From: a virus
DNA: 60,294 nt
Virus record (IMG/VR): IMGVR_UViG_3300027499_000002
Strand: one strand, 5' to 3'
Shown: piece by piece, positions 1 to 60,294 of the stretch
Position numbering within the stretch: the first letter of the stretch is position 1
Layout of the letters: each line of letters begins with the position of its first letter
Made by a program: the position numbers and the translations under genes
The notes under the pieces: model-generated
The model's input: the letters and a program-made list of their open reading frames with translations, nothing else
Told to the model about the DNA's origin: nothing
Database searches by the model: none

Positions 1-127
1 GCCAGAGGGCTAGTTGTCGGGCTAGGACGCTAACTCAGAAATCCGGTGGCAATATTTCCGGGAATTTCGGTGTCCAGGAAATCGATTTTTTCCTGCCCAG
101 GGCGCTCGGTCACGCGGGGGCTGCTCC
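1..127. repeat. 127-bp terminal redundancy identical to 60168..60294 (circular junction / assembly overlap)
   Basis: The first 127 nt equal the last 127 nt base for base. The ORF starting at ATG 60032 reads in frame through the junction into 3..752. Confidence 0.9.
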
Positions 128-752
128 TTACATTCCGACCGAAACAATACTGAACTGGTACGCACTGGTCCAAAAAGTCGCGGCGATTTACCAGTACAAC
201 AAACTTCGGATCAACTCGCTTGAAATCTCGGGCCAGGAATCGCAGTACCTAAACTGGACGGTTGCGTGTGTCGGTGAGCTTGAAGAGGTGTTCGGATCAA
301 GCTATCCGGCTACTCCGGTCCCTGAGTGCGGGACGGCATTCGTGCTTTCTGATTGCACCCTGACCTACGGTGCAACGGCGTACAAAATGCAATCGTTCAC
401 GCTGTCGATCGACAACTCCCTGGATCCGAACCAGTACGAAAACTCGCTGACTCCTACGAGGTTCGAGTCCCAAGACCTGATCGTTCAGCTATCAGTGCAG
501 ACGGCGTTCCGGTCGGATACTTTGGCCCTTTACGATGCAGCTCTGGCAGGTGCTGAGGCATCGCTGGCGGTGACGGATGGAACGACAACGTACTCGTTCA
601 ACTTTGGGAACTTGAAGTACATGAGCGGCGGTCCTACGGTCCCGGGTCGGGGACGAATCAATCAGGCTCTGACGTTCGAGGCCCTGCGAAAAACGAACAT
701 CTTGACGACCACGGCTGATAACCAAATTCACGTTACGAAGACCGTCGTATAG
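3..752 (+). CDS. major tail tube protein, C-terminal part (gene starts at 60032 and wraps the junction)
   Basis: The frame is open from the window start and is in phase with ATG 60032 once the 127-bp repeat is collapsed. It lies directly upstream of the chaperone, frameshift and tape-measure genes. Function is assigned by position only. Confidence 0.5.
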   Translation, partial: QRASCRARTLTQKSGGNISGNFGVQEIDFFLPRALGHAGAAPYIPTETILNWYALVQKVAAIYQYNKLRINSLEISGQESQYLNWTVACVGELEEVFGSSYPATPVPECGTAFVLSDCTLTYGATAYKMQSFTLSIDNSLDPNQYENSLTPTRFESQDLIVQLSVQTAFRSDTLALYDAALAGAEASLAVTDGTTTYSFNFGNLKYMSGGPTVPGRGRINQALTFEALRKTNILTTTADNQIHVTKTVV

Positions 753-779
753 CGTCACGGATTCAAGCGGCTATACTCA

Positions 780-803
780 GGGGGCTTTCAGTCCCCTTTT
801 TTT
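780..803 (+). terminator. possible weak intrinsic terminator after the tail tube gene
   Basis: A short GGGG/CCCC stem (781-784 / 793-796) is followed by a T7 run (797-803). The stem is only 4-5 bp. Confidence 0.35.
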
Positions 804-815
804 ATTGAGGTTGCC

Positions 816-1199
816 ATGAGTGGTTGGAAAGATCCGTTGATTCGGGCCGGTGTTGCGTGTCCTGCATTCGTGAAGGAAAAGGAAGGTTTGTATCCTTCGT
901 TTTTCTTCCGGTATCGTCGACCCGGGCCGGTCGAGTGTGAGCATCAACACAAGCAGTTCTCGGCATGCACCGGCGATCCTGACAAGCTGGTCGCAACCAT
1001 GCAGGCGTTCGTCGCGGCTTGGATCACTGAATGGTCGGTGAGCGATCCTTGCGATGCGGCTCACGTGAAAATGCTGACGCATCCCCTGTTGCTCAAGATC
1101 TATTTCATCATCGTTCAATCGGACCCCTCGGCCGAGATTCCTGCTGAGTTCCTCAACGCTGGCGAAACCGGATCGGCTGAGGGCGAGCAAAAAAAATAG
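816..1199 (+). CDS. tail assembly chaperone (lambda G-like)
   Basis: This 127-aa ORF lies between the tube and tape-measure genes. It ends GAG CAA AAA AAA TAG on an A8 run. Confidence 0.6.
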   Translation: MSGWKDPLIRAGVACPAFVKEKEGLYPSFFFRYRRPGPVECEHQHKQFSACTGDPDKLVATMQAFVAAWITEWSVSDPCDAAHVKMLTHPLLLKIYFIIVQSDPSAEIPAEFLNAGETGSAEGEQKK

Positions 1200-1597
1200 C
1201 AACGGCATTTTCGCTGCGGCTGGTCAACCCTTCACTGGCGGCTCGGTCCTGCGATATTTGCCGACAAATCATGTTCGATGAAGAGTCCGGCCAGCCGATC
1301 AAAGCCAGGGATGGCAAAGGCTATGCGAAGCGGACGCACAAAACCCCTTGCGATGCTTCGATCGGGTGCGCAAAGGGCCACTACAATGACAAGCCAGACC
1401 TGAATCCGAGCCAAGAGGCTGTGATCAGTCTGTACTTGGCATCGAGGGCAAGCGGCGGTGCAATGCTCAACGAAGCCGAGCGACGCGATTGGTGGCTTGC
1501 TGAGACGTTCGGCCAACTTCGAGAGATCGAGGAACGAGTGAATAAAAACACCATGGAGAATTTAATCCTCGGAATGGGAGCTGCTTTCCATGGCTGA
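816..1597 (+). CDS. tail assembly chaperone -1 frameshift fusion product (lambda GT-like)
   Basis: A -1 slip on A_AAA_AAA (1189-1196) enters the frame of ORF 1271..1597. I checked that frame codon by codon and it is open from 1187 with no stop. The product ends 8 nt inside the tape-measure gene. Confidence 0.55.
1189..1197 (+). other. slippery sequence for programmed -1 frameshift (A AAA AAA T)
   Basis: An A8 run lies immediately 5' of the zero-frame TAG (1197-1199). Confidence 0.55.
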
Positions 1598-3869
1598 GAA
1601 TGCTGAACGTGGGGTGATATTTACACTCAAGGCCCAGGTCGACGCGCAAGCGAAATCTGCCGTCGATAGCTTTTTTGCATCGCTGACTGAGGCATCAAAC
1701 AACGTCAGTTCTGCGACCGAAAAGGTGGTCAAGACTGCTGAGCGATCGGCTGAGGAAATCGTAAAGTCTTGGACGAGTGCTTTCGATGCGGTCAACACTT
1801 CTGCAAGCCAAGTCAAACAAGACGATTCGGCAATCCAAGCGTTCCTCGCTAAGAGCGGCGAAGCCTATGAAGCGTTTACAAAATCGCAGGCTGATCGACT
1901 GCAAAGGCTGACGGATGCTGAGTCTCAGAATCGCGACGTTTCGGCTATGTCGTTGGCTGAACTTCTCAACGAGCAGAACAGTCGGACCGAATCAGCCTAT
2001 GAGCGCGACAAGCGAACGGTCGATGAAGCTCTAGCCAAAGAATTGCAGGCAATGAATGCCTACTTTGCGGCTGTCGAAGCACTTCGAAACAAGGCTGCAA
2101 ACCAAGCCGAAGAGCTGACAAACGAAGAAATTGAGGACGTCCAACGGCTCGAAAAGGAAGCTGTCGACGCCACTCAGAACCGACAAAAAGCGGATGAGCG
2201 TTTTTTGAAGACGACCGGGGACGAAAGGAAACGACAGGTCGCAGAGCAAATCGGGGAAATCCGAAGGGTCGCAGTCGAGCAAGAACGAATGGCGGCTGAG
2301 GCTGGAAGGAGAAACGAACAAATCGGTGCTTCGGTCGGTCGAGTGGTCTCGGCATTCTCGGAAGGATCCGAGGCCCTGATGCGGTTTGCCAACGGGTTCA
2401 AGTATCTCGGCTTGGTCGGGGAAAAAGACCTGCAAAAGCTGACCGATGCTTTGTTGACCATCCAGGGGACGACTCAGGTATTCACCGGGGCAATCCGGCT
2501 GGTGAGGCAAGCAAGCGAAGGGTATGACGCATACCGAAAGGTAGTGCTGCTGACGGCTGATGCTCACGTTGCATTGACTGCGGCTCAGAGTGCTTCGGCT
2601 GCGTCGGGAGCGGCTGCGGCTGCTGGTGCTGGTGGCTCGACGATGGGCCGGATGGCAACTGGCGCTGCTGGTATCGGAGCAAGGCTCGGCATGGCTGCTG
2701 AGACGGTCGGTATTGCTGCCGGGGGTGCTGGCCTGACTATCTTTGCCGGTGCGTTGGCTGCTGCGTCTGGTGCGTTGTTCGCTACGGTTTCGGCTGTGGA
2801 TACGTTCCGCAATGCGTTGAAGTTTGGTGCTGGCGGTGGGGCTGCTGAGGGTTCGATCACTCAGTCGATCGGTACAAACAGCATGAATCCGTTCGCTCGG
2901 GCGATGGGGACCGGATCGGCTATCGAGGCTGGCTCAACTGTGGCTCGGGGGTTGCTCGACCCGTTTAACTTGTTCGGGCTTAAAGGCAAAACGACAAGCG
3001 AAAAGCAAGCCGAGGATGAAAAGAAAAACATCGATCGGTTGGCTCAAATCCAGGCAACCCGAGCAGAGCAGCAACGACGTGACGAAGAAGACTTGAACAA
3101 GATCGTCTCGGAGCGATCGGCGATTGAAATGCAACGGGCGGCAACCGAGCGGGAAACGATGCAACATCGGCTCGGCGCCATGGCTGCTGAGGAACGTCGG
3201 GCCAGGATCGTTGAAGAGATTTCCTCGATCGAAAAGGATAGTTCGCTTTCGGCAGAACAACGCGCCAAGCAGATGATTCAGTTCTCAATGCAACGGCTTT
3301 CGGTCGAGCGTGAAATCTCGGCCGAGCGGATGAGGTCTGCCCAGGAGACTCTTGCGGCTGCAAAGCAGGAACTGCAAACCAAAGAGCAACAATTAAAATC
3401 TGCCCAGGATGCGGCTTTGTCTGCCCAAGAACGATTCGGTTTACTGAGCGCAGAAGAACAGCAACAGTTGCTTGCATCCCAAAGGCAATTTGCGGCTGGG
3501 GCTCAGGGTGTCGGGGTCGAAGACCTCCGGAAGCTTCGCGGATTCTCGGGCGCGATGGATGAGCAGATTGCATCCGAAGCAAGACGACGGGCTCAGGCTG
3601 CTGGGTTTGGAGCGTTCCAGGCCGAGGACTTGAAACGCATTCAGGGACTGGAAGCTGAACGGCAACAAATCGAGGTCAAGGTCAAGGCGCAAGCCCAGGT
3701 TGTGGCTACCTTGGAAGTCGACGCTAAAAAGGTGGCCGCTGAAATCAATAAGCAAATCGATGCTCAGTACGGTATCATCCTCAAGACAATGGCCGAACAG
3801 ATCGGCATGACCAGCGCGAAGGTCAAAGAGCTTGAGGACGGGATGCGAAATCGATTCACGAGGATCTAA
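1590..3869 (+). CDS. tail tape measure protein
   Basis: 759 aa. Coiled-coil E/A/R/Q-rich ends flank a Gly/Ala-rich hydrophobic core (AAGAGGSTMGRMATGAAGIGARLG...). It follows the G/GT pair. Confidence 0.8.
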   Translation: MAENAERGVIFTLKAQVDAQAKSAVDSFFASLTEASNNVSSATEKVVKTAERSAEEIVKSWTSAFDAVNTSASQVKQDDSAIQAFLAKSGEAYEAFTKSQADRLQRLTDAESQNRDVSAMSLAELLNEQNSRTESAYERDKRTVDEALAKELQAMNAYFAAVEALRNKAANQAEELTNEEIEDVQRLEKEAVDATQNRQKADERFLKTTGDERKRQVAEQIGEIRRVAVEQERMAAEAGRRNEQIGASVGRVVSAFSEGSEALMRFANGFKYLGLVGEKDLQKLTDALLTIQGTTQVFTGAIRLVRQASEGYDAYRKVVLLTADAHVALTAAQSASAASGAAAAAGAGGSTMGRMATGAAGIGARLGMAAETVGIAAGGAGLTIFAGALAAASGALFATVSAVDTFRNALKFGAGGGAAEGSITQSIGTNSMNPFARAMGTGSAIEAGSTVARGLLDPFNLFGLKGKTTSEKQAEDEKKNIDRLAQIQATRAEQQRRDEEDLNKIVSERSAIEMQRAATERETMQHRLGAMAAEERRARIVEEISSIEKDSSLSAEQRAKQMIQFSMQRLSVEREISAERMRSAQETLAAAKQELQTKEQQLKSAQDAALSAQERFGLLSAEEQQQLLASQRQFAAGAQGVGVEDLRKLRGFSGAMDEQIASEARRRAQAAGFGAFQAEDLKRIQGLEAERQQIEVKVKAQAQVVATLEVDAKKVAAEINKQIDAQYGIILKTMAEQIGMTSAKVKELEDGMRNRFTRI

Positions 3870-4597
3870 TGATTTTACAAGTCGGGCCAGTCACACGGCC
3901 AAACAATGAAGCGGTAGTGGTCCCAAGCTACACTCCGATTTATGATCTGACCAGACGGGTCGAAGCGATGCGTATTCGTTGGGAAATCACCGGGCGCGTC
4001 GTGAATTATCCGGTCGCTACGCAAGCGATCACTTCGACACAAATCAGAGAGCTTGAAGCTGCTTTTAAGTCGACAAATCCAAGGTGTGCTTTGCTCGGGG
4101 ATGATCGGTCTGCTACTCCCTACTTGCTCGATCCAGGGCAATTGCTGCAGGGTCCGTACTTGATTGACTATTCGTTTCCGACTTCCGAGGCTGAGGTCTA
4201 TGCAACCGGACTGGCGTATCGGGTTTCGATAGAAGGCGTCCAGTATGTCGGGACTGGTGGTACTGACCTGATTTCATTCTCAGAAGAGCTTACAGAGGAT
4301 CCGGGCGGGACAACTTACGTTTATGTCGGAGGGGCAGTCAACCTTGCAGAGCGACAGGTTGCTTTTCAGCAAAAAACCTACAGGTACGTGCAAAGCGGGT
4401 CGGCTACTGGACTGCTGGCGTACCCTGTCATTCCACCCCCTATTTGGCCGTTCGCATTACTCGGCGCCCCAAGATGCGTTCTCCAGAACCCGATTAACCA
4501 GGGTACGATCAATACCGGTTTTCCTGTAAGCTGGGAGTACAACTACGAGTGGCCGGTCAAACTTTACGGGATTCCCCATCGAAACAATCGAGGCTAA
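3869..4597 (+). CDS. distal tail protein candidate (by position)
   Basis: 242 aa with a TAATG overlap onto the tape-measure stop. No motif recognised. Confidence 0.35.
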   Translation: MILQVGPVTRPNNEAVVVPSYTPIYDLTRRVEAMRIRWEITGRVVNYPVATQAITSTQIRELEAAFKSTNPRCALLGDDRSATPYLLDPGQLLQGPYLIDYSFPTSEAEVYATGLAYRVSIEGVQYVGTGGTDLISFSEELTEDPGGTTYVYVGGAVNLAERQVAFQQKTYRYVQSGSATGLLAYPVIPPPIWPFALLGAPRCVLQNPINQGTINTGFPVSWEYNYEWPVKLYGIPHRNNRG

Positions 4598-4600
4598 ATC

Positions 4601-5839
4601 ATGGCAACAAAATACTGGGTCGGTCGGGCTGCTTCGGTCACACAAATAACGAAGGTTGTTTTTTCTTCGATCGTTTCGACGAACACGTATTCGGTGACGA
4701 TCAATGGCAAGACCGTCAGTGCTGTTGCTGCATCAACCTCGCTCGGGGATTTGATCGACGCTCTGGTCAATGCTTGGAACAGTTCGGCAGAACCGGAACA
4801 TCGGGAAATGCTTGCGGCTCGACGGGAGGATCCAACGCTGTCGGGCTTGCAACTGACTGGAATCAACCCAGGCGTACCATCGACGGTTACCGCGGCAGCA
4901 ACAACCGGAACGGCAACGGTAACTCAACCTGCTGTGGCAAGCGGTCCGAACTTTTGGAACGTGGCCGGCAATTGGCTCGGTGGTACTCTCCCCGCGGCGG
5001 CTGACGATATCGTGGTTCGAGATTCCTCGGTCTCGATCCTGTACGGACTGACCGATACGAACAACTACGCAAGCCTGAAAATCGAATCGAGCTTCACCGG
5101 AACGATCGGACTCCCGGACACGAATGCAGTCGGGTATCCAGAATACCGAACCACAATGCTGACGCTCGGCACTGGCTCAGCGATCGTGGTCGATCTTGGG
5201 TATGGTGTGGGTGCGTTTTCTGGACGCATCAGGCTCGATGTGCAGGGCTCTAACGTGACCTATACCGTATCGGGCGCGGGGTCAAACTTCGGTGCTGCGT
5301 TCCCGTTCGAGCTTCGCAATCCTGGGGCCGGTTCAACGGTGCGAGTCTATGCCGGTGGGGTGCTGGTGAATTCTTCGACGACCGGAACGGTGGCGGCTCT
5401 CGATGTGATCCAACGGGATACCGTGGCCGCTGCGCCACAAGTAAGCATCATGCCGGAAATCACCTGCACAACGATCGAGGTCTACGGTGGGACTCTGTTG
5501 CTCGAAGGATCGGCAACAACGCTCATCGCTCGGGAGCGTGCTCAAGTGACGGTGGCAAGGGCGGCTGCGGTCGGGACGGTCAAAGTATCGAGCCAAGCTA
5601 GGATCAATTGGGATTCTTCCGGAGGCATCACAACAAAGCTTCACGTTGAGCAGGCCGGTACGATCGACTTCGGGCGCGTGGGGACTTCGAAGACCGTGGC
5701 CGCTTGCGATCTTTTCGCTGGGGGTGCGTTGCATGACCCATTGGACAACATCACGTTTACCGCTGGCGTGGTTCTCCAAGCTTGCAGAATATCCGATGTG
5801 ACGATCGATCTAGGGGTCGGAGTGACCATCAATGGCTAA
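4601..5839 (+). CDS. tail tip protein, beta-helix-like repeats
   Basis: 412 aa with a G/T/V/A-rich repetitive beta-strand pattern and an N-terminal YWVG...NW...GG..P motif. It sits in the tail module. Confidence 0.35.
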   Translation: MATKYWVGRAASVTQITKVVFSSIVSTNTYSVTINGKTVSAVAASTSLGDLIDALVNAWNSSAEPEHREMLAARREDPTLSGLQLTGINPGVPSTVTAAATTGTATVTQPAVASGPNFWNVAGNWLGGTLPAAADDIVVRDSSVSILYGLTDTNNYASLKIESSFTGTIGLPDTNAVGYPEYRTTMLTLGTGSAIVVDLGYGVGAFSGRIRLDVQGSNVTYTVSGAGSNFGAAFPFELRNPGAGSTVRVYAGGVLVNSSTTGTVAALDVIQRDTVAAAPQVSIMPEITCTTIEVYGGTLLLEGSATTLIARERAQVTVARAAAVGTVKVSSQARINWDSSGGITTKLHVEQAGTIDFGRVGTSKTVAACDLFAGGALHDPLDNITFTAGVVLQACRISDVTIDLGVGVTING

Positions 5840-7730
5840 CGCGCCTCAGGGTACTTTCCAGTTCGCCGGGGTGTTCGCCGAGGGGGAGTTCCAGGTCCAT
5901 CGGTCCGGATCAACGTTGCCTGATACGATCACGGCTCAATTCACTCTAAATTCGGTGATACCTCAGTACGGGGATATTCGAGTCGCGTACGGGAATCAAT
6001 CGATCACGATTCCTGGATGCCGAGTGGTTCGAGCAGAAGTCCAGGGCGGTACTTCGGGCCGGTACCGTGAAGTGCAATTCGAGGATCGACGCTGGCGATG
6101 GCAGTATGCGTATGCGTTCGGGAACGTGAACATCGAAAGCATTCGACTGTTCAAATCCAGTGCAAACCGAGTTTCTGCCGTCGAAGTGATTAACCTGCTG
6201 CTTGGGATAGTCGGTGAGCAAAACGCGCAGTTGTCACCGCCGAATGCGTTTGGTCAGTTGTCTTTCGATAGCTACGGTAACGTCGACAAATGGAATCCAT
6301 ATTCCGAGCCTCAGCACTTTGACGGCCGGACTGTGGCTGAATGTCTCGATGAGGTCTTGAGCTTCTACAACGCTCGGCTTTATCTCGGATGGGACAATCG
6401 AGTTCGCATTTTTGTGCCAGGGTATGGGGCCAACATCCCGAACGATATTCGGGTTATGGACTACACGGTTTCGGTGACTCCCCCTGTCGTGCCTGAGTCG
6501 GTTGTTTTTGAGTTCGCCGACACGACGTTCACAAATGATTTTGTGCTCAAAGCCGTTGGGTACAAATGGGACACGGCGGCAGAGAATCCAAGCACTTCGC
6601 TGGTCCCGATCAATGAGTTAAACTACGGGCCGCTAAACCCAACTACGAACAAAGTCGATTGGACCTACTCTGACCCTCCGCTGTTCAATCGCATTCAGGA
6701 CAAAAAAATCCGGGAACTTTGCAGGCGCACTATTTTCAAGCTGTACCGAATCGATTCGTCTAAGCGGGTTTCCTTGCTGAACCCTTTTCAAAATGCCAAT
6801 ACTCAAGGGCTAGGTCTGGATTTTAATCCGGAAGATTTTGTCCTGGATGATGCGTTGTATGTCGACCATCCGCTCTCGCAATCTTTCAGGCAACCTCAAA
6901 AACCGACTGCATGGAAAAATGCCGGAATTGACGCAGACTATCAGCGATGCAGTTTTGATGAGGACTCTCGAAACTATATGGTGATGGGGTACTTTGCAGA
7001 TAGGACGATCCATCAGACAAATAACAACGTTGCTATTCCAGCAAACTACCAAATGACGGGTCAAGAGTTTGCTGCATTCGATGAGCCGACCTTGCGTACC
7101 AACTTTCCAAAGAGCGTCTACAACGGATCGTTTGAATTTGATGCTCAGGAACGATTGGTCAAGCTTTCGAATGCGTTGGTGTTCATCAATCGCAATCAAA
7201 CTGGGGCAGTGCAACAGGCAACCTATCAGCCTGCAAAATTGCTCTTAAGGGCAAGCCATCGACTTCGGAGGCGTGCTGACTTTGAATTCCTGAGGGCAGT
7301 GATTCCGTTTCGGCTCAACAGTCCTCTTTCGGTTCCTGGCATGGTAGAAAAAATTAGGATCGACGATCGGTTATTGTTCGATCGATTCTATGGGGTGACG
7401 ATACCAGAAATCCAAACCAGAATTCAGCCTTACCTTGCCAACTACGTCGCATCGAAGACGGTATCCGAGTCGGCTACGGTCCCGATGAAAGGATTCGCGT
7501 TTGACATTTCCCCGGACGGGAATATTCCAACGGTTTCGTTCTCCAGGAACTCAGCAGGGCAATGCACAACAAGCGTGCAATGGCAGAAGGAAAACCCGTC
7601 GATTTTCCCGATGTACGATGAACTCAGTGGGGCTCAACGATCGAGAGCAACATCAAGAGCAGTCGCTAGGAATCAAAAAAAGCAAGCTTCACAAATTCAA
7701 AAGTTCTTGACCAAAAAGGGGCTTGTCTAG
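5832..7730 (+). CDS. tail hub / tail-associated protein candidate
   Basis: At 632 aa it is the largest ORF after the tape measure, and it overlaps both neighbours. Confidence 0.35.
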   Translation: MANAPQGTFQFAGVFAEGEFQVHRSGSTLPDTITAQFTLNSVIPQYGDIRVAYGNQSITIPGCRVVRAEVQGGTSGRYREVQFEDRRWRWQYAYAFGNVNIESIRLFKSSANRVSAVEVINLLLGIVGEQNAQLSPPNAFGQLSFDSYGNVDKWNPYSEPQHFDGRTVAECLDEVLSFYNARLYLGWDNRVRIFVPGYGANIPNDIRVMDYTVSVTPPVVPESVVFEFADTTFTNDFVLKAVGYKWDTAAENPSTSLVPINELNYGPLNPTTNKVDWTYSDPPLFNRIQDKKIRELCRRTIFKLYRIDSSKRVSLLNPFQNANTQGLGLDFNPEDFVLDDALYVDHPLSQSFRQPQKPTAWKNAGIDADYQRCSFDEDSRNYMVMGYFADRTIHQTNNNVAIPANYQMTGQEFAAFDEPTLRTNFPKSVYNGSFEFDAQERLVKLSNALVFINRNQTGAVQQATYQPAKLLLRASHRLRRRADFEFLRAVIPFRLNSPLSVPGMVEKIRIDDRLLFDRFYGVTIPEIQTRIQPYLANYVASKTVSESATVPMKGFAFDISPDGNIPTVSFSRNSAGQCTTSVQWQKENPSIFPMYDELSGAQRSRATSRAVARNQKKQASQIQKFLTKKGLV

Positions 7731-8383
7731 TGTTCCTCGATCTACAAGTACCCTACGCATTCAAGAACCAGACCGGGTATGAGATACCCCCCTACGGGGT
7801 GGTAGTCATCACGGGCGCGACGGTCCAAGAGGGTGAAATTGTATTCTCGATTCGCAGGCCAACGGCAAGCGACGAGATCGACCAAGAACCAGCAAGCGTT
7901 CTGTTCAACGGCATCCAGCCTGTACTGAACAACCTCGACGGCGTTGGAACACGAACCCTGCCGGTGCAAGCTTTGATCGAGCAACCATCCTCGGACCATC
8001 CAAGCGGTCTTGCTGTTGGCCTTAAGGCTGATTCGTTCGCTCTGGCCGAAGGTGGAAGCTGCTTTAAGATCTTGGCGAAAGACTTGACGGACCCTCATAT
8101 TCAGTCCGGGCATGGGGTGTACTTCGTCGAGGCGTATCATGGTCAAACAGATTTTTACATAGGCAAAAGCACTTCGGGCATACTAGGGCGCGTCGGCACT
8201 CAAATGTACAAAAGCGGTATCACTATCTACCTTGAGAATTCTGCTGGCGTGTTGTCTGTGCGTACTGGTGACAACTTCGTTGGGATCCAAGCCTACAACA
8301 TTGCAACGGAGGCTGTTTTGGAAAATGGCTGGATAAAAATCTGGCGAGTCGGGAAAAGATACTACTGCCAAGGGCTATGCTAA
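7730..8383 (+). CDS. hypothetical tail-module protein
   Basis: 217 aa with a GTG start overlapping the upstream stop (TAGTG). Confidence 0.35.
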   Translation: MFLDLQVPYAFKNQTGYEIPPYGVVVITGATVQEGEIVFSIRRPTASDEIDQEPASVLFNGIQPVLNNLDGVGTRTLPVQALIEQPSSDHPSGLAVGLKADSFALAEGGSCFKILAKDLTDPHIQSGHGVYFVEAYHGQTDFYIGKSTSGILGRVGTQMYKSGITIYLENSAGVLSVRTGDNFVGIQAYNIATEAVLENGWIKIWRVGKRYYCQGLC

Positions 8384-9435
8384 TGGGCTGCAATAATGAC
8401 TGTGCTTTGTGCTGCTGCTGTGGTCCCGGGGAGCTTGTCGAGCTTCCGGACTACTACTGCCGGTTTCACTCGATACTGCCGGTCGAAGGCTTCAACTACA
8501 ACTGTACCGACACGACGCGTCAGTTCATGAACTGGGAGCTCACCAAGCAAAAGGCCGATGAAGCTACGTCTGCTTTTTTCTCGCTGCTGGCCGACAACTA
8601 TTATGCGTACCAAGCAGCAACGGAGTTCAGACGAGACGAAGACGTTTCATGTTTTATAAGCTATGGGACGTTTTTTAATCCGTACTATCAGTACGGGTAT
8701 GTTTGCTTTGATGGTGGGTCTGGTGAGTTTGAAACAACAGGATGGAAAGAAATTGAACGACTTCAATACAGATGTAGAGATTTTTCCTCGCTAGGCAACC
8801 CCTTCAAATGCATCAGGTCGCAAACCTGGGCTCGCATTACCTATGACACTTCGTTGCCGAAAATAAAAATCACTCGATGCAAGGTTCCGAACGAAGCGTG
8901 CGAATCAGAGGTATCAGCAGAAGAAGATCTATCTGTCGGTGATTGCGGATACTTGGTGGTAGCTACGATAGATATTTGCTACAAGATCGAAACGCAATCA
9001 TACTTTTTTACAGGTCAACCGAACGCTCCCTGTAGTGACCTTCCGGACTTTTACGATACGCCGACCGGCACGATAACCACTGTGGCTCAGGGTACAGTCT
9101 GTGTGACTCGCTCTAAAGTGTTCAAGAGCTTAAAAAACGATCCGTCGGACCCTGATAGAATTTATTTTGAGCTTAACGATTCAGACAGCGCGATCGATTG
9201 CTGCAAAGATTGGCCAAGTCCATTCCTGCGGTTGACTTCACCTCTCGGAAAGCCGGAGGACTGGAATGACGACAATTTTCGTTGCTCATGCGAAACGAAA
9301 ACATCGTTCGAGATCAAAGGAGATGAATGTGTTGACCTGTCCGGTTTGATTTGCTCGGACGATTATATTTGCGAGCGCGATGGATGGATTCTTCAAACGC
9401 CAGCAGGGAAGCTTTGGAGGTTTTGGTGGCAATAG
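8377..9435 (+). CDS. cysteine-rich tail-module protein
   Basis: 352 aa and very Cys-rich, including N-terminal MGCNNDCALCCCCGPG. No known domain recognised. Confidence 0.4.
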   Translation: MLMGCNNDCALCCCCGPGELVELPDYYCRFHSILPVEGFNYNCTDTTRQFMNWELTKQKADEATSAFFSLLADNYYAYQAATEFRRDEDVSCFISYGTFFNPYYQYGYVCFDGGSGEFETTGWKEIERLQYRCRDFSSLGNPFKCIRSQTWARITYDTSLPKIKITRCKVPNEACESEVSAEEDLSVGDCGYLVVATIDICYKIETQSYFFTGQPNAPCSDLPDFYDTPTGTITTVAQGTVCVTRSKVFKSLKNDPSDPDRIYFELNDSDSAIDCCKDWPSPFLRLTSPLGKPEDWNDDNFRCSCETKTSFEIKGDECVDLSGLICSDDYICERDGWILQTPAGKLWRFWWQ

Positions 9436-9464
9436 TTACAATCGGTGGTACTCACGTAAGATCG

Positions 9465-10391
9465 ATGCAGCGTCCTTTGCCGTTGTGGTCCGAGCTACAC
9501 TTGCAGGAGCTTTACAAGCCTCAGTGGTTCGCAGCATGGAAGGCTCGGGTTCCTCAAGTCGGCTGCGGATGCGATGCCCTGTTCGATGAAATCTTGGAAA
9601 CGTTTCCAGAGGTCTACGGTGACGCTGACCGGCAATTCCTTCGAGGAATCGACTGGCACAACGCTGTGAGTCGCAAACCGAAGGTCAATCATCCTGAGAT
9701 TTCCTACGATCTAGCTCGAACGCTGTGGCGTCACCAGAGGCCGGCAACAGGCCGAACTCGCTGCATCGTGACCGTGGCGACCGGGAGCAAGTTCCGTGAA
9801 CTGCTTGAAGTGACACGGCCAAGTCTAAAAGCCTATGCAGAAAAATGCAACGCTGATTTTATTGAGCTGACGAATCAAACTGAGCTATGGTGGGGTCTGG
9901 AAAAGTTTCGAGCAAGGCACTTCGTCGAGCAGTACGAAGAGACGGTTTTTATCGATGCGGACTGTGTGGTAAACCCTGCTGCGCCTTCAATCTTTGGTCG
10001 GCCTGAATCGCTGGCGTTGCACGATGATTATCCGATGCTGAGCCAAGTCGAGTGGATTAACGCTGAACGATCGTCGGTAGAGGCATCGCTCGGGCTCAAG
10101 TTCGAGCGTCGGGATACTTGTCTGAACTCAGGCGTGGTTTATTCGCGCCGCGATGCTGCTGGCGTGTGGGACCGTCCTGGGTCGGAGATTGCAACAAGTC
10201 ACACTGCCGAGCAGCTATTCGTCGAGCAGTCTGCGTTTCGAATCGGCTATGAAAACCTGGACTCTCGATGGAACTGGCAGTTCTACTTCCGAGACTTTTG
10301 GAAACATGCTGCTGATGCCTGGATCGTTCATTTTGCAACATCGAATCAGAAGCGAGAGAACGCGAGTCGGATGCTAGATATTTGGGGGTGA
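9465..10391 (+). CDS. glycosyltransferase, GT8-like nucleotide-diphospho-sugar transferase fold
   Basis: CIVTVATGSKF...(Rossmann start), the DxD-type motif VFIDADCVV and LNSGVVY support the call. The ORF track starts at 9351, but I prefer ATG 9465, which lies after the upstream stop. Confidence 0.5.
   Translation: MQRPLPLWSELHLQELYKPQWFAAWKARVPQVGCGCDALFDEILETFPEVYGDADRQFLRGIDWHNAVSRKPKVNHPEISYDLARTLWRHQRPATGRTRCIVTVATGSKFRELLEVTRPSLKAYAEKCNADFIELTNQTELWWGLEKFRARHFVEQYEETVFIDADCVVNPAAPSIFGRPESLALHDDYPMLSQVEWINAERSSVEASLGLKFERRDTCLNSGVVYSRRDAAGVWDRPGSEIATSHTAEQLFVEQSAFRIGYENLDSRWNWQFYFRDFWKHAADAWIVHFATSNQKRENASRMLDIWG
9594..9609. repeat. palindrome copy TTGGAAACGTTTCCAg (15/16)
   Basis: Lies inside the glycosyltransferase ORF, where it is read as L-E-T-F-P. 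Confidence 0.9.
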
Positions 10392-10432
10392 GCATTCGAG
10401 CTGTAAGATTTTCTGCAAAGGAGAATCACTGA

Positions 10433-10756
10433 ATGGATCTGTTGTTTTTGAGTGCCGAATTTGCAATGCGATTGCAGGCTGGAGCTGCTGGCTCGCTGGT
10501 GAGTGTTTTGACCTCAAAGCACGAACCAACAGAAAGCGTATCGAAGCGACTCTTTTGTGGGTGGCTCGTCGCGGTGTTCTGCGCTCCGCTTGCGATATCG
10601 CTTGCTGAAGCATTCCTTTTGTCAGAAGAAATCGTCAAGCGTATTGATCGCGCCGATGCCGAGATGGTTTCAGCCTTTTTCGTCGGCCTCGTTGGCTGGC
10701 AAGGAATCAAGTTTGTGAACAAACGCGCGGCAAGGTTTTCGGCTGAAAATGAATGA
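10433..10756 (+). CDS. holin-like membrane protein
   Basis: 107 aa with hydrophobic helices and a good RBS (AAGGAGA). It is the first gene of the cassette that ends in the peptidase. Confidence 0.4.
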   Translation: MDLLFLSAEFAMRLQAGAAGSLVSVLTSKHEPTESVSKRLFCGWLVAVFCAPLAISLAEAFLLSEEIVKRIDRADAEMVSAFFVGLVGWQGIKFVNKRAARFSAENE

Positions 10757-11078
10757 AGTAACGTTTTCCATTCTACAGATCCTCGGACGGTTGGCGGTCG
10801 TTGTGCTTTGCTACCATGCGGTGACGATGGTTTGTTCATGTCATGAAAACTGCACGAAGTTTCGACACAGCCTCCGGACTGTGCTAGGATGGGTATCGGG
10901 TGCGGTCGCGTGCGCCGGGTTGTTCTATCCGGTTGTCGGTGGTGCGGTCGCTTTATTTTTGGTGGCTGCTATTTGGTTTGCGGAGCTAGACTATGAAACG
11001 AAGAGCAAAGCGCAGGCGTTTAGGTTTCCCGAAGTCGGCGAGACAAGTAGTGATGTCGGAAGTGGCGTCAGTCGCTGA
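10749..11078 (+). CDS. membrane protein (holin/antiholin candidate)
   Basis: 109 aa with 2-3 predicted TM helices and an ATGAATGA overlap with the upstream gene. Confidence 0.4.
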   Translation: MNEVTFSILQILGRLAVVVLCYHAVTMVCSCHENCTKFRHSLRTVLGWVSGAVACAGLFYPVVGGAVALFLVAAIWFAELDYETKSKAQAFRFPEVGETSSDVGSGVSR

Positions 11079-11247
11079 ACTGGGGCTGCCGGAAGACGAA
11101 GCGAAAGCCGAGCTTGAGAAGAGAGTGATTGCAAGATTCGATCCTGCATCGATTCTGATTTCTCTTTTGGTTTCCTGGGCAATCAAACAACTGATTGCAT
11201 GGATCTACGGCAAGATAAAGAACAGGGAGATCGGCGACGATGACTGA
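11053..11247 (+). CDS. small C-terminally anchored membrane protein
   Basis: Internal ATG of ORF 10993..11247. It has an acidic N-terminus followed by the TM segment ILISLLVSWAIKQLIAWIY. Confidence 0.3.
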   Translation: MSEVASVAELGLPEDEAKAELEKRVIARFDPASILISLLVSWAIKQLIAWIYGKIKNREIGDDD

Positions 11248-11836
11248 GGAACTGCAACCAGACCCCAAGCCGGATCCAAAGCCCAAGCGGCCAAAGCCTA
11301 AACCTAAGCCAGTATTGAAACCGGACACAAAGCCGGACCCTGAACCTCCGAAGCGGAAACGGAAGCGCGTTCGCAAGCCGACCGTCCAGGGATTCAAAAT
11401 CGATTGGGCCGGGATCGATTGGTACGCAATCGGGCTCGGGCTGCTTGCTCTGATCACGGTCGCGCCCTACGTTCTGCCACTGCTCAAGGACGTTCGAATC
11501 ACTCCGGTTGTGTTCTACGATCTTGGAAACGTTTCCAACTGGTTCGAGACCGTGGCCAGCGACGACCCCAAGGCTGACATGCCGAAATACGTGGATGCAC
11601 TGAGGGCAACCGCATCGGCAGAAATTAGTGATGTTTCAAAAATTGATGAGAAGCTCCAGGAAGAGGTCGAAGCAAACCTCGGGCGTGTGGGCTGGCTGAA
11701 CTGGGGCTTGTTCAATGCCGAGATCCTCAAAGAGATTCGCAAGCTTCGCGACGATAAAAAAATCGACGCAACGGTAAAGAGTCACCAAGCATTTCTATTG
11801 GCCGTCGCTGACGAGCTGGAAAAGGTAGGTCAATGA
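11240..11836 (+). CDS. Pro/Lys-rich membrane-anchored protein (spanin-like by position)
   Basis: The PKPDPKPKRPKPKPKP low-complexity N-terminus is followed by one TM helix. It lies immediately upstream of the peptidase. Confidence 0.35.
   Translation: MTEELQPDPKPDPKPKRPKPKPKPVLKPDTKPDPEPPKRKRKRVRKPTVQGFKIDWAGIDWYAIGLGLLALITVAPYVLPLLKDVRITPVVFYDLGNVSNWFETVASDDPKADMPKYVDALRATASAEISDVSKIDEKLQEEVEANLGRVGWLNWGLFNAEILKEIRKLRDDKKIDATVKSHQAFLLAVADELEKVGQ
11523..11538. repeat. palindrome copy TTGGAAACGTTTCCAA (16/16)
   Basis: Lies inside ORF 11240..11836, where it is read as G-N-V-S. Confidence 0.95.
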
Positions 11837-12825
11837 TGCCGATTTGGGACAAGTATCTCGACGGGTCTCTTGAGGGTGCAAAGCACGATCGGAACCATCA
11901 AAGGGAGTTTGCTGCGAAGTCGATCGCTCCGGTCTACGCTGCGGCTGCACCGCGGGTAATGGACAGGGAACCCTCGAAGGATGTGTTCTTGGGGCGGTAT
12001 GCCGTGATGGGTATGCAAAGCCTCTACGGCAGGAACTTCCGTTGGTATCCGCAGTTTCAAGAGTGGGGAACCTGCGTCGGGCAGAGTCACGCCGGGATTT
12101 TTTCGATCACGCTGGCAATCAGTTCGTTGCTTGCCGGCCTCAAGTTCCCGGGTCGGGTGGCAGTCGCTCCGATCTATGCAGGGTCGCGGGTCGATATCGG
12201 AAAGCACCCTGGAACCTGGGAGGGCTCGGTCGGTTCTTGGGCTGCTCAATGGGGAACGCAGTTCGGGGCCGTAACGTACCGAGAACTCGGTCACGACGAC
12301 AACCCAAAGACGGACAAGGAATGGCTCGCGACGATGCTTGCAGACGAGAAGCAAGCGATGGCCTGGACAAACTCGCGGGAGGGAGTCCCGAAGGCTACCG
12401 AGGGGCTTGCCAAGCTACGTCCGATCGTTCACGCGCCCTTGGTGCAAACCACCGAAGAGGTCAAGGCTGCACTGACGAACCTGACGCCTATCAACGTCTG
12501 CGGACAAGTGCATCCATCGAAGCAGCTCAACGACAAAGGATCCGCGAAGCAGGTAAAGCGCGGGGGAGGTCACTCGACGGCGATTATCGGCCAGTACTTC
12601 GATGGCTCAACTTGGCACTTCGATTTTCTAAATTCGTGGTGGTACTATTATTCAGGCGGTTTCTGTCGACCTGGAAACAAAATCGACATGCAGTTCAAGG
12701 GCTCGGTCTGTCGAATCACCGAAGCAGAACTCAAGCTGTGGCTGCAAGAAAGGGACTCCTACGCGATGGTAGGGGTCCAGGGCCTCGAACCGATCGACAA
12801 AGAGTACTCGCGTCTAATGGCCTAA
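11833..12825 (+). CDS. papain-like (C1-type) cysteine peptidase, endolysin candidate
   Basis: The Cys motif WGTCVGQSHAG, the His motif GGGHSTAIIGQY and FLNSWW occur in the order typical of the Cys...His...Asn-Ser-Trp arrangement. It is the last gene of the lysis cassette. Confidence 0.55.
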   Translation: MMPIWDKYLDGSLEGAKHDRNHQREFAAKSIAPVYAAAAPRVMDREPSKDVFLGRYAVMGMQSLYGRNFRWYPQFQEWGTCVGQSHAGIFSITLAISSLLAGLKFPGRVAVAPIYAGSRVDIGKHPGTWEGSVGSWAAQWGTQFGAVTYRELGHDDNPKTDKEWLATMLADEKQAMAWTNSREGVPKATEGLAKLRPIVHAPLVQTTEEVKAALTNLTPINVCGQVHPSKQLNDKGSAKQVKRGGGHSTAIIGQYFDGSTWHFDFLNSWWYYYSGGFCRPGNKIDMQFKGSVCRITEAELKLWLQERDSYAMVGVQGLEPIDKEYSRLMA

Positions 12826-12918
12826 TTTGGCCGTTTGTGGGGTTTCCAAAGCCCGGACAATGGCGTTATAGTGTTTGGCGAGGGTTGGAACCCCTCGACG
12901 GCAGGTGCTGGAACGAAA

Positions 12919-12955
12919 AGAGCCCAGGTTTCCCTAGGCTCTCTCGTGGTTTTTT
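12919..12955 (+). terminator. possible terminator of the late/lysis operon
   Basis: AGAGCCCAGG-tttc-CCTAGGCTCT forms a 10-bp stem with one mismatch. A T6 run (12950-12955) lies 7 nt downstream. Confidence 0.4.
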
Positions 12956-13097
12956 GCGAGACCATCCAACACCGAGAATTGTAGCAAAGTGATCTGACCG
13001 AAACAAGCGGCAAACTAGATCGGGGCAAAACTCGGATGAAAATCTTGGCAGTGCTGTCTGCGTGTGTGCGTCGAATGATCAGGCAGGGAGCTAGCGG

Positions 13098-13345
13098 CTG
13101 CGGTCGATACCGCAGAGGGATAGTCTCGGCCGCAAGCCGAGGCGAGCCGGTTCGACCGGCGACTGGAAGGGGCTCGCACCCCCTGATTGGATTTTTCGCG
13201 TGGTAGCTAAATCCGGGCTCTGTCTGACCTGACAACCCGGTCCAGGACGCCAAAAGACGCGAAGGGTCCGAGTCCCTGGGGGTCAACATGCCCCTGGCGC
13301 TGCTGTGATTCTGCTGGTTTCCCCTGTCCAGGGCTGGTGTCCTGG
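13098..13345. other. hairpin-dense GC-rich non-coding block (structured RNA, ori or pac candidate)
   Basis: Consecutive short stems include CTGCGG/CCGCAG 13098-13115, CTCGGC/GCCGAG 13125-13141, GCCGG/CCGGC 13146-13160 and GGATTT/AAATCC 13189-13214, among others. No plausible ORF is present. Confidence 0.3.
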
Positions 13346-13424
13346 GACAAAGGGCGGGCGCGCGCAGGGCCGAAAAAACCAAAAAACGACCAAAAAAAGG
13401 AATCTTGCTTTTTTTCTGCTGGTC

Positions 13425-13436
13425 GGTGGCGTTAGA
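13425..13436 (+). promoter_or_regulatory. promoter-like motif GGTGGCGTTAGA
   Basis: Preceded by TTTTTTTCTGC. It lies in the gene-free region upstream of early unit 1. Confidence 0.45.
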
Positions 13437-13471
13437 TGATTGCCAGGGAAAAGCTTGGGAAAACGCAGGGC

Positions 13472-13535
13472 GAAAAACTTTTTGAGATTTCGCGCCCCGT
13501 TTTCGGCCAAACTGGGCCCTAGATACTATGGGGAC
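13472..13535 (+). promoter_or_regulatory. early promoter unit 1 (sigma70-like -10 TACTAT)
   Basis: The block GAAAAACTTTTTGAGATTTCGCGCCCC...AAACTGGGCCCTAGATACTATGGGG is repeated at 14128 and, in part, at 29585. It is followed by a 5' hairpin and the conserved leader CTCTAAG-GGAGACGATGA-CGATG. Confidence 0.55.
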
Positions 13536-13581
13536 GGATGTACCGTACCCTTGAGACCCTCTAAGACGGAGACGATGAACG

Positions 13582-13860
13582 ATGACCATAGACGAACTGA
13601 TTGAACGGCTCGAAGAATACCGCGATGAAATTGGCGGGGATGCCGAAGTTCGATTGATGACCCAACAAAACTGGCCCTTTGAAAACACTGTATGTGGTCT
13701 AGCTTCCGGTTCAGAAATCAACGATTCTAGCGATGACGACGAAGAAGATGATGACCAAGAAGATGATGACGAAAATACAGCCGATCAATCGGTGCTCTAT
13801 ATCGTTGAAGGCAACCAGATAGGCTATGGAACAAAGCAAGCCTGGAACGTTGCACGCTAA
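13582..13860 (+). CDS. early acidic protein
   Basis: 92 aa with the poly-acidic run DSSDDDEEDDDQEDDDENTAD. It is the first gene behind early unit 1. Confidence 0.6.
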   Translation: MTIDELIERLEEYRDEIGGDAEVRLMTQQNWPFENTVCGLASGSEINDSSDDDEEDDDQEDDDENTADQSVLYIVEGNQIGYGTKQAWNVAR

Positions 13861-13904
13861 CCCTTTGGCTAAACCAGTTTTCTCTAAGCAGGAGATTTTT
13901 TACG

Positions 13905-14129
13905 ATGGTACTTTCCCAAACAATCGAAATCGGACAAGTCTACGAGGTCAAAGGGTACGGATACCCAATGCTGGTCGAACGGATGGACAGACTGGTCCCG
14001 GTGATCGTCAAGTCGGTGACGTTGCGACCGGCGACCCAGGTCGATGGCGTCTGGCGGACCTATGGGATGTTCGAGCTGCAAATCCCAGGGAGTCGAGTAG
14101 GCGAACAACTGGTCAAGAAAATCGGTTGA
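13905..14129 (+). CDS. hypothetical early protein
   Basis: 74 aa with the RBS AGGAGA in leader CTCTAAGCAGGAGATTTTTTACGATG. Confidence 0.55.
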   Translation: MVLSQTIEIGQVYEVKGYGYPMLVERMDRLVPVIVKSVTLRPATQVDGVWRTYGMFELQIPGSRVGEQLVKKIG

Positions 14130-14188
14130 AAAGTTTTCGAGATTCCGCGCCCAGTTCCTTCGGGGATTGGGCCCTATGTAATGGGGCC
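14128..14188 (+). promoter_or_regulatory. early promoter unit 2 (-10 TGTAAT)
   Basis: GAAAAGTTTTCGAGATTCCGCGCCC...TGGGCCCTATGTAATGGGG is a near-repeat of unit 1. Confidence 0.55.
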
Positions 14189-14235
14189 GGATTTCCCGGT
14201 CTTTGAAGATTACTCTAAGCAGGAGACGATGAGCG

Positions 14236-14520
14236 ATGGCGAAACTACTCAAGAGGCTACAGGCGATCGAGGAACTGGACTGCGTTCTGCAGAACTGGTG
14301 TTCTGACGACGACAAGCGGTCAGAGGACTACTCGATAGAGTTGCTGTTGGATCTGGCAGTCGAGCGACGAGCGGAGTTCTACGAAGACGGTCACAGTCTT
14401 TGCGAATCGTTGCAGGGCGACCGTGGGCCGGAGGAAAAGCGATACGCAAAATCGCAACTGGCAAAGATTAATCGATGGATCGAAGCCGCAAACAAAGCGG
14501 TCAACGAAGCGACCAAATAA
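14236..14520 (+). CDS. hypothetical early protein
   Basis: 94 aa. It lies behind early unit 2 and carries the same leader as gene 13582. Confidence 0.6.
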   Translation: MAKLLKRLQAIEELDCVLQNWCSDDDKRSEDYSIELLLDLAVERRAEFYEDGHSLCESLQGDRGPEEKRYAKSQLAKINRWIEAANKAVNEATK

Positions 14521-14537
14521 CCGATAGCAAGCCCCCT

Positions 14538-14559
14538 GCCGGGATAGTCCCCGGCTTTT
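14538..14559 (+). terminator. intrinsic terminator
   Basis: GCCGGG-atagtc-CCCGGC is followed by TTTT, directly after the stop of gene 14236..14520. Confidence 0.55.
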
Positions 14560-14583
14560 CACTCTACGAAGGAGATTTTGACG

Positions 14584-15024
14584 ATGGCAATCAACACACA
14601 ACACAAGACGATCGATGGACTCTACGTCTACGATCTTGCACCGCAGTCTGCCGAGTTGCTGGCCGTGGCTGGTCCGAGCGGGTACGACGGGCCGATCAAT
14701 CAGGACAAGCTCCCCGAGGGGTTTCGATGGGTATCGGATACCGAATGGGAATCGCTGCTCTTAGGCGATGAAGCTCAAAAGGTCCGGGTCGACGACGAAG
14801 GATTTGTGTTCACGAACTTGCTTTTCCCCGGTGGGCTGCAAGATGACGTTCTGATCGTCGAAGGGATGGTGACTGCTCGCGGCGAGCAACTGTACGGAGT
14901 CTTTGCAAGCGTCTGGCACGCAAGGCAACCTGACGCCGATGATCGTTGCATCGGAACCGTCGGCGGTGAGTTCTTGACAAAAGCCCAACGAGAGTTCGCG
15001 GAATGGAACTCGACGCTACTGTAG
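14584..15024 (+). CDS. hypothetical protein
   Basis: ATG at 14584 with RBS GAAGGAGA (the track starts at TTG 14578). 146 aa. Confidence 0.55.
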   Translation: MAINTQHKTIDGLYVYDLAPQSAELLAVAGPSGYDGPINQDKLPEGFRWVSDTEWESLLLGDEAQKVRVDDEGFVFTNLLFPGGLQDDVLIVEGMVTARGEQLYGVFASVWHARQPDADDRCIGTVGGEFLTKAQREFAEWNSTLL

Positions 15025-15062
15025 TGTCGGGTCAGAGGTAATTTCACAACAGACGGTGCATC

Positions 15063-15260
15063 ATGGCATTGAGTATTAACGCAAAACGATACGATGTGTT
15101 TTGGGTCGGCGGGTCAACCAAGATCACGGTCGAGGGTCTCGGCGATCGAAAGGTCAAGCTGCTGGTCGAAGGCCCGGAAGGTGTCCGAGTCGAGCGCGAG
15201 GCGTTTATCCGCAAGAAGGATCCAACCGATCCGAGATTGCCCGAAAATCTAAAAAAATGA
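15063..15260 (+). CDS. CsrA/RsmA-like RNA-binding protein
   Basis: 65 aa. It aligns by eye along its whole length to E. coli CsrA: ITVEGLGDRKVKLLVEGPEGVRVEREAF versus [28 protein letters not shown]. Confidence 0.5.
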   Translation: MALSINAKRYDVFWVGGSTKITVEGLGDRKVKLLVEGPEGVRVEREAFIRKKDPTDPRLPENLKK

Positions 15261-15278
15261 CGTTTCCTTTTTTGCGTT

Positions 15279-15290
15279 GGTGGCGTTGAT
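15279..15290 (+). promoter_or_regulatory. promoter-like motif GGTGGCGTTGAT
   Basis: Preceded by CCTTTTTTGCGTT. A palindrome lies 3 nt downstream and ATG 15336 lies 46 nt downstream. Confidence 0.5.
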
Positions 15291-15293
15291 AGT

Positions 15294-15309
15294 TTGGAAA
15301 CGTTTCCAA
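15294..15309. repeat. palindrome copy TTGGAAACGTTTCCAA (16/16), operator-like position
   Basis: Intergenic, between the promoter-like motif and the AAA+ gene. Confidence 0.95.
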
Positions 15310-15335
15310 GATTCTTCATTCAAACAGGTGAGACT

Positions 15336-16796
15336 ATGCAGGTTTCAAGAGCATTTCGAGCTGGCGTTCCATTGGTTTCTGTGACGACGGGCGACCCAGC
15401 GGCAACGATCAAAACGATCCGAGAGCAGTTCGCTGATTTCCAGGATCCGGTCGGGGTGATTGTGTGGGATGTGGTCCGTGGGGCCAGAACCACGAAGGAC
15501 GATATCAAAGCGACCGAAGCACTGGCCGGACTTCCCCAGCAGGACTACAGCAATTCGCTGATCAATTTCTTGGCTGACCTCGGCGAGCTTGCCAACCGTC
15601 AAGCGGTGATCGTCTGCAACGCGCACAAGTTCCTCGACGACCCTCGGGCGATCCAAGCGGTATGGAATCTCAGGGATGATTTCAAAGCCAGCAAAAAGAC
15701 TTTGGTTCTGCTAGGTGTTGCAACCTTGCCACCGGAGCTGATCCACGATGTGGTCCAGTTCGACGATCCGCTGCCGAACCAAGAGCAACTGCGTGGAATC
15801 ATCTCTACGGTCTGCGAGTGGGGACAAGCCGACGCAAGCCAAGAGACGATCGAGAGCGGTGCGAATGCAGCTATCGGGGTCACAGCGTTCTGTGCCGAGA
15901 ATCTGGCAAGCCTTGCAATGAGCAAGACCGAAGGCTTGGAAGTGGATCAACTGTGGGAATCGAAACGAAAGAAGATCGATCAGACACCGGGGCTTCGCGT
16001 TGTCACCCAGTCGGGGGGCTTCGATAAAATCGGCGGCTGCGATGCGTACAAAACCTTCATGCGTCGGGTGCTGGCCGGCAAAGCGAAGCCTAAGGCGATC
16101 GTCTTCATCGACGAGATTGAAAAGTGCCTCGGGGCATCCGGCTCGGACACCAGCGGGGTATCCCAAGACCAACTTGGTCAACTGTTGTCTTGGATGCAAG
16201 ACAAAAGGGCGACCGGTACTATCCTGGTCGGTCCCCCTGGGGCTGCGAAGTCGGCCGTAGCGAAGGCGGCGGGGTCCGAGGGTGGAATCCCAACGATCCA
16301 ACTTGACCTCGGGGGTACGAAGGGTTCGCTGGTCGGACAGTCTGAGGCACAAATCCGCGAAGCGCTGAAGGTGATCGATGCGATCAGCGGGGGAGAGACC
16401 CTGTGGATTGCGACCTGCAATTCGCTGACGGACCTACCACCGGAACTCAAGCGACGGTTCAAATTGGGAACTTGGTTCTTCGACCTGCCGGATCGGATCG
16501 AACGCGCGGCGATCTGGTCCCTGTACGCTGCGAAGTTCGGCCACACGGATCAAGCTCAGATTCACCGGCTGCTCGACTGCGAATGGACCGGGGCCGAGAT
16601 CGAGTCCTGCTGCGAGATTGCCGACTCGCTCGGGATCACGCTGGACCAAGCAGCGGCCTACATTGTGCCGGTCGCCAAGCAAGCACCAGAAGCAATCGCC
16701 AAGCTACGAGCTGGGGCCGAGGGCCGGTTCCTGTCGGCAAGTGTTCCTGGTCCATACACTCGGCAAAAAGAAATCGCGAAAAGAACGATCGAGTAG
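15336..16796 (+). CDS. AAA+ family ATPase
   Basis: It has Walker A ILVGPPGAAKS, a Walker-B-like AIVFIDEIEK and a sensor/Arg region LWIATCNSLTDLPPELKRRF. I use ATG 15336 with RBS AGGTGAG. Confidence 0.7.
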   Translation: MQVSRAFRAGVPLVSVTTGDPAATIKTIREQFADFQDPVGVIVWDVVRGARTTKDDIKATEALAGLPQQDYSNSLINFLADLGELANRQAVIVCNAHKFLDDPRAIQAVWNLRDDFKASKKTLVLLGVATLPPELIHDVVQFDDPLPNQEQLRGIISTVCEWGQADASQETIESGANAAIGVTAFCAENLASLAMSKTEGLEVDQLWESKRKKIDQTPGLRVVTQSGGFDKIGGCDAYKTFMRRVLAGKAKPKAIVFIDEIEKCLGASGSDTSGVSQDQLGQLLSWMQDKRATGTILVGPPGAAKSAVAKAAGSEGGIPTIQLDLGGTKGSLVGQSEAQIREALKVIDAISGGETLWIATCNSLTDLPPELKRRFKLGTWFFDLPDRIERAAIWSLYAAKFGHTDQAQIHRLLDCEWTGAEIESCCEIADSLGITLDQAAAYIVPVAKQAPEAIAKLRAGAEGRFLSASVPGPYTRQKEIAKRTIE

Positions 16797-16812
16797 TTTT
16801 TTCCGCTCGGTT

Positions 16813-16824
16813 GGTGGCGTTGAT
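16813..16824 (+). promoter_or_regulatory. promoter-like motif GGTGGCGTTGAT
   Basis: Preceded by TTTTTTCCGCTCGGTT. ATG 16862 lies 38 nt downstream. Confidence 0.5.
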
Positions 16825-16861
16825 ATATTGTGATCGTTCTTTTTTTTCACGGAGTTTCAAA

Positions 16862-17764
16862 ATGAGTCTAGGTACACAACTGGCCGAACAGATGAGCGGC
16901 TGCAAGCTCGAAGTCACAAGCTTTTCGTCGGGAAAGAAATTCACCGACGGCCAACGGGCTCGGATGGCTGAGTTCTTCGAGTCCGAGGTCAAGTCGGTTT
17001 CGGGGACACGGCAAATTCTTAACAAGAAGATACCGCAGGTCAAAGCGGTGTACGCAATCATTCGATCGGCCCGCGCTCTGTGGCAGGGCTACACGGTCAA
17101 GTACGAAGAGGGAACCAGACTGATCAAAGCCGACAAGATCGTCTGGATGAACGAGCAGATTGCGAGCTTCCAAGCTCACCTGCAAGCAGCGAAGGATGAG
17201 TTGTGGGCAAACTGGGAAGCGGTCAAGGCTGATGCCAAGACTCGACTGGCCGATCTGTATGTCGATTCGGATTACAACTTCGATGTTCGGCAAACGATCT
17301 GGATCAACATTTCGTACCCATCGGTCCAGCCAGACGGCAAGCTCGAACAGCTTTCTAAGGAACTGTGGGACAAAGAAATGGCAAAGTTCGCCATCAAGTT
17401 CGACGAGGCGGCTCATGCTGCCGAGGCTGCGTTGCGTCAAGAGTTTGCGGCTATGATTGCAGGTGTGGCCGAACGCTTGGAGGGGGGCGAATCTGAGGAC
17501 GGAAAGAAGCGCGTTTTGCAACAGCGAGCGGTCGATAACATCGTTGAGTTCGCGGATCGGTTTCGGGCTCTTTCGATCGGAGACAATGCCGAGCTCGATG
17601 CGCTGGTACGACAAGCCGAGCAGCTTGCGGTCGGGCTAGATACCAAGGCCATGAAAGCCGACTCGGGCCAGCAAACGGCAATGCGAGAAGCGTTCGCACG
17701 GCTCAAGACCTCGATCGATGCCCACGTGGTCACGGCTGCTGAGCGAGTAATCGAATTCGAATAA
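16862..17764 (+). CDS. hypothetical protein (helical)
   Basis: 300 aa. I use the internal ATG of track ORF 16403..17764, because the upstream part overlaps the AAA+ gene out of frame. Confidence 0.55.
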   Translation: MSLGTQLAEQMSGCKLEVTSFSSGKKFTDGQRARMAEFFESEVKSVSGTRQILNKKIPQVKAVYAIIRSARALWQGYTVKYEEGTRLIKADKIVWMNEQIASFQAHLQAAKDELWANWEAVKADAKTRLADLYVDSDYNFDVRQTIWINISYPSVQPDGKLEQLSKELWDKEMAKFAIKFDEAAHAAEAALRQEFAAMIAGVAERLEGGESEDGKKRVLQQRAVDNIVEFADRFRALSIGDNAELDALVRQAEQLAVGLDTKAMKADSGQQTAMREAFARLKTSIDAHVVTAAERVIEFE

Positions 17765-17787
17765 ACGGCGCTTTACTTTTTTCCGTT

Positions 17788-17799
17788 GGTGGCGTTAGA
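17788..17799 (+). promoter_or_regulatory. promoter-like motif GGTGGCGTTAGA
   Basis: Preceded by TTTTTTCCGTT. A palindrome lies 3 nt downstream and ATG 17846 lies 47 nt downstream. Confidence 0.5.
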
Positions 17800-17802
17800 A
17801 GT

Positions 17803-17818
17803 TTGGAAACGTTTCCAA
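17803..17818. repeat. palindrome copy TTGGAAACGTTTCCAA (16/16), operator-like position
   Basis: Intergenic, with the same flank (AGTTTGGAAACGTTTCCAAGATT) as the copy at 15294. Confidence 0.95.
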
Positions 17819-17845
17819 GATTTGAACCTAGTTTTGAGGGAAATC

Positions 17846-18247
17846 ATGAGTCACATAGCTACGGTCGAGGTCGAATTTCGGGACATGGACGCACTAGCGA
17901 AAGCCTGTGTAAAGTGCGGGGTCGAGCTTCGGCAGGACCAAAAAACGTTCAAGTGGTACGGAGGCAAGGTCAGTCCATGCGACTCTGCGATCGTTCATCC
18001 AAACCCAAAAGCGTACCAGATCGGGGTCCACAAGACCGAGACCGGCTTGCGAATCGAGTTCGACCCGTACATGAGCGGATACGGGATGCAGAACGCTGTG
18101 GCGTTCGAGGACGATCTTAGGGGGCTTGGCAAGCTCCAGCAAGCCTATGCGGTCGAGGTCGCTCGAAAACAAGCCAAAAAGCAGGGGTTCTCAGTCCGCG
18201 AGCAAGTGCAAGCGGACGGTCGGGTCAAACTTACTCTTTCGAGGTAA
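17846..18247 (+). CDS. DUF1257 (Ycf35-like) family protein
   Basis: The N-terminus MSHIATVEVEFRDMDALAKAC... and the length fit the DUF1257 pattern MSHxxxIxxxIxDxxxLxxAL. Confidence 0.5.
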   Translation: MSHIATVEVEFRDMDALAKACVKCGVELRQDQKTFKWYGGKVSPCDSAIVHPNPKAYQIGVHKTETGLRIEFDPYMSGYGMQNAVAFEDDLRGLGKLQQAYAVEVARKQAKKQGFSVREQVQADGRVKLTLSR

Positions 18248-18249
18248 TC

Positions 18250-18432
18250 ATGGAATCTGTTGAAATCATCATCGACAAGACTGGCAAGGCGACCGTCGAG
18301 GTCAACGGCTGCACTGGCAAGGGCTGCGAGGCTGTGACTGAGGCAATCGAAAAAGCACTCGGTACGGTCTCGGCAAACGATCGCAAGCCGGAATACTTTC
18401 AGCAGGCTCAGGGCCAGCAGGCGAAGCGATGA
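18250..18432 (+). CDS. DUF2997-like small protein
   Basis: 60 aa. IIIDKTGKATVEVNGCTGKGCEAVTEAIEKALG fits the DUF2997 pattern, and it sits adjacent to the DUF1257 gene. Confidence 0.5.
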   Translation: MESVEIIIDKTGKATVEVNGCTGKGCEAVTEAIEKALGTVSANDRKPEYFQQAQGQQAKR

Positions 18433-18755
18433 GGCCGACGCTCTACTACGAGATCAAAGCATCGAGAGAGTTCCCAATGCGTTCCGAGCTGACTCGGCTG
18501 GTTCGATGCACCAGGGACGATGCAAGCGAAGGGGTCGGGAAGTGGCTGATTGAGATTCTTGAATTCCCGATGGACGGGATTCTTGACACAACATTCGTTC
18601 CGGATGCGCCTCATGCAAGCAGGCAGATTGGACGAATCGTCTGCGGGAAGGTTATCTGTGCCTTGTCGCTCGGGAGCAGGATTGAGTGGTCTGCGGAATA
18701 CCGTCAGATCACGATGGAAGAGGCCCTAGATCTACTCGATTTGATAAAGGTGTAG
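18429..18755 (+). CDS. hypothetical protein
   Basis: 108 aa with an ATGA overlap onto the upstream stop. Confidence 0.5.
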   Translation: MRPTLYYEIKASREFPMRSELTRLVRCTRDDASEGVGKWLIEILEFPMDGILDTTFVPDAPHASRQIGRIVCGKVICALSLGSRIEWSAEYRQITMEEALDLLDLIKV

Positions 18756-18757
18756 AG

Positions 18758-19087
18758 ATGAGCGCGTTGCAAGACCGTCCAAGGATGAAGTTCTACAAAA
18801 TCCATTTTCGGAGAAAAAAGCCAGACGTTTCCAAGATTTGTTTTGTGGTAGGAATCGAAGAAGACAAAGCCTTCGAAAACCTAAGAGCCTTGCACCCAAT
18901 TTTCGAGCACAAGTTTCGAGGATGGACATTTGGCTACGCCCCAATCTCCGAGAGCAATTTCGAGCGAAGGATACAAGAGGCGCAAGAAACAAGCTTGATC
19001 GATTTTGACCATCGGCACCCAGACCGTCTGTTCGAGGATATCAAGAATATCAGTGGTAACTTTTTTGACCCATGGCGCTTTACTTGA
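18758..19087 (+). CDS. hypothetical protein
   Basis: The internal ATG at 18758 lies directly after the upstream TAG. 109 aa. Confidence 0.5.
   Translation: MSALQDRPRMKFYKIHFRRKKPDVSKICFVVGIEEDKAFENLRALHPIFEHKFRGWTFGYAPISESNFERRIQEAQETSLIDFDHRHPDRLFEDIKNISGNFFDPWRFT
18825..18835. repeat. palindrome half-site ACGTTTCCAAG
   Basis: It shares the right flank CGTTTCCAAGATT with the copies at 15294 and 17803. It lies inside ORF 18758..19087. Confidence 0.6.
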
Positions 19088-19094
19088 TCGGTTT

Positions 19095-19106
19095 GGTGGC
19101 GTTAGA
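19095..19106 (+). promoter_or_regulatory. promoter-like motif GGTGGCGTTAGA
   Basis: ATG 19123 lies 17 nt downstream. Confidence 0.4.
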
Positions 19107-19122
19107 AGGGTGGAGGATTGCA

Positions 19123-19362
19123 ATGGAAATCACACTTTTGGTTGGTGCTTCGGTCGAAGCAATTTACGCAGATGATGCGGTCGAACTGCTCAAAGATCTT
19201 GGAAACGTTTCCATCCGGCGAGCATCGCACGTTGAGCCAGAAGGTGACGGCTGGTCGGCTGATATGTCGCCGGTCGGTGGTCCAGTCCTCAGTGGTTTCT
19301 CGAAGCGTCAAGATGCGATCGACGCTGAAATCAAGTGGTTAAGGAGGAACAAAAATTTGTAG
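19123..19362 (+). CDS. hypothetical protein
   Basis: 79 aa (MEITLL...). Its 3' end (DAIDAEIKWL) is duplicated at 19830. Confidence 0.5.
   Translation: MEITLLVGASVEAIYADDAVELLKDLGNVSIRRASHVEPEGDGWSADMSPVGGPVLSGFSKRQDAIDAEIKWLRRNKNL
19199..19214. repeat. palindrome copy TTGGAAACGTTTCCAt (15/16)
   Basis: Lies inside ORF 19123..19362, where it is read as G-N-V-S. Confidence 0.9.
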
Positions 19363-19386
19363 GGTGGATGTTGTGGTTCTATTGAG

Positions 19387-19791
19387 TTGTATCGTTTTTT
19401 GAAAGTGTTTAGGTTGCCTATGTGGTTGTTTACAAAATATGGTTTTATCAGTGCCGTCAACGCAAGGCTTGGGGGTCCAAATCGCTCGTCACCTCCTGAC
19501 CCAAGTCTGATCGTTATTCGTGCTCGTGTGCGTTCGCACATGCAAAATTTGTTCAATGCGTTTCCTAGCTTGCTGAGTGGTTTTGAAATCAACGAAGATA
19601 CGGTTGGTCAGCGTGATTACAAATACATTGCAATCGTACCAAAAGCGGTTTGGGTCAGGTTAGTTTCTGAACTGGCAAACGAAATGAACTACCCGAAGTT
19701 CAAATCGTCTTTGATCGACTTCGATGGAAAAAATGATTATCACGATTCGTTGCTAGACGTTTGGAACCTAATGTATGAAACTCAAAAATAG
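19387..19791 (+). CDS. hypothetical protein on an AT-rich inserted segment (moron)
   Basis: 134 aa from TTG 19387 (alternative start ATG 19420). The local composition is visibly more AT-rich than the flanks, and the segment is bracketed by duplicated junction sequences. Confidence 0.5.
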   Translation: MYRFLKVFRLPMWLFTKYGFISAVNARLGGPNRSSPPDPSLIVIRARVRSHMQNLFNAFPSLLSGFEINEDTVGQRDYKYIAIVPKAVWVRLVSELANEMNYPKFKSSLIDFDGKNDYHDSLLDVWNLMYETQK

Positions 19792-19803
19792 GGATTTGTA
19801 ACG

Positions 19804-19875
19804 ATGGGTTTTTCAAACGGTCAAGGTGTGATCGACGCTGAAATCAAGTGGCTAAAATCAAATAGGGGTTTGTAA
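19804..19875 (+). pseudogene. chimeric relic ORF: 5' end of the exonuclease gene fused to the 3' end of gene 19123
   Basis: The ORF encodes MGFSNGQG|VIDAEIKWLKSNRGL*. The first 8 codons copy the start of 19878 and the rest copies the end of 19123..19362. Confidence 0.6.
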
Positions 19876-19877
19876 CG

Positions 19878-20681
19878 ATGGGATTTTCAAACGGTCAAAG
19901 TCTGATAGGTGAATCTGCCGAGGCGTACCATCGCCGGGGCGAGATTTCAGCTTCGATGGTCAAGACGTTTCTGTCCTCGCCGGAAGAATTCTACTGGACG
20001 CACATTCAGAAGCGGCCGACGAAAACCAGCCAAGCGATGGACTTCGGTACCGTGGTCCACGAGGATCACTTGCTGGCGATTTGGGAACAGTCTTGGATCC
20101 AGATTCCACGGGAGGCCCTATCGTCGAATGGAGCTCGAAGGGGCTCTGCCTGGGATGCGTTTAAGCGAGAGAACGAAGGCAAAATCCTGCTTAAAGAGGA
20201 ACAGACTGACAAGCTGAAATGGATCCGCGAAGCTCTGGAAAACAACCCGCTGGCAAGGGAGTTGCTTGAAAGAGAATCGGTCAACGAAATCACGATCACG
20301 GCTGATGCACCGCTCAGCGATGGGACAGTTCAACCGATGCGAGGACGGATCGACAAGCTCCACGAAGCGATTGTGGACCTGAAAACCCTGTCTGACCTGG
20401 ACGATCGAACCGTGCAGTACAGGCCGAGGGACCACAAGTGGGATATCCAGGGAGTGAACTATCAACTGCTGGTGCAGTCGATTCGCGGTGGCTCGCTTCC
20501 GGATGTATACTTCATCGGAGTTGAGACAACGGTACCGTTCCGTTGTGAGGTTTTTCATCCGAGCCACCAGACGTTGGCGGCTGCTGCGCTGCAGCTCCAG
20601 GATGCGATCGAAGAGATCGTTGAACGGACCAAGAGCGGCAACTGGCATCGTCACGGTTGGCCGGAACCATTTAGGTTTTAG
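19878..20681 (+). CDS. PD-(D/E)XK exonuclease (RecE/DUF3799-like)
   Basis: Supported by the N-terminal SASMVKTFLSSPEEFYW...DFGTVVHE and by the GRIDKL...IVDLKT D-x(n)-D/E-x-K motif. Confidence 0.6.
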   Translation: MGFSNGQSLIGESAEAYHRRGEISASMVKTFLSSPEEFYWTHIQKRPTKTSQAMDFGTVVHEDHLLAIWEQSWIQIPREALSSNGARRGSAWDAFKRENEGKILLKEEQTDKLKWIREALENNPLARELLERESVNEITITADAPLSDGTVQPMRGRIDKLHEAIVDLKTLSDLDDRTVQYRPRDHKWDIQGVNYQLLVQSIRGGSLPDVYFIGVETTVPFRCEVFHPSHQTLAAAALQLQDAIEEIVERTKSGNWHRHGWPEPFRF

Positions 20682-20693
20682 GGAGATTTGGTT

Positions 20694-21026
20694 ATGGACA
20701 AGAAGATCAGCGGAAGCTTCGAGCGCAAGCTTCGCAAAGAGATTTCAGCGTCGGTTGAAGACATTGCGAGCACGACGAAGACGCGACCGATGGCAGCGGG
20801 ATCGAAATTTATTGACATTGTTTTTCGAGTTGCCAGGGAGTTCACTGCCGAGCAATTGAAGGGCATGGACAAGGCAACTCTGTTGCAAATCGTTGGCAAG
20901 GCGTATGACGACTACATTTTGAAGATCGACCTTCCCGGCGAGTTCGATGCGATCTTCCACACGTTGCTCAAGCAGACGGCGATTACGACGGTCGGGATTG
21001 CATTCGATCGATTTTTGGCAAAATAG
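20694..21026 (+). CDS. hypothetical protein
   Basis: 110 aa, ATG 20694 with RBS AGGGAG. Confidence 0.5.
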   Translation: MDKKISGSFERKLRKEISASVEDIASTTKTRPMAAGSKFIDIVFRVAREFTAEQLKGMDKATLLQIVGKAYDDYILKIDLPGEFDAIFHTLLKQTAITTVGIAFDRFLAK

Positions 21027-21043
21027 TTTTTAGCCGAGCGATC

Positions 21044-21055
21044 GGTGGCGTTAGT
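21044..21055 (+). promoter_or_regulatory. promoter-like motif GGTGGCGTTAGT
   Basis: Preceded by AGTTTTTAGCC. ATG 21102 lies 47 nt downstream. Confidence 0.4.
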
Positions 21056-21101
21056 TGGTTATGACTGGTTTGTGTTTAGTTCCTTCATCTAGGAGAACAG
21101 T

Positions 21102-21524
21102 ATGAAGCGATTTTTTTTAGCGTGCTGGATGCTCGCGGCGACGGTCCCTGTGTTGGCTCAGGAGTGTACTACGGGGCAGTGCTTCCGCAGTCCCTCGGAC
21201 AGGCCGGTAGTAGCGGTCGCTCAAGCTGCGATTGAGATTCCGGTGCGAATTGTCGAGCACGTGGTCTGCGAGGTTCAGCCTGTGCGTTCGATCGTTGCTT
21301 GCAACGGACTGGCGCAGTACAAGGCTGAGCGGCAGGCTGCAAGCGGTCGTCTGTATCACGTTGGCGGCGGTTTCAATGGCGGCTGTGCTGAGGGAGTCGG
21401 GTTCTCGACAAGCTCCCCGGACGCTGCGATTCGAGCGTGCTGCTACTGGGGCCGCAGGCCAGTCCGAGAAATCGGCGTAGCGCGTGGCCGAAACGGATGG
21501 TACGCAACAGTGATTTACGAGTGA
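21102..21524 (+). CDS. secreted small protein (weak CAP/SCP-like C-terminus)
   Basis: It has the signal peptide MKRFFLACWMLAATVPVLAQE. The C-terminal GRLYHVGGGF..AEGVGFSTSSPDAAIRA...IGVA...WYATVIY loosely resembles YkwD/CAP motifs. Confidence 0.45.
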   Translation: MKRFFLACWMLAATVPVLAQECTTGQCFRSPSDRPVVAVAQAAIEIPVRIVEHVVCEVQPVRSIVACNGLAQYKAERQAASGRLYHVGGGFNGGCAEGVGFSTSSPDAAIRACCYWGRRPVREIGVARGRNGWYATVIYE

Positions 21525-21571
21525 TTCATGCTCGGCAGTCGGGGGGAGAGGATCGGCTGTCGGGGGTGTGA

Positions 21572-21663
21572 GGATCGGGTCCACTGCAATGTTTTGCTCG
21601 TGCAACGCAGGGATATTTGGTAAGGGCACGAGACCAAGTAGGGTTCAAATCCCTGCCCGATCC
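21572..21663 (+). ncRNA. tRNA-like element (T-arm plus acceptor-type closing stem), non-canonical
   Basis: GGATCGGG (21572-79) pairs with CCCGATCC (21656-63). A canonical T-arm TAGGG-TTCAAAT-CCCTG lies at 21639-55. I could not fold a D-arm or anticodon arm in the 59 nt between them. Confidence 0.25.
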
Positions 21664-22012
21664 TTTTGTTGAAAATACCGCAAGGAGATCCGCGAGGTAG
21701 CCTTGAGTGCGAAGTAAAAAAAGGCTTTCGGGCAGTTTGCACTTGAAACAGCGGAGAGGATCGTATCGGTGCGATTTACCGCACGGCGTTGCAGGGCTCT
21801 ACGGAGCCACAAGCGCCGGAACGTAGCCAAGTCGATTTGCAGGTGAAAATCTGTACGGTCCTTTTGCCGAACCACACCGGGGCGGCGTTTATGAAGGCTG
21901 AAATGCAGTCGACCTTCCTTGAAGAACTGATTGCGTTCACGCTAAAAAACGAATGCTCACTAAATTGGTGCAGGTCAGTGTTGGTCTGCGTGCAGGAAAA
22001 CAAAGAGGGATC

Positions 22013-22231
22013 ATGAGCCAACCTATCGATCAACAACCTGATATCGGCTCTGACCTGAGGGACTTCGGCGATGACGACGGTCCCGAACCTACTTGCATGA
22101 ACTGCGGAGGGGATGGTTTTGTCGACTCGGTAGCCGGGGAGTCAGGTAGATACGGCTGGGATGAAGACGGGCCGGGAACGTGTCCGAACTGCAACGGAAG
22201 TGGGCTCGGGAAAGATCAACAGTGGTTCTAG
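22013..22231 (+). CDS. DnaJ-type zinc-finger small protein
   Basis: 72 aa with two CxxCxGxG motifs (CMNCGGDG and CPNCNGSG). Confidence 0.5.
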   Translation: MSQPIDQQPDIGSDLRDFGDDDGPEPTCMNCGGDGFVDSVAGESGRYGWDEDGPGTCPNCNGSGLGKDQQWF

Positions 22232-22245
22232 GGAAAGATTCAATC

Positions 22246-22464
22246 ATGCGAAACAACTGTGTGAAAATAGGAATGCAGGTAATGACCGCGACAGTATCGG
22301 GCGAGCTAGTTTCTTGCACGGTCCTAGAGCAATGCACGCTAGATGTTCGGCAGTGGGTTCTCGCTTCGCCTTCGCACGGTTACGCGATTCAACGTCATCA
22401 TTGTGAATTCACCTCTATTACTGAGGAAACGAAAGAAATCGAAAGGTCGATAGGCAAGGCTTAA
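22246..22464 (+). CDS. hypothetical protein
   Basis: 72 aa, from an internal ATG of track ORF 22180..22464. Confidence 0.45.
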   Translation: MRNNCVKIGMQVMTATVSGELVSCTVLEQCTLDVRQWVLASPSHGYAIQRHHCEFTSITEETKEIERSIGKA

Positions 22465-22466
22465 CC

Positions 22467-23609
22467 ATGGCAGAAAACACAAAAATAGAGTGGGCTCATC
22501 ACACCTTCAACCCCTGGATCGGTTGCACGAAAGTCAGTCCAGCGTGCAAGAATTGCTATGCCGAACGAGATTTCGATCATCGGCTTGGGCAGGTTCAATG
22601 GGGGCCAAACGGAACGCGAGTCCTGACAGGGATTGAGAACTGGGCTAAGCCGGTAAGGTGGAACATGCTGGCAAAGCGTCGAGGTCAATCAATGACCTAC
22701 GGTGAGGCTGTTGCAGTCTACGGCAAGGAGCTTCCCAAGTGTGAAGGTCACCAATGGGACAATCGCACCAAGGACGAAAACAACGCATGGTTACGTGAGC
22801 ATGGAGTCGATCCGCTTCGCAGGCCAAGAGTCTTCTGCGCAAGCCTAGCCGATGTGTTCGAGGACTGGCAAGGGCCGATCTTGAACAGCAAGGGCGAGCG
22901 AGGCGTGATTGATTGCAATGGAGGCTGGTGGTTTACGAATGGTCCCGTGAGCAATTGCTACGAGCTGACAATGGATGTTGTTCGTCAGAGGTTGTTCGCT
23001 CTGATCGATGCAACGCCGAACCTCGATTGGCTGCTGCTGACGAAAAGACCGGAAAATGTTCTTGGAAAGTGCATGTGGCCTATTCACCCGAGCGGCATAT
23101 ACCAAGAGGGGATGAGTTTTGCCGAGTCGCATCGCCGAGCGAACGTTTGGCTCGGAACTTCTGTTGAAAATCAAGAATACGCCGACAAGCGGATACCGGA
23201 GCTGCTACGGTGCCGAGACCTTTCGCCGGTGCTATTCCTGAGCTGCGAACCGTTGCTTGAGCCCATCGATCTTAGTTACCCTGAATCGCTATATCCAGAC
23301 GGTCCAGAGCGTTGCTGTAGCGGCCACGAATGCGGATGCCAAGGTCTGCCGATCGATCCACCTGCTTACTTGCATCGCGCTTTCGGCGGAGTCGATTGGG
23401 TGATCGCTGGCGGTGAAAGCGGACAAGAAGCTAGGCCTTCCAACCCAAATTGGTTTCGATCAGTTCGGAATCAATGCGAATCTTCCAGCGTGCCATTCTT
23501 GTTCAAGCAGTGGGGCGAGTTCGGCGAGAACATGCAGCGCGTTGGAAAGGTTCGTGCTGGTCGGTCTCTCGACGGTGTGATTCACGATAAATTCCCGGTT
23601 CGGTCTTAA
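22467..23609 (+). CDS. phage Gp37/Gp68 family protein (DUF5131)
   Basis: The N-terminal signature TKIEWAHHTFNPWIGCTKVSPACKNCYAE supports the call. 380 aa. Confidence 0.7.
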   Translation: MAENTKIEWAHHTFNPWIGCTKVSPACKNCYAERDFDHRLGQVQWGPNGTRVLTGIENWAKPVRWNMLAKRRGQSMTYGEAVAVYGKELPKCEGHQWDNRTKDENNAWLREHGVDPLRRPRVFCASLADVFEDWQGPILNSKGERGVIDCNGGWWFTNGPVSNCYELTMDVVRQRLFALIDATPNLDWLLLTKRPENVLGKCMWPIHPSGIYQEGMSFAESHRRANVWLGTSVENQEYADKRIPELLRCRDLSPVLFLSCEPLLEPIDLSYPESLYPDGPERCCSGHECGCQGLPIDPPAYLHRAFGGVDWVIAGGESGQEARPSNPNWFRSVRNQCESSSVPFLFKQWGEFGENMQRVGKVRAGRSLDGVIHDKFPVRS

Positions 23610-23627
23610 TGAAGGAAAAAAGTAGCA

Positions 23628-23873
23628 ATGAATATTTTCAGGAAGCTACCATCGTTCGAGCGTACCAAGCCTCAACTTGCGGTCGGCTGCTGGGTGGTCG
23701 AGTTTGCTTGGATTGAACGGTGCTGGGAGGGAGCAGGCTGGAGGTCTTTTTCCTTCGGAGTGTTCCGCATCGAGCGAGGGGTTGATGAGGGCGAACGAAT
23801 GTTGACTCCACAAACGATCCGAGGGTTCCGGCGCGAGTATCGAATCTGGTTGCCTTGGGTGCGGGTGAACTGA
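23628..23873 (+). CDS. hypothetical protein
   Basis: 81 aa, Trp/Arg-rich. Confidence 0.4.
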   Translation: MNIFRKLPSFERTKPQLAVGCWVVEFAWIERCWEGAGWRSFSFGVFRIERGVDEGERMLTPQTIRGFRREYRIWLPWVRVN

Positions 23874-24148
23874 TGAGCAAGAACTACGTGATGGCGATCT
23901 GCACAAAATGCAACAAGGAATACCGCAGCAACGGAAAAAGCTTATGTTGCCAATATTGCTATCGAGGGGTCGCGGCTCCTAATCGATCGGCTGAGCTTGT
24001 CGCGCCCCATCGATGCGGGAAATGCGGAAAGAAAATTAACACGCGCGAATGCTTGGGGTGTTTGACCCTCGAACGGATAGAATCTGCGAAAAAAGAACCG
24101 GAAGAGGTTTCCGTTGACGATCCGGTGGCGTTGGAAGATTGTGATTGA
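23873..24148 (+). CDS. zinc-ribbon protein
   Basis: TGATG coupling to the upstream gene. It has the CxxC pairs CTKCNK, CCQYC, CGKCGK and CLGC. Confidence 0.5.
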   Translation: MSKNYVMAICTKCNKEYRSNGKSLCCQYCYRGVAAPNRSAELVAPHRCGKCGKKINTRECLGCLTLERIESAKKEPEEVSVDDPVALEDCD

Positions 24149-24163
24149 GTCGCTGCCTGTGGC

Positions 24164-24175
24164 GGTGGCGTTGTG
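24164..24175 (+). promoter_or_regulatory. promoter-like motif GGTGGCGTTGTG (a second copy at 24124)
   Basis: ATG 24206 of the ERF gene lies 31 nt downstream. Confidence 0.4.
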
Positions 24176-24205
24176 TAGGTGGCTGCAATACGAAAGGGAA
24201 AAGCC

Positions 24206-25069
24206 ATGTTGCAAATGGAAAATCTGGAGTTCTCGGAAAAGTTCGATCTGTTGGCTGCGGCTCTTGCCGCGTTTCATCTGGAATGCCCGAAGGTCAAAAA
24301 GACTACGTACAACAAGCACCACGAAAAGATGTACGCCGACCTGGGGAATATTCTTCAAGTGGTCAACCCTGTGCTTGCGAAGCATGGTCTGTCGGTGGTT
24401 CAAATCCCGTTGGGTGAACTGACCCTGATTACGATGCTGCTTCATACTTCCGGGCAGTTCATTAAAGCGACGACCCCGATCCGGGTAATGGAAGTGATCG
24501 TCAAGCGGGGAAACGGGAAAGAAATTCCGGACACGATCGGCGTGACGCCACAAGCCTACGGAAGCGGACTGACGTACCAGCGACGGTACACGCTGACTTC
24601 TATGCTGTCGATTTGCCTCGATGAAGACGATGACGACGGCGAGGGCGCAGAAGAGGGAGCGAGGCCCAAGAGCAGGTTCTTGGAAACTGACAATCCGGTC
24701 CCCAAAGACGCTTTCGATGCGAAACCGACGCAGCAATCTAAGCCTGAGCCGAAGACACTGGAAATGCTTACCGAGACTCGAATCGGCGAGATCCTGACCA
24801 TGATGGCCTCGGCAAGCGAATCGCAGCTACCGAAGATGGAGCAATCGCTAAACAACCACGGAATCGCAGGAACGATCAGCAAGGACGACTGGGCGATGCT
24901 GTCCGCTACAATGCTGTCGCGAATGATAACCGTGGCGTCAAGCCCGACTGAGTTGGGCAAGGTCACAAGCAAGCTTGCAGCGTACCGATCTAAGGGGCTC
25001 GTGTCCGAAGAAGCCTTTGCGAAACTCAACGAATCACTGACAAAGCGAACCGAAGAATTTAAGGTTTAG
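24206..25069 (+). CDS. erf: ERF-family single-strand annealing protein
   Basis: Supported by YADLGNILQVVNPVLAKHGLSVVQ...LLHTSGQ...QAYGSGLTYQRRYTLTSMLSICLDEDDDDG. Confidence 0.7.
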   Translation: MLQMENLEFSEKFDLLAAALAAFHLECPKVKKTTYNKHHEKMYADLGNILQVVNPVLAKHGLSVVQIPLGELTLITMLLHTSGQFIKATTPIRVMEVIVKRGNGKEIPDTIGVTPQAYGSGLTYQRRYTLTSMLSICLDEDDDDGEGAEEGARPKSRFLETDNPVPKDAFDAKPTQQSKPEPKTLEMLTETRIGEILTMMASASESQLPKMEQSLNNHGIAGTISKDDWAMLSATMLSRMITVASSPTELGKVTSKLAAYRSKGLVSEEAFAKLNESLTKRTEEFKV

Positions 25070-25070
25070 G

Positions 25071-25370
25071 ATGTCTGAGCGACAAGGTAAAACGGATTTC
25101 GATGTACTGATCGAACTGATCGCTGGTATCGCGCCGGCTTTGATCTCGATCGATCCGGGGCAAGAATGGACGGCAGAAGAAATCGCAGAGATGGCCGTCG
25201 ATCAAGCGCAAGCGATTCAACTCGAACTGAAACGGCGAAAGAAAAATGAGCGTGAAAACCAAACTAGTCACAACAAGCCTGCTGATCCTCGATTCGAGGC
25301 TTCAATGCCGGGAGACGGTCCCCGAAGGGATCATCAAGGAATACGAGGATGGATGGAAAGACAAGGTTGA
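25071..25370 (+). CDS. hypothetical small protein; the last ~40 codons overlap the ParB gene out of frame
   Basis: The first ~58 codons look coding. After 25246 the ParB frame has the coding-like third-position pattern, so the true C-terminus is uncertain. Confidence 0.35.
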   Translation: MSERQGKTDFDVLIELIAGIAPALISIDPGQEWTAEEIAEMAVDQAQAIQLELKRRKKNERENQTSHNKPADPRFEASMPGDGPRRDHQGIRGWMERQG

Positions 25371-26130
25371 TTTTCCACCGGTCCAGGTCTTCGAGGTCGA
25401 AGGCGAACTGTACGTGGTCGATGGATTCTGCCGAGTAATGGCAGCGTCGAATATTGGCAAGTCTAAAATCCCCGCGACTGTCACCAGGGGGACGTTCAGC
25501 GATGCGGTCCGGGCTGCTTGCGGTGCGAACTATGCCCACGGCCTGAGGCGCACAAACGCAGACAAACGCAAGGCGGCGATGATTGCGATCGCACAGTTCC
25601 CGGACGAAACGACCCGGGCTCTGGCTGAAATCTGCGGGGTGTCCCATGCCTATATCGGAAACCTCCGAGACGGGGAAAAGAAGATCGAAAAGCTGATCGA
25701 TCAAGCGGCTGCGGGTGAAGTACCGGAGCTGACCCCTGAGCCAAAGCCTAAGCGTGAAAGGCCACCAGCAAAGCCCGATGCCGGAATTCCGGTTCCCGGC
25801 TGGAAGTGCTCAGACTGCGCTGGCGTGAACCAAGTGCTGACCGATGGCGGGTACGCTTGCTCGGCTTGCTTGTGTCCGGTCGGTCACGTTGGCGTGACGC
25901 CGAGCGCGATTGTGATCGACGATTCAATTCCAGAAACCGAGGAAAACACAACAGATTCGGAAGAAACTTTGGAAACGTTTCCAAACTCGACCGATCCGGA
26001 CCCGGAAAAAATGCCAGCGGTTCACACTGCCTGGGGGCGATTCATCCGGGCTTGTGACGCTGCGAAATGTTCGTCGGTATTTCAGAAAGAAATCGAATCG
26101 GTAACCAAGAAGCTTCGAGGGCTGCAATGA
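25246..26130 (+). CDS. ParB/Srx-fold nuclease-like domain protein with C-terminal zinc ribbon
   Basis: Supported by VQVFEVEGELYVVDGFCRVMAA (the DGxHR-type motif), HTH-like TRALAEICGVSHAYIGNL and WKCSDCAG...CSACLCP. Confidence 0.6.
   Translation: MSVKTKLVTTSLLILDSRLQCRETVPEGIIKEYEDGWKDKVDFPPVQVFEVEGELYVVDGFCRVMAASNIGKSKIPATVTRGTFSDAVRAACGANYAHGLRRTNADKRKAAMIAIAQFPDETTRALAEICGVSHAYIGNLRDGEKKIEKLIDQAAAGEVPELTPEPKPKRERPPAKPDAGIPVPGWKCSDCAGVNQVLTDGGYACSACLCPVGHVGVTPSAIVIDDSIPETEENTTDSEETLETFPNSTDPDPEKMPAVHTAWGRFIRACDAAKCSSVFQKEIESVTKKLRGLQ
25969..25984. repeat. palindrome copy TTGGAAACGTTTCCAA (16/16)
   Basis: Lies inside the ParB-like gene's acidic C-terminal linker, where it is read as L-E-T-F-P. 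Confidence 0.95.
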
Positions 26131-26384
26131 GCAATCCAGTTTGGCAGGTCGGGCCGGTTAAACTGTCCAGAGGTTGTGATGCTGTTATCCATTCGTTTTG
26201 CGAAAAGCGACAGAAATACATCGGAGAATGGAAGGGCATAAGCTGGCGTTTTTATGCTGCTGAGTGGAATATGAAGGGGGAGTATACTGTCGAAGGAATA
26301 GGCGACCCTATTCTTAACCTAGTCCCTCCATTGAAAAAAACGGGAGTCGATCGCGAAGTCACAGAATGGGAGGGGCTATCGTGA
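26127..26384 (+). CDS. hypothetical protein
   Basis: 85 aa with an ATGA overlap onto the ParB stop. Confidence 0.5.
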   Translation: MSNPVWQVGPVKLSRGCDAVIHSFCEKRQKYIGEWKGISWRFYAAEWNMKGEYTVEGIGDPILNLVPPLKKTGVDREVTEWEGLS

Positions 26385-26590
26385 TCCGCATTAAGTTCAT
26401 CCACGACACAGAAACAAAAAAAGTATCGTCGCTTAAATTTGTCTCGACAAAGGACGATGATGCAACTTTGGATTTTTTGACGAAACTCTGTAGCGTGATG
26501 CTTCGCGGTGGCGTTGTTGTGATGGACCCAGGGCTGGCAACGGAAGTGATTTACGAAGCTCCTGGGGTTGATGTTGTTGAAGCTCAATGA
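26381..26590 (+). CDS. hypothetical protein
   Basis: Starts either at GTG in a GTGA overlap or at ATG 26366. About 70 aa. Confidence 0.4.
   Translation: MIRIKFIHDTETKKVSSLKFVSTKDDDATLDFLTKLCSVMLRGGVVVMDPGLATEVIYEAPGVDVVEAQ
26507..26518 (+). promoter_or_regulatory. promoter-like motif GGTGGCGTTGTT (intragenic, upstream of the helicase)
   Basis: GATTTTTTGA lies 30 nt upstream. The helicase ATG 26598 lies 80 nt downstream. Confidence 0.25.
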
Positions 26591-26597
26591 GGGGAAG

Positions 26598-28202
26598 ATG
26601 ACCACAAGCAATTGGCCGCACCAGGACTTGGCGAAGGAACGAATCAGGGATGCCAGAGCGCGAGGCATCAAGTCGGTTATCGCGGCTGCCCCATGCGGGG
26701 CCGGTAAGTCGCGGGTTATGCAACAGCTCACTGAGGAAGAACGCTCGGTCGGCGGTAGCGTGAGGATCTATCTCCACCGGACGATGCTCAAAGAGCAATT
26801 GTCAGAGTCATTCACTCGGGCCGGTCTGGATCATGGAATCATGGCGGCGGGACACGAATACGACGAATCGAAACCGATCCAGATTTGCATGACGGATTCA
26901 GTGTTCGCTCGGGCGATCCGGAAGTCGACCTGGGATCTTGGAAACCCATCGTTGGTTCTGTTCGATGAGGCGCACTTGCAAACCAAAAACAAGGCGATAT
27001 CGATCGTCGAAGGTGGCCAGACTGACGGCGGTGCAACTTGGCAAGGCCACAAGGCGAGAGGGGCTTTCGTGCTCGGCATGTCGGCAACGCCGGTCAACTG
27101 CGGAAAGATGTACGAAGAGCTGATCGACTTTGGAAGCTACTCGGAAATGAGACGGGTCAAGGCTCACTTGCCTGTCAGGGTCTACTCTCCTAGCGAAATC
27201 GATTGCTCGGGCTTGAAGCAGGACGTTGACAATGAATTTAGCAGCAAGCAGCTCGAACCGAGGTCCTACAAGATATTTGGCGATGCGTATGCGAACTGGA
27301 GGATCCTGAATCGAGACAGTAGGCCGACGATCCTGTTTGCTCCATCGGTGCCGGCTTCGCGTTGGTTCGCCGAAGAGTGGGCAAAGATGGGTGTCCCGGT
27401 CGCTCATATCGACGGGGAGACTTGCTTACTACCACACCGCAGTTCAACCGGCTCGATCGTCCTAGAGACCTACGACACGACGGCCGAGACTCGAGCGCAG
27501 GTGATGGCGATGAGCAAAAGCGGTGAAATCAAGGTACTGATGAACCGATTTATTTTGCGCGAGGCGATCGACATGCCATGGCTGTACCACGGTATCGCAG
27601 CTACGGTGTTCGGTGGAATCGCAACGTACTTGCAATCGGTCGGACGGATCCAAAGGTACTTTCCAGACTACGAGTACAAGATACTTCAAGACCACGGCGG
27701 GAGCTTCTGGCGACACGGAAGCCCGAACATGGACAGGGAATGGACGCTTGGATGCACGAACAAAACGATTGCTCAGGGCCGAGCTACACGAATCGCGAAA
27801 GCAGACAAGCCGCAGGACGTTGAGGGGATTTGCTGTCCGAAGTGCAAGGTCTGGCGTCAATACGGGCAACGGTGTCCAGGCTGTGGCCATGCTCACGCGC
27901 AGAGTGTCCGATCAGTGCAGATGGTCGGCGGCGAACTTAAACTGATGCGAGGCTTGGTCAACAAGCAAAAGAAAAAGACGTCCAAGAACGCAAACCAAAT
28001 TTGGGTCTCGGTCCTGTACTCGATGTCGAGGTCCGACAAACCGTGCAGTAGTGCGGTTGCGGTCTGGCAGGCGCGATGTGCGAAAGAGGGCGTTTGGGCC
28101 AACCCTGCCGAGCTACGATTCAAGCCACCGGCGCACGGATCGGTCGACTATCATCGTAGGGTAAGTGATGTGTTTCCCTGGACAAGGCCGAGGGTGAAAT
28201 GA
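26598..28202 (+). CDS. SF2 DEAH-box DNA helicase with C-terminal zinc ribbon
   Basis: It has Walker A AAPCGAGKS, the DEAH box VLFDEAH, motif VI-like QSVGRIQR and CCPKCKV...CPGCGH. Confidence 0.75.
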   Translation: MTTSNWPHQDLAKERIRDARARGIKSVIAAAPCGAGKSRVMQQLTEEERSVGGSVRIYLHRTMLKEQLSESFTRAGLDHGIMAAGHEYDESKPIQICMTDSVFARAIRKSTWDLGNPSLVLFDEAHLQTKNKAISIVEGGQTDGGATWQGHKARGAFVLGMSATPVNCGKMYEELIDFGSYSEMRRVKAHLPVRVYSPSEIDCSGLKQDVDNEFSSKQLEPRSYKIFGDAYANWRILNRDSRPTILFAPSVPASRWFAEEWAKMGVPVAHIDGETCLLPHRSSTGSIVLETYDTTAETRAQVMAMSKSGEIKVLMNRFILREAIDMPWLYHGIAATVFGGIATYLQSVGRIQRYFPDYEYKILQDHGGSFWRHGSPNMDREWTLGCTNKTIAQGRATRIAKADKPQDVEGICCPKCKVWRQYGQRCPGCGHAHAQSVRSVQMVGGELKLMRGLVNKQKKKTSKNANQIWVSVLYSMSRSDKPCSSAVAVWQARCAKEGVWANPAELRFKPPAHGSVDYHRRVSDVFPWTRPRVK

Positions 28203-28750
28203 GTTGGATGGAATTTACTTCGAGGAAACAACTTGCAGCATGGTTGCTGTTCAGCGATCAGGGCCTACGGTTCCTGTCCTGGTTCTTCCGGAAGTATTAC
28301 AAGAGCATAATGAATACCGAGGCCGGCAACGCAGCTTACGAGTGGATACGATCGGAAATCATTCGCGAGGAACAAGAGCGAGGCTTGGCGCGACGGATCG
28401 TGATCGAGCGATTCCCGGATGGATTCCTGAAAGTATACGGGGAAAAAACCGACGTTGTTTTTATTCACAGGCTTATTGTCCCGAACGACACGGCGTTAAA
28501 GCTTGAAGAACGACTGGCTGAGTTGAGCTGTCCGAAGAGAGCAAAGGAGACGTACGATGGCAGGGTGTTGGCAACGGATTTTTATCAGGGGCGAACCGTG
28601 GAGCAAGAGGCCAAGCGCAGAGCGAGGATCGACATTTCAGAAGCGATCGGTCGAGCAGTGCCTAAGACGGATCGAGTCAACGCGAAATATCGAGCTGGTG
28701 ATCACGTCGCTGGAGCTGGTGGAGTATCAAGAAACGCCGGGGGTGTTTGA
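28199..28750 (+). CDS. hypothetical protein
   Basis: ATGA overlap with the helicase stop. The last ~25 codons have an atypical third-position pattern. Confidence 0.45.
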   Translation: MSWMEFTSRKQLAAWLLFSDQGLRFLSWFFRKYYKSIMNTEAGNAAYEWIRSEIIREEQERGLARRIVIERFPDGFLKVYGEKTDVVFIHRLIVPNDTALKLEERLAELSCPKRAKETYDGRVLATDFYQGRTVEQEAKRRARIDISEAIGRAVPKTDRVNAKYRAGDHVAGAGGVSRNAGGV

Positions 28751-28823
28751 TGCGATCTGCAAAGGGTGGGAAGGATCGAACCGAGATTTGCTTACAGAGC
28801 TCATTTCGGCCTTGGGAGCTTGA
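28557..28823 (+). CDS. possible overlapping small ORF
   Basis: A strong RBS (AAGGAGA) lies 6 nt before ATG 28557. The distal half (IELVITSLELVEYQETPGVFDAICKGWEG...) has genome-typical G/C-ending codons. It overlaps both neighbours. Confidence 0.3.
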   Translation: MAGCWQRIFIRGEPWSKRPSAERGSTFQKRSVEQCLRRIESTRNIELVITSLELVEYQETPGVFDAICKGWEGSNRDLLTELISALGA

Positions 28824-29205
28824 CGGCTACAGGGCCAAGTTCGAGTACGATGCAATGCGTTCGCTATTCGCTTGCTGCTGGGCCTGTGGCGCGAGTCGCA
28901 AGCCGATGGAGTATTACGGGCCATGGCTGATCGAACGTGCTCATATCGCGAATAAACCCCGCAGAGAGGACAGACGGCTGGTAGTGATGCTCTGCACAAT
29001 TTGTCACAAGAGCGAGCACGGCGAACGGCTCAAGGGATTTGATCGACCGAGGCTTACAGTGGGGCAGATGCTCGCGTTGAAACTTGAATGTGACCCTGAC
29101 TGGTACGACTTGAGGTTTCTTCAAAAACATTCGGTCAGGCTGCTGTATGCCGAGCCGGTCGTCAGGTGGTACGTCGAAGAAAGGATCCGGAACCGTGGTA
29201 ATTGA
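28750..29205 (+). CDS. HNH endonuclease
   Basis: Supported by CWACG...ERAHI...LCTICHKSEHG. The start is either ATG 28750 (TGATG coupling) or ATG 28855. Confidence 0.6.
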   Translation: MRSAKGGKDRTEICLQSSFRPWELDGYRAKFEYDAMRSLFACCWACGASRKPMEYYGPWLIERAHIANKPRREDRRLVVMLCTICHKSEHGERLKGFDRPRLTVGQMLALKLECDPDWYDLRFLQKHSVRLLYAEPVVRWYVEERIRNRGN

Positions 29206-29557
29206 TCTTCCGTGGCCGCGAGGCGTGACGGCGCAAAACGAGAGCAAGTGGCAAGGCAAAATCAGGCCGATTGCCGACTTGAAGCTCATCGCCAAAATGA
29301 TCACGCTTGACCAAATATCTCGGGGCCAGTCCCCGGTCAAGGGTCCACATGTGATCCACTATCGGTTCTTTGTTCCGGACAACCTCCGGAGAGACCGAGC
29401 GAACATGGTCCAAATGTGCAAAGCCCTGGTCGATGGGGTCGTCGCTGCTGGTGCGATCGAGGGGGACCACTGGCAAATTTCCTGGATTGGGCGGGTCGAG
29501 GTCGAGATTCGCAAGGGAAATCCTGGCGTTCGGCTGGAAATCGTCAGTTGCGCGTAA
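29195..29557 (+). CDS. rusA: RusA-like Holliday junction resolvase
   Basis: FFVPDNLRRDRANMVQMCKALVDGVVAAGAIEGDHWQI matches the RusA core pattern (rrRDxDNxxKxxxDxl...DD). I prefer GTG 29195, although the track begins at 29147. Confidence 0.55.
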   Translation: MVIDLPWPRGVTAQNESKWQGKIRPIADLKLIAKMITLDQISRGQSPVKGPHVIHYRFFVPDNLRRDRANMVQMCKALVDGVVAAGAIEGDHWQISWIGRVEVEIRKGNPGVRLEIVSCA

Positions 29558-29584
29558 AAAAATTGATGAAAAAAATAGGTTAAA

Positions 29585-29630
29585 CCGCGCCCTGGGGTGC
29601 TCGAAACTGGGCCTGGGTGTATAATGGATC
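29585..29630 (+). promoter_or_regulatory. early promoter unit 3 (TGTATAAT)
   Basis: CCGCGCCC...AAACTGGGCCTGGGTGTATAATGG shares the CGCGCCC and AAACTGGGCC blocks with units 1 and 2. It drives the sigma factor gene. Confidence 0.55.
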
Positions 29631-29683
29631 GTGTGACGGGTCGCTGACCCGATTGTTTCTGAAAAGATTTGAAAGGGCAGGAA

Positions 29684-30145
29684 ATGCTTGAAGTTCTGGA
29701 TGGTTTGCGTGGCGTGATTCGGTCGAAAATCCGAGGCGTAGAGGCCAAAATCGACATTGATGATGTGATGCAGGATGCGGCGATTGCGATCCTCACAGGT
29801 TACGGGGCCGCACCTCGAACCAAGGCAGTTTGGACGGCAAAATCGGCTCGCCGGAAGTGCTGGCGGGACTCACGACGGGACCACGAACGGTTGGTCAACG
29901 GGGGAAACCCGAACCAAGAAATCAGCCACAACCTGCTTGAGGATCTGATCCGTGGTGAAGAGACCAAGCAACTCGGTCAGGCGATCAACCAGCTCGACCC
30001 GGACACGCTGACGGCGATCCGGATGCGGTTCTACGAGGACAAGGCGTTCGCCGAGATTGCCGATCACTTCGGGGTCTCGAATCCTACCGCGGCGGCGATG
30101 GTTCGGCGTGGCCTGGAAACCCTCCGAGAAGCTATCGGCGAATAA
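29684..30145 (+). CDS. ECF-type sigma-70 family sigma factor
   Basis: It has region 2-like DDVMQDAAIAIL...W...ARRKCWRDSRRD and region 4 HTH LTAIRMRFYEDKAFAEIADHFGVSNPTAAAMVRRGLETLREAI. Confidence 0.65.
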   Translation: MLEVLDGLRGVIRSKIRGVEAKIDIDDVMQDAAIAILTGYGAAPRTKAVWTAKSARRKCWRDSRRDHERLVNGGNPNQEISHNLLEDLIRGEETKQLGQAINQLDPDTLTAIRMRFYEDKAFAEIADHFGVSNPTAAAMVRRGLETLREAIGE

Positions 30146-30156
30146 GGATCTGAGCA

Positions 30157-30414
30157 ATGCGAGTCCAAAAAACGCAGTGCTCCACGTGTATCTACCGTCC
30201 AGACTCGCCCCTGGACCTAGCGAAGCTTGAGGCTGATGTGGCTGACGGATACGGTGGGTTTAAGGGGCATCGGATTTGCCACCATAGCGATGATGCTTGC
30301 TGTGCTGGGTTCTGGGCTCGACACAAGAACGAGTTCCAGTTGGGGCAGATTGCGCAGCGGTTCGGGGTGGTCGAGTTTGTTCAAGATGACACTTTGAAGG
30401 GTAAAACAAAATGA
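30157..30414 (+). CDS. Cys/His-rich small protein (anti-sigma candidate by position)
   Basis: 85 aa with CSTC...GHRICHHSDDACCAGFW. It lies immediately downstream of the sigma gene. Confidence 0.4.
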   Translation: MRVQKTQCSTCIYRPDSPLDLAKLEADVADGYGGFKGHRICHHSDDACCAGFWARHKNEFQLGQIAQRFGVVEFVQDDTLKGKTK

Positions 30415-30887
30415 CTGATAGCAGGAAGACTTTCGCGCTGGTTGGATGCTCGAAGAAAAAACGAGTATCGAAAGATTCATTCCGCGACTTTGTGCCGGCG
30501 CGTGAGCTTTACACTTCGGACCTGTTTCAGAAGCGAGTCGCGCACGTCGAGGGTCGAGGCTTGCCGTGGTTCATCCTCAGTGCGAAATCAGGGTGTATTA
30601 CGCCGATCACTCCGTTGAGGCTCTACGATATCAAGATGGGCGACAAAGCACCTATCGACGTTGCTGCTTGGCACGTTGGCGCGGCTAGTCAATTCGTGGA
30701 TCTTCTGTACCACGACTGGGACATTCGAGACCTGAAAGAGGTCGAGGTTGAATTGCACGCAGGGGCAAACTACTCGAAGCCGCTCGCAGACATTTTGGTT
30801 TTGTTGGGTATCAGGGTCATTCTTCCGGTTCGAGGAATGGGGATCGGTCAGCAACTCAAGCACTACAAGGAATCGGTTTCATCATGA
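30411..30887 (+). CDS. hypothetical protein (DUF6884-like pattern)
   Basis: It contains ALVGCSKKK...PARELYTSDLF...WFILSAKSGCITP...LYD. Confidence 0.4.
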   Translation: MTDSRKTFALVGCSKKKRVSKDSFRDFVPARELYTSDLFQKRVAHVEGRGLPWFILSAKSGCITPITPLRLYDIKMGDKAPIDVAAWHVGAASQFVDLLYHDWDIRDLKEVEVELHAGANYSKPLADILVLLGIRVILPVRGMGIGQQLKHYKESVSS

Positions 30888-31138
30888 GCCAAAATCAAGC
30901 AGGCTGGCGTCAGTGGAAGGTCACGGCCTACACTGGCAAAAATCGGAACGTGATGCTTGGGTCAAGCTACGTGCTGGCCGACACCGAACGACAGGCGATG
31001 GAGCTCGGCAGGCGTGCGTTGCGTCTGATCGGAGTGCGGGGATCTTTCCGGGTCTCAGCCTCGCAGTACTTCCCTTGGAGGGATCTGGCCTTTTCTGGTT
31101 TTGTTTTTCAGGTTGCCGGAAGTCCGGCGAAAGGGTAG
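30884..31138 (+). CDS. hypothetical protein
   Basis: 84 aa with an ATGA overlap. Confidence 0.45.
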   Translation: MSQNQAGWRQWKVTAYTGKNRNVMLGSSYVLADTERQAMELGRRALRLIGVRGSFRVSASQYFPWRDLAFSGFVFQVAGSPAKG

Positions 31139-31310
31139 AGCCATAGACCAACCGACAGACTGGATCGAAAGACAGACGGCCAAGCTGCTGGCAAGGGCAA
31201 AGCGTTCGGGGTACTTCCGAGAAGTGATTCAGGACGCAAAGCATTTTGAGTCTCAGGGGTACGTGTGGGATGTGGCCCTTGCGATAGCTTGCGGCTACTG
31301 GTGTTCATAA
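31101..31310 (+). CDS. hypothetical protein
   Basis: 69 aa. The start is uncertain because it overlaps the upstream gene by 38 nt. Confidence 0.35.
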   Translation: MFFRLPEVRRKGRAIDQPTDWIERQTAKLLARAKRSGYFREVIQDAKHFESQGYVWDVALAIACGYWCS

Positions 31311-31334
31311 ACAAACAGGAGGTCAATCAAGACT

Positions 31335-31787
31335 ATGAAAGCACTAACGATAAGCCAACCGTTTGCATCGCTGATTGCCAGCGGTGAAAAGTGGATCGAG
31401 AACCGAAGTTGGTACACTTCCTACCGTGGTCCGCTTGCGATCCATGCTGGGAAGGGACTGCAATATCTCGATCGAGAAGAGGTCAAGGGCTACCCCACTG
31501 GATCTATAATTGCAACAGCGCGTCTATCCGCTTGTGTCGTCCGAGAGGAACTGCAAAGGATGGCGTTCCATTCAACCACGAATGGCAACGAGTTGATTCC
31601 AGGTGCGAAAGTAACATGGAGGCAGGCTTTCGATCATGCTTATACCGAAGGGCCTTGGTGCTGGATACTTGAAGACTTTCAAGCGATCGAGCCGATACAG
31701 GTCAAAGGGGCTCAGGGCCTATGGGCGGTCCCATCGGAAATCCTTGAGTCAATCGCTGCAAGCCAGAAAGCACAATTCAGCCTATAA
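31335..31787 (+). CDS. ASCH domain protein
   Basis: Supported by MKALTISQPFASLIASGEKWIENRSWYTSYRGPLAIHAGK. Confidence 0.6.
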   Translation: MKALTISQPFASLIASGEKWIENRSWYTSYRGPLAIHAGKGLQYLDREEVKGYPTGSIIATARLSACVVREELQRMAFHSTTNGNELIPGAKVTWRQAFDHAYTEGPWCWILEDFQAIEPIQVKGAQGLWAVPSEILESIAASQKAQFSL

Positions 31788-31872
31788 AAAAATAGCGTTG
31801 CGTTTTTCTGCTTTGTTGCGTTGGTTTCGATCTTGGGTTACTCTGTTGGTTCCTTCAAACCTCGGAGTGAAC

Positions 31873-32466
31873 ATGGCAAAAAAGAAAACAGACGCGCAAG
31901 CTCCACCCAAAAACGAACCGACTCAGTGGCGGTCGAAGATCGTCGGGCATGGCAAGGTTGCTGCGTCGCAACTACTGGCCAACCCGTTCAACCATCGCAG
32001 GCATCCTGTGAAGCAACGAGAGCTTGTCTCGGCCTCAATTGATAGGGTTGGAATAGTTAAATCGATTCAAGTCAATAGAGTGACTGGCCGTATCTTAGAC
32101 GGTCACGAGCGCGTTATGCAAGCATTGAGCCGTGGGGATGGTACTCTGGTCGATGTAGAGTACGTCGAACTATCCGAGGAAGATGAAAAAAAAGCGCTGT
32201 TGATTTTGGATGCGTCGAGAGAGATGGCAGGGATCGACAATGATAGGCTTGACGAGTTGGTTGAGCAAAGCGCATTGCCGGACTTTTTCGATGACTATGT
32301 TAGCGGGTTAGTACTGAGTGATTCTGGTCCGCAAAAAAAGTTCGCTGTCCCGTTGACCAAGTTTCTTCGGGTCGAAGTGGAAATCCCTGATGCTCTGGAA
32401 GTTCAGCAAGGAGTTTCCAATGTGCTGAAATCAATGGGTCTTGAAGCAATGGTCGAGGTCTTTTGA
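31873..32466 (+). CDS. ParB N-terminal (Srx-like) domain protein, paralog 1
   Basis: Supported by LLANPFNHRRHPVKQRELVSASIDRVGIVKSIQVNRVTGRILDGHERV. A degenerate promoter motif lies upstream at about 31815. Confidence 0.6.
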   Translation: MAKKKTDAQAPPKNEPTQWRSKIVGHGKVAASQLLANPFNHRRHPVKQRELVSASIDRVGIVKSIQVNRVTGRILDGHERVMQALSRGDGTLVDVEYVELSEEDEKKALLILDASREMAGIDNDRLDELVEQSALPDFFDDYVSGLVLSDSGPQKKFAVPLTKFLRVEVEIPDALEVQQGVSNVLKSMGLEAMVEVF

Positions 32467-33062
32467 TGTGGATAAGCAAGATCGTCGATCACGGTAGGGT
32501 CAAGTGCACAGAGGTTAAGTTGCATCCTTTGAATTACCGAACGCACAGCGAAAAGCAACAGGAGATAGTTCGAGATTCGATTACTGAACTAGGAATTGTC
32601 CAGTCCATTATTATCAATCGGACGACAGGCCGTTTAATCGACGGCCACGCAAGGGTGGGTGAGGCTTGCAAGCGACAGGCTGAAACGGGACAAGATATTT
32701 TTTTAGACGCAGAGTACGTTGAACTGAGCGAAAAGGAAGAATTACAAGCGCTTTTGTTGCTTGATGGTTCTGGCGCTCTGGCAAGACAGGACCGCGAGTT
32801 AATTGGCATGCTGGTCGATGGAATGACCTGGGAGACGGAATCCTTGCAGAATTTTCAGAAAGAGCTTGCGGTTCATTATGCGAATGATGGGGAATGGGGT
32901 GGCAAAAGGGATGCGGACATTGACAGCATAAAGGATTGGAGCAACGACGATATCAAACGACTGGTCAAGGTGGCTATTCCTGTGGAGAGATGGTCTGAGG
33001 TTGCGGAAGCCGTTAATGGTTGGCTCGAAGCGGCCGGGTATGAATACCGGGTGATCCAATGA
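32466..33062 (+). CDS. ParB N-terminal (Srx-like) domain protein, paralog 2
   Basis: Supported by LHPLNYRTHSEKQQEIVRDSITELGIVQSIIINRTTGRLIDGHARV, with TGATG coupling to paralog 1. Confidence 0.6.
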   Translation: MWISKIVDHGRVKCTEVKLHPLNYRTHSEKQQEIVRDSITELGIVQSIIINRTTGRLIDGHARVGEACKRQAETGQDIFLDAEYVELSEKEELQALLLLDGSGALARQDRELIGMLVDGMTWETESLQNFQKELAVHYANDGEWGGKRDADIDSIKDWSNDDIKRLVKVAIPVERWSEVAEAVNGWLEAAGYEYRVIQ

Positions 33063-33919
33063 AGTTACCTGTACTGGTGTCGTATGCCTACGCAAGAAAA
33101 TCCATAGCGAAGTTCGAAGCGTTAATTGCAGACGATCGAATAGAAGTACTTTTGGATTGCGGGGCGTTCACGGCAAAAAATGCCGGAGAGGTAATCACGC
33201 TTGATGCCTATTGCGAATTCCTGGACACCTATCGTGATCGGATATTCAAATACTTGGCTCTGGACGTAGTTGGAGATCCAGTTCAGACTGAAGCGAATCT
33301 GCGAGACATGCTAGATCGCGGGTACCTTCCGTCACCAGTTCATGTTAGGGGTGATGATGAAAGGAAGATGAACGAGCTTTTTGAAATGAGCGATTTTGTG
33401 GCGTTGGCAGGACTACGAATTCCAGGTCGGGGGCAATGCGATGGATCCTATATCAAAAAGAAGATGGAATGGGCGGCAGGACGGAACGTTCACTGGCTGG
33501 GATTTGTACGCGCAGAATATTTCCAGTTGCGTCCTTACAGCTGCGATTCGGTTTCGTGGTCTACCGGGGAGCAATTCGGTAACATGCATTGCTACCTAGG
33601 AAACGGAAGATTCGTAACGAGAACTTTTTCCAGGCGTGGCGAGATTTGGTCGAATCGACGCGCTCGAGATTTGGTTTTGCAGAGCGGAGTAACCCAGGGA
33701 CAATTCAACGACCAGAGGTTCTGGACTTCCAACCGAGGTATGGAGGGCTGGAAGTACATGACGGTTTTAGTTTCTGGCGAATCTTGGATCAGATACGTTT
33801 GGGATATCTACCAACGCTACGGCGTGAAGATTTTTATGGCCTCGACATTGACCGATCCACAAGTGGCGGCGATCAATTACGGATTAGAACAAAACCCGGA
33901 GCTATTCGATGGCAGCTAG
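33059..33919 (+). CDS. dpdA: DpdA-like DNA-guanine transglycosylase (TGT-fold)
   Basis: LLDCGAFTAKN, ALDVVGDP and VHWLGF...PYSCDSVSWS resemble the phage DpdA pattern. The gene is embedded in the queD/queE/folE cluster. Confidence 0.55.
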   Translation: MKLPVLVSYAYARKSIAKFEALIADDRIEVLLDCGAFTAKNAGEVITLDAYCEFLDTYRDRIFKYLALDVVGDPVQTEANLRDMLDRGYLPSPVHVRGDDERKMNELFEMSDFVALAGLRIPGRGQCDGSYIKKKMEWAAGRNVHWLGFVRAEYFQLRPYSCDSVSWSTGEQFGNMHCYLGNGRFVTRTFSRRGEIWSNRRARDLVLQSGVTQGQFNDQRFWTSNRGMEGWKYMTVLVSGESWIRYVWDIYQRYGVKIFMASTLTDPQVAAINYGLEQNPELFDGS

Positions 33920-34259
33920 TATTTTTTGCAGGTTTACGTTTGAGGCTTTCCATCATTGGCCGAACGCTACTGAACGGTACGCCTACCTTGGAACGATCCA
34001 CCGACACGTTTTCCACGTTGAGCTGCGAAGGCCAGTCGGACACGCAAATCGCGACGTAGAGTTCATCGAGTGGAAGAACTGGGCTGTTGGAAAGGTAAAC
34101 GAACAGAAGGCTCAAGAAGTGACGCTAGGCTGGTCCTGCGAGCATTGGGGCCAATGGATGATCGAGAACCTGGACGCGACCGTGGCGATCGTTTCTGAGG
34201 ACGGGGAGAACGGCGCGATCGTGGAAAAGAATGGTGACGAATGGACAGCCGGATTTTAG
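33909..34259 (+). CDS. divergent QueD/PTPS-fold paralog
   Basis: FTFEAFHHWPNA...YLGTIHRHVFHVEL...VEFIEWK mirrors the QueD pattern F.F.AaH...LHGHxY.V.V....DF..lK, but has HRH in place of HGH. Confidence 0.4.
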   Translation: MAASIFCRFTFEAFHHWPNATERYAYLGTIHRHVFHVELRRPVGHANRDVEFIEWKNWAVGKVNEQKAQEVTLGWSCEHWGQWMIENLDATVAIVSEDGENGAIVEKNGDEWTAGF

Positions 34260-34747
34260 TTGTTTCGTACTTGACGATGGCGGTCTGTGCAAACGGACTG
34301 GTGGGATATTTCGGGCCGGTGGTCTTGCCTTTGACCGCTTTGGCGATGATCCCGTTCGAGCTGACTGTGCGTGACGTTTTGCATGAAAGATGGAATGGAT
34401 CGTTTGGCAGGCTCTCGGCTGTTGTGGTCGCAGGATCGGCCGTATCGTGGATGGTGGCTCCGCTTGCGGTCTGTGTTGCGAGTGCGTCGGCGTTCTTTTT
34501 CAGCGGGTTGTCGGACTGGCTGGTGTACCTTTCCATGGCAGGACAGCCAAAGAATCGCAAGATGATCGCAAGCAATTCGGTATCTGCGATTGTGGACTCG
34601 ATGGCTTTTCAGTTGATTGCGTTCGGTGTAATCTCTTTGGAGATTCTGGTCTCGCAGTGCGGATTCAAGATCGTCGGCGGAATGGTTTGTGTTGCGGTGT
34701 TGGCTTGGATATCATCGAGAGGAAGAAACGATGCTGACTTGTACTAG
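34241..34747 (+). CDS. YhhQ/VUT-family queuosine-precursor transporter-like membrane protein (short)
   Basis: A multi-TM protein. SNSVSAIVDSMAFQLIAFG compares with E. coli YhhQ GNVSDTLAFFFIAF, and IPFELTVRDVLHE compares with FPFIFLATDLTVR. Confidence 0.55.
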   Translation: MDSRILVVSYLTMAVCANGLVGYFGPVVLPLTALAMIPFELTVRDVLHERWNGSFGRLSAVVVAGSAVSWMVAPLAVCVASASAFFFSGLSDWLVYLSMAGQPKNRKMIASNSVSAIVDSMAFQLIAFGVISLEILVSQCGFKIVGGMVCVAVLAWISSRGRNDADLY

Positions 34748-35153
34748 ACGAATTCAGTTCTGTGCCGGACACCGGGTACACGGCCACGAAACCAAATGCA
34801 AGAATCTCCATGGCCACAACTATGTCGCTTTGTTCGAGGCGCAAGGAGACTTGGATTCGATCGGTCGAGTGATTGATTTTTCCGTCCTAAAAGAGAAGCT
34901 CGGAGGATGGATCGATCAACATTGGGATCACGGATTCATTCTGTACAGTTACGATTTTGATGCGATCAATGCGGTTTCTGCACTTCCAGGAACCAAGATA
35001 CACTTGATGCCAAGCAATCCGACGGCTGAGAACATGGCAGAATTCCTGCTCAAGTTTATCGGTCCAGAGTGCTTGGCTGGAACGGGAGTGAAGTTGATTT
35101 CAGTCACACTTTGGGAAACAGAAAATTGCTATGCAAAAGCAGTATTGGATTAA
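34731..35153 (+). CDS. queD: 6-carboxy-5,6,7,8-tetrahydropterin synthase QueD
   Basis: Supported by RIQFCAGHRVHGHETKCKNLHGHNYVALFEA...VIDFSVLK. Confidence 0.8.
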   Translation: MLTCTRRIQFCAGHRVHGHETKCKNLHGHNYVALFEAQGDLDSIGRVIDFSVLKEKLGGWIDQHWDHGFILYSYDFDAINAVSALPGTKIHLMPSNPTAENMAEFLLKFIGPECLAGTGVKLISVTLWETENCYAKAVLD

Positions 35154-35745
35154 CGAGATTTACCTGAGTATCCAAGGAGAGGGCATTCGGACCGGAGAGC
35201 CTTCGATCTTCATGCGGTTCACTGGCTGCAATATGCGCTGCGATATACATGCCAACGACAAGTCGCCTGGGGGGTTTGCTTGTGATACCGAGTTCGAAAG
35301 CGGCCGAAAGATGACCGCCGATGAAATCCTCGACGAGCTGCAAACGATCAAGGGTGATTGCGTTTGGATTGTTATGACCGGAGGCGAGCCTGGGTTGCAA
35401 GTGGACGAAGACCTTCTGCAGAAGCTAAGTGAGGATGGTTTCAAGCTAGCGGTTGAAACCAACGGCTCGGTGGCATTGCCTGCGGGGTTCCACTGGATCA
35501 CAGTTAGTCCCAAGGTGGCTGAACATGCAATCAAGCAGCGAACCGCGAACGAGGTAAAATACGTTCGCGGATACGGACAGGCTTTGCCCAAGACCGTAGT
35601 ACAGGCCGAGCATTATTTGATCTCGCCAGCGTTCAGCGGATTGGAAACAGACGCTCGGACGCTGGCATGGTGCGAACAGTTGGTTTCTGAAAGCGATACT
35701 TGGAAGCTATCGCTGCAAACCCACAAGATGAACAATTGGAGGTGA
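35131..35745 (+). CDS. queE: 7-carboxy-7-deazaguanine synthase QueE (radical SAM)
   Basis: Supported by [33 protein letters not shown] and the downstream VMTGGEP. Confidence 0.8.
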
Positions 35746-35747
35746 AA

Positions 35748-36323
35748 ATGAAGTCGATCGATCCGGCTGAAATTCCATGCGCTGAGAATGCGGTTCGAGA
35801 CCTGCTTAGATCGATCGGAGAAGATCCCGACCGAGAAGGCTTGCTGGACACTCCCAAGCGGTATGCAAAGGCGTTGCGCGAAATGACCGCAGGCTACCAA
35901 ATGGAACCGAGCAAGATCCTCGAACGGGTATTCTCCGAGGACTGTGATCAAGTGATTGTCTTGAGGGGGATTCAATTTACTTCGATGTGCGAACACCATC
36001 TGTTGCCATTCGTCGGTGTGGCCGATGTTGCCTACCTTCCAGGTGGTTCGCGTGGAGTGGTAGGACTTTCCAAGCTGGCAAGGCTGGTCGAATGCTTCGC
36101 AAGGCGACTTCAAATTCAGGAGCGAATGACAAAACAGATCGCCGAAGCTCTAGTTGAAAACCTCCAGCCGAGGGGGGTCGCAGTAATCGTAAGGGCGAAA
36201 CATTCCTGCATGAGCTGCCGAGGTGTCTTGCAGCATGATAGCGAAATGATCACCTCGAGTATGCTTGGAATGTTCCGGGACAATGCCGAGGCAAGAGCAG
36301 AACTATTGCTGTTGGTGAAATAA
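35748..36323 (+). CDS. folE: GTP cyclohydrolase I FolE
   Basis: Supported by [19 protein letters not shown]...[12 protein letters not shown]...[32 protein letters not shown]. Confidence 0.85.
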
Positions 36324-36922
36324 TGAGCCGCCGTAAAAGCGGCGCGGAACGTCGAGCGATCCGCAATAGGAACAAAAGAGCTAGGTCAGGGGCGGTCGTT
36401 GGTGAAGACTGTCCCGGTCTGCCTCGCGTTGGTGACGAGAAACCAAACACGGAACAATCCGGATCGGTGGATCAAGTGTCGCTACACCAAAGCGATACGC
36501 CCAACGAGTTGCAACAATCAGAATCTCCCTGGTGGCGTGAGTTAAGCCCGGAAAACATCGCAAAGGCAAATGCGATGGGGATGGGGGGAGCCGTGAAGTC
36601 GATGATGGACAGGCGGCTGGAACTGCGAGCGGTCTCTGAAAACTGGCCGATAAGCCGAGACGTTCGGGAGCGAATCGTTTACGAATCGATGATGGTGCTT
36701 CTCGATCCGAAAGCAGACCCGAGGCTGAAACAACGTGAGCGATGGATGCTTCACAAGATGGCAGAATCCAACACAAAGCCAAGAGACCTGCCGGTACAAA
36801 TTACAGGCAATACGACGATCACAGTCAACCAAGTCTTGGCGATGCTCGACGGTAGTTCCTCAGACGACCTAGATTTTCGGGACAGAAAGATTCTGCCGGG
36901 GTCTGTAGATGACTACGCTTGA
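36323..36922 (+). CDS. terminase small subunit candidate (by position)
   Basis: 199 aa with a basic N-terminus. It lies immediately upstream of TerL and overlaps it. Confidence 0.4.
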   Translation: MSRRKSGAERRAIRNRNKRARSGAVVGEDCPGLPRVGDEKPNTEQSGSVDQVSLHQSDTPNELQQSESPWWRELSPENIAKANAMGMGGAVKSMMDRRLELRAVSENWPISRDVRERIVYESMMVLLDPKADPRLKQRERWMLHKMAESNTKPRDLPVQITGNTTITVNQVLAMLDGSSSDDLDFRDRKILPGSVDDYA

Positions 36923-38348
36923 GCAAGCCCGGGAAGCATTCGAGAACGCTCAGGCAATGCGTTCCCCGTTGCTGATGGCCGAACGATTCTCGAAGGGCGA
37001 ATGGAAACGGGCTCGGCACTTAGCAGTTATCGACTTCGAGTTTCGCAATTTATTGAACGATCCGAATTTAGATATCCTGATTGTGAAGTGTCCGGTACGG
37101 CACGGAAAAACTGAGTACCTAGCACACTGGGCTCCGGCTTGGTTTCTGCTTCGGAATCCATACTCGAAAATCATCCTTTGCACGAACACGGCAACGCTAG
37201 CGAACAATCATTCGCGGTGGGTGCGGGACAAGGTTCATGAGCTTTCCCCGATGATGGGATTGGCCGGTGTGGACCCAATGAACTCGGCGGTGAAGAACTG
37301 GCGGCTGGAGAAGACCCACGGAAGCTGTCTTGCTGCTGGCGTCGAGGGGTCGATTCCGGGGTTCGGTGCCAACCTTTTGATCATCGACGATTACATGAAG
37401 GACGCGAAGTCGGCTTACTCGCAGCGGGTTAGGGATTCCCAGTGGGATTGGTTCGTATCGACGAGCTCGACCCGTCTGGAACCGGGGGGCAAGTTGGTTT
37501 TACTTTGTACGCCTTGGCATCCGGACGACTTGATAGGTCGGATCGAATCGAAGAAAGAAGAGCTCGACTTGCGGGTCCGATCGATCACGCTGCAAGCACT
37601 GCGCGAGGGGACCGAAAAGAAGGATCCTCTCGGTAGGGCCGAAGGCGAAGCACTGTGGCCGGAACGCTGGCCGGCAGAGGTCATGCAGCGAAGGAAGCGA
37701 CAATCAGGCCACTGGTGGGACTCGATCTACCAGGGCAACCCGAAGGGGTCTTCCATGTCGAACTGGCCGGATGCCTACTTTCAAAATATTTGGGCTCAGG
37801 ACGATGAGTTCCCGGACCCTCGGAGCTGCTACCTGTCGGCATCGTTCTTGGATCCATCAAAGGGCAAGAACACTCGGAAGGGTGACTATCAGGCGATAAC
37901 CTGGATAGGCTATCAAAACGGTTTGTTCTATGTGGATTCGGATATCGAGCGTAGGCCAGTCCCGCAGATGCTCAGGACGTTCGTTGAGTGGAATCGAGAA
38001 CGTCGAACTGCATTCGTGGGGATCGAAGCGAACGCATGGCAAGACCTCCTTGCTGACCCCTACAACGAGCTTTGCCAGGAAATGGAGTACAACGCTGACC
38101 CGCCAAACCTCGTCAACCAGACGGTCAATAAGAACGTCAGGATCGAAAGGCTTGGCAAGTGGTTTAACGATCGGCGGTTTCGGTTCCGGAATACGGCATC
38201 GAACGAGCTGCTGATCGCTCAGGCCAAAGCGTTCCCGTATGGGGATCACGATGACGGGATAGACTCCCTGGAGGCTTGCTTGGCGATGCTTTGCCGGTCG
38301 GTAGATGCCCTGCATGGAATGCACGAAGTGACCGAGACGGAAATTTAG
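36909..38348 (+). CDS. terL: terminase large subunit
   Basis: It has Walker A-like KCPVRHGKTE, Walker B NLLIIDDY and the C-terminal nuclease Asp cluster GDHDDGIDSLE. 479 aa. Confidence 0.8.
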   Translation: MTTLEQAREAFENAQAMRSPLLMAERFSKGEWKRARHLAVIDFEFRNLLNDPNLDILIVKCPVRHGKTEYLAHWAPAWFLLRNPYSKIILCTNTATLANNHSRWVRDKVHELSPMMGLAGVDPMNSAVKNWRLEKTHGSCLAAGVEGSIPGFGANLLIIDDYMKDAKSAYSQRVRDSQWDWFVSTSSTRLEPGGKLVLLCTPWHPDDLIGRIESKKEELDLRVRSITLQALREGTEKKDPLGRAEGEALWPERWPAEVMQRRKRQSGHWWDSIYQGNPKGSSMSNWPDAYFQNIWAQDDEFPDPRSCYLSASFLDPSKGKNTRKGDYQAITWIGYQNGLFYVDSDIERRPVPQMLRTFVEWNRERRTAFVGIEANAWQDLLADPYNELCQEMEYNADPPNLVNQTVNKNVRIERLGKWFNDRRFRFRNTASNELLIAQAKAFPYGDHDDGIDSLEACLAMLCRSVDALHGMHEVTETEI

Positions 38349-38364
38349 TTTTTTTCCTGAGGTT

Positions 38365-38376
38365 GGTGGCGTTAGA
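38365..38376 (+). promoter_or_regulatory. promoter-like motif GGTGGCGTTAGA
   Basis: Preceded by TTTTTTTCCTGAGGTT. ATG 38418 lies 42 nt downstream. Confidence 0.5.
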
Positions 38377-38417
38377 TTGTTGGTAGTTGTATCGAGGTCA
38401 CAAAAAAATCGAGGCGA

Positions 38418-38816
38418 ATGATGGCGTGCATACCTGGGTTAGAGCACTTGGAAAAAGAAGGATGGGAAGTGGTTGCGGTCGATTATATTAGTCAGGGTGA
38501 ATGGTATCTTGACGGCGATGCAAAGCCTCTAAAGTGGTTAAAACAAAATAAAAGTTACAGCAAGACCCTGATTGTCCGCAAGATTGTGAAGCCTGATGAG
38601 TACAGGCCGTTCAAGAACGCTGCTGAGTACCTGCCTCACTTTGATCGTCCGTTGATAACTATGGATCGACCTGGGGCGGTTCGTGTAGTCGAGTGCAACG
38701 ACAACGGCGTGTGGATCGGTCCTGGTTCGGCGATGCTGACCTATGCCCAAGTCTTAAGCGATGGATTCAGGTTCGGAGACAATGGCACCCCCTTTGGGGT
38801 CAAGGTTGAATCATGA
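38418..38816 (+). CDS. hypothetical protein
   Basis: 132 aa. It is the first gene of the accessory island between TerL and the portal. Confidence 0.5.
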   Translation: MMACIPGLEHLEKEGWEVVAVDYISQGEWYLDGDAKPLKWLKQNKSYSKTLIVRKIVKPDEYRPFKNAAEYLPHFDRPLITMDRPGAVRVVECNDNGVWIGPGSAMLTYAQVLSDGFRFGDNGTPFGVKVES

Positions 38817-39055
38817 ACACAGAAGAAACGAATAGGCTGAACGCACAGAGAGCTGAGGACGCGAAACGAATCAGCGAAGCGTACCTGGAAGCCGAACGTG
38901 CGGTTGCCAAGGTTGGAACGTTGCTTCGCACTACGTTGGCAGGCAAGTATATGTGGGCGACCCGTCACCGGACTGCGATAAGCGGAATCAAGGCGACGCT
39001 GAATATCATGCGGAAGGACGTTCCAGACTATCGGGGAAAAGAGCAGGATTCATGA
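38813..39055 (+). CDS. hypothetical protein
   Basis: 80 aa with an ATGA overlap. Confidence 0.45.
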   Translation: MNTEETNRLNAQRAEDAKRISEAYLEAERAVAKVGTLLRTTLAGKYMWATRHRTAISGIKATLNIMRKDVPDYRGKEQDS

Positions 39056-39240
39056 GCAAGCGAACTCCGATAACGTCAAAGCCCTATGCAGTGGTTTTTA
39101 AGTGGAAGGACGCAAAGCCAGGGGTCTTAGATGTGCAGGAGTATTTTGAAACGGAAGAGCAGGCAAATACTTATCTCCTTGGCCTCAATGGGAAGTTGCC
39201 AAAGGGTGTAGAGTTTGCAGGCGTTATGAAGTGGGAGTAA
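39052..39240 (+). CDS. hypothetical protein
   Basis: 62 aa with an ATGA overlap. Confidence 0.45.
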   Translation: MSKRTPITSKPYAVVFKWKDAKPGVLDVQEYFETEEQANTYLLGLNGKLPKGVEFAGVMKWE

Positions 39241-39248
39241 ATAAAATC

Positions 39249-39407
39249 ATGAGCAAAATCGACCTAAACGAACAGGAACTCGAAGCCGAGTATCGAGACT
39301 GCCAATGCGAAGCCGTCTGGTTTGAGCGTTTGCTGGTTGCTGGGGCAGTTGCAATCGGTTTGGCTGTGCTCTATTTCTGCGGGGCTCTGGGATGGATCGT
39401 AAGATAG
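39249..39407 (+). CDS. small single-TM protein (below the ORF-track cutoff)
   Basis: I translated MSKIDLNEQELEAEYRDCQCEAVWFERLLVAGAVAIGLAVLYFCGALGWIVR* by hand. 52 aa. Confidence 0.35.
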   Translation: MSKIDLNEQELEAEYRDCQCEAVWFERLLVAGAVAIGLAVLYFCGALGWIVR

Positions 39408-39643
39408 TCCGCGAGAAGCTTGCAGAGCTTGAGCAGGTCGCAGGCTGCGAGATTACGAACGCTGGCCTGGACGAGCTGGAAAAGTGGTTCGATCGAGGCT
39501 ACCACACGGCGTTGCCTGGATCGAGGGCTGACAACCTCGGCAAAGAAACCAGCCAGCAACGAGCGTTCTATCTCGGCAATTTGACGCGCCGGATCGAGCT
39601 AAGGAAGACCCTCTGCGTCGGTCGATCACTGATAAAAAAGTGA
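39392..39643 (+). CDS. hypothetical protein
   Basis: 83 aa. It overlaps the small TM ORF by 16 nt. Confidence 0.45.
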   Translation: MDRKIVREKLAELEQVAGCEITNAGLDELEKWFDRGYHTALPGSRADNLGKETSQQRAFYLGNLTRRIELRKTLCVGRSLIKK

Positions 39644-39694
39644 CGTTGTTTTTCTTTATGCGATTTCGATCGATTTGGTTTTTCCTAGCGTTTT

Positions 39695-39706
39695 CGTGGC
39701 GTTAGA
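39695..39706 (+). promoter_or_regulatory. promoter-like motif cGTGGCGTTAGA
   Basis: Preceded by GGTTTTTCCTAGCGTTTT. A palindrome lies 10 nt downstream. Confidence 0.45.
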
Positions 39707-39716
39707 TGGGTGAAGC

Positions 39717-39732
39717 TTGGAAACGTTTCCAA
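39717..39732. repeat. palindrome copy TTGGAAACGTTTCCAA (16/16; 18-bp palindrome 39716-39733)
   Basis: Intergenic, in an operator-like position. Confidence 0.95.
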
Positions 39733-39796
39733 GAATGCTGACGGTCGGTCAATGAAAACATTGGAAAACTGAAAAACGGTTTTTCAAAACTGGTTT

Positions 39797-39808
39797 GGTG
39801 GCGTTGTA
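39797..39808 (+). promoter_or_regulatory. promoter-like motif GGTGGCGTTGTA
   Basis: ATG 39827 lies 19 nt downstream. This is the second motif copy in the same intergenic region. Confidence 0.4.
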
Positions 39809-39826
39809 TTGATGGAGGATTTTTTC

Positions 39827-40081
39827 ATGGCAAATTTCGAGTGGCAAGAAGTGTCTGACGTCGTTCGCAGGTGTGTGATTGACGGCGAAATCTGGTGCGT
39901 CCAAAACGAAATGGAAGGTTTTCTTGTATGCGGTCCGTTGTGGTCAACGGAAAAGGATTGTGATTCGATGGCCGCTGCCGAGGAAGAAATCCAAAACCAA
40001 ATTGATGAGCGTCGCGCGGCGCTCGCTGAGTCGAGAGGTCAAGAGTACCAAGCATGGTGCAGAGGAAACGAGAGGGTATGA
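39827..40081 (+). CDS. hypothetical protein
   Basis: ATG 39827 follows the RBS GGAGGA. 84 aa. Confidence 0.5.
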   Translation: MANFEWQEVSDVVRRCVIDGEIWCVQNEMEGFLVCGPLWSTEKDCDSMAAAEEEIQNQIDERRAALAESRGQEYQAWCRGNERV

Positions 40082-41292
40082 GCACGGAACTACAAGCAGT
40101 TGAGCCAGACGGCAAGTTGCTTCGGTCGGCGTTTTGCGAGCAGGCTTTTACGGAGCTGTCCGCACAAGTCGCGGAGCTGGACGCAACGACCCCCGAGGGG
40201 TACGACAAAACCAAGAACGCGATTCGATGGTGTGTGAAGGCTCGATCAGCAGTGTCGAAGCTGAAAGAGGATCTGAATCGCGAAGCACTCAGGCATCAGC
40301 GAGCGGTCAATGCAGACGAAAAGTACTTGATCGATTTAATCAGAACGGTCGAGGATCCGCTGACCAAGAAAAAGAAAGCCGTTGACGACGAAGTGGAGCG
40401 CAAGCGTGCAGAGCTCGAAGCCAAGCATCAGGCATGGATCAACGGCCGGATCGCCGAAAGCGTACAAGCGACCGGAAAGCCGATCACGACCGAAGAGGCT
40501 GAGTCCTGGAGCGACGAACAGTTCGCAGAGCATATCGAAGCCGGACGGAAGGCAAAAGCAGAAGCAGACGCCAAAGCCAAAGCAGAGGCCGCTAGGCTTG
40601 CTCAGGAAGAGTCTGACCGGAAAGCCAAGATCAAGGCCGAGCAGGATCAGATCGCAGCGGACAGGGCAGAACTGGCACGCCAGAAGGCCGAACAGGATGC
40701 CGAGGCGAAACGCATCAAGGACGAGCAGGACCAACGGGACAGGGATATCGAAGCGAAGCTGGCCAAGATCCGGGAGGCTGAGGAAAAGGCAGAGCGAGAG
40801 GCCAACCTGAAACGTCAACTTGCAGAGCGTGAAGCCGAGCGAGAACAACTGAAAAACAAGACGTTCACGCTCCCTACGTTGAGTCCAGAATGGATCGAGG
40901 TTGACGAAAAGTTGACCGAGCACGACCGAGCCACAAAGCAAATGATTGAGGCTGAGGCCGCTGAGGACTTGAAGGGCGAATCGCGGGATGCGTTGGTCGG
41001 TGCTTTCGATTCGGTTGATCCGGTCTGTGCGGTGAATCGCATGGCTGTACCGGTTGAGAGTGCTCAGGAAATTATAGACGCTGCCGAGCACGAGGTAGCA
41101 CGAAACCTGATCGCTACAAACCACGGCGAAATCATGCTATTGCTGAGGACTATGCGGGTCGGAGCAACACGCCTGGAAGCGTTGCTGGATGATGCCGAAG
41201 GGGTTCTCTATGGGTATCAAAGCATGGCCGAGGATATCAGCATGGATATCGAATGCCTACAGCAAGAAATGGACAAGCTCGCACCAAAATAA
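40078..41292 (+). CDS. coiled-coil protein (K/A/E-rich)
   Basis: 404 aa with a long AKAEADAKAKAEAARLAQEE... heptad-like region and an ATGA overlap. Confidence 0.5.
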   Translation: MSTELQAVEPDGKLLRSAFCEQAFTELSAQVAELDATTPEGYDKTKNAIRWCVKARSAVSKLKEDLNREALRHQRAVNADEKYLIDLIRTVEDPLTKKKKAVDDEVERKRAELEAKHQAWINGRIAESVQATGKPITTEEAESWSDEQFAEHIEAGRKAKAEADAKAKAEAARLAQEESDRKAKIKAEQDQIAADRAELARQKAEQDAEAKRIKDEQDQRDRDIEAKLAKIREAEEKAEREANLKRQLAEREAEREQLKNKTFTLPTLSPEWIEVDEKLTEHDRATKQMIEAEAAEDLKGESRDALVGAFDSVDPVCAVNRMAVPVESAQEIIDAAEHEVARNLIATNHGEIMLLLRTMRVGATRLEALLDDAEGVLYGYQSMAEDISMDIECLQQEMDKLAPK

Positions 41293-41429
41293 TGAACGAT
41301 GAGAATTTTAATCTAGTCGACAGGATTGCCGATCGTTGCCTCTATGCAGCGGTCGGTTGTCTTGTCGTCTTGCATGCGCTGGGCTTGTATCTCGTTTGGG
41401 ATATCACGCGACAGCTTTTCTTTAGGTGA
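41292..41429 (+). CDS. small single-TM protein (below the ORF-track cutoff)
   Basis: TAATG coupling. I translated MNDENFNLVDRIADRCLYAAVGCLVVLHALGLYLVWDITRQLFFR* by hand. Confidence 0.35.
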   Translation: MNDENFNLVDRIADRCLYAAVGCLVVLHALGLYLVWDITRQLFFR

Positions 41430-41431
41430 TC

Positions 41432-41443
41432 CGTGGCGTTAGA
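41432..41443 (+). promoter_or_regulatory. promoter-like motif cGTGGCGTTAGA inside the inverted repeat CCGTGG/CCACGG
   Basis: ATG 41492 lies 49 nt downstream. Confidence 0.4.
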
Positions 41444-41491
41444 TCCACGGACGATTCGATAACCCCAAGACCCTGAAAGGGCAAACTGCAA

Positions 41492-42301
41492 ATGTCTGAC
41501 GAAAAAAAGCAAGGTGACGAAAACTGGCGTGACGCAACCCCTGACGATGTGTTCAAGGTTTTGCAGGGCGAAACCGTAAGGGCTCGGGTCAGAGAGGAAG
41601 CAAACCAGAACTGGGTCAGTACTGATGTTGACGGGTATGATCTGCATATCACTGGGTGGCATCGCGATAAATTCATCGACAGCGAGGGCAGTCATTGGAC
41701 GCAATGCCAAGTCTACTGCGAGCCAGCACCGACGCGCATTCCTAAGGACGGCTGCCGAATGCTGGAGGACAATGAAGAGCCGATGCCTGGGGACTTCATC
41801 AACTGGGGCGCGGGCTGGAACGAACTGACAGCAGCAATGTTTCCTTTGGCGTTAATTCCTTCGTGGTACTGCCGACCGATTAAAGAGCCGATCAGCAAGC
41901 CCGACCGTCTTGTACCGAAGGGCTTTCGGCTGCTTGGTGATGAGCCTCGGCTGGCGTCTGACGGCTACTGGTCGCTGAGCTGCAAAGACTGGCTTGTGAT
42001 CGGCGATCGAATCGAGATTGCAAACCGTGACTGGTGGCCAGCGATTCGGTTTGTGGTTGATGAGCCTAAGCCGGCTGGTGGATGGGAACCAACTGACGAA
42101 GAATTTCAGTACGCGAAGGATCTTTGCAGGGTTCCAGTCGACCCAATCCAAGCCGAGACTGGTTTTATCATGCAAATCAGGCTACCGGTTCCTGCGAGCG
42201 TGCTCGGCAAGCTGGGCGATATGCTTGAGAAGCACTACCCAGGATCGACGATGCGTCAGGTTGGTGGCTTTCTGGTGTTCGACGAACCGATCGAATCGTA
42301 A
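41492..42301 (+). CDS. hypothetical protein
   Basis: 269 aa, Trp-rich. No motif recognised. Confidence 0.5.
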   Translation: MSDEKKQGDENWRDATPDDVFKVLQGETVRARVREEANQNWVSTDVDGYDLHITGWHRDKFIDSEGSHWTQCQVYCEPAPTRIPKDGCRMLEDNEEPMPGDFINWGAGWNELTAAMFPLALIPSWYCRPIKEPISKPDRLVPKGFRLLGDEPRLASDGYWSLSCKDWLVIGDRIEIANRDWWPAIRFVVDEPKPAGGWEPTDEEFQYAKDLCRVPVDPIQAETGFIMQIRLPVPASVLGKLGDMLEKHYPGSTMRQVGGFLVFDEPIES

Positions 42302-42331
42302 ACTGTTTGGAGCGGTTTTTTTCCAACTGTC

Positions 42332-42343
42332 CGTGGCGTTAAA
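42332..42343 (+). promoter_or_regulatory. promoter-like motif cGTGGCGTTAAA flanked by an 11-bp inverted repeat
   Basis: GGTTTTTTTCC lies upstream. CCAACTGTCCG (42323-33) and CGGGCAGTTGG (42347-57) bracket the motif with one mismatch. ATG 42388 lies 45 nt downstream. Confidence 0.45.
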
Positions 42344-42387
42344 TAGACGGGCAGTTGGTTCATGGTTCAAGAATCGATGAGGCGAAA

Positions 42388-42822
42388 ATGAAATCACGTT
42401 TCCCGTTCGGCACCGTTGCTCTGCTGCTGCTTGTGATTACGGTTCTCGGTTGGTTCGCATACCAAGCGACCGATCCGATTCCACCAATGCCGATCGATCA
42501 ACAAATCGAAGCTGGCGATGTGGTAATCAGCCAGGGGGACAGGTCCAGCAAGTGGCCTTCGGTACGGCGTGAGTTCCTGCGAAAGCATCCATGCTGCGAG
42601 GCGTGCGATGAGACTGCTGACCTGCACGTGCATCACGTAAGGCCGTTCCACCTTTGGCCGGAACTGGAGCTGGTTGAGTCAAACCTGATAACGTTGTGCG
42701 AGTACCATCATTTTTACATTGGGCATGACGAAGACGGTCCCAGGGGACCAAAAAAACCGAATTGGAAGACCAGTAACCGAAGCGTCTGGCGCGATGCCAG
42801 GAGAGAGAAGGCGATGCGATGA
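42388..42822 (+). CDS. HNH endonuclease with N-terminal transmembrane/signal-anchor segment
   Basis: FGTVALLLLVITVLGWFAY is followed by CCEACDETADLHVHHVRP...NLITLCEYHH. Confidence 0.55.
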   Translation: MKSRFPFGTVALLLLVITVLGWFAYQATDPIPPMPIDQQIEAGDVVISQGDRSSKWPSVRREFLRKHPCCEACDETADLHVHHVRPFHLWPELELVESNLITLCEYHHFYIGHDEDGPRGPKKPNWKTSNRSVWRDARREKAMR

Positions 42823-43277
42823 TCGAACTACGAATGGTATCAGACGACCGAGGAAACTTGCAGCTACAGATGCGGTCGCGAAGCATCACTATCAGTCGTC
42901 ACGGCAGGTATTATCAAGGCGAGTGGCTTGATTGGAAGTCCGTACCGATCGTCCACGACCCTACTCAGTTAGTCGACAGGGTTGAAATCTTCGATGCAAG
43001 ATCATCGGGGGCAAAACCGGACGTTGGCCTGACTGGAAAGCAGCTTGCTGAGCTTCTTGAGAATCTTGCAGAGACTCGCGAGTGGCATCAGGACAAGGGG
43101 ATCAATCAACTCGCAGGAGACATTCAATCGAGGTCTTTTGCCAGCGGCGTAGCGGCTGGAATCTTCGAGTGCATTTCGAAAATCCAGAACATCCTAGGCC
43201 AGCAAGCAGACGAGCAAATTGCTTATGTTGTTGACTATGAAGAACCAGATCCGGACCTACCCTACCAGGGAGATTGA
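42819..43277 (+). CDS. hypothetical protein
   Basis: 152 aa with an ATGA overlap. Confidence 0.45.
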   Translation: MIELRMVSDDRGNLQLQMRSRSITISRHGRYYQGEWLDWKSVPIVHDPTQLVDRVEIFDARSSGAKPDVGLTGKQLAELLENLAETREWHQDKGINQLAGDIQSRSFASGVAAGIFECISKIQNILGQQADEQIAYVVDYEEPDPDLPYQGD

Positions 43278-43282
43278 ATTCA

Positions 43283-44041
43283 ATGAAGTCAACTTGGTTT
43301 GGAAATAAACAACGCTACGAATTTGCCAAGCTGATCCAAGAGGCCGACTACTCGATGCACGGATGGGATCTTTACAATTCGTGGCTACAGGTTGCCAGCG
43401 GGTCGATGCGTCAGGCTTGCCATGTAATGAGAACCGGGGTGAAAGACGACCGGATCGAACAGACGGTTATCGAGCACCAGAAGCGGGTAAAGCATCCTGA
43501 AAACTTCGCTCGGGCGATGGGGGTGCTTGTCGCTGCTCTGGAAAAAGAGAGTGATGATTTTCTTGGCTCGGTACTGATGGAGTGGGGCCAGAGCGATGTG
43601 CGATTTAAGGGACAATGTTTTACTCCGATGCCTGTCTGTCGGATGATGGCGGCGTTAACCATTGGGGATCGGAAGCCGGACCCGGACGAACGGCTGATGA
43701 TATCCGAGCCAACGTGCGGGGGCGGCGCGATGGTGATTGCGACTTCGGAAGTACTCAAGGCGAACGGATTTTTCCCTTGGAACTATCATTGGCAGTGCGT
43801 AGATGTTGACTGGAGGATGTTCGCGGCGTGTTACATACAGACGACCCTCCTGGGAATTCCTGCGGAGGTAGTCCATGGGAACACGTTGAGCCAAGAGCAA
43901 TGGGACACGGCTGAGACGATTTCGGCAGTGTTATACCCAGTAAGGAAAAGGCCAGCGGTGCGAATCGATGAGCCTGTGCAGGATGAGATTGTTACCGAGT
44001 CCGTTGGGCTCGGAGAGTTCAAGCAACTGACTTTATTTTAG
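43283..44041 (+). CDS. N6-adenine methyltransferase-like SAM-binding protein lacking the catalytic (D/N)PP(Y/F) motif
   Basis: It has CFTPMPVCRMM (FTP motif), motif I ISEPTCGGGAMVI and the region VDVDWRMFAACYIQTTLLGIPAEVVHGNTLS. The protein then ends with no NPPY/DPPY-type motif. I use ATG 43283 after the RBS GGGAGA. Confidence 0.45.
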   Translation: MKSTWFGNKQRYEFAKLIQEADYSMHGWDLYNSWLQVASGSMRQACHVMRTGVKDDRIEQTVIEHQKRVKHPENFARAMGVLVAALEKESDDFLGSVLMEWGQSDVRFKGQCFTPMPVCRMMAALTIGDRKPDPDERLMISEPTCGGGAMVIATSEVLKANGFFPWNYHWQCVDVDWRMFAACYIQTTLLGIPAEVVHGNTLSQEQWDTAETISAVLYPVRKRPAVRIDEPVQDEIVTESVGLGEFKQLTLF

Positions 44042-44050
44042 GGGAAGCAC

Positions 44051-44644
44051 CTAGAAGCTCTCCGAGTCTGCGAACCTCATAACGTCCTCTGAATTCAGCG
44101 TGACAAATCCTAGTCCAGTCCAAGCCATAATCCCGACAGCAACGTGAACCAAGTTCGCCGGTGTGTCGGATGAGTCGATCGACATAAGGGAGACGATCGG
44201 CCGCTCGGACTGGACCCCGTAAAGATACCGAGCCGCATCGCGTTTCATGCAGACGCCTTCTAATTTTGCGACGTTGCTTTTTTCTGCACAGTTTCTAGCC
44301 CACTCGACGGTCGAGTAGTTCACCCCGTTGATAAGTCGGACCTGTAGATCGTACCGATGCAGGATGCTTTTGGGCGTTGGCCGGCGCTCGAAGAAGTACG
44401 ACGATTCGGCGATCGTGATGTACCCCTGGGGAGTCTCATGGTACTTAATTGGGGGGATGGTAAGCTGATCGATTCGGCGTTTGAGGCTGCGATCGTACTG
44501 CCAGCGGTGACGACCGGACAGGTGGGCTATGACGGTGTTTCGGCTCAGGCCGAGTGTGGATGCAATCTGCTTTTTCGGGTATCCTCGATGGGCTTGGAAG
44601 TGGATCTGATAGATGGTCTGGTTGTCGCATCGCATGGTGAGCAA
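44051..44644 (-). CDS. helix-turn-helix DNA-binding protein (the only minus-strand gene)
   Basis: It carries the HTH KKQIASTLGLSRNTVIAHLSG. It is divergent from the portal gene, with only 32 bp between the two start codons. Confidence 0.5.
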   Translation of the reverse strand: MLTMRCDNQTIYQIHFQAHRGYPKKQIASTLGLSRNTVIAHLSGRHRWQYDRSLKRRIDQLTIPPIKYHETPQGYITIAESSYFFERRPTPKSILHRYDLQVRLINGVNYSTVEWARNCAEKSNVAKLEGVCMKRDAARYLYGVQSERPIVSLMSIDSSDTPANLVHVAVGIMAWTGLGFVTLNSEDVMRFADSESF

Positions 44645-44676
44645 CTCCGGGCTAGTATTGCGTTGAGGAAAAAACC

Positions 44677-47600
44677 ATGAACAAGATCGTCGAAACGCTG
44701 CAAGAGTCTCAAAGTCTAATCGAATCCTGGGGCGATGTCATCGACGTCACCGAGTTCATGACCGACACGCCAGGGTTCTTCCAGGCGAACTCCCTCGGCG
44801 TTTACACGCAAATTTATGACCGGGCCGATGGGCGATACCGTCCGGTCTACACCAACGAATCAGACCTGAAAATCATCCGGGCTATGGGCTGGCTGCTTGT
44901 CGAGCGGGTTCCGATGGCCCAAGCCTGGATCAACAGGCTGCTGGATTACACGATCGGGACAGGGTTCGACTGGACGATCAAGGCCAGCGATAAGCGACTG
45001 GAAAAGGCGATTCAAGCCTATGTGCGCGAGACCTTAGACAACTCGAAATGGTCCTCGGAACTCGAGCGCGAGAGCTACGCCAGGGAGGTCGGGGAGGGGG
45101 AATGCCTGATCGAGCACGTTTACGAAAACGGCCAATGCTTGGCGGTTGCTTGCGAGGCCGACGAACTGACCGAACCGGCTAGGAAGAACGAGCTCGAAGA
45201 CTGGATCGGAATCGATTACGTTCCTTCGTGGAGCTTCGGTGTTTTGACCCGGGAGAACAGGCCGCAGAATCCGATCGGGTATCACTTCGTCCGAAACGCA
45301 ACCGGAACGGATTGGGATTACGTTACGGCGGACAGGGTATCCCACTGGAAGCGGAACGTTCGGTCGCGAGCCAAGCGAGGTTTCTCGGACTTCTACAAGC
45401 CGCACTTGTACTTGCTGAGGGCCGATCGAGTGCTGACCAACACGGCAGAAGGGGCAGCGACTCAAGCGGCGATTGCTTACATCGTGGAGCACAAGGACGG
45501 CCAGCAACGGCAGGCAGAAAATATCGTCAAGCGGTTCTCCGCTCCGACAGGTCGAGTCGACCCGATGACCGGGATCATGGAACGCAAACGCAAGATGAAA
45601 CCAGGGACACGCTTGGACGTTCCCGATGGCCAAACCTACAAGGCCGGTTTGCTTGGCGCCAACAACTCAGGGATCTATATCGAGGTTATGGAGGCTGCTT
45701 TAAGGCTTGCTGGATCGGTTCATGCGTTCGTTGAGGGGATGCTGACTGGATCCTATGCGAACAACAATTTTGCCTCGGCGCTGGTGGCCGAAGGTCCGTT
45801 CATGCAGGGGAGGCTTGCCGAGCAGAGCCAACGCAAAGAACGAATGCGTGAAATGATCCTCAAGATGATTCGCCTGGGGGCCGGTAAGAGGCGATTTGCG
45901 GCTGTGGGTTATGATTCCTGGGATTCAATTCAGGATGCGATTACCGTCGAAGTGATCCCGTCTAGGATCGTTCCGATGGACCCGCTCAAGACGGCACAAG
46001 CCTTAGAGGTCCAGAAGCGAAACGGCTGGGTCTCAGACAAGACCTGTATCAACGAGCTTGGGCGAGATATCGATACCGAAACTGCCAATGGACTCAAGAT
46101 CGGCGGTGCTGAGAATCAACCCGGTGCCGGTGGTCAACCAGGAGCACAAACCAACGAAAACACAGGTGCAGCGGTTCCGGATCTTGGAAACGTTTCCAAA
46201 ACCGAGCAGGAGCAGGGCGGCGAATGGCTCGGGATTACCACGGTGCAATGGCGTCGAAACCGCAAGGCAATCACTGACGTTCTGACTGATTTCGCCAGGG
46301 GGAAGCTTAAGCGGAATGTCGCGAAGGTTCTGCTTCGATCGATCGGGATTCCGGACAGGGGAATCGAGACCATTCTGGACGACGCATCGGACGGGCAAAT
46401 CGATTCGATGCCACAAATGGAATCTTTGACCGAGGCCGAACGCAAGACGCTCAACAAGCCGTTCCGGACCTCCGGGGGGCCGAAGAAGTTTTCGGTCTAC
46501 GTGAAGAACCAAAAAGGCAACGTTGTAAAAGTCAACTTCGGTGATCCGAAGATGCGGATCAAGAGAGACGACCCTGGAAGCCGACGCAATTTCAGGGCTC
46601 GGCACAACTGCGACAGTCCAGGGCCGAAATGGAAGGCCAAATACTGGTCTTGTCGGATGTGGTCCAAGCCAAGCGTGACGAAGATCCTCAAGGAGTCTTT
46701 GGAGACTGGCGAAATCGGCTGGGACGGCAGGACGTTTGTTCGGGAGTCTTGGTTGTACAGGCAGAACCCAAGGCTGTTGGAAGTCCGCGACGGAGACGGC
46801 GACGGCAAAATCAACGACGGGAAACCAAGCGAAGCTCCTGCGGAAAAGAAGGACAAGAAAAAAAGCAACACTGTGAATCCCAAGGTTCTTGAATGGGCCA
46901 AGAAAAAGTTCAAGGACGATGCAAAGGCGCAAAACTTTGCTGAGTGGTTCGGGGATTCAAAGGTAGTCGATGCCGATGGGAATCCTTTGGTGGTCTATCA
47001 TGGAACGGATAAAAAGTTCGAAAAATTCAAGCCGTCGGAAAAAGGAATGCTTGGTAAAGGCATTTACTCGTCAGCGAAAAAAGAAGATTACGGAACTTAC
47101 TCCGCATACGCAAAAAAAGAAAACGCAGCGGTAATGCCTTTGTATGTGAAATTGGAAAATCCTCATATCGCAATCGCTGGCAAGCCCGATACGTTCGATG
47201 CGAAGCCAGAAAATGATGGCACAATTATGATTGATAGCCGAACAAAGGCCATAGTTTGGGCTGTAGCCAAAAATCCTGATCAGATCAAATCGGCAACCGG
47301 AAACAAAGGCTCGTTCAACCCGAAGTCCAACAAGATCAACGAATCACTCCAAGAGGCCAAAGACGGAGACGGAGACGGTCTGATCGATGATGGCAAGCCA
47401 ACACAGCGAGCAGCACCACCGAAGCAACCGAAAGCGAAGGCTGCAAAAGGAAAGGCCGTAGCAAAGCCAAAGGCACCAAAGCCAACTGACGATGAAAAGT
47501 TTCAAGCCTTTGAAAAACTGATCGCTGCAAAATCAGACGAAGATAAAGCAGCGTTCCGAAAATCCAAAGCCGATGGGGTATCGATTCCAATCGCCTGGAC

Positions 47601-48306
47601 TGAGGTCGCCTATTATGGCAAGGACGCTGATATCATCGCTGAGGGTCGAGACTCGAAGGGCCGCAAGCAACGAGCGGAACGACCGGACTACAGGCAAGGA
47701 CTGAGCGACCAAAACAACGCTCGAATCGCGAAGGAGCTGACACCAAAAATGGACGCAATCCGAAAGCAGTTGCGTGAGGATGCCATCGACGGAAACGAAG
47801 AATCGAAGGTGCTCTATCTGATCGCAATGACTGGATTCCGGATCGGCGGAAAGGGTGACGGCAAAGCCGAAACCGAAGCGTTTGGAGCCTCGACGCTAAG
47901 GGGCGAACACGTGAAGATCAAAGGGGATACTGTCACGTTCGATTTCCCAGGGAAAAAAGGCGTCCAACAGCAACATTCTCTGAAAGATTCTGTTGTGGCT
48001 AGCTGGTTTGGTGGCGTTAAACCTGAGGAGAATCTGTTCAAAACTCGGGATGTCAAAGTCCGTGAGGCATGGCAAGAAAAGTATGGTGGCGTCAAAGTCC
48101 ACGATATTCGACACGCCGTTGCATCGGAACTGGCAAAGGCAAACCTAGCGAAACTGATTCCACCTAAGCCCAAGAACAAGAAAGAATCCGACGCCTTGAA
48201 AACGAAGGTCGGAACGATCGTAGGCGAAAAGCTTGGCAACAATCCAAGCCAAGCCATTGGCACGTACATTGACCCATCCCTTTGGAAAGTATTGCAGGTC
48301 GCATAA
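44677..48306 (+). CDS. portal protein fused to a polyvalent C-terminal extension (PARP-like ADP-ribosyltransferase plus type IB topoisomerase)
   Basis: One uninterrupted 1209-aa ORF. Residues 1-470 are portal-sized and followed by the MuF gene. Residues 590-662 carry the FGD..RHNC..YWSC module. Residues 750-830 contain NFAEWFGDSKVVD..VVYHGT...GKGIYSS...YVKLENP. Residues 965-1209 contain FRIGG..STLRGEHV..FDFPGKKGV..VHDIRH..GTYIDPSLW. Confidence 0.65.
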   Translation: MNKIVETLQESQSLIESWGDVIDVTEFMTDTPGFFQANSLGVYTQIYDRADGRYRPVYTNESDLKIIRAMGWLLVERVPMAQAWINRLLDYTIGTGFDWTIKASDKRLEKAIQAYVRETLDNSKWSSELERESYAREVGEGECLIEHVYENGQCLAVACEADELTEPARKNELEDWIGIDYVPSWSFGVLTRENRPQNPIGYHFVRNATGTDWDYVTADRVSHWKRNVRSRAKRGFSDFYKPHLYLLRADRVLTNTAEGAATQAAIAYIVEHKDGQQRQAENIVKRFSAPTGRVDPMTGIMERKRKMKPGTRLDVPDGQTYKAGLLGANNSGIYIEVMEAALRLAGSVHAFVEGMLTGSYANNNFASALVAEGPFMQGRLAEQSQRKERMREMILKMIRLGAGKRRFAAVGYDSWDSIQDAITVEVIPSRIVPMDPLKTAQALEVQKRNGWVSDKTCINELGRDIDTETANGLKIGGAENQPGAGGQPGAQTNENTGAAVPDLGNVSKTEQEQGGEWLGITTVQWRRNRKAITDVLTDFARGKLKRNVAKVLLRSIGIPDRGIETILDDASDGQIDSMPQMESLTEAERKTLNKPFRTSGGPKKFSVYVKNQKGNVVKVNFGDPKMRIKRDDPGSRRNFRARHNCDSPGPKWKAKYWSCRMWSKPSVTKILKESLETGEIGWDGRTFVRESWLYRQNPRLLEVRDGDGDGKINDGKPSEAPAEKKDKKKSNTVNPKVLEWAKKKFKDDAKAQNFAEWFGDSKVVDADGNPLVVYHGTDKKFEKFKPSEKGMLGKGIYSSAKKEDYGTYSAYAKKENAAVMPLYVKLENPHIAIAGKPDTFDAKPENDGTIMIDSRTKAIVWAVAKNPDQIKSATGNKGSFNPKSNKINESLQEAKDGDGDGLIDDGKPTQRAAPPKQPKAKAAKGKAVAKPKAPKPTDDEKFQAFEKLIAAKSDEDKAAFRKSKADGVSIPIAWTEVAYYGKDADIIAEGRDSKGRKQRAERPDYRQGLSDQNNARIAKELTPKMDAIRKQLREDAIDGNEESKVLYLIAMTGFRIGGKGDGKAETEAFGASTLRGEHVKIKGDTVTFDFPGKKGVQQQHSLKDSVVASWFGGVKPEENLFKTRDVKVREAWQEKYGGVKVHDIRHAVASELAKANLAKLIPPKPKNKKESDALKTKVGTIVGEKLGNNPSQAIGTYIDPSLWKVLQVA
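46184..46199. repeat. palindrome copy TTGGAAACGTTTCCAA (16/16)
   Basis: Lies in the Gly/Gln-rich linker just after the portal domain, where it is read as G-N-V-S. Confidence 0.95.
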
Positions 48307-48500
48307 TGAGCGAAGTTCCGTTCGTGGTCACTGAAGAAGACGAAGACGGCGATTGGGAGCTTGCAGAGCTTGAGCCCGAAGCCGAAGCCAAGCAGTTAGA
48401 GGTCTTGCTTGGAAACACTAAACCGACTGTGGTACAGGAAAGCAATGAGCTTTCCGGTCGGCAAAAAGCAATCCTTGAAGGATGGAAAGACTACCCATGA
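48306..48500 (+). CDS. small acidic protein
   Basis: TAATG coupling, 64 aa, beginning MSEVPFVVTEEDEDGDWELAELEPEAEA. Confidence 0.45.
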   Translation: MSEVPFVVTEEDEDGDWELAELEPEAEAKQLEVLLGNTKPTVVQESNELSGRQKAILEGWKDYP

Positions 48501-48625
48501 TGAAATCACTTTTTGACAACTTCATCGTGTGGGCCTTCGGTGGCGTGACGGCTTCGCTTGCAACCTGGAAGGCCCTTGAACTGACTGCAATGCTGGTCAA
48601 ATACCTAGGGGCTTTGAATGCCTGA
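48497..48625 (+). CDS. small hydrophobic protein (below the ORF-track cutoff)
   Basis: ATGA coupling. I translated MMKSLFDNFIVWAFGGVTASLATWKALELTAMLVKYLGALNA* by hand. Confidence 0.3.
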   Translation: MMKSLFDNFIVWAFGGVTASLATWKALELTAMLVKYLGALNA

Positions 48626-49283
48626 GTTCAAGGAGCGGACGACCTACGAAGAGCGCATGACCCGGGCGATGCAAGACGTTTTCGAGGCTGCTGCTGCGGT
48701 CGCTGCTGACGGTATCGAGGCGGTCAACGCTGCAATAAAAACAGCGTTGAAAAAATACGTCGGGCCGATCCTCGAAGAGATCCAGCGACGGGTGATAATC
48801 ATCTTGCTGCTTCTGTTCGGTGACGATGATCGAACGTCCTCGGTACTCGGTGACAAGCCGGATGAGGGGCCGATTGCTGAGGACTTGAGCAAGAAGGCCG
48901 CGAAGCGAGCCGGGAAGCAAACCGATGACCTTGGGGACCAAATGGCCGACACGAATCGGTCCTGGTCGAGGGAATGGAACCCGGACGATCAATCGTTCGA
49001 GGACTGGTCCAAGGACAGGCTGTTCCCTCCGTCGCGTGCCGAGACCGTAGCGATCACAGAGACGACCACGGCGATATCACTCGGCGAGCGGGATGTGATC
49101 GACACGATCGAGGATCTAGGAGTCGAGATTGATGCTCTGTGGTTCACGAAGCGAGACGAGCGGGTGTGTCCAATCTGCGGGCCGCTTCACAATCAATCGA
49201 AGAGCCAATGGGAAGACGATTTCCCGGTCGGGCCACCTGCGCACCCTCGATGCCGGTGCTTTCTGGTTTACTATGCTAGGTGA
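48618..49283 (+). CDS. head morphogenesis protein, Mu F / SPP1 gp7 family
   Basis: The C-terminal signature is WFTKRDERVCPICGPLHN...PPAHPRCRCFLVY. Confidence 0.7.
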   Translation: MPEFKERTTYEERMTRAMQDVFEAAAAVAADGIEAVNAAIKTALKKYVGPILEEIQRRVIIILLLLFGDDDRTSSVLGDKPDEGPIAEDLSKKAAKRAGKQTDDLGDQMADTNRSWSREWNPDDQSFEDWSKDRLFPPSRAETVAITETTTAISLGERDVIDTIEDLGVEIDALWFTKRDERVCPICGPLHNQSKSQWEDDFPVGPPAHPRCRCFLVYYAR

Positions 49284-49309
49284 GCAGTGCCAGCGTAGAA
49301 TTTTGCATC

Positions 49310-49954
49310 ATGAGCAAATTCCTACGCGAATCCCAAAGCGGTATTGAGCGGGTCGACACCCAGGCCGGAATCATCTACGGCGTGAAGGTACTGGGTCCAC
49401 GGTCTCGGAACGGTCGCGTCTATGAGGACTCAGCGATCCGCAAAGCACTCCCGCTCTACGAGGGCGTGACGGTCAACATTAACCATGTTCGACCTGACCC
49501 GAAGACCGGGGCGCATGTCGAGAGGCCAATGCAAGACCGCTGGGGTGTGCTTCGCAACGTGCGGTACGTCGAGGGTAGTATCTACGCCGACCTGCACTAC
49601 ATCAAAAGCCATCCAATGACAAAGCAGCTCGTTGAGGCTGCGCAGCGATTCCCGGAAATCTTTGGGCTGTCCCATGATGCCGGTGGGGATGAGCAAATCA
49701 TCGACGGCGAACGTCGCGTGGTTGAAATGTACGAGGTCAAGTCGGTCGATGTGGTTGCCGATCCAGCCACGAATGAAGGACTGTTTGAGAGCTACCAACC
49801 GGCTAGCAATCCCATGAAATCACGGATGAAAAGACGAGCCAAGAGAATGGCCGAGATGGAAGTCAAGAGCGATATCCTGGACCCTGTTGCGATGCGAATG
49901 CAACAAAAGGCGAAGCGCATGAAAGCCATGTCTGAGCTACGCAATCAAAAATAG
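49310..49954 (+). CDS. prohead protease or scaffold-associated protein candidate
   Basis: Contains GVKVLGPRSRNGRVYEDSAIRKALPLYEGVTVNINH. It sits between MuF and the scaffold. The assignment is tentative. Confidence 0.35.
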   Translation: MSKFLRESQSGIERVDTQAGIIYGVKVLGPRSRNGRVYEDSAIRKALPLYEGVTVNINHVRPDPKTGAHVERPMQDRWGVLRNVRYVEGSIYADLHYIKSHPMTKQLVEAAQRFPEIFGLSHDAGGDEQIIDGERRVVEMYEVKSVDVVADPATNEGLFESYQPASNPMKSRMKRRAKRMAEMEVKSDILDPVAMRMQQKAKRMKAMSELRNQK

Positions 49955-50049
49955 TCGCGTTAAGTTTTCTGGTGAGCATTTCCCCGGTAGGGTATAGCAA
50001 ATCACAGGTCGGGCAAGTCCAAGAGCCAAACACTTCGGAGCGAATCCAA

Positions 50050-50709
50050 ATGAAAAAAACCTTCCGTCAAATCGTTGAATCCTGCAAGCCTGCCAAACGT
50101 CCTCAAATGGAAGTTGTCGAGTGCCTGCAAGAAGCGATGGACCAGTATCCAATGCTCGGCGAAATGGAAATGAAGCCCGAAGACAAAATGGGCGAGGGCA
50201 TGAAGAAGCCGATGGAAGAAGGCTACGGCGAGGACATGGATCCGGTCGACGGAATCAAGAGCGCGTTCAAGGCCGCGATGATGAAAGTGCTCGACGACGA
50301 TTCGTTGGACACCGCAGGGAAGCTTGCCAAACTGAAATTGATGCTCGCAGTGAGCGACAAGGCATCTGAGGCGATGGGCAGCGGTGCAATGGGCTCAGGC
50401 TCGACCGATGACGCAATGGACTCAGCGATGGAAGAATCCTACAAGGGCAAGATCGCAAGCCTGCAAGAGCAGTTGCAGCGTGCGACCTGCCGATCGTTGC
50501 TGACCGAATCCCAAATCGAGGTCTCCGAGGTCAAGCTTAAGGCACTGCTTCCACTCAAGGAATCCGAGCGAATCGAGTTGGTCAAGAGCTGGAAATCTGG
50601 AAACGTTTCCAAGCCTCGACCCGCTCGAACCGGCTCAGTGATGCAGGAAAGCTCGGTTGCGACCGAGTACCCAAAGACCTCCGAGGACTTCCGACGAGCC
50701 CTTAACTAG
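50050..50709 (+). CDS. scaffolding protein candidate
   Basis: An acidic, Met/Glu/Lys-rich helical protein upstream of the capsid genes. Confidence 0.45.
   Translation: MKKTFRQIVESCKPAKRPQMEVVECLQEAMDQYPMLGEMEMKPEDKMGEGMKKPMEEGYGEDMDPVDGIKSAFKAAMMKVLDDDSLDTAGKLAKLKLMLAVSDKASEAMGSGAMGSGSTDDAMDSAMEESYKGKIASLQEQLQRATCRSLLTESQIEVSEVKLKALLPLKESERIELVKSWKSGNVSKPRPARTGSVMQESSVATEYPKTSEDFRRALN
50597..50612. repeat. palindrome copy cTGGAAACGTTTCCAA (15/16)
   Basis: Lies inside the scaffold candidate, where it is read as G-N-V-S. Confidence 0.9.
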
Positions 50710-50760
50710 ATTTTCGAATCGTTGTTTTTTTCGATCAACAAGCCAAAAAGGTAAGACATT

Positions 50761-51480
50761 ATGAGTAAGGGTTTACTTGAGCCAGATGCAGCTCTGAAAG
50801 CACCGCGAACGTTCGGCGTGGTCGATCACTTTGCAGGACTTAACTCTTCGATTTGGACTTCGACCCTGACCGACTCGGGAACGGCTGCGGTCGGCGATGA
50901 AGTCGGTGGCGTGGTCACGCTGTCCCCCTCGGACGGAACCGTAGCTGACAACGACGAAGCATACGTTGCGACCAAAGAAATCTTCAAGATCCTGGTCGGG
51001 AAGCCAATCGCACTTGCGGCTCGGACTCAGTTTGCACAAGCAGCAACAAACGCAGCAAACGTGTTCGTCGGTTGTATGAACGCGATGACTGCAAACGCTC
51101 TGAGGGACGACGGCGCGGGGCCGAAGGCAGACTTCTCGGGGGCTGGGTTCTTCGCGAAGGACGGAAGCACGAGCCTGTTCGTGATCTACTCGGACGGGAC
51201 CACTCAGACGATCGCAGAACTCACGGCCACCAACACGCTGAACAAGCTTGCGTACTTGGCTGCGAGTGCTGACTTCCAACTGTTGGAAATTGATATCGTT
51301 CCGAAAACTTCGACGCTTGTTGACGTTGCGTTCCGTGTCAACGGAGTGACGGTCTACAAGATGCTCGATCGAACCTATGCCAACGCGACTGAAATCTCGG
51401 CTGGCCTCGGTGTAAAGAACGGGACGGCAGCTCAACAGACTTTGAAGGCTGACTTTTTCGCCTGCCATCAATCGGTTTAA
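50761..51480 (+). CDS. structural protein (capsid-associated, beta-rich)
   Basis: 239 aa, between the scaffold and the major capsid gene. No motif recognised. Confidence 0.4.
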   Translation: MSKGLLEPDAALKAPRTFGVVDHFAGLNSSIWTSTLTDSGTAAVGDEVGGVVTLSPSDGTVADNDEAYVATKEIFKILVGKPIALAARTQFAQAATNAANVFVGCMNAMTANALRDDGAGPKADFSGAGFFAKDGSTSLFVIYSDGTTQTIAELTATNTLNKLAYLAASADFQLLEIDIVPKTSTLVDVAFRVNGVTVYKMLDRTYANATEISAGLGVKNGTAAQQTLKADFFACHQSV

Positions 51481-51549
51481 CCATTCGAAACAAGTTGCTC
51501 CTATCGTGGGGGCGGCGGTAAGTTTTCTCTAAGAGAATTGAAAAGAAAC

Positions 51550-52704
51550 ATGCGAAACGCGAAAACAAACCGTCACCAGAATCTGCGACGGCTTTACGAG
51601 GCTTCGATCCGAGACAACAACGTCGAACGCTTCATGGAAGACTTTCGGCTGGCGCTTGAACAAGATCGAGCAAGCCTTGGGGATCGATATTCGGTCCGCG
51701 AGCTTTTCGAGCAATTTGTTCCGGATGGCCGCGAGGCTGTAGCGATGCTTGCGCCAACGACTTCGGGCGGATTCCAAATCCTGGAGTCTGCGGAACTGGT
51801 CGACACTTCCCAATTTGCGAACATCCTCGGACAGATCACCTACACGGCGACCCTGAACGGGTACAACGCACCGGAGTATATCGGAGACCAACTGGTCGAA
51901 ACGATTCCGACTGTGTTCTCAGGTGAGCGGATTCCTGGTGTGGGACGGCTCGGCGATGACGTTGATATCGTTTCTGAGGGTGCGGAATACCCGAACGCAG
52001 TTTTCGGTGAAGAGTTCGTCGACACGCCCGAGACGATCAAGCGTGGTCTGATCCTCAATGTGACCCGAGAAGCGATCTTCTTCGATCGTACCGGGGTGCT
52101 GATGAGCGAATGTGGTAAGACCGGCGAGCGAGTTCGCGTGAGCAAAGAAAAGCGGATCTTCGATGTGGTCTGCGGGATCGTTACAATCTATCGCCGAAAC
52201 GGTGCGGCTGCGGTTGCAACTTATCAAAGCGAAAACACCGTCTCGAATACGCTTGCTGACTTTACCTCGATCGATACGGTCGAGCAGAAGTTCAACACGA
52301 TGAGCGACCCGATCACTGGCGAACCGATTTCAATCGAGCTCGATACGATCTTGGTCCCCAAGGCCCTGAGCAACCTTGCAGGCCGAATCATGACAGCAAG
52401 CCAAACTCGAAGCGGAACGAACAGCGGGAACACTCAAACGTATGTTCCTGGGAACTCGGTCAACGTGAATGCAAGGGTTTTGACAAGCCCCTATGTTCGC
52501 CAGAAGACGACCAACGATACGACTTGGTTTGCCGGTCGACCTCGTGAAGCTTTCGTCTACATGCAAAACTGGCCGTTGACAGTGACCCAAGCCGGAGAGA
52601 ATTCCGAAGTCGGATTCACCCGGGACATTGTCGTTCGGTACAAGACCTCGGAGCGGGGCGCGGCAGGCGTTCGCGATCGACTCAAGATGTGCCGTTGCAC
52701 TTAA
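51550..52704 (+). CDS. major capsid protein (HK97-fold candidate)
   Basis: About 384 aa, in the expected position. It is followed by the strongest terminator in the genome. I use ATG 51550, although the track starts at TTG 51538. Confidence 0.65.
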   Translation: MRNAKTNRHQNLRRLYEASIRDNNVERFMEDFRLALEQDRASLGDRYSVRELFEQFVPDGREAVAMLAPTTSGGFQILESAELVDTSQFANILGQITYTATLNGYNAPEYIGDQLVETIPTVFSGERIPGVGRLGDDVDIVSEGAEYPNAVFGEEFVDTPETIKRGLILNVTREAIFFDRTGVLMSECGKTGERVRVSKEKRIFDVVCGIVTIYRRNGAAAVATYQSENTVSNTLADFTSIDTVEQKFNTMSDPITGEPISIELDTILVPKALSNLAGRIMTASQTRSGTNSGNTQTYVPGNSVNVNARVLTSPYVRQKTTNDTTWFAGRPREAFVYMQNWPLTVTQAGENSEVGFTRDIVVRYKTSERGAAGVRDRLKMCRCT

Positions 52705-52740
52705 GCCACTCGTAGTGGGCAGTTGGAAGGGACGGATCGG

Positions 52741-52772
52741 AAGCCGCCTGGGTAACACTGGGCGGCTTTTTT
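52741..52772 (+). terminator. intrinsic terminator after the major capsid gene
   Basis: AAGCCGCC-12 nt-GGCGGCTT is followed by TTTT. Confidence 0.7.
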
Positions 52773-52850
52773 CATGCCTATAGCGTCGGGAAAAAACCCG
52801 GCTAGAATTAGTGACGTACCGTTTTTTTAACTACTCAGGAGTACGAGCGT

Positions 52851-53351
52851 ATGTCGGAGAAGAAACCCCAAAATCAAGAACCCTCCCTCGAAGATCGATT
52901 GGCAAAGCTTGAGCAGGCAGAAGCCGCGATGAAAGCCAGGGAAGAGGCCGTGCAGGCCCGGGAGGAATCCCTATTGGCTCAGAAGGACTCAGGTGCTATC
53001 CGACCGATCCGGCCTTCTGAGGCTGTGACGGTCGGCGAAGGGTATCTGTTCGAGGTCAGTGGGGCAGCGGCAAACAGCACGCTTGAAACAAAGCAAATTA
53101 GATGCTGTGACGAGTCCGAAGCGGTTCGCTGGTACGTCTTGACCACTTCGGATCCTGAAAAGCCAGGGAAGCAACTCGATGTGAACAAATACCCTTTGAA
53201 GGTCAAATGCTTGGACCCTCGCAAGGCTGAGCATCGTGTTGCTGCGATGAGGCTTGCATCTATCCGAGCGAAGGCTGCAAGAGGGGGCTTGCTGACTGAC
53301 GAAGAGCAAGGCTTGCTGGAGGCTGACGAACGCAAGCGGCTCAACTACTAA
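52851..53351 (+). CDS. hypothetical head-module protein
   Basis: 166 aa with an N-terminal coiled coil. Confidence 0.45.
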   Translation: MSEKKPQNQEPSLEDRLAKLEQAEAAMKAREEAVQAREESLLAQKDSGAIRPIRPSEAVTVGEGYLFEVSGAAANSTLETKQIRCCDESEAVRWYVLTTSDPEKPGKQLDVNKYPLKVKCLDPRKAEHRVAAMRLASIRAKAARGGLLTDEEQGLLEADERKRLNY

Positions 53352-53392
53352 AGTGAGCAGTTGGTGCTTAGGATGAGGGCAACGAGGGCAGC

Positions 53393-53653
53393 ATGAGCGT
53401 ACTTACGGATCTGAAAGCACGACGAGCGACGGTTGCAGCAACGCTTGCCTCTATGTCGATCACTTCGATCGGTGGCAAGCCGAATGCAATGACGGCTGAC
53501 GGTGGCACTTCGGTCGATCACGTTGGGTTCCGAAAGTCGCTTCTCGAAGAGTTAAAAATGCTCGACGAAGCGATCCTGCGCGAGGCTGAGGTCCAGGCTG
53601 CGATAGACGACGAAGACGGCTCTTGGGAAATCGAATCACAGGTGTATTCATGA
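53393..53653 (+). CDS. gpW-like head-tail joining protein candidate
   Basis: 86 aa. The pattern LTDLKARRATVAATL...DGGTSVDHVGFRKSLLEELKMLDEAI resembles lambda gpW. Confidence 0.35.
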   Translation: MSVLTDLKARRATVAATLASMSITSIGGKPNAMTADGGTSVDHVGFRKSLLEELKMLDEAILREAEVQAAIDDEDGSWEIESQVYS

Positions 53654-54009
53654 CCATCAAATGCAGTATCGTTTCGGTTACGATTCCTAGCACCGAAACC
53701 GAAAGCAACTCTGTTGATATTCCCGAGGGCCAAAGCCTGTGTGCAATCTCGACGAACGAGGACGGATTCGACGGAGCAAACGTTGGGTATCAAGTCCAGT
53801 TTGACGGAACAAACTGGCTGCGGGTTCATGCCGTGGATTCGACGACCCATCACACAACGCTACTCGGAGCGACCAAGGGCTATGTCCCTGTCAACTCTAA
53901 CCTGTTCCTAGCTTCGGCTGCTGGGTACAAAGCAAAGATCCGCCTAAAGGCTGCAACGGCACAAACCGGTGCAATCACGTTCCAACTTCACTTCCGAGAG
54001 ATTCAATGA
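53650..54009 (+). CDS. hypothetical structural protein
   Basis: 119 aa with an ATGA overlap. Confidence 0.4.
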   Translation: MTIKCSIVSVTIPSTETESNSVDIPEGQSLCAISTNEDGFDGANVGYQVQFDGTNWLRVHAVDSTTHHTTLLGATKGYVPVNSNLFLASAAGYKAKIRLKAATAQTGAITFQLHFREIQ

Positions 54010-54473
54010 TGCAACCGAAGATTTTTGGCTTTCCTGAGTTCGCAATGGGTATCGCTCTTGGGCTGATTCTCGGTGTTTTCATTGGGATTGTGCAACCAAA
54101 GCTTGGAAACGTTTCCAAGAATCAGGACGCTGATCCGACCGACAAGATCGTCGCAGAGCTTACCGAAGCCTATCAGCAAATGCTCGCCGAGCGTAAGGCC
54201 AACGCTGAAAAGCAGTCCGAGCCTCAAGCGAGCTTGGAACCGACGATCAAAAAAGAGATCATCGTTTTTACACTTCCGAATTGTCCACCGTGCAAGACTT
54301 GGCTGGAAAATTCAAAACCATTTTGGGATGCCGGATGGACGGTCGCAGAGTGCGACAATACGCAGCATTCCTACACCAAGGCTCCAACGTTTCAAATCTG
54401 TGTCGGAGACCGGTGCTATACGTGCGTAGGCTCGCTGTCTCTGGAGTATGCTGAGCAACTGGCAAGGAGATAG
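54006..54473 (+). CDS. membrane-anchored thioredoxin-fold protein (CPPC)
   Basis: It has an N-terminal TM helix (FAMGIALGLILGVFIGIV) followed by IIVFTLPNCPPCKTW. Confidence 0.55.
   Translation: MMQPKIFGFPEFAMGIALGLILGVFIGIVQPKLGNVSKNQDADPTDKIVAELTEAYQQMLAERKANAEKQSEPQASLEPTIKKEIIVFTLPNCPPCKTWLENSKPFWDAGWTVAECDNTQHSYTKAPTFQICVGDRCYTCVGSLSLEYAEQLARR
54103..54118. repeat. palindrome copy TTGGAAACGTTTCCAA (16/16; 18-bp palindrome 54102-54119)
   Basis: Lies in the linker after the TM helix of the thioredoxin-fold protein, where it is read as G-N-V-S. Confidence 0.95.
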
Positions 54474-54478
54474 ACTTG

Positions 54479-55024
54479 ATGATCGGATGGCTTGTTTTCA
54501 TCGTTGTTTCTTGGCTGTCTGCTGACTTCATTGCAGGACTTTTCCACTGGTGGGAAGATACATACCTGACGCAAAGCGACTCGTTTATCGGGCGTCTGAT
54601 TGGTGGTCCAAATCAGCTCCACCATGCGGACCAGTACGCTTTCCTCAAGGGCTCATACTGGGAGCGAAACTACACGACGATCGTTCCAAGCCTGACGGCC
54701 ATGCTGATCTGTTTGACTTTCGAACCACTGCGCGACGGATGGCTTACGATGCTGTTTTTATCTCAAGCAAATCAGATTCACGCACTCGCGCACAGCAAAG
54801 GGAAGAACGGCTGGCTGGTTGTTTGGATGCAGCGTCTGTACATCTTTCAAAGCCCGAAGCATAATGCTGTTCACCATCGGAACCCGTTTCATGTTCGGTA
54901 TTGCGTGATGACGCCGATCCTGAATCCGGTGCTCGATGCTGTTTCTTTTTGGCGAGTCCTGGAGTTTTTTGTGCTTGCAGTTTTTTGGATTTTACCGAGA
55001 GTAAATCATGGAACCGTTGATTGA
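54479..55024 (+). CDS. CarF/TMEM189(PEDS1)/FAD4-family membrane lipid desaturase
   Basis: His-box segments align by eye with human TMEM189: ADFIAGLFHWWEDTY vs ADFGSGLVHWGADTW, NQLHHAD vs FREHHID, ANQIHALAHS vs TNQIHKWSHT, SPKHNAVHHRNPF vs PRKHHRIHHVSPH, and FWRVLE vs FWRRLE. Confidence 0.75.
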   Translation: MIGWLVFIVVSWLSADFIAGLFHWWEDTYLTQSDSFIGRLIGGPNQLHHADQYAFLKGSYWERNYTTIVPSLTAMLICLTFEPLRDGWLTMLFLSQANQIHALAHSKGKNGWLVVWMQRLYIFQSPKHNAVHHRNPFHVRYCVMTPILNPVLDAVSFWRVLEFFVLAVFWILPRVNHGTVD

Positions 55025-55448
55025 AAAACTTAGGGAAGCCGAGCACGTAAACTTGAGCGATCAAGCGGCTGCTGATGCGATCAACGCTATGACAGTGCAA
55101 GTCAAGCAATTGGCTTCTGCATTAAAAATAAAGGAATGGTCATTCGACGAGCAACTTTATTCCGCAATTATTGAAGGTTGTTCGTCTTCGGACACCCAAA
55201 TTAGGAAGCTCTGTATAAACATTCGGGGATGGATTGACGACCCAAGAGTGCAGAACGTTGACCTAGACAAGCCGTCAGCAATTGCAACGATGAATGGACT
55301 TATTGAAACCGGCATGGCTTCAAGCGATCAAGTAGATCGACTCAAAACTCTTAGATGGAAAACAATCAAGTGGACTGAATCGGTAGGCTTGCCAGCCTTA
55401 ACGCCCGGAGCCGTTAGAGTAGCTAGAGAATACATGGGGGTCAAATAA
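55008..55448 (+). CDS. hypothetical protein
   Basis: 146 aa. Confidence 0.45.
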   Translation: MEPLIEKLREAEHVNLSDQAAADAINAMTVQVKQLASALKIKEWSFDEQLYSAIIEGCSSSDTQIRKLCINIRGWIDDPRVQNVDLDKPSAIATMNGLIETGMASSDQVDRLKTLRWKTIKWTESVGLPALTPGAVRVAREYMGVK

Positions 55449-56053
55449 TGCCAACAGTAACGAAGACGACTCCGACATTTACGCAGATTTACGCTCCGGC
55501 AATTCTTGCAGACTCATCGCTTGGAACATTGCAGACTCTTGATTTAACAGCCAAAATCGGAGCGACATTGCTTGTTTGGATCGGTCGCAGGGCATCGACC
55601 GCACCAACCAGGGCGGGCTATGTCGCGATCCGAAACAGCGACAATAACGCGGCGGTTTTTCCGTCGCAGGTCTTTGACGTTGTTGGCCAGGGTCCGACGA
55701 CAGCGGCAGCAGCAACAACGCTTTCGGCTAATGCTTCGAGCGGTGCCAGCACCATTTCGATCACTAGCGCGACTGGTTTCGCCGTGGGTGATACGATTTG
55801 CCTCTCCGAGTCTGGAGGGACCAGGTTGCAGTTTGCGAGAATTGCAGGCTTGAGCGGTACGACACTTACGCTTGAGCGAAATTTAAGAGCGGCAAGCAAT
55901 AGCGGAGACACGGTTTCCAATCTTGCCGACGCTAGGCGGATCTACATTCCTGGCGGTGACATCTACGAAATCCGAACCGTAAACTATAGCGGCCTGGCAT
56001 TGGTCTTTGCGGTTGAGGCGATTGTTGACAACGGAGATACCATCACACCATAA
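55448..56053 (+). CDS. structural protein (Ala/Thr/Ser-rich)
   Basis: 201 aa with a TAATG overlap. Confidence 0.4.
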   Translation: MPTVTKTTPTFTQIYAPAILADSSLGTLQTLDLTAKIGATLLVWIGRRASTAPTRAGYVAIRNSDNNAAVFPSQVFDVVGQGPTTAAAATTLSANASSGASTISITSATGFAVGDTICLSESGGTRLQFARIAGLSGTTLTLERNLRAASNSGDTVSNLADARRIYIPGGDIYEIRTVNYSGLALVFAVEAIVDNGDTITP

Positions 56054-56817
56054 TGCTGGCGTACTACGGGCCGGAATGGGAAAGTCTTGCAAGCCGAATG
56101 GTTGACCGATGGTGTCCGTCGTTTTCTGGCAACACCGGGTTGCAGTTGCCCAGCACGATGGGAAGGAACCATGGGACGTTGACGAACATGGACCGGAATA
56201 CGTCGTGGCAAACCAACCCAGACAGGTTGTCCCTCTCGTTTGCCGGAGGATCTATCACGCATGTTGCATTCGCGGCAATTTCCTTGGGCACAATTCATTC
56301 TTGCTGCGCGTGGGTAAATCCGGTGTCTCAATTAGTTCCGTTTAATTTCGGAGGCTTCCTTGGCGACGGATCGGGAAATACTGCTCCTCTGTTTGTTGGC
56401 GGTTTAACCGCTACAAATTTCGGGTACACCGCAGGGGCCGGTGAAGTAAGCTTTGTGGGATCATCTATGATCGGATCATGGAATCACATCGCATCTGTTC
56501 GCATCGGGACGGCGGTTTCGCTTTTTCGAAACGGCATACAAGTTGCGAGCGGTACGCTGCCGGTCAATGACGCAGCAAGCCCGAGCCGAATCGGGCACAG
56601 AAACGGCACCTTTTTTTATTCTGGTCTAGCCGACGACGTTATTCTTTTCAACACCGCCCTAACCGCATCCGAATCCCGTTTCATCTACGAGCAAGGCCGG
56701 GGCGGTGGACTGCTCATGCAACCACCGAGACGACGATCCTACTTTGCTCAAGTAACAACCTTGAAAAACTATTGGTTCAGAAACCAGCAACGAATGATTG
56801 GTGGGGGAATTAGATAA
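56053..56817 (+). CDS. LamG/concanavalin-like domain structural protein
   Basis: The C-terminal hallmark is GLADDVILFNTALTASESRFIYEQG. Confidence 0.5.
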   Translation: MLAYYGPEWESLASRMVDRWCPSFSGNTGLQLPSTMGRNHGTLTNMDRNTSWQTNPDRLSLSFAGGSITHVAFAAISLGTIHSCCAWVNPVSQLVPFNFGGFLGDGSGNTAPLFVGGLTATNFGYTAGAGEVSFVGSSMIGSWNHIASVRIGTAVSLFRNGIQVASGTLPVNDAASPSRIGHRNGTFFYSGLADDVILFNTALTASESRFIYEQGRGGGLLMQPPRRRSYFAQVTTLKNYWFRNQQRMIGGGIR

Positions 56818-58100
56818 TGTATGCACGCAACAATGCGAATCCTTTGCCTATGCTGGTCGGAACCATCACCCAGATAAGTGATGGTGTGGTTCAGACTGCC
56901 GGTGTGTCCGTCAACATATCCAAAGACAATGGAGCTTACGTTGCTGGAGCCAACACACCCACAGTCGAGCAAGGAGAGTGGAGCTACACCCCAAGTCAAG
57001 CCGAAACCGATTGTAGTTCACTCAGGATTGTCATTTACAAAACCGGATGCTACTCTCGATCCATTCAAGTTGTTTTTACTGCCTCTGAATTATTCGGTTA
57101 CGCAGGAACCGATCAAAGCAAGATTGCAAATGCGACCTCGACGATTAATTTAAGCGGGACGACGATCAAATCGGTCACGGATGAAGTCACAGCAAACGCC
57201 GCAAAGATTGGAGGTCAGACGGCCAGTGCTGCTGCTCCTGTCAGCTTTCCGGCGAGTGTGGCAAATGAAACCACGGTAAGTAATCGTCCAACCCTGGCGC
57301 AGATTGAAGGCTCGACTGTCCTCGCCAAAGACGCGACCGTTGCTAAAGAGTCCACGGCTAACTCAATCTTGACGGCAATTCAAAACCTGAATAACCTGTC
57401 AGCAAAGATGAACATTTTTGGATCGCCGCTGCTGGAAATCCCGGACGCTGGATCGACGGTTTATGCTTTCACGGTGGTTGTGAAGGACGACGAGGACAAG
57501 CTAGTAGCCCTGGACGCATCACCAACGATCACGGCTGCAAATGCGGCGGGTACGAATCGATCAGGAAACCTTTCGGCGGTGTCGAACCCTTCAACAGGTC
57601 GCTACACGTTCACTTATTCGGTCCCGTCTACTCACGCTGCCGAAAGCCTTCGGATTGCTGTATCGGGTGCGGTGTCTGGTGAGGCTCGATACATCGAGTG
57701 GATCGGTGCGGTAGTCGACTATGACACGTTGACGATACTCAATGCGATCAAGGTCAAGACCGACAACTTGCCTGCAAACCCTGCGGCCGTGAGTGATATT
57801 CCAACCTCAGCGGCAAATGCCGAAGCAGTGTGGACAAGAGCAGGTCGAACTCTTTCTGAGTTTAGCTTCCAGGTCACAGTAGGAGCTTATGCGGCTGGCC
57901 AAGCTCCGTTACAGACGCTCGGGGCAAACGCTCCCGCTGGCTGGATCAATGAAGGTGCGATTGCGAACAATGCGATCACCGGGGATAAAATTGCTGCTTC
58001 GGCAGTAACGAAAGTTACAGTCGGTCTGTTCAAATACGGTGACGTTCAGCGATGGAATAGCCCTGCGAACCAAATCGACGTTACGATCACAAAGGTCTAG
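56817..58100 (+). CDS. fibre-like structural protein
   Basis: 427 aa, Ala/Thr/Ser/Val-rich and extended, with a TAATG overlap. Confidence 0.4.
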   Translation: MYARNNANPLPMLVGTITQISDGVVQTAGVSVNISKDNGAYVAGANTPTVEQGEWSYTPSQAETDCSSLRIVIYKTGCYSRSIQVVFTASELFGYAGTDQSKIANATSTINLSGTTIKSVTDEVTANAAKIGGQTASAAAPVSFPASVANETTVSNRPTLAQIEGSTVLAKDATVAKESTANSILTAIQNLNNLSAKMNIFGSPLLEIPDAGSTVYAFTVVVKDDEDKLVALDASPTITAANAAGTNRSGNLSAVSNPSTGRYTFTYSVPSTHAAESLRIAVSGAVSGEARYIEWIGAVVDYDTLTILNAIKVKTDNLPANPAAVSDIPTSAANAEAVWTRAGRTLSEFSFQVTVGAYAAGQAPLQTLGANAPAGWINEGAIANNAITGDKIAASAVTKVTVGLFKYGDVQRWNSPANQIDVTITKV

Positions 58101-58102
58101 CC

Positions 58103-58552
58103 ATGGCTGTTGTCACTACATTCTGCGACTTTTTCGGATGCTCGGGCGGTGGTCCAGCTCCGAGCCCTGGATCGGGAAGCGTACCGAACCTGCTGTCTGT
58201 AGATTACCAAGGCGACTGGCTGTACCTCGACGGTATCGAGGATCTGACGTTCGCATTCGGGCCACAACGGTACACGAACCAAACGGCATCGGGGACCGTG
58301 GCAAAGGCAAAACGATCGGCATTGACTGATCGAGAGGTTGCGGTCGCTGCTTCGACTTTCGGCTATGAACCGGATGATATGACGTTCGTAGTTTGGGCAG
58401 AGACTTTGGTTGACACGACGAATACAATTATCGAGCCGGAACCGGGGGACAAGTTCACAGCGTTTGATTTTGACTGGATCATCAAGAGCAAAAAACGCAA
58501 CGCTGATCTTTCTCAGTGGCGATGCACGGTCAGAAAGAGCACGAAGGAATGA
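58103..58552 (+). CDS. head-tail connector candidate
   Basis: 149 aa, immediately upstream of the gp10-like gene. Confidence 0.35.
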   Translation: MAVVTTFCDFFGCSGGGPAPSPGSGSVPNLLSVDYQGDWLYLDGIEDLTFAFGPQRYTNQTASGTVAKAKRSALTDREVAVAASTFGYEPDDMTFVVWAETLVDTTNTIIEPEPGDKFTAFDFDWIIKSKKRNADLSQWRCTVRKSTKE

Positions 58553-59013
58553 AAGACATATCGATCGAACTTCTGGTCGATGACGTCGAGCAGACGATCG
58601 GTCAATTGCAGTCGTTTGACTTCAAGCCGGTCTTTGAGTCGGTGCTTGATGTTTTGCACTCTGGATTCGAATCGAACTTCGATCAGACTCGAGCGCCGTA
58701 CGGAACGTGGCCTCCGCACTCCCCGAAGACGATTGCTCTTTACGGTCCGCACCCTCTATTGATTTTGACCGGGGCGATGAAAGCCGCTGTCACGCAGTCG
58801 GGATCGGCTGACCGGATAGAAGAAATCACGACAACGGAAGCAATAATTGGAACATCGCTTTTTTATGCACCGTATCAACAGTACGGGACTTCTGGACCAA
58901 ACCCGATTCCTGCAAGACCTTTTCTATGGCTTGAAGGTGATTATGTCGACCAAGTACACGAAAGATTCGCTGATGAAGTTGCAAGCAGATTACTCGGAAT
59001 CACAACTCCCTGA
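58549..59013 (+). CDS. HK97 gp10-like head-tail/tail completion protein
   Basis: Contains LILTGAMKAAVT...IGTSLFYAPYQQYGT...IPARPFLWL. I use ATG 58549 in an ATGA overlap. Confidence 0.5.
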   Translation: MKDISIELLVDDVEQTIGQLQSFDFKPVFESVLDVLHSGFESNFDQTRAPYGTWPPHSPKTIALYGPHPLLILTGAMKAAVTQSGSADRIEEITTTEAIIGTSLFYAPYQQYGTSGPNPIPARPFLWLEGDYVDQVHERFADEVASRLLGITTP

Positions 59014-59155
59014 GCTTGAACCGGATAGGATTCCTGCTCCAACTGCTGCGCCGGCAGGCAGCAAAGAGAAGGTTGAAGTCTTGCGACAACGTGTCGAAAA
59101 AAACGAGCAGCTTTGGCATCCTAACGATGATAAGACGATGGTGAAACGATGCTAG
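58943..59155 (+). CDS. hypothetical protein
   Basis: 70 aa. It overlaps the upstream gene by 71 nt, and in the overlap this frame has the more genome-typical codon endings. Confidence 0.35.
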   Translation: MSTKYTKDSLMKLQADYSESQLPELEPDRIPAPTAAPAGSKEKVEVLRQRVEKNEQLWHPNDDKTMVKRC

Positions 59156-59670
59156 GATCGAGAATCAAAATCCTTGGAGACGCAATCGTAGCAACTCTCA
59201 ATCGCGATACGGATCTTGCAGCAAGAGCATTCACGCTTCGCAAGAAACCGTACAACCGAGGGCGAACTTGGGTTCCTGGTGGTCGGGTGTCTCCGCTCGG
59301 TAGCGAAGAACAAACCAACGAGAATTCACAAGACCGGCGAGCGTTCCGGTTTGTGATTTCAGTATCTGACCCAGGCGACGGGGATCTTGTCGGGGGAATG
59401 GAAGATCATCTTGGGGCGATAGAACGCATCGAAAATATCTTTGCGAACAAATCGCACGGCGAAATGCCGATCACGCTGCGGACCACTGCTCAGGCTGCGC
59501 TTGATGCTGCGACGGCTGCGGGGAAATTCCCAACGACAAAAATTCAAGCGATCGAACTCAAGTTTGCTCCGGTCTTCATTGATCCGGCATTCGAGGCCGG
59601 CTACGATGTGAGTTCCTGTATTTTGACGATTGAATGCCTGATTACTCGTTTGGATTCGAAAGCACTATGA
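59149..59670 (+). CDS. tail terminator/neck candidate (by position)
   Basis: 173 aa. Confidence 0.35.
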   Translation: MLGSRIKILGDAIVATLNRDTDLAARAFTLRKKPYNRGRTWVPGGRVSPLGSEEQTNENSQDRRAFRFVISVSDPGDGDLVGGMEDHLGAIERIENIFANKSHGEMPITLRTTAQAALDAATAAGKFPTTKIQAIELKFAPVFIDPAFEAGYDVSSCILTIECLITRLDSKAL

Positions 59671-59981
59671 GCAATGAAAACGTTGGAAAAGCCGAATCGA
59701 TCTTGGAAACGTTTCCAAAAACCGACTCGGTTATCGAGCTGTCCGGACTACCTGAAAGCGGTCTAGTTCCTGCCGAGCAGACCGAAACCAAGGCAACCAT
59801 CGATGGCGTGTGGATTGTCGACGGACGGCTTGCGGTTTGCAATACCGAAGAAGAAGCCGTGAAGCTTTACGAGTCCTGTTTCCATATTCAGACCAGTGCG
59901 ATTCCAAGCGATCGATTCCCAAAGCCGGGGGAAAAGGTCTTGCACTATCGGAAGATCGCGATGTACGGCAGTCCTGAGTGA
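59667..59981 (+). CDS. hypothetical protein
   Basis: 104 aa with an ATGA overlap. Confidence 0.4.
   Translation: MSNENVGKAESILETFPKTDSVIELSGLPESGLVPAEQTETKATIDGVWIVDGRLAVCNTEEEAVKLYESCFHIQTSAIPSDRFPKPGEKVLHYRKIAMYGSPE
59703..59718. repeat. palindrome copy TTGGAAACGTTTCCAA (16/16)
   Basis: Lies inside ORF 59667..59981, where it is read as L-E-T-F-P. Confidence 0.95.
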
Positions 59982-60031
59982 GCAGACGCGGCGTAGAATT
60001 CATGAAATTCTAAACCCTCGGAGCAAGCTAA

Positions 60032-60294
60032 ATGTCGCAAGCAACTGCAAGCCGTCTTATCGTTTCGGACTCTGTGACCTGGGGCAGCGGGATCGGGGTC
60101 GCGTTCAATGAATGCTCCCTGGTCGGGCAGCGAACAGTTGGCATCCATCAAGGCCATCGAGGCACGCGCCAGAGGGCTAGTTGTCGGGCTAGGACGCTAA
60201 CTCAGAAATCCGGTGGCAATATTTCCGGGAATTTCGGTGTCCAGGAAATCGATTTTTTCCTGCCCAGGGCGCTCGGTCACGCGGGGGCTGCTCC
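60032..60294 (+). CDS. major tail tube protein, N-terminal part (continues at 3..752 after collapsing the 127-bp repeat)
   Basis: From ATG 60032 there is no stop before the window end, and the frame is in phase with 3..752. Confidence 0.5.
   Translation, partial: MSQATASRLIVSDSVTWGSGIGVAFNECSLVGQRTVGIHQGHRGTRQRASCRARTLTQKSGGNISGNFGVQEIDFFLPRALGHAGAA
60168..60294. repeat. 127-bp terminal redundancy (copy of 1..127)
   Basis: Identical to the first 127 nt. Confidence 0.9.

Follow-up and report, generated by a model that had tools for sequence, protein, structure and literature searches.

The genome of an uncultured phage carries a dispersed set of copies of one 14-bp palindrome, TGGAAACGTTTCCA. 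The copies are under purifying selection at the DNA level and have switched dialect in concert among lineages. We propose that the palindromes are putative sites of a single phage-encoded, dimeric and highly sequence-specific protein, most likely the ParB-like protein ParB1, a proposal to which we give about an even chance. The window, which is the whole stretch of 60,294 nucleotides that was analysed, is a circular assembly with a terminal overlap of 127 bp, and the genome thus measures 60,167 bp.

Distribution and placement of the palindrome

Exact copies of TGGAAACGTTTCCA start at 9595, 11524, 15295, 17804, 19200, 25970, 39718, 46185, 50598, 54104 and 59704, and a copy with two mismatches lies at 9898. 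No copies with one mismatch were found in the window or in two relatives, A and B. The initial annotation held that this abundance is not due to chance, and indeed none of 100 dinucleotide shuffles reached 11 copies, with a mean of 0.25 matches at up to two mismatches. Its tally of longer versions was also recovered when re-derived from the flanks: eight of the 11 copies are perfect 16-mers (TTGG...CCAA), three match at 15 of 16 positions (9595, 19200 and 50598) and two extend to the 18-mer CTTGG...CCAAG (39716 and 54102). The distribution is all-or-none, with 11 exact copies in the window, 22 in relative A and 19 in relative B; relatives at 70-80% protein identity have at least 17-22.

Eight of the 11 copies lie within unrelated ORFs and in different frames, as had been described. 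The 15/16 copy at 9595..9608 (ORF 9351-10391) is kept at 14 of 14 letters in L190 and L027, where the flanks are 74-93% identical, and the perfect 16-mer at 11524..11537 (ORF 11240-11836) is kept in 4 loci with flanks 67-72% identical. The 15/16 copy at 19200..19213 (ORF 19072-19362) is kept in 11 loci, with flanks 66-91% identical, and lost in L101. A further copy, at 25970..25983 in the ParB1 gene, is kept in 13 loci. The copy at 46185..46198, in the portal/ART-domain linker of a 1209-aa fusion protein, is kept in 26 loci (flanks 63-92% identical), the 15/16 copy at 50598..50611, near the 3' end of ORF 49972-50709, in 14 loci, and the copy at 59704..59717, about 37 nt into ORF 59667-59981, in 19 loci (flanks 66-92% identical). 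The 18-mer copy at 54104..54117 (ORF 54006-54473) is confined to close relatives (6 loci, flanks 87-90% identical), and relatives A and B carry other sites nearby. The labels glycosyltransferase, spanin-like and thioredoxin-fold given earlier to such ORFs were unsupported where scanned, as ORFs 9351-10391 and 11240-11836 gave no Pfam matches.

The three intergenic copies all adjoin a phage promoter-like element, TTTTTTCC-N8-10-GG-TGGCGTT-AGA, which occurs in about 14 copies, all on the + strand. The copy at 15295..15308, upstream of the AAA ATPase gene, lies 4 bp downstream of the element at 15267..15290 (+ strand, TTTTTTGC-N5-TGGCGTT-GAT), which precedes the AAA-ATPase operon. Upstream of the DUF1257 gene, the copy at 17804..17817 likewise follows by 4 bp the element at 17776..17799 (+ strand, TTTTTTCC-N5-TGGCGTT-AGA) in front of the DUF1257 operon; it is kept in 17 loci with flanks 70-89% identical. 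The 18-mer copy at 39718..39731, kept in 7 loci, is 11 bp downstream of the element at 39677..39706 (+ strand, TTTTTCC-N11-TGGCGTT-AGA). The positions just downstream of a promoter-like motif therefore hold at 4-11 bp, but the element is broader than originally stated. Operator-like placement was likewise borne out for these three sites, but only 3 of the approximately 14 promoter elements carry a site, so that the term operator fits a minority of the sites. Intergenic sites are enriched (3 of 11 in the window, 9-10 of 22 in relative A), and sites away from promoter elements are located between genes or in linker-like coding segments. In L105, copies of CAAACGTTTG closely precede two of the homologous genes, one in the gap before the AAA-ATPase homolog (copy at 1136, gene at 1238-2668) and one before the DUF1257 homolog (copy at 4774, gene at 4828-5283).

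Selection on the DNA and dialect switching

At seven window sites the position and 14 of 14 letters are kept amid flanks that are only 63-75% identical. Third codon positions are identical in 184 of 190 cases within sites (97%) versus 1209 of 2101 in the flanks (57.5%; Fisher p 5e-34), which agrees with the earlier claim that selection acts on the DNA rather than on the peptide. The peptide encoded at one homologous site varies with the dialect of the lineage: site 25970 encodes LETFP in the window, and in the GGC-dialect lineages L100 and L091 it reads TGGCAACGTTGCCA and encodes VATLP. New sites were born by in-place point substitutions in aligned coding sequence, not by insertions.

In distant lineages every copy is replaced by a variant, TGGCAACGTTGCCA, TGTAAACGTTTACA, CCAAACGTTTGG or CGAAACGTTTCG, in which the AACGTT centre is kept. 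The half-sites GGAAAC, GGCAAC, GTAAAC, CCAAAC and CGAAAC are homogeneous within a lineage and different between lineages, and homologous sites change dialect in concert. For example, the homolog of site 11524 is TGGCAACGTTGCCA in L192, that of 15295 is TGGCAACGTTGCCA in L091 and L298 and TGTAAACGTTTCCA in L101 and L190, that of 17804 has the GGC or GTA dialect in other lineages, and that of 46185 is TGTAAACGTTTCCA in lineage D. Hybrid half-sites are seen in transitional lineages, and helicase identity places the GGC lineage within the GGA radiation. The replacement of whole sets together with the hybrid half-sites suggests one very specific, dimeric, putatively phage-encoded reader.

Concerted switching and a common sequence would not be expected of independent RNA or DNA hairpins acting as terminators, processing sites, 5' stabilisers or cruciforms. 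Hairpin potential is preserved by the symmetric changes and the intergenic copies of L105 lie in GC-rich extended palindromes that look terminator-like, but hybrid sites disrupt the pairing, and as RNA hairpins the sites are only weakly stable (-5.4 to -8.9 kcal/mol, z -0.4 to -1.7), with no U tract. The sites could also be restriction-modification or methyltransferase targets, since HNH proteins and a protein with an N6-methyltransferase domain are encoded by the phage and the invariant centre AACGTT is a type II recognition sequence (AclI). However, the specificity extends over 14 bp, and AACGTT outside the palindromes is about as frequent as expected (16 copies versus 14.7, whole genome). 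A small mobile palindromic element is at odds with the origin of sites by point substitution in aligned coding DNA, and no host genome has the sequence as a repeat family, which also supports the initial annotation in that it is not a host-derived repeat. We consider this whole group of explanations very unlikely.

The 16-mer does occur in bacterial genomes, singly or in pairs 30-55 bp apart. This operator-like pattern, and the fit of all variants to xxxAACGTTxxx with a central CG, would suit operators of a host LacI/GalR-family regulator, with dialects that reflect different hosts. The variants match operator dialects of this family, with GCAAACGTTTGC for PurR, TGAAACGTTTCA for Cra and TGTAAACGTTTACA for GalR. 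Natural LacI-family regulons, however, have degenerate operators that are not all-or-none, and there is no obvious reason for a phage to maintain, under strong purifying selection, at least 20 exact copies of a host operator inside genes. A scan of about 75 phage ORFs gave no LacI-type HTH, and a co-evolving phage protein accounts better for the hybrid half-sites and the nested dialect switch. A host regulator of this type is thus highly improbable.

Candidate reader proteins

Three ParB-fold proteins had been recognized in the replicon, with a copy inside one of their genes. PHROG profiles agree with the former, and the gene at 25246-26130 contains site 25970. This protein, ParB1 (+ strand), is the only one of the three with a recognisable HTH. 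Its predicted architecture comprises a ParB N-domain (GFCRVMAA), a ParB-type HTH (TTRALAEICGVSHAYIGNLR), a linker, a Zn ribbon and C-terminal helices. ParB1 matches phrog_1033 (E 1.6e-10) and, in a profile search of the PDB, sulfiredoxin, ParB, Spo0J and Noc; on the window protein Pfam ParB_N was below threshold and TIGR00180 far under its cutoff. The AF2 model (pLDDT 81) gave Noc, ParB-CDP/CTPgS and KorB as best Foldseek matches, over 140-170 columns that span the N-domain and the DNA-binding domain, with KorB structures 8qa8 and 8qa9 among the matches. Profiles and model thus establish a predicted ParB fold. The glutamate of the 'EN' hydrolysis motif is replaced (ANYAHG), which makes CTPase activity uncertain.

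By sequence comparison, ParB1 orthologs are located upstream of the helicase in all palindrome-bearing lineages for which the replication region is available, including the distant L105 and L106. Position 6 of the recognition helix is G or Q with the GGA dialect, D with GGC, Y with GTA, R with CCA and V with hybrid sites, a covariation over about five dialect classes in which one class has either of two residues. In 2020 Jalal et al. reportedly found that the specificity of the ParB and Noc paralogs diverged through a few helix residues. A similar helix (SRVYVANLR) occurs in a ParB-like protein of the unrelated phage L326, which has 8 [CG]GAAACGTTTC[CG] sites in 20 kb. For most of the distant homologs of the ParB1 family (about 40% identity), up to 20 kb of surrounding DNA showed no repeated palindrome, so that membership of the family is not enough to predict a network. 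Profiles, Foldseek matches, orthologs and recognition helix together point to ParB1 as the best candidate reader, in line with the earlier suggestion of a ParB-family protein with an HTH.

The other two ParB-fold proteins (31636-32466 and 32463-33062) are encoded directly upstream of DpdA-like transglycosylase and queuosine-precursor (preQ0-pathway) genes and therefore look like modification accessories. Their position resembles that of ParB-like activators of DNA-modifying enzymes, such as the 5mYOX-associated ParB of phages and bacterial DpdB with DpdA (PMC13229309). Unlike ParB1, such accessory proteins have no DNA-binding domain and are unconnected to dispersed palindromes. One lineage keeps the palindromes without the DpdA/7-deazaguanine cluster, and judged from the genomes the network is independent of that cluster. 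The sigma factor was excluded as reader, the network being independent of it as well.

A rival candidate is the clade-restricted HTH protein at 44051..44644 (- strand), for which the palindromes would be operators and roadblocks, with the dispersed C1 operators of P1 and the stoperators of mycobacteriophages as parallels. Its gene is the only clear minus-strand gene and the sole divergently oriented one. The protein carries a GerE/LuxR-like HTH at its N-terminus and perhaps another HTH of Xis/MerR-like type (weak matches to GerE, HTH_23 and Terminase_5). As a DNA-binding protein confined to the clade (8 protein clusters in 5.8 billion proteins) it has a distribution that fits the close clade, the GGC lineage has a recognition helix of its own (ARNTVAWHL versus ARNTVTAHL), and in relative A a site lies at the gene's 3' end. 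However, the helix LARNTVTAHLSG is identical in lineage D, which has hybrid TGTAAACGTTTCCA sites, and L500, which has mostly TGGAAACGTTTCCA, and it varies freely inside the GGA class. Homologs are undetectable beyond the close clade, and networks occur in L105, L106 and L326, whose corresponding regions lie outside the sequence covered. Confidence in the AF2 model is restricted to the N-terminal HTH, the model being poor beyond residue 60, and no significant match came from Foldseek. We regard this protein as an unlikely reader.

Possible mechanism and related systems

We infer that ParB1 reads the palindromes, binds NTP and slides, and that the network has the following purpose. A ParB1 dimer would dock via its HTH on each 14-bp palindrome, after which the N-domains would engage, probably in an NTP-dependent manner, so that each palindrome could serve for loading or nucleation. 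Entry points at a density of 11-22 per 60 kb would bring the entire phage genome within reach. At the three promoter-proximal copies ParB1 would be positioned about at the expected transcription start, as deduced from the geometry of the promoter element, and could repress or time the operons. The remaining copies may be extra loading sites or roadblocks, placed where the sequence is cheapest to keep, in intergenic gaps and protein linkers.

ParB1 is encoded in a recombination/replication module, and it could therefore act in either of these processes instead of in transcription. Its gene lies between those for ERF (24179-25069) and the helicase (26568-28202), followed by HNH-like (28747-29205) and RusA-like (29147-29557) genes, and the order ParB-like then helicase recurs in the unrelated phages L362, L326, L032 and L324. 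The sites could be entry points where ParB1 recruits the SF2 helicase, or where an HNH-like or ParB-fold nuclease nicks, which would seed recombination-dependent replication with the ERF annealase, PDDEXK exonuclease and RusA-like resolvase of the surrounding genes. Most sites are away from promoters, and the lambda origin inside gene O is a parallel for a site within the initiator's own gene. Still, 60 kb of DNA would not normally hold 11-22 strongly conserved origins or cut sites, and the genome would be broken if both strands were nicked or cut at a palindrome. In L362 the ParB-helicase module occurs without a repeated palindrome, and the enrichment beside promoter elements is left unexplained. 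A role in replication or recombination is in our view quite unlikely.

For ParB1 as a transcriptional reader the closest parallel is the IncP plasmid RK2, which has about a dozen identical palindromic OB sites over a 60-kb replicon. As with KorB and OB, the candidate reader is a ParB-fold protein with an HTH, and some sites are at promoters and others far away. KorB loads at OB sites as a CTP-dependent sliding clamp and silences promoters at a distance (PMC11790492). In contrast to RK2, the replicon is apparently a virulent phage, neither a ParA/IncC partner nor a KorA-like clamp lock could be recognised, and the C-terminal part of ParB1 is a Zn ribbon with helices instead of the KorB dimerisation domain. 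The promoter-proximal sites closely follow the promoter element, and the 11 to at least 22 sites have diversified into dialects. ParA was not found in the window, so the network resembles KorB-OB rather than ParABS partition; the earlier parS/KorB-like interpretation thus gains a ParB-family candidate reader but no partition system. The chromosomal parS sites of ParB and the NBS sites of Noc are also 16-bp palindromes, with an ACGT or CCGG centre, read by proteins with a ParB N-domain and HTH, and ParB and Noc are the best structural matches of ParB1. The phage system differs in its half-site, its setting in a phage genome, its higher site density and the absence of ParA, a ParA-binding motif, a membrane-targeting helix and a canonical C-terminal domain. 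The linear plasmid-prophage N15 has several identical palindromic centromere sites of the ParB-family protein SopB scattered over its genome, some in or near phage genes. N15 is temperate, with SopA/SopB partition genes and only four sites, whereas the window phage has many more sites, no ParA and no sign of lysogeny.

The initial annotation knew of no equivalent in a phage, but at the level of the phenomenon one has been described. The non-temperate Cluster O mycobacteriophages (Corndog and others) carry 34 copies of a 17-bp palindrome, TGTTCGGNNNCCGAACA, with invariant arms (PMC4351075). They are unrelated to the window phage (no MCP match), their repeat differs in sequence and architecture (7-bp arms and a 3-bp spacer), and Corndog gp90, although it contains a ParB_N domain, shows no similarity to ParB1 by BLASTP. 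That paper does not mention dialect switching or propose a reader (PMC4351075). The Cluster O repeats are dispersed, 14 being intergenic and about a third coding, and their authors predicted a dimeric DNA-binding protein, with the function left unassigned; these phages, too, encode proteins with ParB-like domains (PMC4351075).

The palindrome and its conservation

The 14-bp palindrome TGGAAACGTTTCCA occurs in 11 exact copies in the window, at 9595, 11524, 15295, 17804, 19200, 25970, 39718, 46185, 50598, 54104 and 59704, all of them perfect palindromes. No copy has one mismatch and a single one, at 9898, has two. Dinucleotide shuffles of the window gave a mean of only 0.25 matches at up to two mismatches, against 11 exact copies, and a check of the flanks showed that eight copies are perfect 16-mers, three match at 15/16 and two extend to 18-mers. 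Both the copy numbers of the initial annotation and its view that they are not due to chance thus hold. The window ends (1-127 and 60168-60294) are identical, and this 127-bp terminal overlap indicates a circular assembly with a true genome of 60,167 bp. Since neither megablast of 8 kb nor tblastn of the major capsid protein gave a match among 50,697 deposited phage records, no cultured relative was identified and no host can be assigned.

Relatives were taken from IMG/VR and metagenomes. Three nearly complete genomes with 70-80% protein identity carry at least 22, at least 19 and at least 17 exact copies, and one-mismatch copies are absent from relatives A and B. Seven window sites (11524, 17804, 19200, 25970, 46185, 50598 and 59704) are identical in 14 of 14 bases at homologous positions, with flanks showing 63-75% identity in the more distant relatives. 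In relatives of at most 85% identity, the sequences of which are phylogenetically non-independent, third codon positions were identical in 184 of 190 cases inside the sites versus 1209 of 2101 in the 90 nt to each side of them (Fisher p 5e-34). The whole clade shares the network, and selection acts on it as DNA. The initial annotation suggested a search of relatives for the palindrome at non-homologous positions, and it was recovered in relatives also at lineage-specific positions. These remaining sites of the relatives align without gaps to unrelated window sequence and so originated by substitution, not by insertion; a mobile palindromic element was rejected for this reason.

Two other origins raised in the initial annotation, a restriction-modification target and a host-derived repeat, fared no better. 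Targets of restriction-modification enzymes are typically 4-8 bp long and avoided or neutral, unlike the window palindrome, and such a target, or that of a methyltransferase, was rejected in view of the 14-bp specificity and the positive conservation of the copies. Outside the palindromes AACGTT occurs 16 times, compared to about 14.7 expected in the whole genome. A scan of 185,579 genomes with the 16-mer gave single or double matches at about chance level in unrelated taxa, revealing neither a host nor a repeat family. In some bacterial genomes (L370, L386, L423; Olsenella, Atopobiaceae, Amycolatopsis) the same 16-mer is paired at a distance of 30-55 bp, and these pairs look like paired operators of the LacI family. 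The palindrome has the form of LacI/GalR-family operators, which are 14-18 bp long, palindromic and built around a central CG in an AAnCGnTT core; a LacI-type HTH (PF00356) is absent from all scanned phage ORFs. An RNA hairpin or intrinsic terminator was rejected as well, with folding energies of -5.4 to -8.9 kcal/mol, z of -0.4 to -1.7 and no U tract. Within each genome the palindrome sequence itself is invariant, which goes beyond pairing alone.

Placement of the sites

A promoter-like element, TTTTTTCC-N8-10-GG-TGGCGTT-AGA, is present in about 14 copies between 12861 and 48018 (for example at 13427, 16815, 19097, 21046, 38367, 39799, 41434 and 42334), all on the plus strand and mostly in intergenic positions or ahead of genes. 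The ECF-type sigma factor of the phage (29669-30145) is a possible reader of this element. In three cases the palindrome lies 4-11 bp behind the element, which would be about where transcription should start. The operator-like placement proposed in the initial annotation is retained for these three sites, but only three of the about 14 elements carry a palindrome. Genome A has 9-10 of its 22 sites between genes, in many cases immediately behind a stop codon or a terminator, and its intragenic sites encode linker-like peptides in all three frames.

Behind two palindrome-bearing promoters lies a conserved module (15294-18432) consisting of an AAA ATPase, an unnamed protein (~16800-17764), DUF1257 and DUF2997. 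Its first three genes are also present in the distant lineage L105, and L106 has a homolog of the DUF2997 ORF. In L105 (contig IMGVR_UViG_3300028388_003135) the copies at 1136 and 4774 occupy the positions of window sites 15295 and 17804, a short way upstream of the homologs of the AAA-ATPase and DUF1257 genes. The intergenic copies at 1136, 4774 and 6165 are embedded in a longer GC-rich palindrome, GCCCCAAACACAAACGTTTGGGGC, resembling a terminator stem. A conserved TAGGCA..AAAGTTC motif comes after the palindrome at 2747, 3766 and 4774, which puts the palindrome upstream of a putative promoter in L105, whereas in the window it is positioned downstream.

Dialects of the palindrome

More distant lineages carry a different palindrome in which the AACGTT centre is unchanged. 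These variants are called dialects here and are named by their first letters, the window having GGA. The GGC dialect, TGGCAACGTTGCCA, occurs in L091/L298, L100, L293, L192 and L020 with 12-14 copies in about 20 kb. The sequence is TGTAAACGTTTACA in L106 and CGAAACGTTTCG in L326 and L022, while L105 has 21 copies of CAAACGTTTG in 21.5 kb, eight of these being CCAAACGTTTGG. Both promoter sites are TGGCAACGTTGCCA in L091, as is the counterpart of site 11524 in L192, and the peptide encoded by the site within the ParB1 gene changes from LETFP to VATLP upon the dialect switch. Homologous sites evidently change dialect in concert. By helicase identity, the GGC lineage groups within the GGA lineages, which makes GGC the derived form.

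Hybrid half-sites, TGGCAACGTTTCCA and TGGAAACGTTGCCA, are found in the transitional genomes L007, L193, L298 and L500, and the hybrid TGTAAACGTTTCCA occupies three homologous positions in lineage D (the counterparts of 15295, 17804 and 46185). This lineage comprises L101, L190 and L489-L492 (contig IMGVR_UViG_3300042884_000704 and close relatives). In its asymmetric TGTAAACGTTTCCA the T-variant half never changes sides with respect to the plus strand, and the lineage has one TGTAAACGTTTACA site that is symmetric, as well as two sites still in the GGA form. The use of one sequence per genome, the symmetry of the changes and the concerted switching suggest that a single trans-acting dimeric reader, a protein recognizing the sites, co-evolves with them. 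The same three features are not what independent hairpins, a mobile element or a repeat of the host would be expected to show.

Candidate readers

The initial annotation listed three ParB-fold proteins, one with a copy of the palindrome inside its gene. All three were found, at 25246-26130 (ParB1), 31636-32466 and 32463-33062 (ParB2 and ParB3), with site 25970 inside the ParB1 gene. None of the three has an above-threshold match in Pfam or NCBIfam, and ParB1 scores below the Pfam ParB_N threshold. ParB1 is the best candidate for the reader of the palindromes. Its N-terminal part has the ParB/sulfiredoxin fold (phrog_1033, E 1.6e-10), and a profile search against the PDB matched sulfiredoxin, ParB, Spo0J and Noc. 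The GxxRxxA motif of box II is present as GFCRVMAA (residues 60-67), with G60 and R63 invariant. At the positions associated with CTP binding and hydrolysis in this type of protein (Q-x-R in box I, ENLQR in box III), N95 does not vary and Q20 and R22 hardly do; the glutamate preceding N95 is replaced (ANYAHG). The AF2 model has a pLDDT of 81, mostly about 90 for residues 1-155, and includes a central, ParB-type HTH contiguous with the N-terminal domain (helices 104-155, pLDDT ~90). Foldseek aligned this model to Noc, ParB-CDP/CTPgS and KorB over 140-170 columns spanning both domains, and the L105 ortholog has a sub-threshold HTH_23 match. Behind the HTH come a linker without order, a Zn ribbon of the Cys4 type and a pair of helices (253-293), a region for which no similarity to the C-terminal (dimerization) domains of ParB or KorB was detectable.

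The predicted binding of ParB1 to the palindrome is supported indirectly, by co-occurrence, the self-contained site and covariation of helix and dialect. Wherever the replication region of a palindrome-bearing lineage could be examined, L105 and L106 included, a ParB1 ortholog is encoded close upstream of the helicase. In most of the distant members of the ParB1 family a repeated palindrome was not seen in up to 20 kb of flanking DNA. Position 6 of the recognition helix (residue 137) is G or Q with GGA, D with GGC, Y with GTA, R with CCA and V in the hybrid lineage, a covariation that is based on few independent dialect switches. The change of Gln to Asp accompanying A to C, and Arg opposite the G-rich strand, would fit ordinary base-contact chemistry. 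In the unrelated phage L326, a helicase lies next to a ParB-like protein whose helix (SRVYVANLR) is similar, and eight [CG]GAAACGTTTC[CG] sites are present. A third phage group (L322, L351, L360) combines a ParB-like protein that has a different helix, VTREMVRQH, with 3-4 copies of CCTGCACCGTGCAGG, most of them directly behind terminator-like hairpins; L351 also has DpdA, QueE and FolE homologs and five copies of TGCCAA-N3-TTGGCA.

A real rival to ParB1 is the clade-restricted HTH protein (44051-44644), encoded by the only clear minus-strand gene, which could read the palindromes instead; its helix, however, is identical in two lineages with differing sites. A single-sequence search with this protein retrieved close relatives only, its AF2 model is poor past residue 60 and the Foldseek matches were non-significant. 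The sequences of L022 and L023 stop short of the portal and HTH-protein region. The sigma factor was rejected as reader: the helix of its region 4 shows free variation inside a single dialect, and a homolog is undetectable in L105.

ParB2 and ParB3 are encoded directly upstream of the DpdA-like transglycosylase that opens the 7-deazaguanine cluster (33059-36323, with YhhQ-like, QueD, QueE and FolE proteins), and they resemble accessory ParBs that activate DNA-modifying enzymes (PMC13229309). As readers, this cluster and ParB2/ParB3 were rejected: the network does not require them, since the GGC lineages L091 and L100 have no such cluster but 14 and 7 sites, respectively. No QueC was recognized in the DNA-modification cluster, taken with the upstream ParB-fold genes (31636-36323).

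Relation to known systems

Multiple identical 13-16-bp palindromes on one replicon, at promoters and distal to them, are typical of ParB/KorB/Noc-type systems and are found here. KorB is a CTP-dependent clamp, loading at OB and sliding from there to distal promoters (PMC11790492). By analogy with KorB-OB, a few sites would be operators, and the remaining ones would be extra loading sites, kept where the genome can afford them. The main functional alternative is a role of the sites in replication or recombination, with which the gene neighbourhood agrees: the recombination/replication module encodes a PDDEXK nuclease, ERF, an SF2 helicase and HNH-like and RusA-like proteins. The HNH-like zinc nuclease (28747-29205; CWAC...ERAHI.NKPRREDRR...C..CH..HGE) is kept in all lineages examined, L105 included. 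Its gene overlaps the start of the RusA-like resolvase gene, the two together spanning 28747-29557, and Pfam matches neither protein.

Neither an integrase, nor ParA, nor a LacI-type protein is encoded among the about 75 ORFs scanned. ParABS partition was rejected, as a ParA-type ATPase was not found in these ORFs, where ATPase matches were limited to the helicase and an AAA protein of the FtsH/Cdc48 type. The N-terminus of ParB1 also lacks LG-(R/K)-GL, the motif for binding ParA. The C1 operators of P1 are asymmetric, oriented with transcription and read by a prophage repressor. The stoperators of Cluster A mycobacteriophages are likewise asymmetric, oriented with transcription and read by the prophage repressor (PMC4351075). 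Both types were rejected for the window sites, which are perfect palindromes in a genome where no integrase or repressor-type gene was found.

The initial annotation knew of no phage equivalent, but Cluster O mycobacteriophages were already described in 2015 to have 34 invariant copies of TGTTCGGNNNCCGAACA, at that time of unknown function; the proteins with ParB-like domains that these phages encode were not connected with the repeats by the authors (PMC4351075). Both systems have dispersed copies with invariant arms and a mix of intergenic and intragenic positions; Cluster O phages are non-temperate, and the scanned ORFs here include no integrase. The motif differs and the phages are unrelated, the window capsid protein matching none in the phage collection. 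Corndog gp90 has no similarity to ParB1. According to a 2025 survey of the ParB-CTPase fold, ParB-HTH fusions are almost exclusively plasmid-borne or chromosomal (PMC12704722).

What appears to be new is that an apparently virulent clade of phages would have a ParB/OB-like network, lacking ParA and with ParB1 as its putative reader. No description of dialect switching of such sites was found in the literature compared here. If ParB1 reads the sites, a KorB-like ParB-fold network would exist in an apparently lytic phage, and the dispersed palindromes of Cluster O might be explained in the same way. The dialect series with its hybrid intermediates would then be a dataset on how a protein and dozens of sites change specificity together, and the one-residue prediction for helix position 6 (G/Q, D, Y, R) would be directly testable. 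More speculatively, and we consider this rather doubtful, a ParA-less ParB-fold clamp with tens of exact loading sites could serve a virulent phage clade for genome-wide tagging of 'self' and for control. Its code would have been switched repeatedly, by one helix residue and all ~10-40 sites, so that related co-infecting phages no longer cross-react. Such a system would parallel, in phages, plasmid incompatibility or the dialects of DNA-uptake sequences, and would affect the timing of transcription or the way replicating phage DNA is organized.

Other gene content

The window further encodes a large terminase (36909-38348) and a capsid protein (51538-52704). A single ORF of 1209 aa (44677-48306) combines a lambda-type portal, an ART-PolyVal ADP-ribosyltransferase and a eukaryotic-type topoisomerase IB catalytic core, whereas the portal ORF of relative A is only 733 aa long.

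Follow-up and report, generated by a model that had tools for sequence, protein, structure and literature searches.

Background

A pathway to 2'-deoxy-7-deazaguanine (dDG) in which DpdL takes the place of QueC was described in 2023 for the Cellulophaga phages phiST, phi19:2 and phi13:1 and the Acidovorax phage ACP17 (Cui, Hutinet et al., NAR 2023, PMC10516641). phiST encodes FolE, QueD, QueE, DpdL and a DpdA, carries no QueC, and has all dG replaced by dDG (PMC10516641). DpdL, defined by the motif LxxxHRHxF, is the predicted 7-carboxy-7-deazaguanine (CDG) decarboxylase of this phage; the activity is a prediction, and DpdL together with DpdA in E. coli gave its discoverers no dDG (PMC10516641). 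The DpdA subfamily linked to dDG in phiST is DpdA3 (PMC10516641).

The cassette of Bipper and Cracklewink (Bippervirus) is also without QueC (PMC6884629). Proteins of the YhhQ family are described as preQ0/preQ1 transporters (Zallot 2017, as cited in PMC6884629). In bacteria, DpdA requires DpdB, a ParB-fold ATPase (PMC10164549), and bacterial DpdA and TGT reportedly share a conserved Zn site.

Organization of the cassette

The window, the whole stretch of DNA analyzed (60,294 nt), is the complete circular genome of an uncultured phage, with an exact 127-nt terminal overlap (nt 1-127 = nt 60168-60294). No tRNA genes were found when the genome was searched for them. Eight co-directional + strand genes with overlapping or abutting starts and stops occupy 31873-36323. 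The preliminary description of eight mostly overlapping genes was borne out by gene calls and family matches, and its reading of them as a 7-deazaguanine DNA-modification cassette was upheld. Independent gene calls in another assembly of the same phage gave identical protein lengths (286/116/168/140/204/191/199/479 aa).

The terminase pair lies directly 3' of the cassette. A candidate TerS (small terminase; 36323-36922, + strand), which shares 1 nt with the end of FolE, is named by position only: it had no family match in Pfam, NCBIfam and PHROG searches, and the related loci L008, L018 and L045 and Cracklewink likewise keep a gene at this place 5' of TerL. Its direct downstream neighbor is TerL (large terminase; 36909-38348, + strand; phrog_38 4.2e-78, Terminase_6N 2.1e-7). 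Sigma-70-like promoters were searched for in 29000-39500, with 0 found against 7.0 +/- 2.6 in shuffled sequence. The earlier claim that the cassette directly precedes TerS/TerL with no promoter between them thus agrees with both the gene overlaps and the promoter search. The cassette and TerL probably form one transcription unit, and its transcription with the terminase genes appears to be late, at DNA packaging.

ParB-N proteins and DpdA

Two paralogous ParB-N domain proteins open the cassette. Protein 1 (31873-32466, + strand, 197 aa, DGHER motif) matched phrog_620 'ParB-like partition protein' at 4.6e-16, and in Pfam, NCBIfam and PADLOC gave nothing beyond the ParB-like N-terminus of MTase_II. 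Protein 2 (32463-33062, + strand, 199 aa, DGHAR motif) matched phrog_9353 (1.5e-15) and phrog_620 (9.6e-12) and is the copy conserved directly upstream of DpdA in relatives. The ParB profile (A5) matched Noc, Spo0J and ParB in their N-terminal CTPase domains (5e-13 to 3e-9). A ParB-N gene lies directly 5' of DpdA in most related loci, QueC-type and DpdL-type alike, an arrangement that appears to be new. Mycobacteriophage Cracklewink and Faecalibacterium phage Roos have it too. By analogy, protein 2 is a candidate DpdB-like partner of DpdA.

The DpdA-type guanine transglycosylase (33059-33919, + strand, 286 aa) matched phrog_887 at 7.9e-21. In tblastn, its residues 1-185 were 28-32% identical to the DpdAs of phages CAjan, NP1, Iggy, Rosebush and Cracklewink (E 1e-9 to 1e-12), with Cracklewink among the best matches (31.6% identity). 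Residues D33, D69, D163, H95 and H145, three of them Asp, are invariant in the family. The AF2 model (pLDDT 88.6) is a TIM barrel whose best PDB match was the archaeosine TGT 1j2b (probability 0.98) and whose best viral structure matches were phage DpdAs, with TM up to 0.72-0.85. No Pfam TGT match, Zn subdomain or RNA-binding extension was detected, and the Zn site of the bacterial enzymes is absent. Among 77 database homologs, Pfam domains are absent and the only name given is 'hypothetical protein'. The protein is not a DpdA3, and no similarity to phiST DpdA3 (CGPG_00065) was detected. This DpdA appears to represent a new, unannotated subfamily that is without the Zn motif and distinct from DpdA3.

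Synthesis of CDG and absence of QueC

FolE (GTP cyclohydrolase I; 35748-36323, + strand, 191 aa) matched Pfam GTP_cyclohydroI at 4.7e-72 and NF006825 at 6.3e-73. QueD (6-carboxytetrahydropterin synthase; 34731-35153, + strand, 140 aa), in which the canonical CxxxHGH reads CKNLHGH, matched Pfam PTPS (8.1e-27), TIGR03367 (7.8e-20) and phrog_2389 (1e-37). QueE (the radical SAM enzyme 7-carboxy-7-deazaguanine synthase; 35131-35745, + strand, 204 aa) matched TIGR04508 queE_Cx14CxxC (2.3e-41), Radical_SAM (1.2e-7) and phrog_2076 (2.6e-29). Judged by these strong scores, the three proteins are the enzymes of the CDG pathway. Conversion of GTP to CDG by FolE, QueD and QueE is established, and it would be the first step here.

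The SGGxDS motif was found in none of the six-frame ORFs of at least 80 aa across the whole genome. Pfam models for QueC, QueF, ArcS and GATase matched none of the + strand ORFs of at least 110-120 aa and none of 10 minus-strand ORFs (99-299 aa; greedy gene call). A QueC HMM searched against all six frames of the genome gave a best E of only 5.8, and as a positive control the same search recovered QueC at 1e-38 in the relatives L010/L011. The earlier statement that the genome has no QueC, QueF, ArcS or Gat-QueC therefore stands after motif, Pfam and controlled HMM searches. Because the terminal overlap marks the genome as complete, the absence of QueC holds for the whole phage.

DpdL and the YhhQ-like protein

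The gene first described as a divergent PTPS-fold paralog (33909-34259, + strand, 116 aa) encodes L27-G-T-I-H31-R32-H33-V-F35, which is the LxxxHRHxF signature. H15, H31, H33, E51, E78 and E97 are invariant and common to this protein and the DpdLs of phiST and ACP17. In tblastn it matched phiST CGPG_00067 (34% identity, E 2e-9) and also ACP17 DpdL. The family profile aligned with E. coli QueD 4ntm at E 5.9e-4, and the best PDB match of the AF2 model (pLDDT 91) was E. coli QueD (TM 0.75). On motif, phiST homology, and a QueD fold indicated by both profile and predicted structure, the protein is assigned to the DpdL family of QueD/T-fold paralogs. With DpdL, a predicted CDG decarboxylase, present, the encoded pathway does not stop at CDG, as had been claimed. 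The missing QueC, previously treated as a gap, instead marks a kind of system that is already known, the 2023 phiST/ACP17-type route (PMC10516641).

The next gene (34241-34747, + strand, 168 aa) encodes a short membrane protein of the YhhQ/COG1738 (Vut_1) family with several TM segments. It scored 27.0 bits against Pfam Vut_1 (cut-off 27.2), which matched 13/13 members of the YhhQ-like family, at best with 1.7e-10. It also matched phrog_4899 (6.5e-24), the PHROG of the full-length Roos orf79, and aligned with E. coli YhhQ by hhalign at E 3e-5.

Exchange of DpdL and QueC across related loci

About 110 related loci were compared; after dereplication, 64 with this DpdA family had enough downstream sequence. 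Thirty-two carried DpdL and the YhhQ-like gene, 1 DpdL alone, 27 QueC, 4 neither and 0 both (Fisher p = 4e-14, phylogeny left uncorrected). DpdL sits in the slot that QueC holds in relatives, where the DpdL + YhhQ-like pair and QueC strictly replace one another, which appears to be a new observation. The YhhQ-like gene adjoins DpdL in 32/33 dereplicated DpdL-type loci and 0/27 QueC-type loci, making it an essentially obligate companion of DpdL within this DpdA lineage. Among the best 80 DpdL loci in IMG/VR, 0 had QueC within 6 kb.

In a rough NJ tree, two QueC-type loci (L021, L026) were nested inside the DpdL clade, and their DpdAs resemble the DpdL type. Almost no residues distinguished the DpdAs of QueC-type cassettes from those of DpdL-type cassettes, so nothing in their sequences indicates a change of base specificity. 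In other lineages the neighbor of DpdL is a weakly GT4-like protein (ACP17 gp124 type) or a P-loop AAA_18 protein (phiST CGPG_00066). Roos has ParB, DpdL, DpdA and YhhQ and is without CDG-synthesis genes, so its precursor must come from the host or medium.

Proposed pathway and alternative explanations

We consider it probable that the locus serves the phage as an anti-restriction cassette for DNA modification, of the DpdL (phiST/ACP17) type and with dDG as its product; some DNA guanines are most likely swapped for 7-deazaguanine, a chemistry that we infer. CDG made by FolE, QueD and QueE would be decarboxylated to 7-deazaguanine by DpdL, a QueD paralog (CxxxHGH -> LxxxHRHxF) predicted to replace QueC. 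After replication, DpdA would trade guanines in phage DNA for 7-deazaguanine, yielding dDG, probably with the adjacent small ParB-N protein or proteins, by analogy to bacterial DpdA/DpdB. The YhhQ-family protein, tentatively, may move or retain a 7-deazaguanine base for use by DpdL or DpdA, which is its most likely part in the pathway. Several points speak against this reading: DpdL and DpdA gave no dDG in E. coli (PMC10516641), and this DpdA is not DpdA3, has no Zn site, and shows no residue sign of a specificity switch. That YhhQ relatives import preQ0/preQ1 would fit salvage.

It is unlikely that the phage inserts preQ0 (as dPreQ0 or a derivative) that host QueC makes from CDG boosted by the phage or that enters through the YhhQ-like protein, with DpdL otherwise employed. 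In favor of this reading are the transporter family of that protein, the need of Roos for an outside precursor, and the fact that this DpdA can hardly be told apart from those of the nested QueC-type relatives, so that preQ0 may be accepted. However, the DpdL + YhhQ-like pair never occurs with QueC, whose slot it shares; this exclusivity points to alternative post-CDG chemistry rather than dispensability of QueC, which DpdL-type loci generally lack. In phiST, moreover, such a gene set yields dDG, not dPreQ0, and keeping FolE, QueD and QueE while needing host QueC, although possible, would not be parsimonious. Among the bases proposed in the preliminary description, the decarboxylated deazaguanine is retained, and preQ0 from host QueC or salvage becomes less likely, as among relatives with this cassette backbone QueC is present in just those that lack DpdL and the YhhQ-like gene.

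Insertion of CDG itself by DpdA (dCDG), as the final product or for later decarboxylation on DNA by DpdL, is doubtful. The unambiguous enzymes take the pathway as far as CDG, dCDG was detected in virus STSV-2, and CDG insertion by DpdA3 was also considered by the phiST authors (PMC10516641). For mycobacteriophage Bipper, likewise without QueC, CDG was put forward as a possibility by Hutinet 2019 (PMC6884629); Bipper has the ParB-DpdA-x-QueD-QueE-FolE-TerS-TerL synteny in common with this phage. Yet phiST DNA contained no detectable CDG, and the authors' DpdL structure model favors action on the free base (PMC10516641); dCDG in STSV-2 was only a trace (0.04% of G), with a different gene set.

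An undescribed 7-deazaguanine base other than DG, made or handled by DpdL and the YhhQ-like protein, is improbable. Heterologous DpdL + DpdA would then have failed to give dDG (PMC10516641) because a partner was lacking or because the product is another one, and both the strict DpdL/YhhQ-like coupling here (32/33 loci) and the different but constant GT4-like or AAA_18 neighbors elsewhere speak for it. No positive sign of another chemistry was found, however, dDG is demonstrably present in phiST-type phages, and transport is the simplest role for a Vut_1 protein.

Modification of tRNA (queuosine- or archaeosine-type) is very improbable, because despite a TGT-like fold and a tRNA-guanine transglycosylase as best PDB match, this DpdA shows none of the TGT domain features searched for, its nearest relatives by structure and sequence are phage DpdAs including the validated DNA modifiers of CAjan, Iggy and Rosebush, its gene adjoins ParB-N as in DpdA/DpdB systems, and the phage is without tRNA genes.

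Comparison with known systems

The dDG cassette proposed here shares with the phiST/ACP17 type the clustering of FolE, QueD, QueE, DpdL and a DpdA, the lack of QueC, and in DpdL the LxxxHRHxF motif and invariant His/Glu residues. It differs in its DpdA, which falls in the 9g/CAjan/actinophage-like part of the family; in the YhhQ-like gene that adjoins DpdL, a place taken by a soluble P-loop protein in phiST and by a GT4-like protein in ACP17-type loci; in the ParB-N genes that precede DpdA; and in its fusion to the packaging operon. The YhhQ-like protein shares with E. coli YhhQ, a COG1738/Vut_1 preQ0/preQ1 importer, the Pfam family and a related motif (S-N-x-x-S-A-x-V-D-S-x-x-F-x-L-I-A-F here, S-T-L-F-G-N-V-S-D-T-L-A-F-F-F-I-A-F there). 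It is shorter (168 aa against 221 aa), aligns with Pfam and E. coli YhhQ in its C-terminal part only, and is genetically linked to DpdL rather than to preQ0 use.

Bipper and Cracklewink have the same order of ParB-like gene, DpdA, one small ORF, QueD, QueE, FolE, small terminase and large terminase, but their small ORF, gp4 (141 aa), is neither DpdL nor YhhQ-like. The Cracklewink-type gp4, also present in L028 (41% identity), is a third, uncharacterized occupant of the slot. QueC-type dPreQ0 cassettes (CAjan, Rosebush, Iggy) likewise combine DpdA with FolE, QueD and QueE, and QueC-type loci of the same subfamily (L020/L021, L026) have an identical backbone and order with ParB-N upstream; QueC occurs only there, and DpdL with the YhhQ-like gene only here.

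Compared with bacterial Dpd (Salmonella Montevideo DpdA + DpdB; PMC10164549), the phage locus has no DpdC-K restriction components, PADLOC Dpd models gave no match, and the phage DpdA has neither the CxCx2Cx22H Zn site nor the DpdA-specific insertions. The ParB-N proteins of the phage measure ~200 aa, and no SspE-like C-terminal domain was detected in them. Common to both systems are a TGT-like transglycosylase gene beside a ParB-fold gene and a ParB-N motif, DGH(E/A)R, that resembles the DGQQR of DpdB.

Organization and completeness of the cassette

The eight genes at 31873-36323, all on the + strand, form a genuine and complete 7-deazaguanine DNA-modification cassette that lacks QueC and belongs to the known DpdL (2'-deoxy-7-deazaguanine, dDG) type. 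Two ParB-N genes (31873-32466 and 32463-33062; PHROG ParB-like, 4.6e-16 and 9.6e-12) are followed by the gene for a DpdA-like protein (33059-33919; phrog_887, queuine tRNA-ribosyltransferase, 7.9e-21), a 116-aa protein assigned below to DpdL (33909-34259; phrog_17812) and a 168-aa YhhQ-like membrane protein (34241-34747; phrog_4899, with a borderline Vut_1 match); the last two families carry no function name in PHROGs. QueD (34731-35153; Pfam, 8.1e-27), QueE (35131-35745; TIGR04508, 2.3e-41) and FolE (35748-36323; Pfam, 4.7e-72) complete the set and were assigned unambiguously by profile match. QueD retains the canonical CKNLHGH motif. The ParB-N, DpdA-like and DpdL-like proteins received no Pfam, NCBIfam or PADLOC assignment and were identified with PHROGs, profiles and structure prediction. 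Neighbouring starts and stops abut or overlap throughout, and the protein lengths are identical in the gene calls stored for a second assembly of this phage. A 199-aa TerS candidate (36323-36922, +), assigned by position only, shares 1 nt with the FolE stop and is followed by TerL (36909-38348, +).

Nucleotides 1-127 of the window are identical to nucleotides 60168-60294. An exact direct repeat at the two ends marks an assembly as circular (k-mer overlap), and the window was therefore taken as a complete circular genome of 60,167 bp. Structural genes continue across the end junction. In other samples this phage is represented by a contig of 60,197 bp, and a relative of 60,937 bp also occurs there. 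The phage is found in lakes (samples behind SRR5691555, ERZ27245853 and GROS21-1).

The preliminary description had proposed that QueC is missing from the cassette, and this was confirmed for the complete genome by motif, Pfam and HMM searches. SGGxDS, in strict or relaxed form, is absent from all six-frame ORFs of at least 80 aa. Pfam searches for QueC, QueF, ArcS/DUF5591 and glutamine amidotransferase found none of these in the + strand ORFs of at least 110-120 aa, nor in 10 minus-strand ORFs (99-299 aa) from a greedy gene call. A QueC HMM derived from E. coli QueC, phage HD01 QueC and NP1 Gat-QueC was run against six-frame ORFs of at least 40 aa; the best match in the window had an E value of 5.8, and the same run recovered QueC at 1.2e-38 in two related contigs (L010/L011) as a positive control. 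The HMM and domain check suggested in that description for QueC, QueF and ArcS was carried out and found none of the three in the ORFs searched.

Assignment of the 116-aa protein to DpdL

A QueC-less system of this kind, the headline feature here, was already published in 2023. In that work (Cui, Hutinet et al., NAR 2023; PMC10516641) the QueD paralog DpdL, represented by CGPG_00067 of Cellulophaga phage phiST, was proposed as the decarboxylase of 7-carboxy-7-deazaguanine (CDG), and the CxxxHGH motif of QueD was reported to become LxxxHRHxF in DpdL. Heterologous expression of DpdL failed to reconstitute dDG, and CDG decarboxylation is a prediction even for the founding members (PMC10516641).

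The 116-aa protein contains the stretch YLGTIHRHVFHV, which reads L27-GTI-H31-R32-H33-V-F35 and corresponds to LxxxHRHxF. These five residues are invariant in DpdL alignment A3, which includes phiST, ACP17 and Faecalibacterium phage Roos, and likewise across DpdL alignment A4 with its 30 database homologs. Invariant in both alignments are H15, L27, H31, R32, H33, F35, R48, E51, S76-C77-E78, E97 and D98. In tblastn searches the protein matched phiST CGPG_00067 (34% identity over 84% of the query, E 2e-9) and the ACP17 DpdL gp125 (29% identity, E 2e-4). The A4 profile matched E. coli QueD (4ntm) over its full length (E 5.9e-4). An AF2 model (pLDDT 91) gave top PDB matches that were all QueD/PTPS, with E. 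coli QueD best (TM 0.75, probability 1.0). An hhalign comparison of the DpdL profile with the single sequence of the window QueD was not significant (probability 0.9%), with the alignment register correct; the QueD-like T-fold was settled by the profile search against the PDB and by the fold search. The gene lies in a context of FolE, QueD, QueE and a DpdA, with QueC absent.

By every sequence and structure test applied, the 116-aa protein is a member of the DpdL family, with a predicted decarboxylase activity, and because of this fit the cassette falls in the published DpdL type. The earlier reading of a pathway ending at CDG does not stand, the 116-aa PTPS-fold paralog being this predicted CDG decarboxylase. 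DpdL relatives are encoded in at least 566 IMG/VR stretches, and DpdL is therefore shown to be common in viral metagenomes.

Alternation of DpdL and QueC

IMG/VR, metagenomes and GTDB genomes were scanned with the DpdA alignment, giving about 110 loci. Neighbouring ORFs were labelled by iterated HMM searches seeded with the window proteins, E. coli QueC and E. coli YhhQ. Loci were dereplicated at 90% DpdA identity, and only those with 1300 nt or more of sequence after DpdA were kept. The usual gene order was ParB-N, DpdA, then QueC or the pair of DpdL and the YhhQ-like gene, then QueD, QueE and FolE. DpdL and the YhhQ-like gene without QueC were found in 32 dereplicated loci and QueC only in 27; one locus had DpdL only, four had neither DpdL nor QueC, and none combined QueC with DpdL (or with the YhhQ-like gene). 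Fisher tests, which ignore shared ancestry, gave p = 4e-14 for DpdL versus QueC and p = 4e-17 for the YhhQ-like gene with DpdL. On a rough NJ tree the DpdL-type loci fall mostly in one clade, with two QueC-type loci (L021, L026) nested within it. In the 80 best DpdL loci of the at least 566 IMG/VR stretches, no QueC was present within 6 kb. The swap at one position between DpdA and QueD, together with the QueC-free best 80 DpdL loci, supports DpdL as a functional alternative to QueC.

A third occupant of this position, a protein of 129-141 aa (GLKxHxH...), was seen at 2136-2522 of L028, a metagenomic locus of this DpdA family, and at 2047-2472 of the Cracklewink locus (L005), in cassettes with neither DpdL nor QueC. 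The slot proteins of L028 and of Bipper-type mycobacteriophages share 41% identity (E 9e-31). No Pfam or PHROG family match was obtained for this protein. The possibility that the Cracklewink/Bipper protein (gp4) is a divergent DpdL was rejected, hhalign showing no relation. It might provide another way onward from CDG.

The transglycosylase

The 33059-33919 protein is, on sequence and modelled structure, a DpdA of an unannotated subfamily and not a DpdA3. Database searching gave 77 homologs (36-93% identity; 233-321 aa, most of them 285-310), all called simply hypothetical protein and none with a Pfam domain. D33 (LLDCGAF), D69 (LALDVVGDP), D163 (YSCDS), H95 and H145 are invariant among the family members of DpdA alignment A1; the three aspartates are invariant in 25 family members and at least 95% conserved over 59 loci. 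From their order and motif context they would correspond to Asp95, Asp130 and Asp256 in the catalytic triad of Salmonella DpdA, the TGT/DpdA active-site aspartates serving as general acid/base, in base recognition and as nucleophile. The structural Zn site CxCx2Cx22H is conserved in bacterial DpdA and TGT; neither this motif nor any conserved Cys cluster is present in A1.

In the AF2 model (pLDDT 88.6) the protein folds as a TIM barrel. The top PDB match of the model was the archaeosine TGT 1j2b, a weak one (E 2e-3, probability 0.98), and its top BFVD matches were phage queuine tRNA-ribosyltransferases/DpdAs (E 1e-14 to 1e-7), nt-1 DpdA2 among them. The best viral structure matches were DpdAs of Arthrobacter, Microbacterium and Mycobacterium phages. 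Identity to the DpdAs of CAjan, Iggy, Rosebush, NP1 and Cracklewink is 28-32%, over the N-terminal 40-65%; for the CAjan, Iggy, Rosebush and NP1-type matches, which give the relation to experimentally validated phage DpdAs, identity is 28-31% over the N-terminal 40-61%, with E values of 7e-4 to 4e-12. A phmmer search of PDB sequences returned spurious beta-lactamase matches only (E about 0.1). Membership of DpdA3, the subfamily of phiST and Campylobacter phages, was rejected, since hhalign of A1 against the phiST DpdA3 (CGPG_00065) gave a probability of 0.3% and tblastn gave no match.

DpdAs of DpdL-type and QueC-type cassettes differ solely at V96/T and at one gap column, and the nested QueC-type DpdAs resemble the DpdL type. 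With almost no group-specific residues, the sequences give no evidence of a switch of base specificity between the two types.

Some related loci carry variant DpdA genes. At 6923-7924 of L032 DpdA is fused to a QueD-like C-terminus (PCGEMHGHSY). Tandem full-length paralogs occur in L018/L009 (L018 6006-7882) and in L025 (642-2416), and in L034-L037 three adjacent reading-frame pieces are labelled DpdA.

The YhhQ-like protein and other neighbours of DpdL

The window membrane protein scored 27.0 bits against Pfam Vut_1 (cut-off 27.2), over model positions 66-151 of 152. All 13 of its aligned relatives matched Vut_1 (best 1.7e-10), hhalign against E. coli YhhQ gave E 3e-5, and phrog_4899 is common to the window protein and the full-length Roos orf79. 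Whereas full-length YhhQ proteins have about 220 aa, the window protein has 168 aa and is matched in the C-terminal region of the model only. Its TM segments were estimated from hydropathy. By these matches it belongs to the YhhQ/COG1738 family, with putative preQ0/preQ1 transport. Phage YhhQ homologs were found to be uncorrelated with any deazaguanine phage group (Hutinet 2019; PMC6884629), and YhhQ is not mentioned in PMC10516641; no earlier report of a coupling of YhhQ to DpdL was found in the literature searched.

A YhhQ-like gene lies by DpdL only in the lineage of the window, in Roos and in locus L203. In other DpdL lineages an ACP17 gp124-like neighbour is present in about 45 of the 80 best loci (IMG/VR, L130-L206); the gp124-like protein has weak, sub-threshold GT4 glycosyltransferase matches. 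In DpdA3-type loci the gene by DpdL encodes instead a P-loop AAA_18 protein like phiST CGPG_00066. CGPG_00066, which lies between DpdL and DpdA3, was rejected as a counterpart of the YhhQ-like protein, being a soluble P-loop/AAA_18 protein. Each lineage thus seems to have its own constant DpdL neighbour (L130-L206; L002 4963-5991).

In Roos (PP479939.1), a temperate gut phage, ParB, DpdL, DpdA and a full-length YhhQ form a four-gene module at the genome end. All four are annotated as hypothetical, and the complete 54-kb genome has no FolE, QueD, QueE or QueC. Because of this absence, the four genes form a module that can work on a host-derived or imported precursor.

It is doubtful that the YhhQ-like protein is a required partner of DpdL, the pair acting as a two-gene replacement of QueC and the GT4-like or P-loop proteins taking this part elsewhere. 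In such a pair, either a membrane-linked uptake or retention of deazaguanine would be needed or a base other than plain 7-deazaguanine would be made. If true, this reading would explain why dDG was never reconstituted from DpdL and DpdA alone.

Identity of the inserted base

We think it somewhat probable that the final base is dDG, on the strength of the DpdL assignment. Insertion of host-derived or salvaged preQ0 is a less likely alternative, which the putative preQ0/preQ1 transporter and the Roos module would suit. An undescribed derivative is likewise less likely and would agree with a DpdL and YhhQ-like pair that makes a base other than plain 7-deazaguanine, a reading itself doubtful. Formation of dCDG is a further, less likely alternative. 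The main weak points in the case for dDG are that DpdL activity is only predicted, that the DpdAs of QueC-type and DpdL-type cassettes have no clear specificity-determining differences, and that the YhhQ-like protein can be given only a putative function.

7-Deazaguanine DNA modifications shield phage genomes from restriction enzymes; in one studied phage, Iggy, they also gave protection against Cas9 in vitro. Of the deazaguanine pathways, the dDG branch is understood least, because its key enzyme, DpdL, is predicted and heterologous reconstitution failed. A single slot of one cassette backbone is filled by QueC in some loci and by DpdL with the YhhQ-like gene in others, a natural swap experiment in support of DpdL as a QueC alternative. 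This alternation gives a direct and cheap experimental handle on a pathway step that is so far predicted, and the YhhQ-like membrane protein is a concrete candidate for a missing pathway component. The cassette is a compact gene set of less than 5 kb that could be synthesized and tested.

Transcription and genome context

The preliminary description had noted no promoter motif before TerS/TerL, and a scan of 29000-39500 agreed: no sigma-70-like promoters were found on either strand, compared with 7.0 +/- 2.6 in shuffled sequence, using a consensus that may miss phage-specific promoters. Terminator-like hairpins in the same interval were at chance level (11 versus 11.4). The adjacency of TerS/TerL to the cassette is kept in L008, L018, L045 and Cracklewink. 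The lack of promoters, the overlapping frames and this conserved adjacency fit co-transcription with the packaging genes. A sigma-70 region-4 protein (29669-30145, +) is encoded in this genome, which makes phage-specific promoters possible, and the depletion of sigma-70-like promoters fits a phage using its own sigma factor.

Just upstream of the cassette, after the sigma-70 region-4 gene, lie the genes for a DUF6884 protein (30411-30887, +), which also matches the PADLOC candidate defence family PDC-M57A (1.7e-14), and for an ASCH/PUA-like domain protein (31335-31787, +). The ASCH gene is kept in place in one assembly of the closest relative (L208); in the 60.9-kb relative (L209) a histone-deacetylase-family gene lies there.

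The other genes fit a tailed phage (tail tube, AAA ATPase, PD-(D/E)XK nuclease, ERF, helicase, MuF, capsid), and no tRNA genes were found in the window. A 1209-aa polyvalent protein (44677-48306, +) combines a lambda-type portal domain (PF05136) with an ART-PolyVal ADP-ribosyltransferase (1.1e-17) and a eukaryotic-type topoisomerase I catalytic core (topoisomerase-IB-like; 1.9e-12). An N6_Mtase-domain protein (43274-44041, +; PF02384, 5.5e-8) raises the possibility that adenine methylation is a second DNA modification. A lipid-desaturase-domain protein (54476-55024, +; PF10520, 1.5e-31) lies among the late genes, and a DUF5131 protein (5.1e-70) is encoded at 22467-23609 (+). The 60.9-kb relative, with a DpdA 93% identical to that of the window, has an 803-aa TerL with an intein (PF14890; L209 13869-16280), whereas the window TerL has 479 aa and is intein-free.

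Megablast of 20 kb against known phages gave no match and TerL is at most 32% identical to that of any isolate, so neither search points to a cultured relative or host. Members of the DpdA family were found on GTDB MAG contigs in Pirellula, Phycisphaeraceae, Pyrinomonadaceae and Pseudobdellovibrionaceae bins (L045, L047, L046 and L049) and in one unclassified-bacterium bin. These bins are a faint hint of the host, as such short contigs may be mis-binned phage DNA.

Candidate ParB-N partners and comparison with bacterial Dpd systems

The cassette is set apart by an unannotated DpdA subfamily distinct from DpdA3, by its constant YhhQ-like DpdL partner and by a constant ParB-N partner. A ParB-N gene lies upstream of DpdA in most loci, in QueC-type and DpdL-type cassettes alike, and in Cracklewink and Roos; in phiSM a ParB-like gene adjoins DpdA. 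The ParB profile (A5) matched the N-terminal CTPase domains of Noc, Spo0J and ParB (5e-13 to 3e-9). The window proteins have DGHER or DGHAR, which may be compared with the DGQQR-type motif of DpdB; among relatives, some with GNGT, the Gly alone is nearly invariant. The C-terminal halves of the window ParB-N proteins gave no matches, and no PADLOC Dpd model was matched, a set that we take to include a DpdB model.

Bacterial DpdA needs the ParB-fold ATPase DpdB (PMC10164549), and a DpdB-like role was suggested earlier for a mycobacteriophage ParB-like gene (PMC6392294). Bacterial DpdB has about 400 aa and an SspE-like alpha-helical C-terminal domain, whereas the window ParB-N proteins have 197 and 199 aa. 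By analogy, the phage ParB-N proteins probably work like DpdB, and they are not classed here as DpdB. In this large unannotated subfamily, phage DpdAs are usually accompanied by a small ParB-N protein, much as DpdB accompanies bacterial DpdA.

Follow-up and report, generated by a model that had tools for sequence, protein, structure and literature searches.

In an uncultured tailed phage of ~60.2 kb, the portal protein probably doubles as the carrier of two enzymes, an ADP-ribosyltransferase (ART) and a type IB topoisomerase (TopoIB). In the window (the whole 60,294-nt stretch of DNA analyzed here, IMG/VR record IMGVR_UViG_3300027499_000002), a single uninterrupted ORF encodes a portal body (aa 1-703), then the ART, and then a complete TopoIB of the poxvirus/bacterial type (Table 1). 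The enzymes occupy a cargo bay, inserted between the portal body, which ends at ~aa 703, and the portal's conserved native tail (...ILEGWKDYP).

Table 1. Features of the cargo-carrying portal gene and its neighbors (nucleotide positions in the window).
Feature	Position	Residues	Strand	Basis
Cargo-carrying portal gene, whole	44677..48306	1209 aa + stop	+	ORF list, ATG start; three Pfam domains above curated cut-offs
Portal domain proper, lambda-type portal family	44677..46101	1-475	+	Pfam Phage_portal_2, PHROG phrog_21
Gly/Gln/Asn-rich linker with embedded 16-nt palindrome	46102..46221	476-515	+	Composition, palindrome copies
Conserved portal extension, ending ...YRQNPRLLE	46222..46785	516-703	+	Conservation among close relatives, phrog_7595
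Small basic module ...FGDPKMRIKRDDPGSRRNFRARHNCDSPGPKWKAKYWSCRMW	46420..46662	582-662	+	phrog_7595
Junction 1, LLEVRDGDGDGKINDGKP: candidate protease site after E702, then DxDxDG loop	46774..46827	700-717	+	Motif conservation
ADP-ribosyltransferase module; candidate catalytic H775, Y797, E827	46909..47346	745-890	+	Pfam ART-PolyVal
Junction 2, LQEAKDGDGDGLIDDGKP, plus Lys/Pro/Ala linker	47347..47508	891-908; linker 909-944	+	Motif, composition
Type IB topoisomerase module, N-terminal and catalytic domains	47509..48303	945-1209	+	Pfam Topoisom_I, PDB 2f4q/2h7f
Translationally coupled acidic mini-ORF, pI 4.05	48306..48500	64 aa	+	Start overlaps portal stop (TAATG)
Small hydrophobic ORF, MMKSLFDNFIVWAFGGVTASLATWKALELTAMLVKYLGALNA	48497..48625	42 aa	+	Sequence; overlaps MuF start
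MuF-like minor head protein, separate gene	48618..49283		+	Phage_Mu_F; PHROG head-morphogenesis families
T4 gp21-like (assemblin-fold) prohead protease, candidate junction-processing enzyme	49280..49954		+	AF2 model, Foldseek
Major capsid protein (context)	51538..52704		+	Pfam Phage_capsid_4, 65 bits

Domains of the fused protein

Every item listed in the original prediction is present in the sequence, and profile searches back the three folds it proposed, with lambda-type portal, ART-PolyVal and Topoisom_I each above the curated Pfam cut-off. Phage_portal_2 matches aa 65-368 (39.2 bits, cut-off 32.9) and the PHROG family phrog_21, 'portal protein', matches aa 58-475 (77.8 bits). The gene sits in a head module with TerL (36909-38348), portal, MuF, protease and MCP. 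The linker that follows the portal domain does contain a palindrome copy, as predicted (TTGGAAACGTTTCCAA, nt 46184-46199). The palindrome core, GGAAACGTTTCC, has 11 copies in the window where chance would give 0.01, and relatives' portal genes carry a copy at a matching offset (~+1509 nt). Beyond the linker, the extension is conserved to ~aa 703 in all close relatives. What had been called a small module corresponds to the match to phrog_7595, a PHROG family of unknown function. In Pelagibacter and Roseobacter phages this basic module is a small ORF of its own, and in L030 it forms the C-terminus of a Phage_portal_3 portal; it has no match in Pfam, NCBIfam or PDB.

The ART module matches ART-PolyVal at aa 765-880 (65.5 bits, cut-off 31.2, E 1.1e-17), with the motifs VVYHGT at 772-777, GKGIYSS at 793-799 and YVKLENP at 823-829. 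The triad columns in type-A modules read H/Y/[EQ], and all three candidate catalytic residues are kept here. 'PARP-like H-Y-E' is thus a fair description, because the polyvalent-protein ART clade (H-Y-D, 'Tox-ART-HYD2') has been placed beside the PARP and diphtheria-toxin ARTs (Iyer et al. 2017, PMC5512222). At the sequence level, the ART fold found no support in PDB.

For the C-terminal module, Topoisom_I matches aa 1008-1167 (47.5 bits, cut-off 23.7), and the predicted order of topoisomerase signatures holds: FRIGG at 1054-1058, FDFPGKKGV at 1088-1096, VHDIRH at 1141-1146 and GNNPSQAIGTYIDPS at 1187-1201. The pentad R1055-K1093-R1145-N1188-Y1197 is kept in 120-121 of 121 homologs, and alignments to the Deinococcus radiodurans (2f4q, E 4e-12) and variola (2h7f, E 6e-8) enzymes both reach the catalytic Tyr. 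Like these, the module is a small two-domain TopoIB with the shared pentad, in which Asn takes the place of His, as it does in bacterial TopoIBs; unlike them, it is the C-terminal module of a portal protein and is followed by an acidic partner peptide. Its identity to the solved bacterial enzyme is 34-36% or less. TopoIB and tyrosine recombinases share a common fold, and it could be argued that the domain instead works as a tyrosine-recombinase-like enzyme (for example an integrase or telomere resolvase) on the phage genome ends. XerH is among the weaker Foldseek matches of a relative, Phage_integrase weakly matches TopoIBs of cultured jumbo phages, and the window has 127-nt identical ends. 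This we regard as very improbable. In sequence as in structure, the top matches are without exception TopoIBs, by many orders of magnitude; a relative at 36% identity models as TopoIB, with 3m4a/2f4q as best Foldseek matches (E 3e-17). The pentad has the TopoIB-specific Lys, the bacterial-type Asn and the exact H/N(+9)Y spacing, and the poxvirus/bacterial N-terminal signature IPxAWT...GRDxKGRxQ is present. The simplest reading of the 127-nt repeat is that a circular or permuted genome was assembled with overlapping ends.

One weak point is that the window is one single assembly, so that portal and extension might be separate genes joined by mis-assembly or a sequencing frameshift. Nothing else was found in favor of such an artefact, and we give it virtually no credence. 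Assemblies of other samples contain this fused ORF as well, with the gene order preserved: L001 (SRR12487030) encodes portal, ART and TopoIB (79% identical, 100% of the query covered) and L002 (SRR20698648) portal and TopoIB. Protein P0001 has a matching architecture, at 79% identity across 100% of the query. Fused ORFs recur across independent samples and assemblers (Logan, JGI, ENA), about 55 of the 65 relatives with the portal N-terminus have in-frame extensions, and portal-TopoIB fusions recur in further portal families. Given this shared architecture, and the differing cargo in one slot of 65 related portals, an assembly-level fusion was rejected.

The cargo slot and its junctions

In the 65 related portals, the same slot holds ARTs, a Zeta-toxin kinase, TopoIB, DUF3626, ParB or no cargo at all. 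Cargo-less portals, of 727-734 aa, end in ...SGRQQQMLDRWKDYP* and directly abut MuF, and the same tail closes the cargo-bearing portals of L003, L004, L010, L022 and L025. On comparison of the sequences, this native tail is under protein-level selection, its amino acids being conserved despite many synonymous changes.

The motif [LFI]-x-E-[VAE]-[KR]-DGDGDG-x-[IV]-[ND]-DGK[PSA] precedes every cargo module in the window and most of those in closer relatives; in the window, a Lys/Pro/Ala linker also lies ahead of both enzymes. Its DGDGDG elements, starting at aa 705 and aa 896, bracket the ART as had been noted. The short pattern [LIF]xE[VAES][KR] is found only at the two junctions, with 0.53 occurrences expected in the protein. 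At the nucleotide level, the junctions are identical at just 54 of 96 positions (29 of 39 in the core), and their conservation is therefore at the level of protein. Alternatively, the DGDGDG loop could bind Ca2+ or serve structurally and play no part in cleavage.

The acidic partner of TopoIB

The original prediction overlooked two parts of the system: the native tail at the C-terminus and the translationally coupled mini-ORF. The latter follows TopoIB, which closes the portal polypeptide; it begins with an acidic Trp motif (MSEVPFVVTEEDEDGDWELAE...) and continues into the displaced portal tail (...ELSGRQKAILEGWKDYP), which is of the same kind as the end of cargo-less portals. An equivalent mini-ORF follows TopoIB in L001, L002, L008, L009, L030-L033 and others. 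The 42-aa hydrophobic ORF behind it is also present in L003 and L004; its membership in the system is uncertain.

In metagenomes, TopoIBs of this clade are fused to (Phage_portal_2, Phage_portal_3) or lie directly after (Portal_Mu, Phage_portal, SPP1_portal) portals of five Pfam families, and TopoIB with the acidic motif forms a conserved unit beside them. A coupled downstream ORF is present at 49 of 52 TopoIB loci. The first 45 aa carry a net charge of -8 or lower in 61% of these ORFs versus 1% of 202 control junctions (p = 3e-14, for loci that are not all phylogenetically independent). TopoIB itself is basic (pI 9.5), and the acidic peptide may bind it, as a tether or inhibitor; in AF2 models the acidic tail is not docked on TopoIB with confidence (pLDDT 55-62).

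A conserved N-terminal carrier with variable C-terminal modules also recalls polymorphic toxins, in which case the modules would serve in phage or bacterial competition and the acidic mini-ORF would neutralize TopoIB in the producing cell. The opposite charges of ORF and enzyme fit this idea. So does the variation of the post-portal ORF according to the final module, its length being 64 aa behind TopoIB, 91 aa behind DUF3626-type cargo and 68 aa in L013, with no such ORF behind cargo-less portals. The MuF toxins of temperate phages (Jamet et al. 2017, PMC5576092) similarly join variable C-terminal enzymatic modules, commonly ARTs, to a conserved head-protein carrier encoded at or just downstream of the portal gene. 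We nonetheless find a toxin-immunity pair improbable. Stand-alone TopoIBs also bear the acidic motif in cis, as a C-terminal tail, and the motif leads downstream effectors (2H, InPase, Zeta toxin, MuF) as an N-terminal leader, which is unlike immunity proteins. Unlike in those MuF toxins, the carrier here is the portal itself, and MuF is cargo-less and, as predicted, a separate gene (Phage_Mu_F at aa 135-216, 40.1 bits). Nothing points to lysogeny, with no prophage matches of the phage among 185,579 reference genomes, and TopoIB is absent from the toxin catalogue of the MuF survey.

Proposed fate of the cargo and related systems

We propose that the two enzymes are packaged and delivered. Portal C-termini would face the capsid interior, so each procapsid would be assembled with 12 copies of either enzyme. 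A gp21-like prohead protease may then cut after the junction Glu (E702 and E893), freeing ART and TopoIB as internal head proteins that would exit with the DNA. The ART would modify host targets, like T4 Alt, and TopoIB would relax supercoils in the incoming genome or host DNA, like the poxvirus virion enzyme; if packaged, it would be virion-borne like that enzyme.

Release by proteolysis, as suggested originally, has circumstantial support in a conserved x-E site at each junction and a gp21-like protease gene ~1 kb downstream. The product of 49280-49954 has no sequence-profile match. Its AF2 model (core pLDDT ~90) retrieves T4 gp21 first in Foldseek (5jbl, E 3.8e-5, prob 1.00, TMt 0.56, 20% identity) and herpesvirus proteases next, and 31 homologs all share H69, S131 and H132. 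T4-family prohead proteases cut after Glu, and in SPN3US the portal itself undergoes processing (PMC5694885). With a gp21-like protease modeled at this locus, of a family that cuts after Glu, packaged cargo could plausibly be released. We infer the specificity from the fold similarity, at this TMt and identity, and by T4-family analogy, and the x-E sites are short.

It is also possible that TopoIB stays tethered at the portal crown as a swivel and relaxes twist in phage DNA caused by packaging or ejection, the ART and other cargo being host-directed. Portals are much commoner partners of TopoIB than is MuF, which usually carries effectors (a portal domain in 20 of 58 long TopoIB representatives, MuF in 5); the link, fused or immediately adjacent, spans the five portal families; and TopoIB mostly comes last in the polypeptide, at the end of a long, flexible Lys/Pro/Ala linker. 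We think this unlikely all the same. ARTs and Zeta-toxin kinases, whose action is clearly directed at the host, occupy this slot too; TopoIB is preceded by a conserved x-E junction, with the gp21-like protease gene nearby; TopoIB is also found within polyvalent-type proteins of 2,300-6,400 aa and in MuF fusions; and no known packaging system needs a head topoisomerase.

The packaging and delivery that we favor resembles that of T4 Alt, an ART packaged at ~40 copies, trimmed by gp21 and injected (PMC9958956, PMC5512222). In both cases an ART lies inside the prohead (here as a prediction), the head module encodes a gp21-type protease with candidate cleavage after Glu, and the enzyme is delivered with the DNA (PMC9958956; here proposed). 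Alt, however, belongs to the R-S-E clade and is targeted via the scaffold core by an N-terminal peptide, whereas the present ART is of H-Y-E type and covalently attached to the portal, which would fix its copy number at 12.

A close parallel in principle is with polyvalent proteins and portal- or MuF-fused effectors (Iyer, Burroughs, Anand, de Souza & Aravind 2017, PMC5512222; Iyer et al. 2022, PMC9503650). There too, unrelated enzymatic domains share one head-module polypeptide of a terminase-portal phage, with packaging and injection as the predicted fate, and our ART belongs to the polyvalent-specific clade. The portal does carry effectors here in place of MuF, as the original prediction held, but the principle is not new: portal-domain fusions to PBECR, 2H, InPase, Nudix and ART are explicitly described in these papers. 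They differ in that TopoIB is not among their listed domains (the 2017 text has 'topoisomerase' only in connection with a Toprim reference), no conserved inter-module junction turned up in a term search covering linker, calcium and junction, and neither a portal tail displaced onto a mini-ORF nor an acidic partner motif is described.

The view that TopoIB is rare in phages holds for cultured phages (18 of 50,697 records) but not for metagenomes, where portal-linked TopoIB is common. The stand-alone TopoIBs of jumbo phages (phiRSL1, Lu11, PaBG, Rhizobium RHph_N46, Xanthomonas PhiXhv-12) belong to the same superfamily (24-29% identity), and in RHph_N46 and PhiXhv-12 the enzyme is likewise the C-terminal domain of a larger protein (606-668 aa). 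Unlike the present case, their N-terminal parts lack a Pfam match, no recognizable portal was found adjoining, and the literature treats them as replication/recombination enzymes (PMC7824862). We found no paper describing TopoIB as portal-linked cargo. Portal-linked TopoIB with a small acidic partner is widespread in metagenomes and apparently undescribed.

The portal fusion and its enzyme modules

The fusion of portal, ADP-ribosyltransferase (ART) and type IB topoisomerase (TopoIB) is real. As the original prediction held, a single uninterrupted 1209-aa ORF runs from the portal through its extension; every motif quoted there is in place, including the two DGDGDG motifs and the Gly/Gln linker with its palindrome copy, and MuF is indeed a separate gene. 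The prediction would have failed had a stop or frameshift separated portal and extension, and none is present in the related proteins P0001, P0002 and P0003, whose contigs come from other samples and have an unchanged gene order. P0001 shares the portal+ART+TopoIB architecture over its full length (79% identity); P0002 and P0003 are portal+TopoIB proteins. Overall, the interpretation first given to this gene is essentially right. A search of 5.8 billion proteins yielded 66 relatives. No exact match is on record in public assemblies, and a host search of 185,579 reference genomes returned no portal relative, the sole hint of a host being a partial homolog of the neighboring protease in a Planctomycetota metagenome-assembled genome.

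The portal assignment comes from Pfam and PHROG profiles (see table). The NCBIfam portal_lambda model scores 15 bits against a cut-off of 172.7, indicating that the portal is a distant member of the lambda family, and comparison of the N-terminus with the PDB gave nothing useful. The gene lies in a head-morphogenesis module, after the terminase and ahead of the genes for MuF, protease, scaffold and capsid, and this order is the same in the contigs of relatives.

Both domains proposed for the extension are recognized by Pfam above curated cut-offs. In the ART, H775, Y797 and E827 take the active-site positions of strands 1 (His), 2 (Tyr) and 5 (acidic residue), and related modules have H, Y and E/Q in these columns. 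The polyvalent ART clade has been described as H-Y-D, related to PARP and diphtheria-toxin enzymes (Iyer et al. 2017, PMC5512222); the third position, Asp in the published ART-PolyVal / Tox-ART-HYD2 clade, is Glu here. Neither the single sequence nor a 7-sequence profile of this region found a match in the PDB; the ART assignment is that of Pfam alone. A second ART-like module type occurs in the relatives P0004, P0005 and P0008 (alignment A4). It retains the terminal signatures of ART-PolyVal (N-terminal F..WFGDSKVVD…, C-terminal …QIKSATGNKGTFNP), carries a 35-aa insert, and replaces the catalytic His and Tyr by Lys and Phe; such modules would be either inactive or of a different chemistry.

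From the N-terminal domain (IPIAWT…GRDSKGRKQ) through the catalytic Tyr, the TopoIB module aligns with 2f4q, the TopIB of D. radiodurans (E 4e-12), and with 2h7f, that of variola (E 6e-8). The small N-terminal DNA-binding domain is covered, as the 2f4q alignment begins at chain residue 45 (VSIPIAWTEV…GRDSKGRKQ), and Top1B_N_bact (PF21338) is present in relatives. The catalytic pentad is in register: K1093, R1145, N1188 and Y1197 match variola K167, R223, H265 and Y274, with identical N(+9)Y spacing, and R1055 matches the first catalytic Arg (vaccinia/variola R130) by way of the Deinococcus alignment. Each of these residues is kept in 120-121 of 121 homologs. A 36%-identical relative, when modeled, gave a core pLDDT >90 and matched 3m4a/2f4q at E 3e-17 and variola TopIB at TMt 0.67. 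The TopoIB and ART of the window look like active enzymes.

Genome ends, repeats and neighboring genes

The two ends of the window are identical, which indicates a complete genome of ~60,167 bp; they reflect either a circular/permuted assembly or short terminal repeats. A 60,308-nt contig elsewhere encodes a 100%-identical protease (P0187). The palindrome (TT)GGAAACGTTTCC(AA), with an AACGTT core, is present in the window in 11 copies of its 12-nt core, versus 0.01 expected. Several copies fall within coding regions, and those in the portal gene and in ORF 49972-50709 encode GNVSK. The offset of the portal copy is kept in relatives, and the portal gene of cargo-less relatives has three copies. 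It looks like a putative protein-binding or regulatory site embedded in genes. There is also a second repeated element, which often follows a T-rich stretch and precedes a palindrome copy by 10–20 nt; this element may be a promoter or terminator unit specific to the phage.

Within the portal gene, a small basic module has no match in Pfam (E up to 10), NCBIfam or the PDB. An identity with DUF5872 is not supported: BLAST against the DUF5872/DUF6321 protein of L064 shows no similarity. An unrelated portal of the Phage_portal_3 family (L030) ends in the module. In Pelagibacter and Roseobacter phages and in a Nitrosopumilaceae virus, it forms a small ORF by itself, and in CRP-6, one of the Roseobacter phages, that ORF lies within the head module. 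A 42-aa hydrophobic ORF ahead of MuF is present in L003 and L004 and absent from L001 (portal+ART+TopoIB) and L002 (portal+TopoIB). The gene upstream of the portal, kept in most relatives examined (191–194 aa), may encode a regulator divergent from the head operon; no other minus-strand gene of any size is conserved in this part of the genome. The terminase-portal interval, which here holds methylase-like and HNH endonuclease genes, is variable; relatives have other genes there, DUF5131 and a beta clamp of DNA polymerase III among them.

Coordinates of features in the window (nt, or aa of the portal ORF) and in loci of relatives (L-numbers)
Feature	Position	Details
Direct repeats, 127 nt	1-127; 60168-60294	identical
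Palindrome, 12-nt core (starts)	9596, 11525, 15296, 17805, 19201, 25971, 39719, 46186, 50599, 54105, 59705	
Second repeated element (families D3, D5, D6)	13404-13444, 15258-15298, 17767-17807, 19074-19125, 38344-38395, 39790-39827	…GGTTGGTGGCGTTAGA…
TerL	36909-38348	
HNH endonuclease gene	42355-42822	
N6 DNA methylase-like gene	43274-44041	Pfam N6_Mtase, 34 bits
Minus-strand gene, 197 aa	44051-44644 (-)	immediately upstream of portal; HTH-like stretch KKQIASTLGLSRNTVIAHL
Fused portal ORF, 1209 aa	44677-48306 (+)	
PHROG portal	aa 58-475	phrog_21, 77.8 bits
Phage_portal_2 (PF05136)	aa 65-368	39.2 bits vs cut-off 32.9 (Pfam)
Gly/Gln linker	aa 476-515	contains palindrome copy
Small basic module	46420-46662 (aa 582-662)	phrog_7595; …FGDP…RRNFRARHNCD…PGPKWKAKYWSCRMW
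DGDGDG motifs (starts)	aa 705; aa 896	junction sequence includes …NPRLLEVRDGDGDG…
ART-PolyVal	aa 765-880	65.5 bits vs cut-off 31.2, E 1e-17; profile positions 1-140 of 140 (Pfam)
Topoisom_I	aa 1008-1167	47.5 bits vs cut-off 23.7, E 2e-12 (Pfam)
Coupled acidic mini-ORF, 64 aa	48306-48500	pI 4.05; MSEVPFVVTEEDEDGDWELAE…; ends in native portal tail ELSGRQKAILEGWKDYP
Hydrophobic ORF, 42 aa	48497-48625	MMKSLFDNFIVWAFGGVTASLATWKALELTAMLVKYLGALNA; between acidic mini-ORF and MuF, overlapping both
MuF	48618-49283	
gp21-like prohead protease candidate	49280-49954	AF2 model, Foldseek
Capsid protein (MCP)	51538-52704	
Second ORF after portal, 900-914 aa	L017 4262-7006; L019 11096-13840; L029 3459-6161	
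Intein-interrupted large terminase	L035 585-3005	
Intein-interrupted MuF	L031 6901-9297; L070 2104-4026	

Cargo slot, junctions and candidate prohead protease

Close relatives are collinear with the portal protein to approximately aa 703-735 and diverge beyond. In this slot they carry ART-PolyVal (PF18760), ADPrib_exo_Tox-type ARTs (PF03496/PF01129), Zeta-toxin/AAA_33 kinases (PF06414/PF13671), TopoIB (PF01028), DUF3626 (PF12294), ParB (PF02195), or nothing. Two marks of polyvalent proteins (Iyer et al. 2017) are seen: at least two unrelated enzymatic domains in one polypeptide (ART-PolyVal and Topoisom_I, here with a portal), and extensive domain shuffling among relatives, with varied Pfam domains in a single slot. 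The shortest, cargo-less portals (727–734 aa) end in …SGRQQQMLDRWKDYP, and MuF starts at their stop codon. The cargo-bearing portals of L003, L004, L010, L022 and L025 have the same tail, which implies that cargo has been inserted between the portal body and the native C-terminal tail. The amino acids of this tail are kept despite many synonymous changes; for example, that of L025 is identical at 14 of 17 residues, with 9 synonymous codon differences.

Most cargo modules of the closer relatives, and all modules of the window, are preceded by a junction, [L/F/I]-x-E-[V/A/E]-[K/R]-DGDGDG-x-[I/V]-[N/D]-DGK[P/S/A], followed by a Lys/Pro/Ala-rich stretch. It contains DxDxDG, the classical shape of a Ca2+-binding loop. 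The two copies in the window share only 54 of 96 nt, so it is the protein sequence of the motif that is conserved; on the same count, we reject a role as a DNA-level recombination anchor for this genome. In other portal-TopoIB lineages (P0229, P0231, P0235, P0244, P0248, P0322, P0341 and P0273, P0294, P0362), the TopoIB is preceded by different short conserved peptides: F-x-E-x-x-HPR-x-x-x-G-x-F, GNFGHxGRPGxxGGS and C-G-x-G-x-G-G-F-x-x-G-N-x-C. Cargo arrays of this type seem in general to have conserved junction peptides between their modules, and we found no description of these peptides. In the relatives whose portal ends in a Zeta-toxin module, the tail mini-ORF is replaced by a second large ORF, which follows directly with stop-start overlap and may point to a split cargo array.

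How might the cargo be freed from the portal? The ORF just downstream of MuF has no profile match, including in Pfam at E up to 10 and in NCBIfam. Its model, built from a 31-sequence alignment (core pLDDT ~90), has T4 gp21 as best PDB match (5jbl, E 3.8e-5, prob 1.00, TMt 0.56), followed by the herpesvirus assemblins (HSV-1, PrV, HCMV, KSHV and EBV proteases). The predicted structure is therefore of the assemblin fold. Candidates for the catalytic Ser and His are H69, S131 and H132, which do not vary among the 31 homologs, and H106 and H111, which hardly do. The prohead proteases of T4, phiKZ, 201phi2-1 and SPN3US all recognize x-X-E motifs and cleave behind the Glu, and the SPN3US portal is itself a substrate (PMC5694885). 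The conserved [LFI]-x-E at the junctions of the window provides candidate sites for such an enzyme; in the portal protein, [LIF]xE[VAES][KR] occurs only at the two junctions, versus 0.53 expected, and it is absent from the other head proteins. Were the portal protein cut after E702 and E893, the freed ART and TopoIB fragments would be of ~21 and ~35 kDa, respectively. There is a precedent in T4 Alt, an ART of which ~40 copies are packaged, trimmed by gp21 and injected (PMC9958956). For the ART and TopoIB of the window, cleavage, injection and the targets are inferred. That the cargo is packaged in the virion is suggested solely by its covalent attachment to the portal, assuming an inward-facing C-terminus; the C-terminus of portals usually faces the capsid interior.

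Portal-linked topoisomerases, their putative acidic partner and possible roles

TopoIB modules tied to portals are widespread. A scan of IMG/VR with a TopoIB alignment gave 80 loci, whose phage subset includes direct fusions to Phage_portal_2 and Phage_portal_3, among them portal-Zeta toxin-TopoIB and portal-2H-TopoIB, as well as TopoIB genes adjoining HK97-type and SPP1-type portal genes. When 1.84 billion cluster representatives were searched exhaustively with HMMER, 2,911 TopoIB relatives came out at E ≤ 1e-3. Among the best 150 of these, 76 are at least 600 aa and nine at least 2,000 aa (maximum 6,399 aa), and the catalytic Tyr lies no more than 25 residues from the C-terminus in 34. Long representatives contain a portal domain in 20 of 58 cases (Portal_Mu 8, Phage_portal_3 7, Phage_portal_2 4, Phage_portal 1) and MuF in five; others contain InPase, ART, ddrB-ParB, 2H, a prohead protease or DNA ligase. 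Among 50,697 records of cultured phages, only 18 have a TopoIB. Most of these are jumbo phages, and the three records examined (two jumbo phages and one 89-kb Bacteroides phage) show no recognizable portal beside it. Inteins interrupt head-module genes in some TopoIB-carrying phages.

With TopoIB as its last module, the portal ORF stops 12 residues past the catalytic Tyr, and a coupled ORF begins on the stop codon (TAATG). The same arrangement is seen in L008 and L009, whose portals are 50–55% identical. On long contigs, the nearest stand-alone TopoIBs directly follow portal genes of other families (Phage_portal_3 in L030, Portal_Mu in L031 and L032) and precede MuF, and behind each lies a coupled ORF that is likewise acidic and has a related motif. 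In total, 49 of 52 TopoIB loci, not all of them independent, have a coupled downstream ORF. The median net charge over its first 45 aa is -10, versus 0 at 202 control junctions, and values of -8 or below are found in 61% versus 1% (Mann-Whitney p = 3e-14).

The acidic motif takes the form [VI][VI]TExDE[ED]G[ED]WE near the window and (L)MD[DE]FF[ED]TVxYD…DWR…PE…EDDDD at more distant loci. Nothing in Pfam at E up to 10 or in NCBIfam matches the acidic ORF or the linkers. Some loci have the motif in a mini-ORF; others have it at the N-terminus of a further effector protein, as a leader (2H/Acb1-like, InPase, Zeta toxin, DUF6321+DUF5872, or MuF+intein), or in cis, as the C-terminal tail of stand-alone TopoIBs. 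This argues for a putative interaction of the motif with TopoIB. The TopoIB P0103 naturally carries such a tail in cis; its AF2 model did not place the tail confidently on the enzyme (pLDDT 55–62). It might be supposed instead that the acidic ORF encodes a classical immunity protein, since the downstream ORF co-varies with the last cargo module. A dedicated, separate protein of that kind is not what we find, however: the motif is fused in cis to TopoIB and also leads further effector proteins, and we reject this explanation.

The principle of such fusions is not new: effectors fused to portals or to MuF have been published, and so have ART domains within polyvalent proteins (PMC5512222, PMC9503650, PMC5576092). 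TopoIB is absent from the domains listed for polyvalent proteins and MuF toxins (PMC5512222, PMC5576092), and the TopoIB of jumbo phages has been discussed only as a replication/recombination function (PMC7824862). We found no paper linking a portal with TopoIB in the searchable literature, which excludes most subscription journals. What appear to be new are TopoIB as portal cargo, a defined cargo slot with junction and retained tail, and the conserved acidic partner.

It is also conceivable, though we think it improbable, that portal-linked TopoIB is not an injected effector at all but an unrecognized, widespread component of the head machinery. It would then serve as a swivelase at the portal crown, regulated or tethered by the acidic Trp-motif peptide, and its substrate would be the phage's own DNA, either moving through the portal while being packaged or ejected, or just as it enters the cell. 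Such a role would explain why the TopoIB clade tracks five unrelated portal families and almost always ends the polypeptide.

Whichever way the enzyme acts, the locus offers a clean model of the portal as a cargo bay, with an insertion slot, a junction, a gp21-like protease nearby and a retained tail peptide. With this anatomy, a protein of choice could be loaded into a capsid at exactly 12 copies. TopoIB and the acidic peptide, in turn, are a new candidate enzyme-regulator or enzyme-tether pair. Virion-borne TopoIB is known as a feature of poxviruses, and the physical tie of TopoIB to the portal suggests a head-associated role. Finally, Forterre and Gadelle proposed that bacterial TopoIB derives from an unknown group of viral TopoIBs (PMC2647321); the large and diverse population of portal-tied phage TopoIBs provides candidates for this missing viral group.
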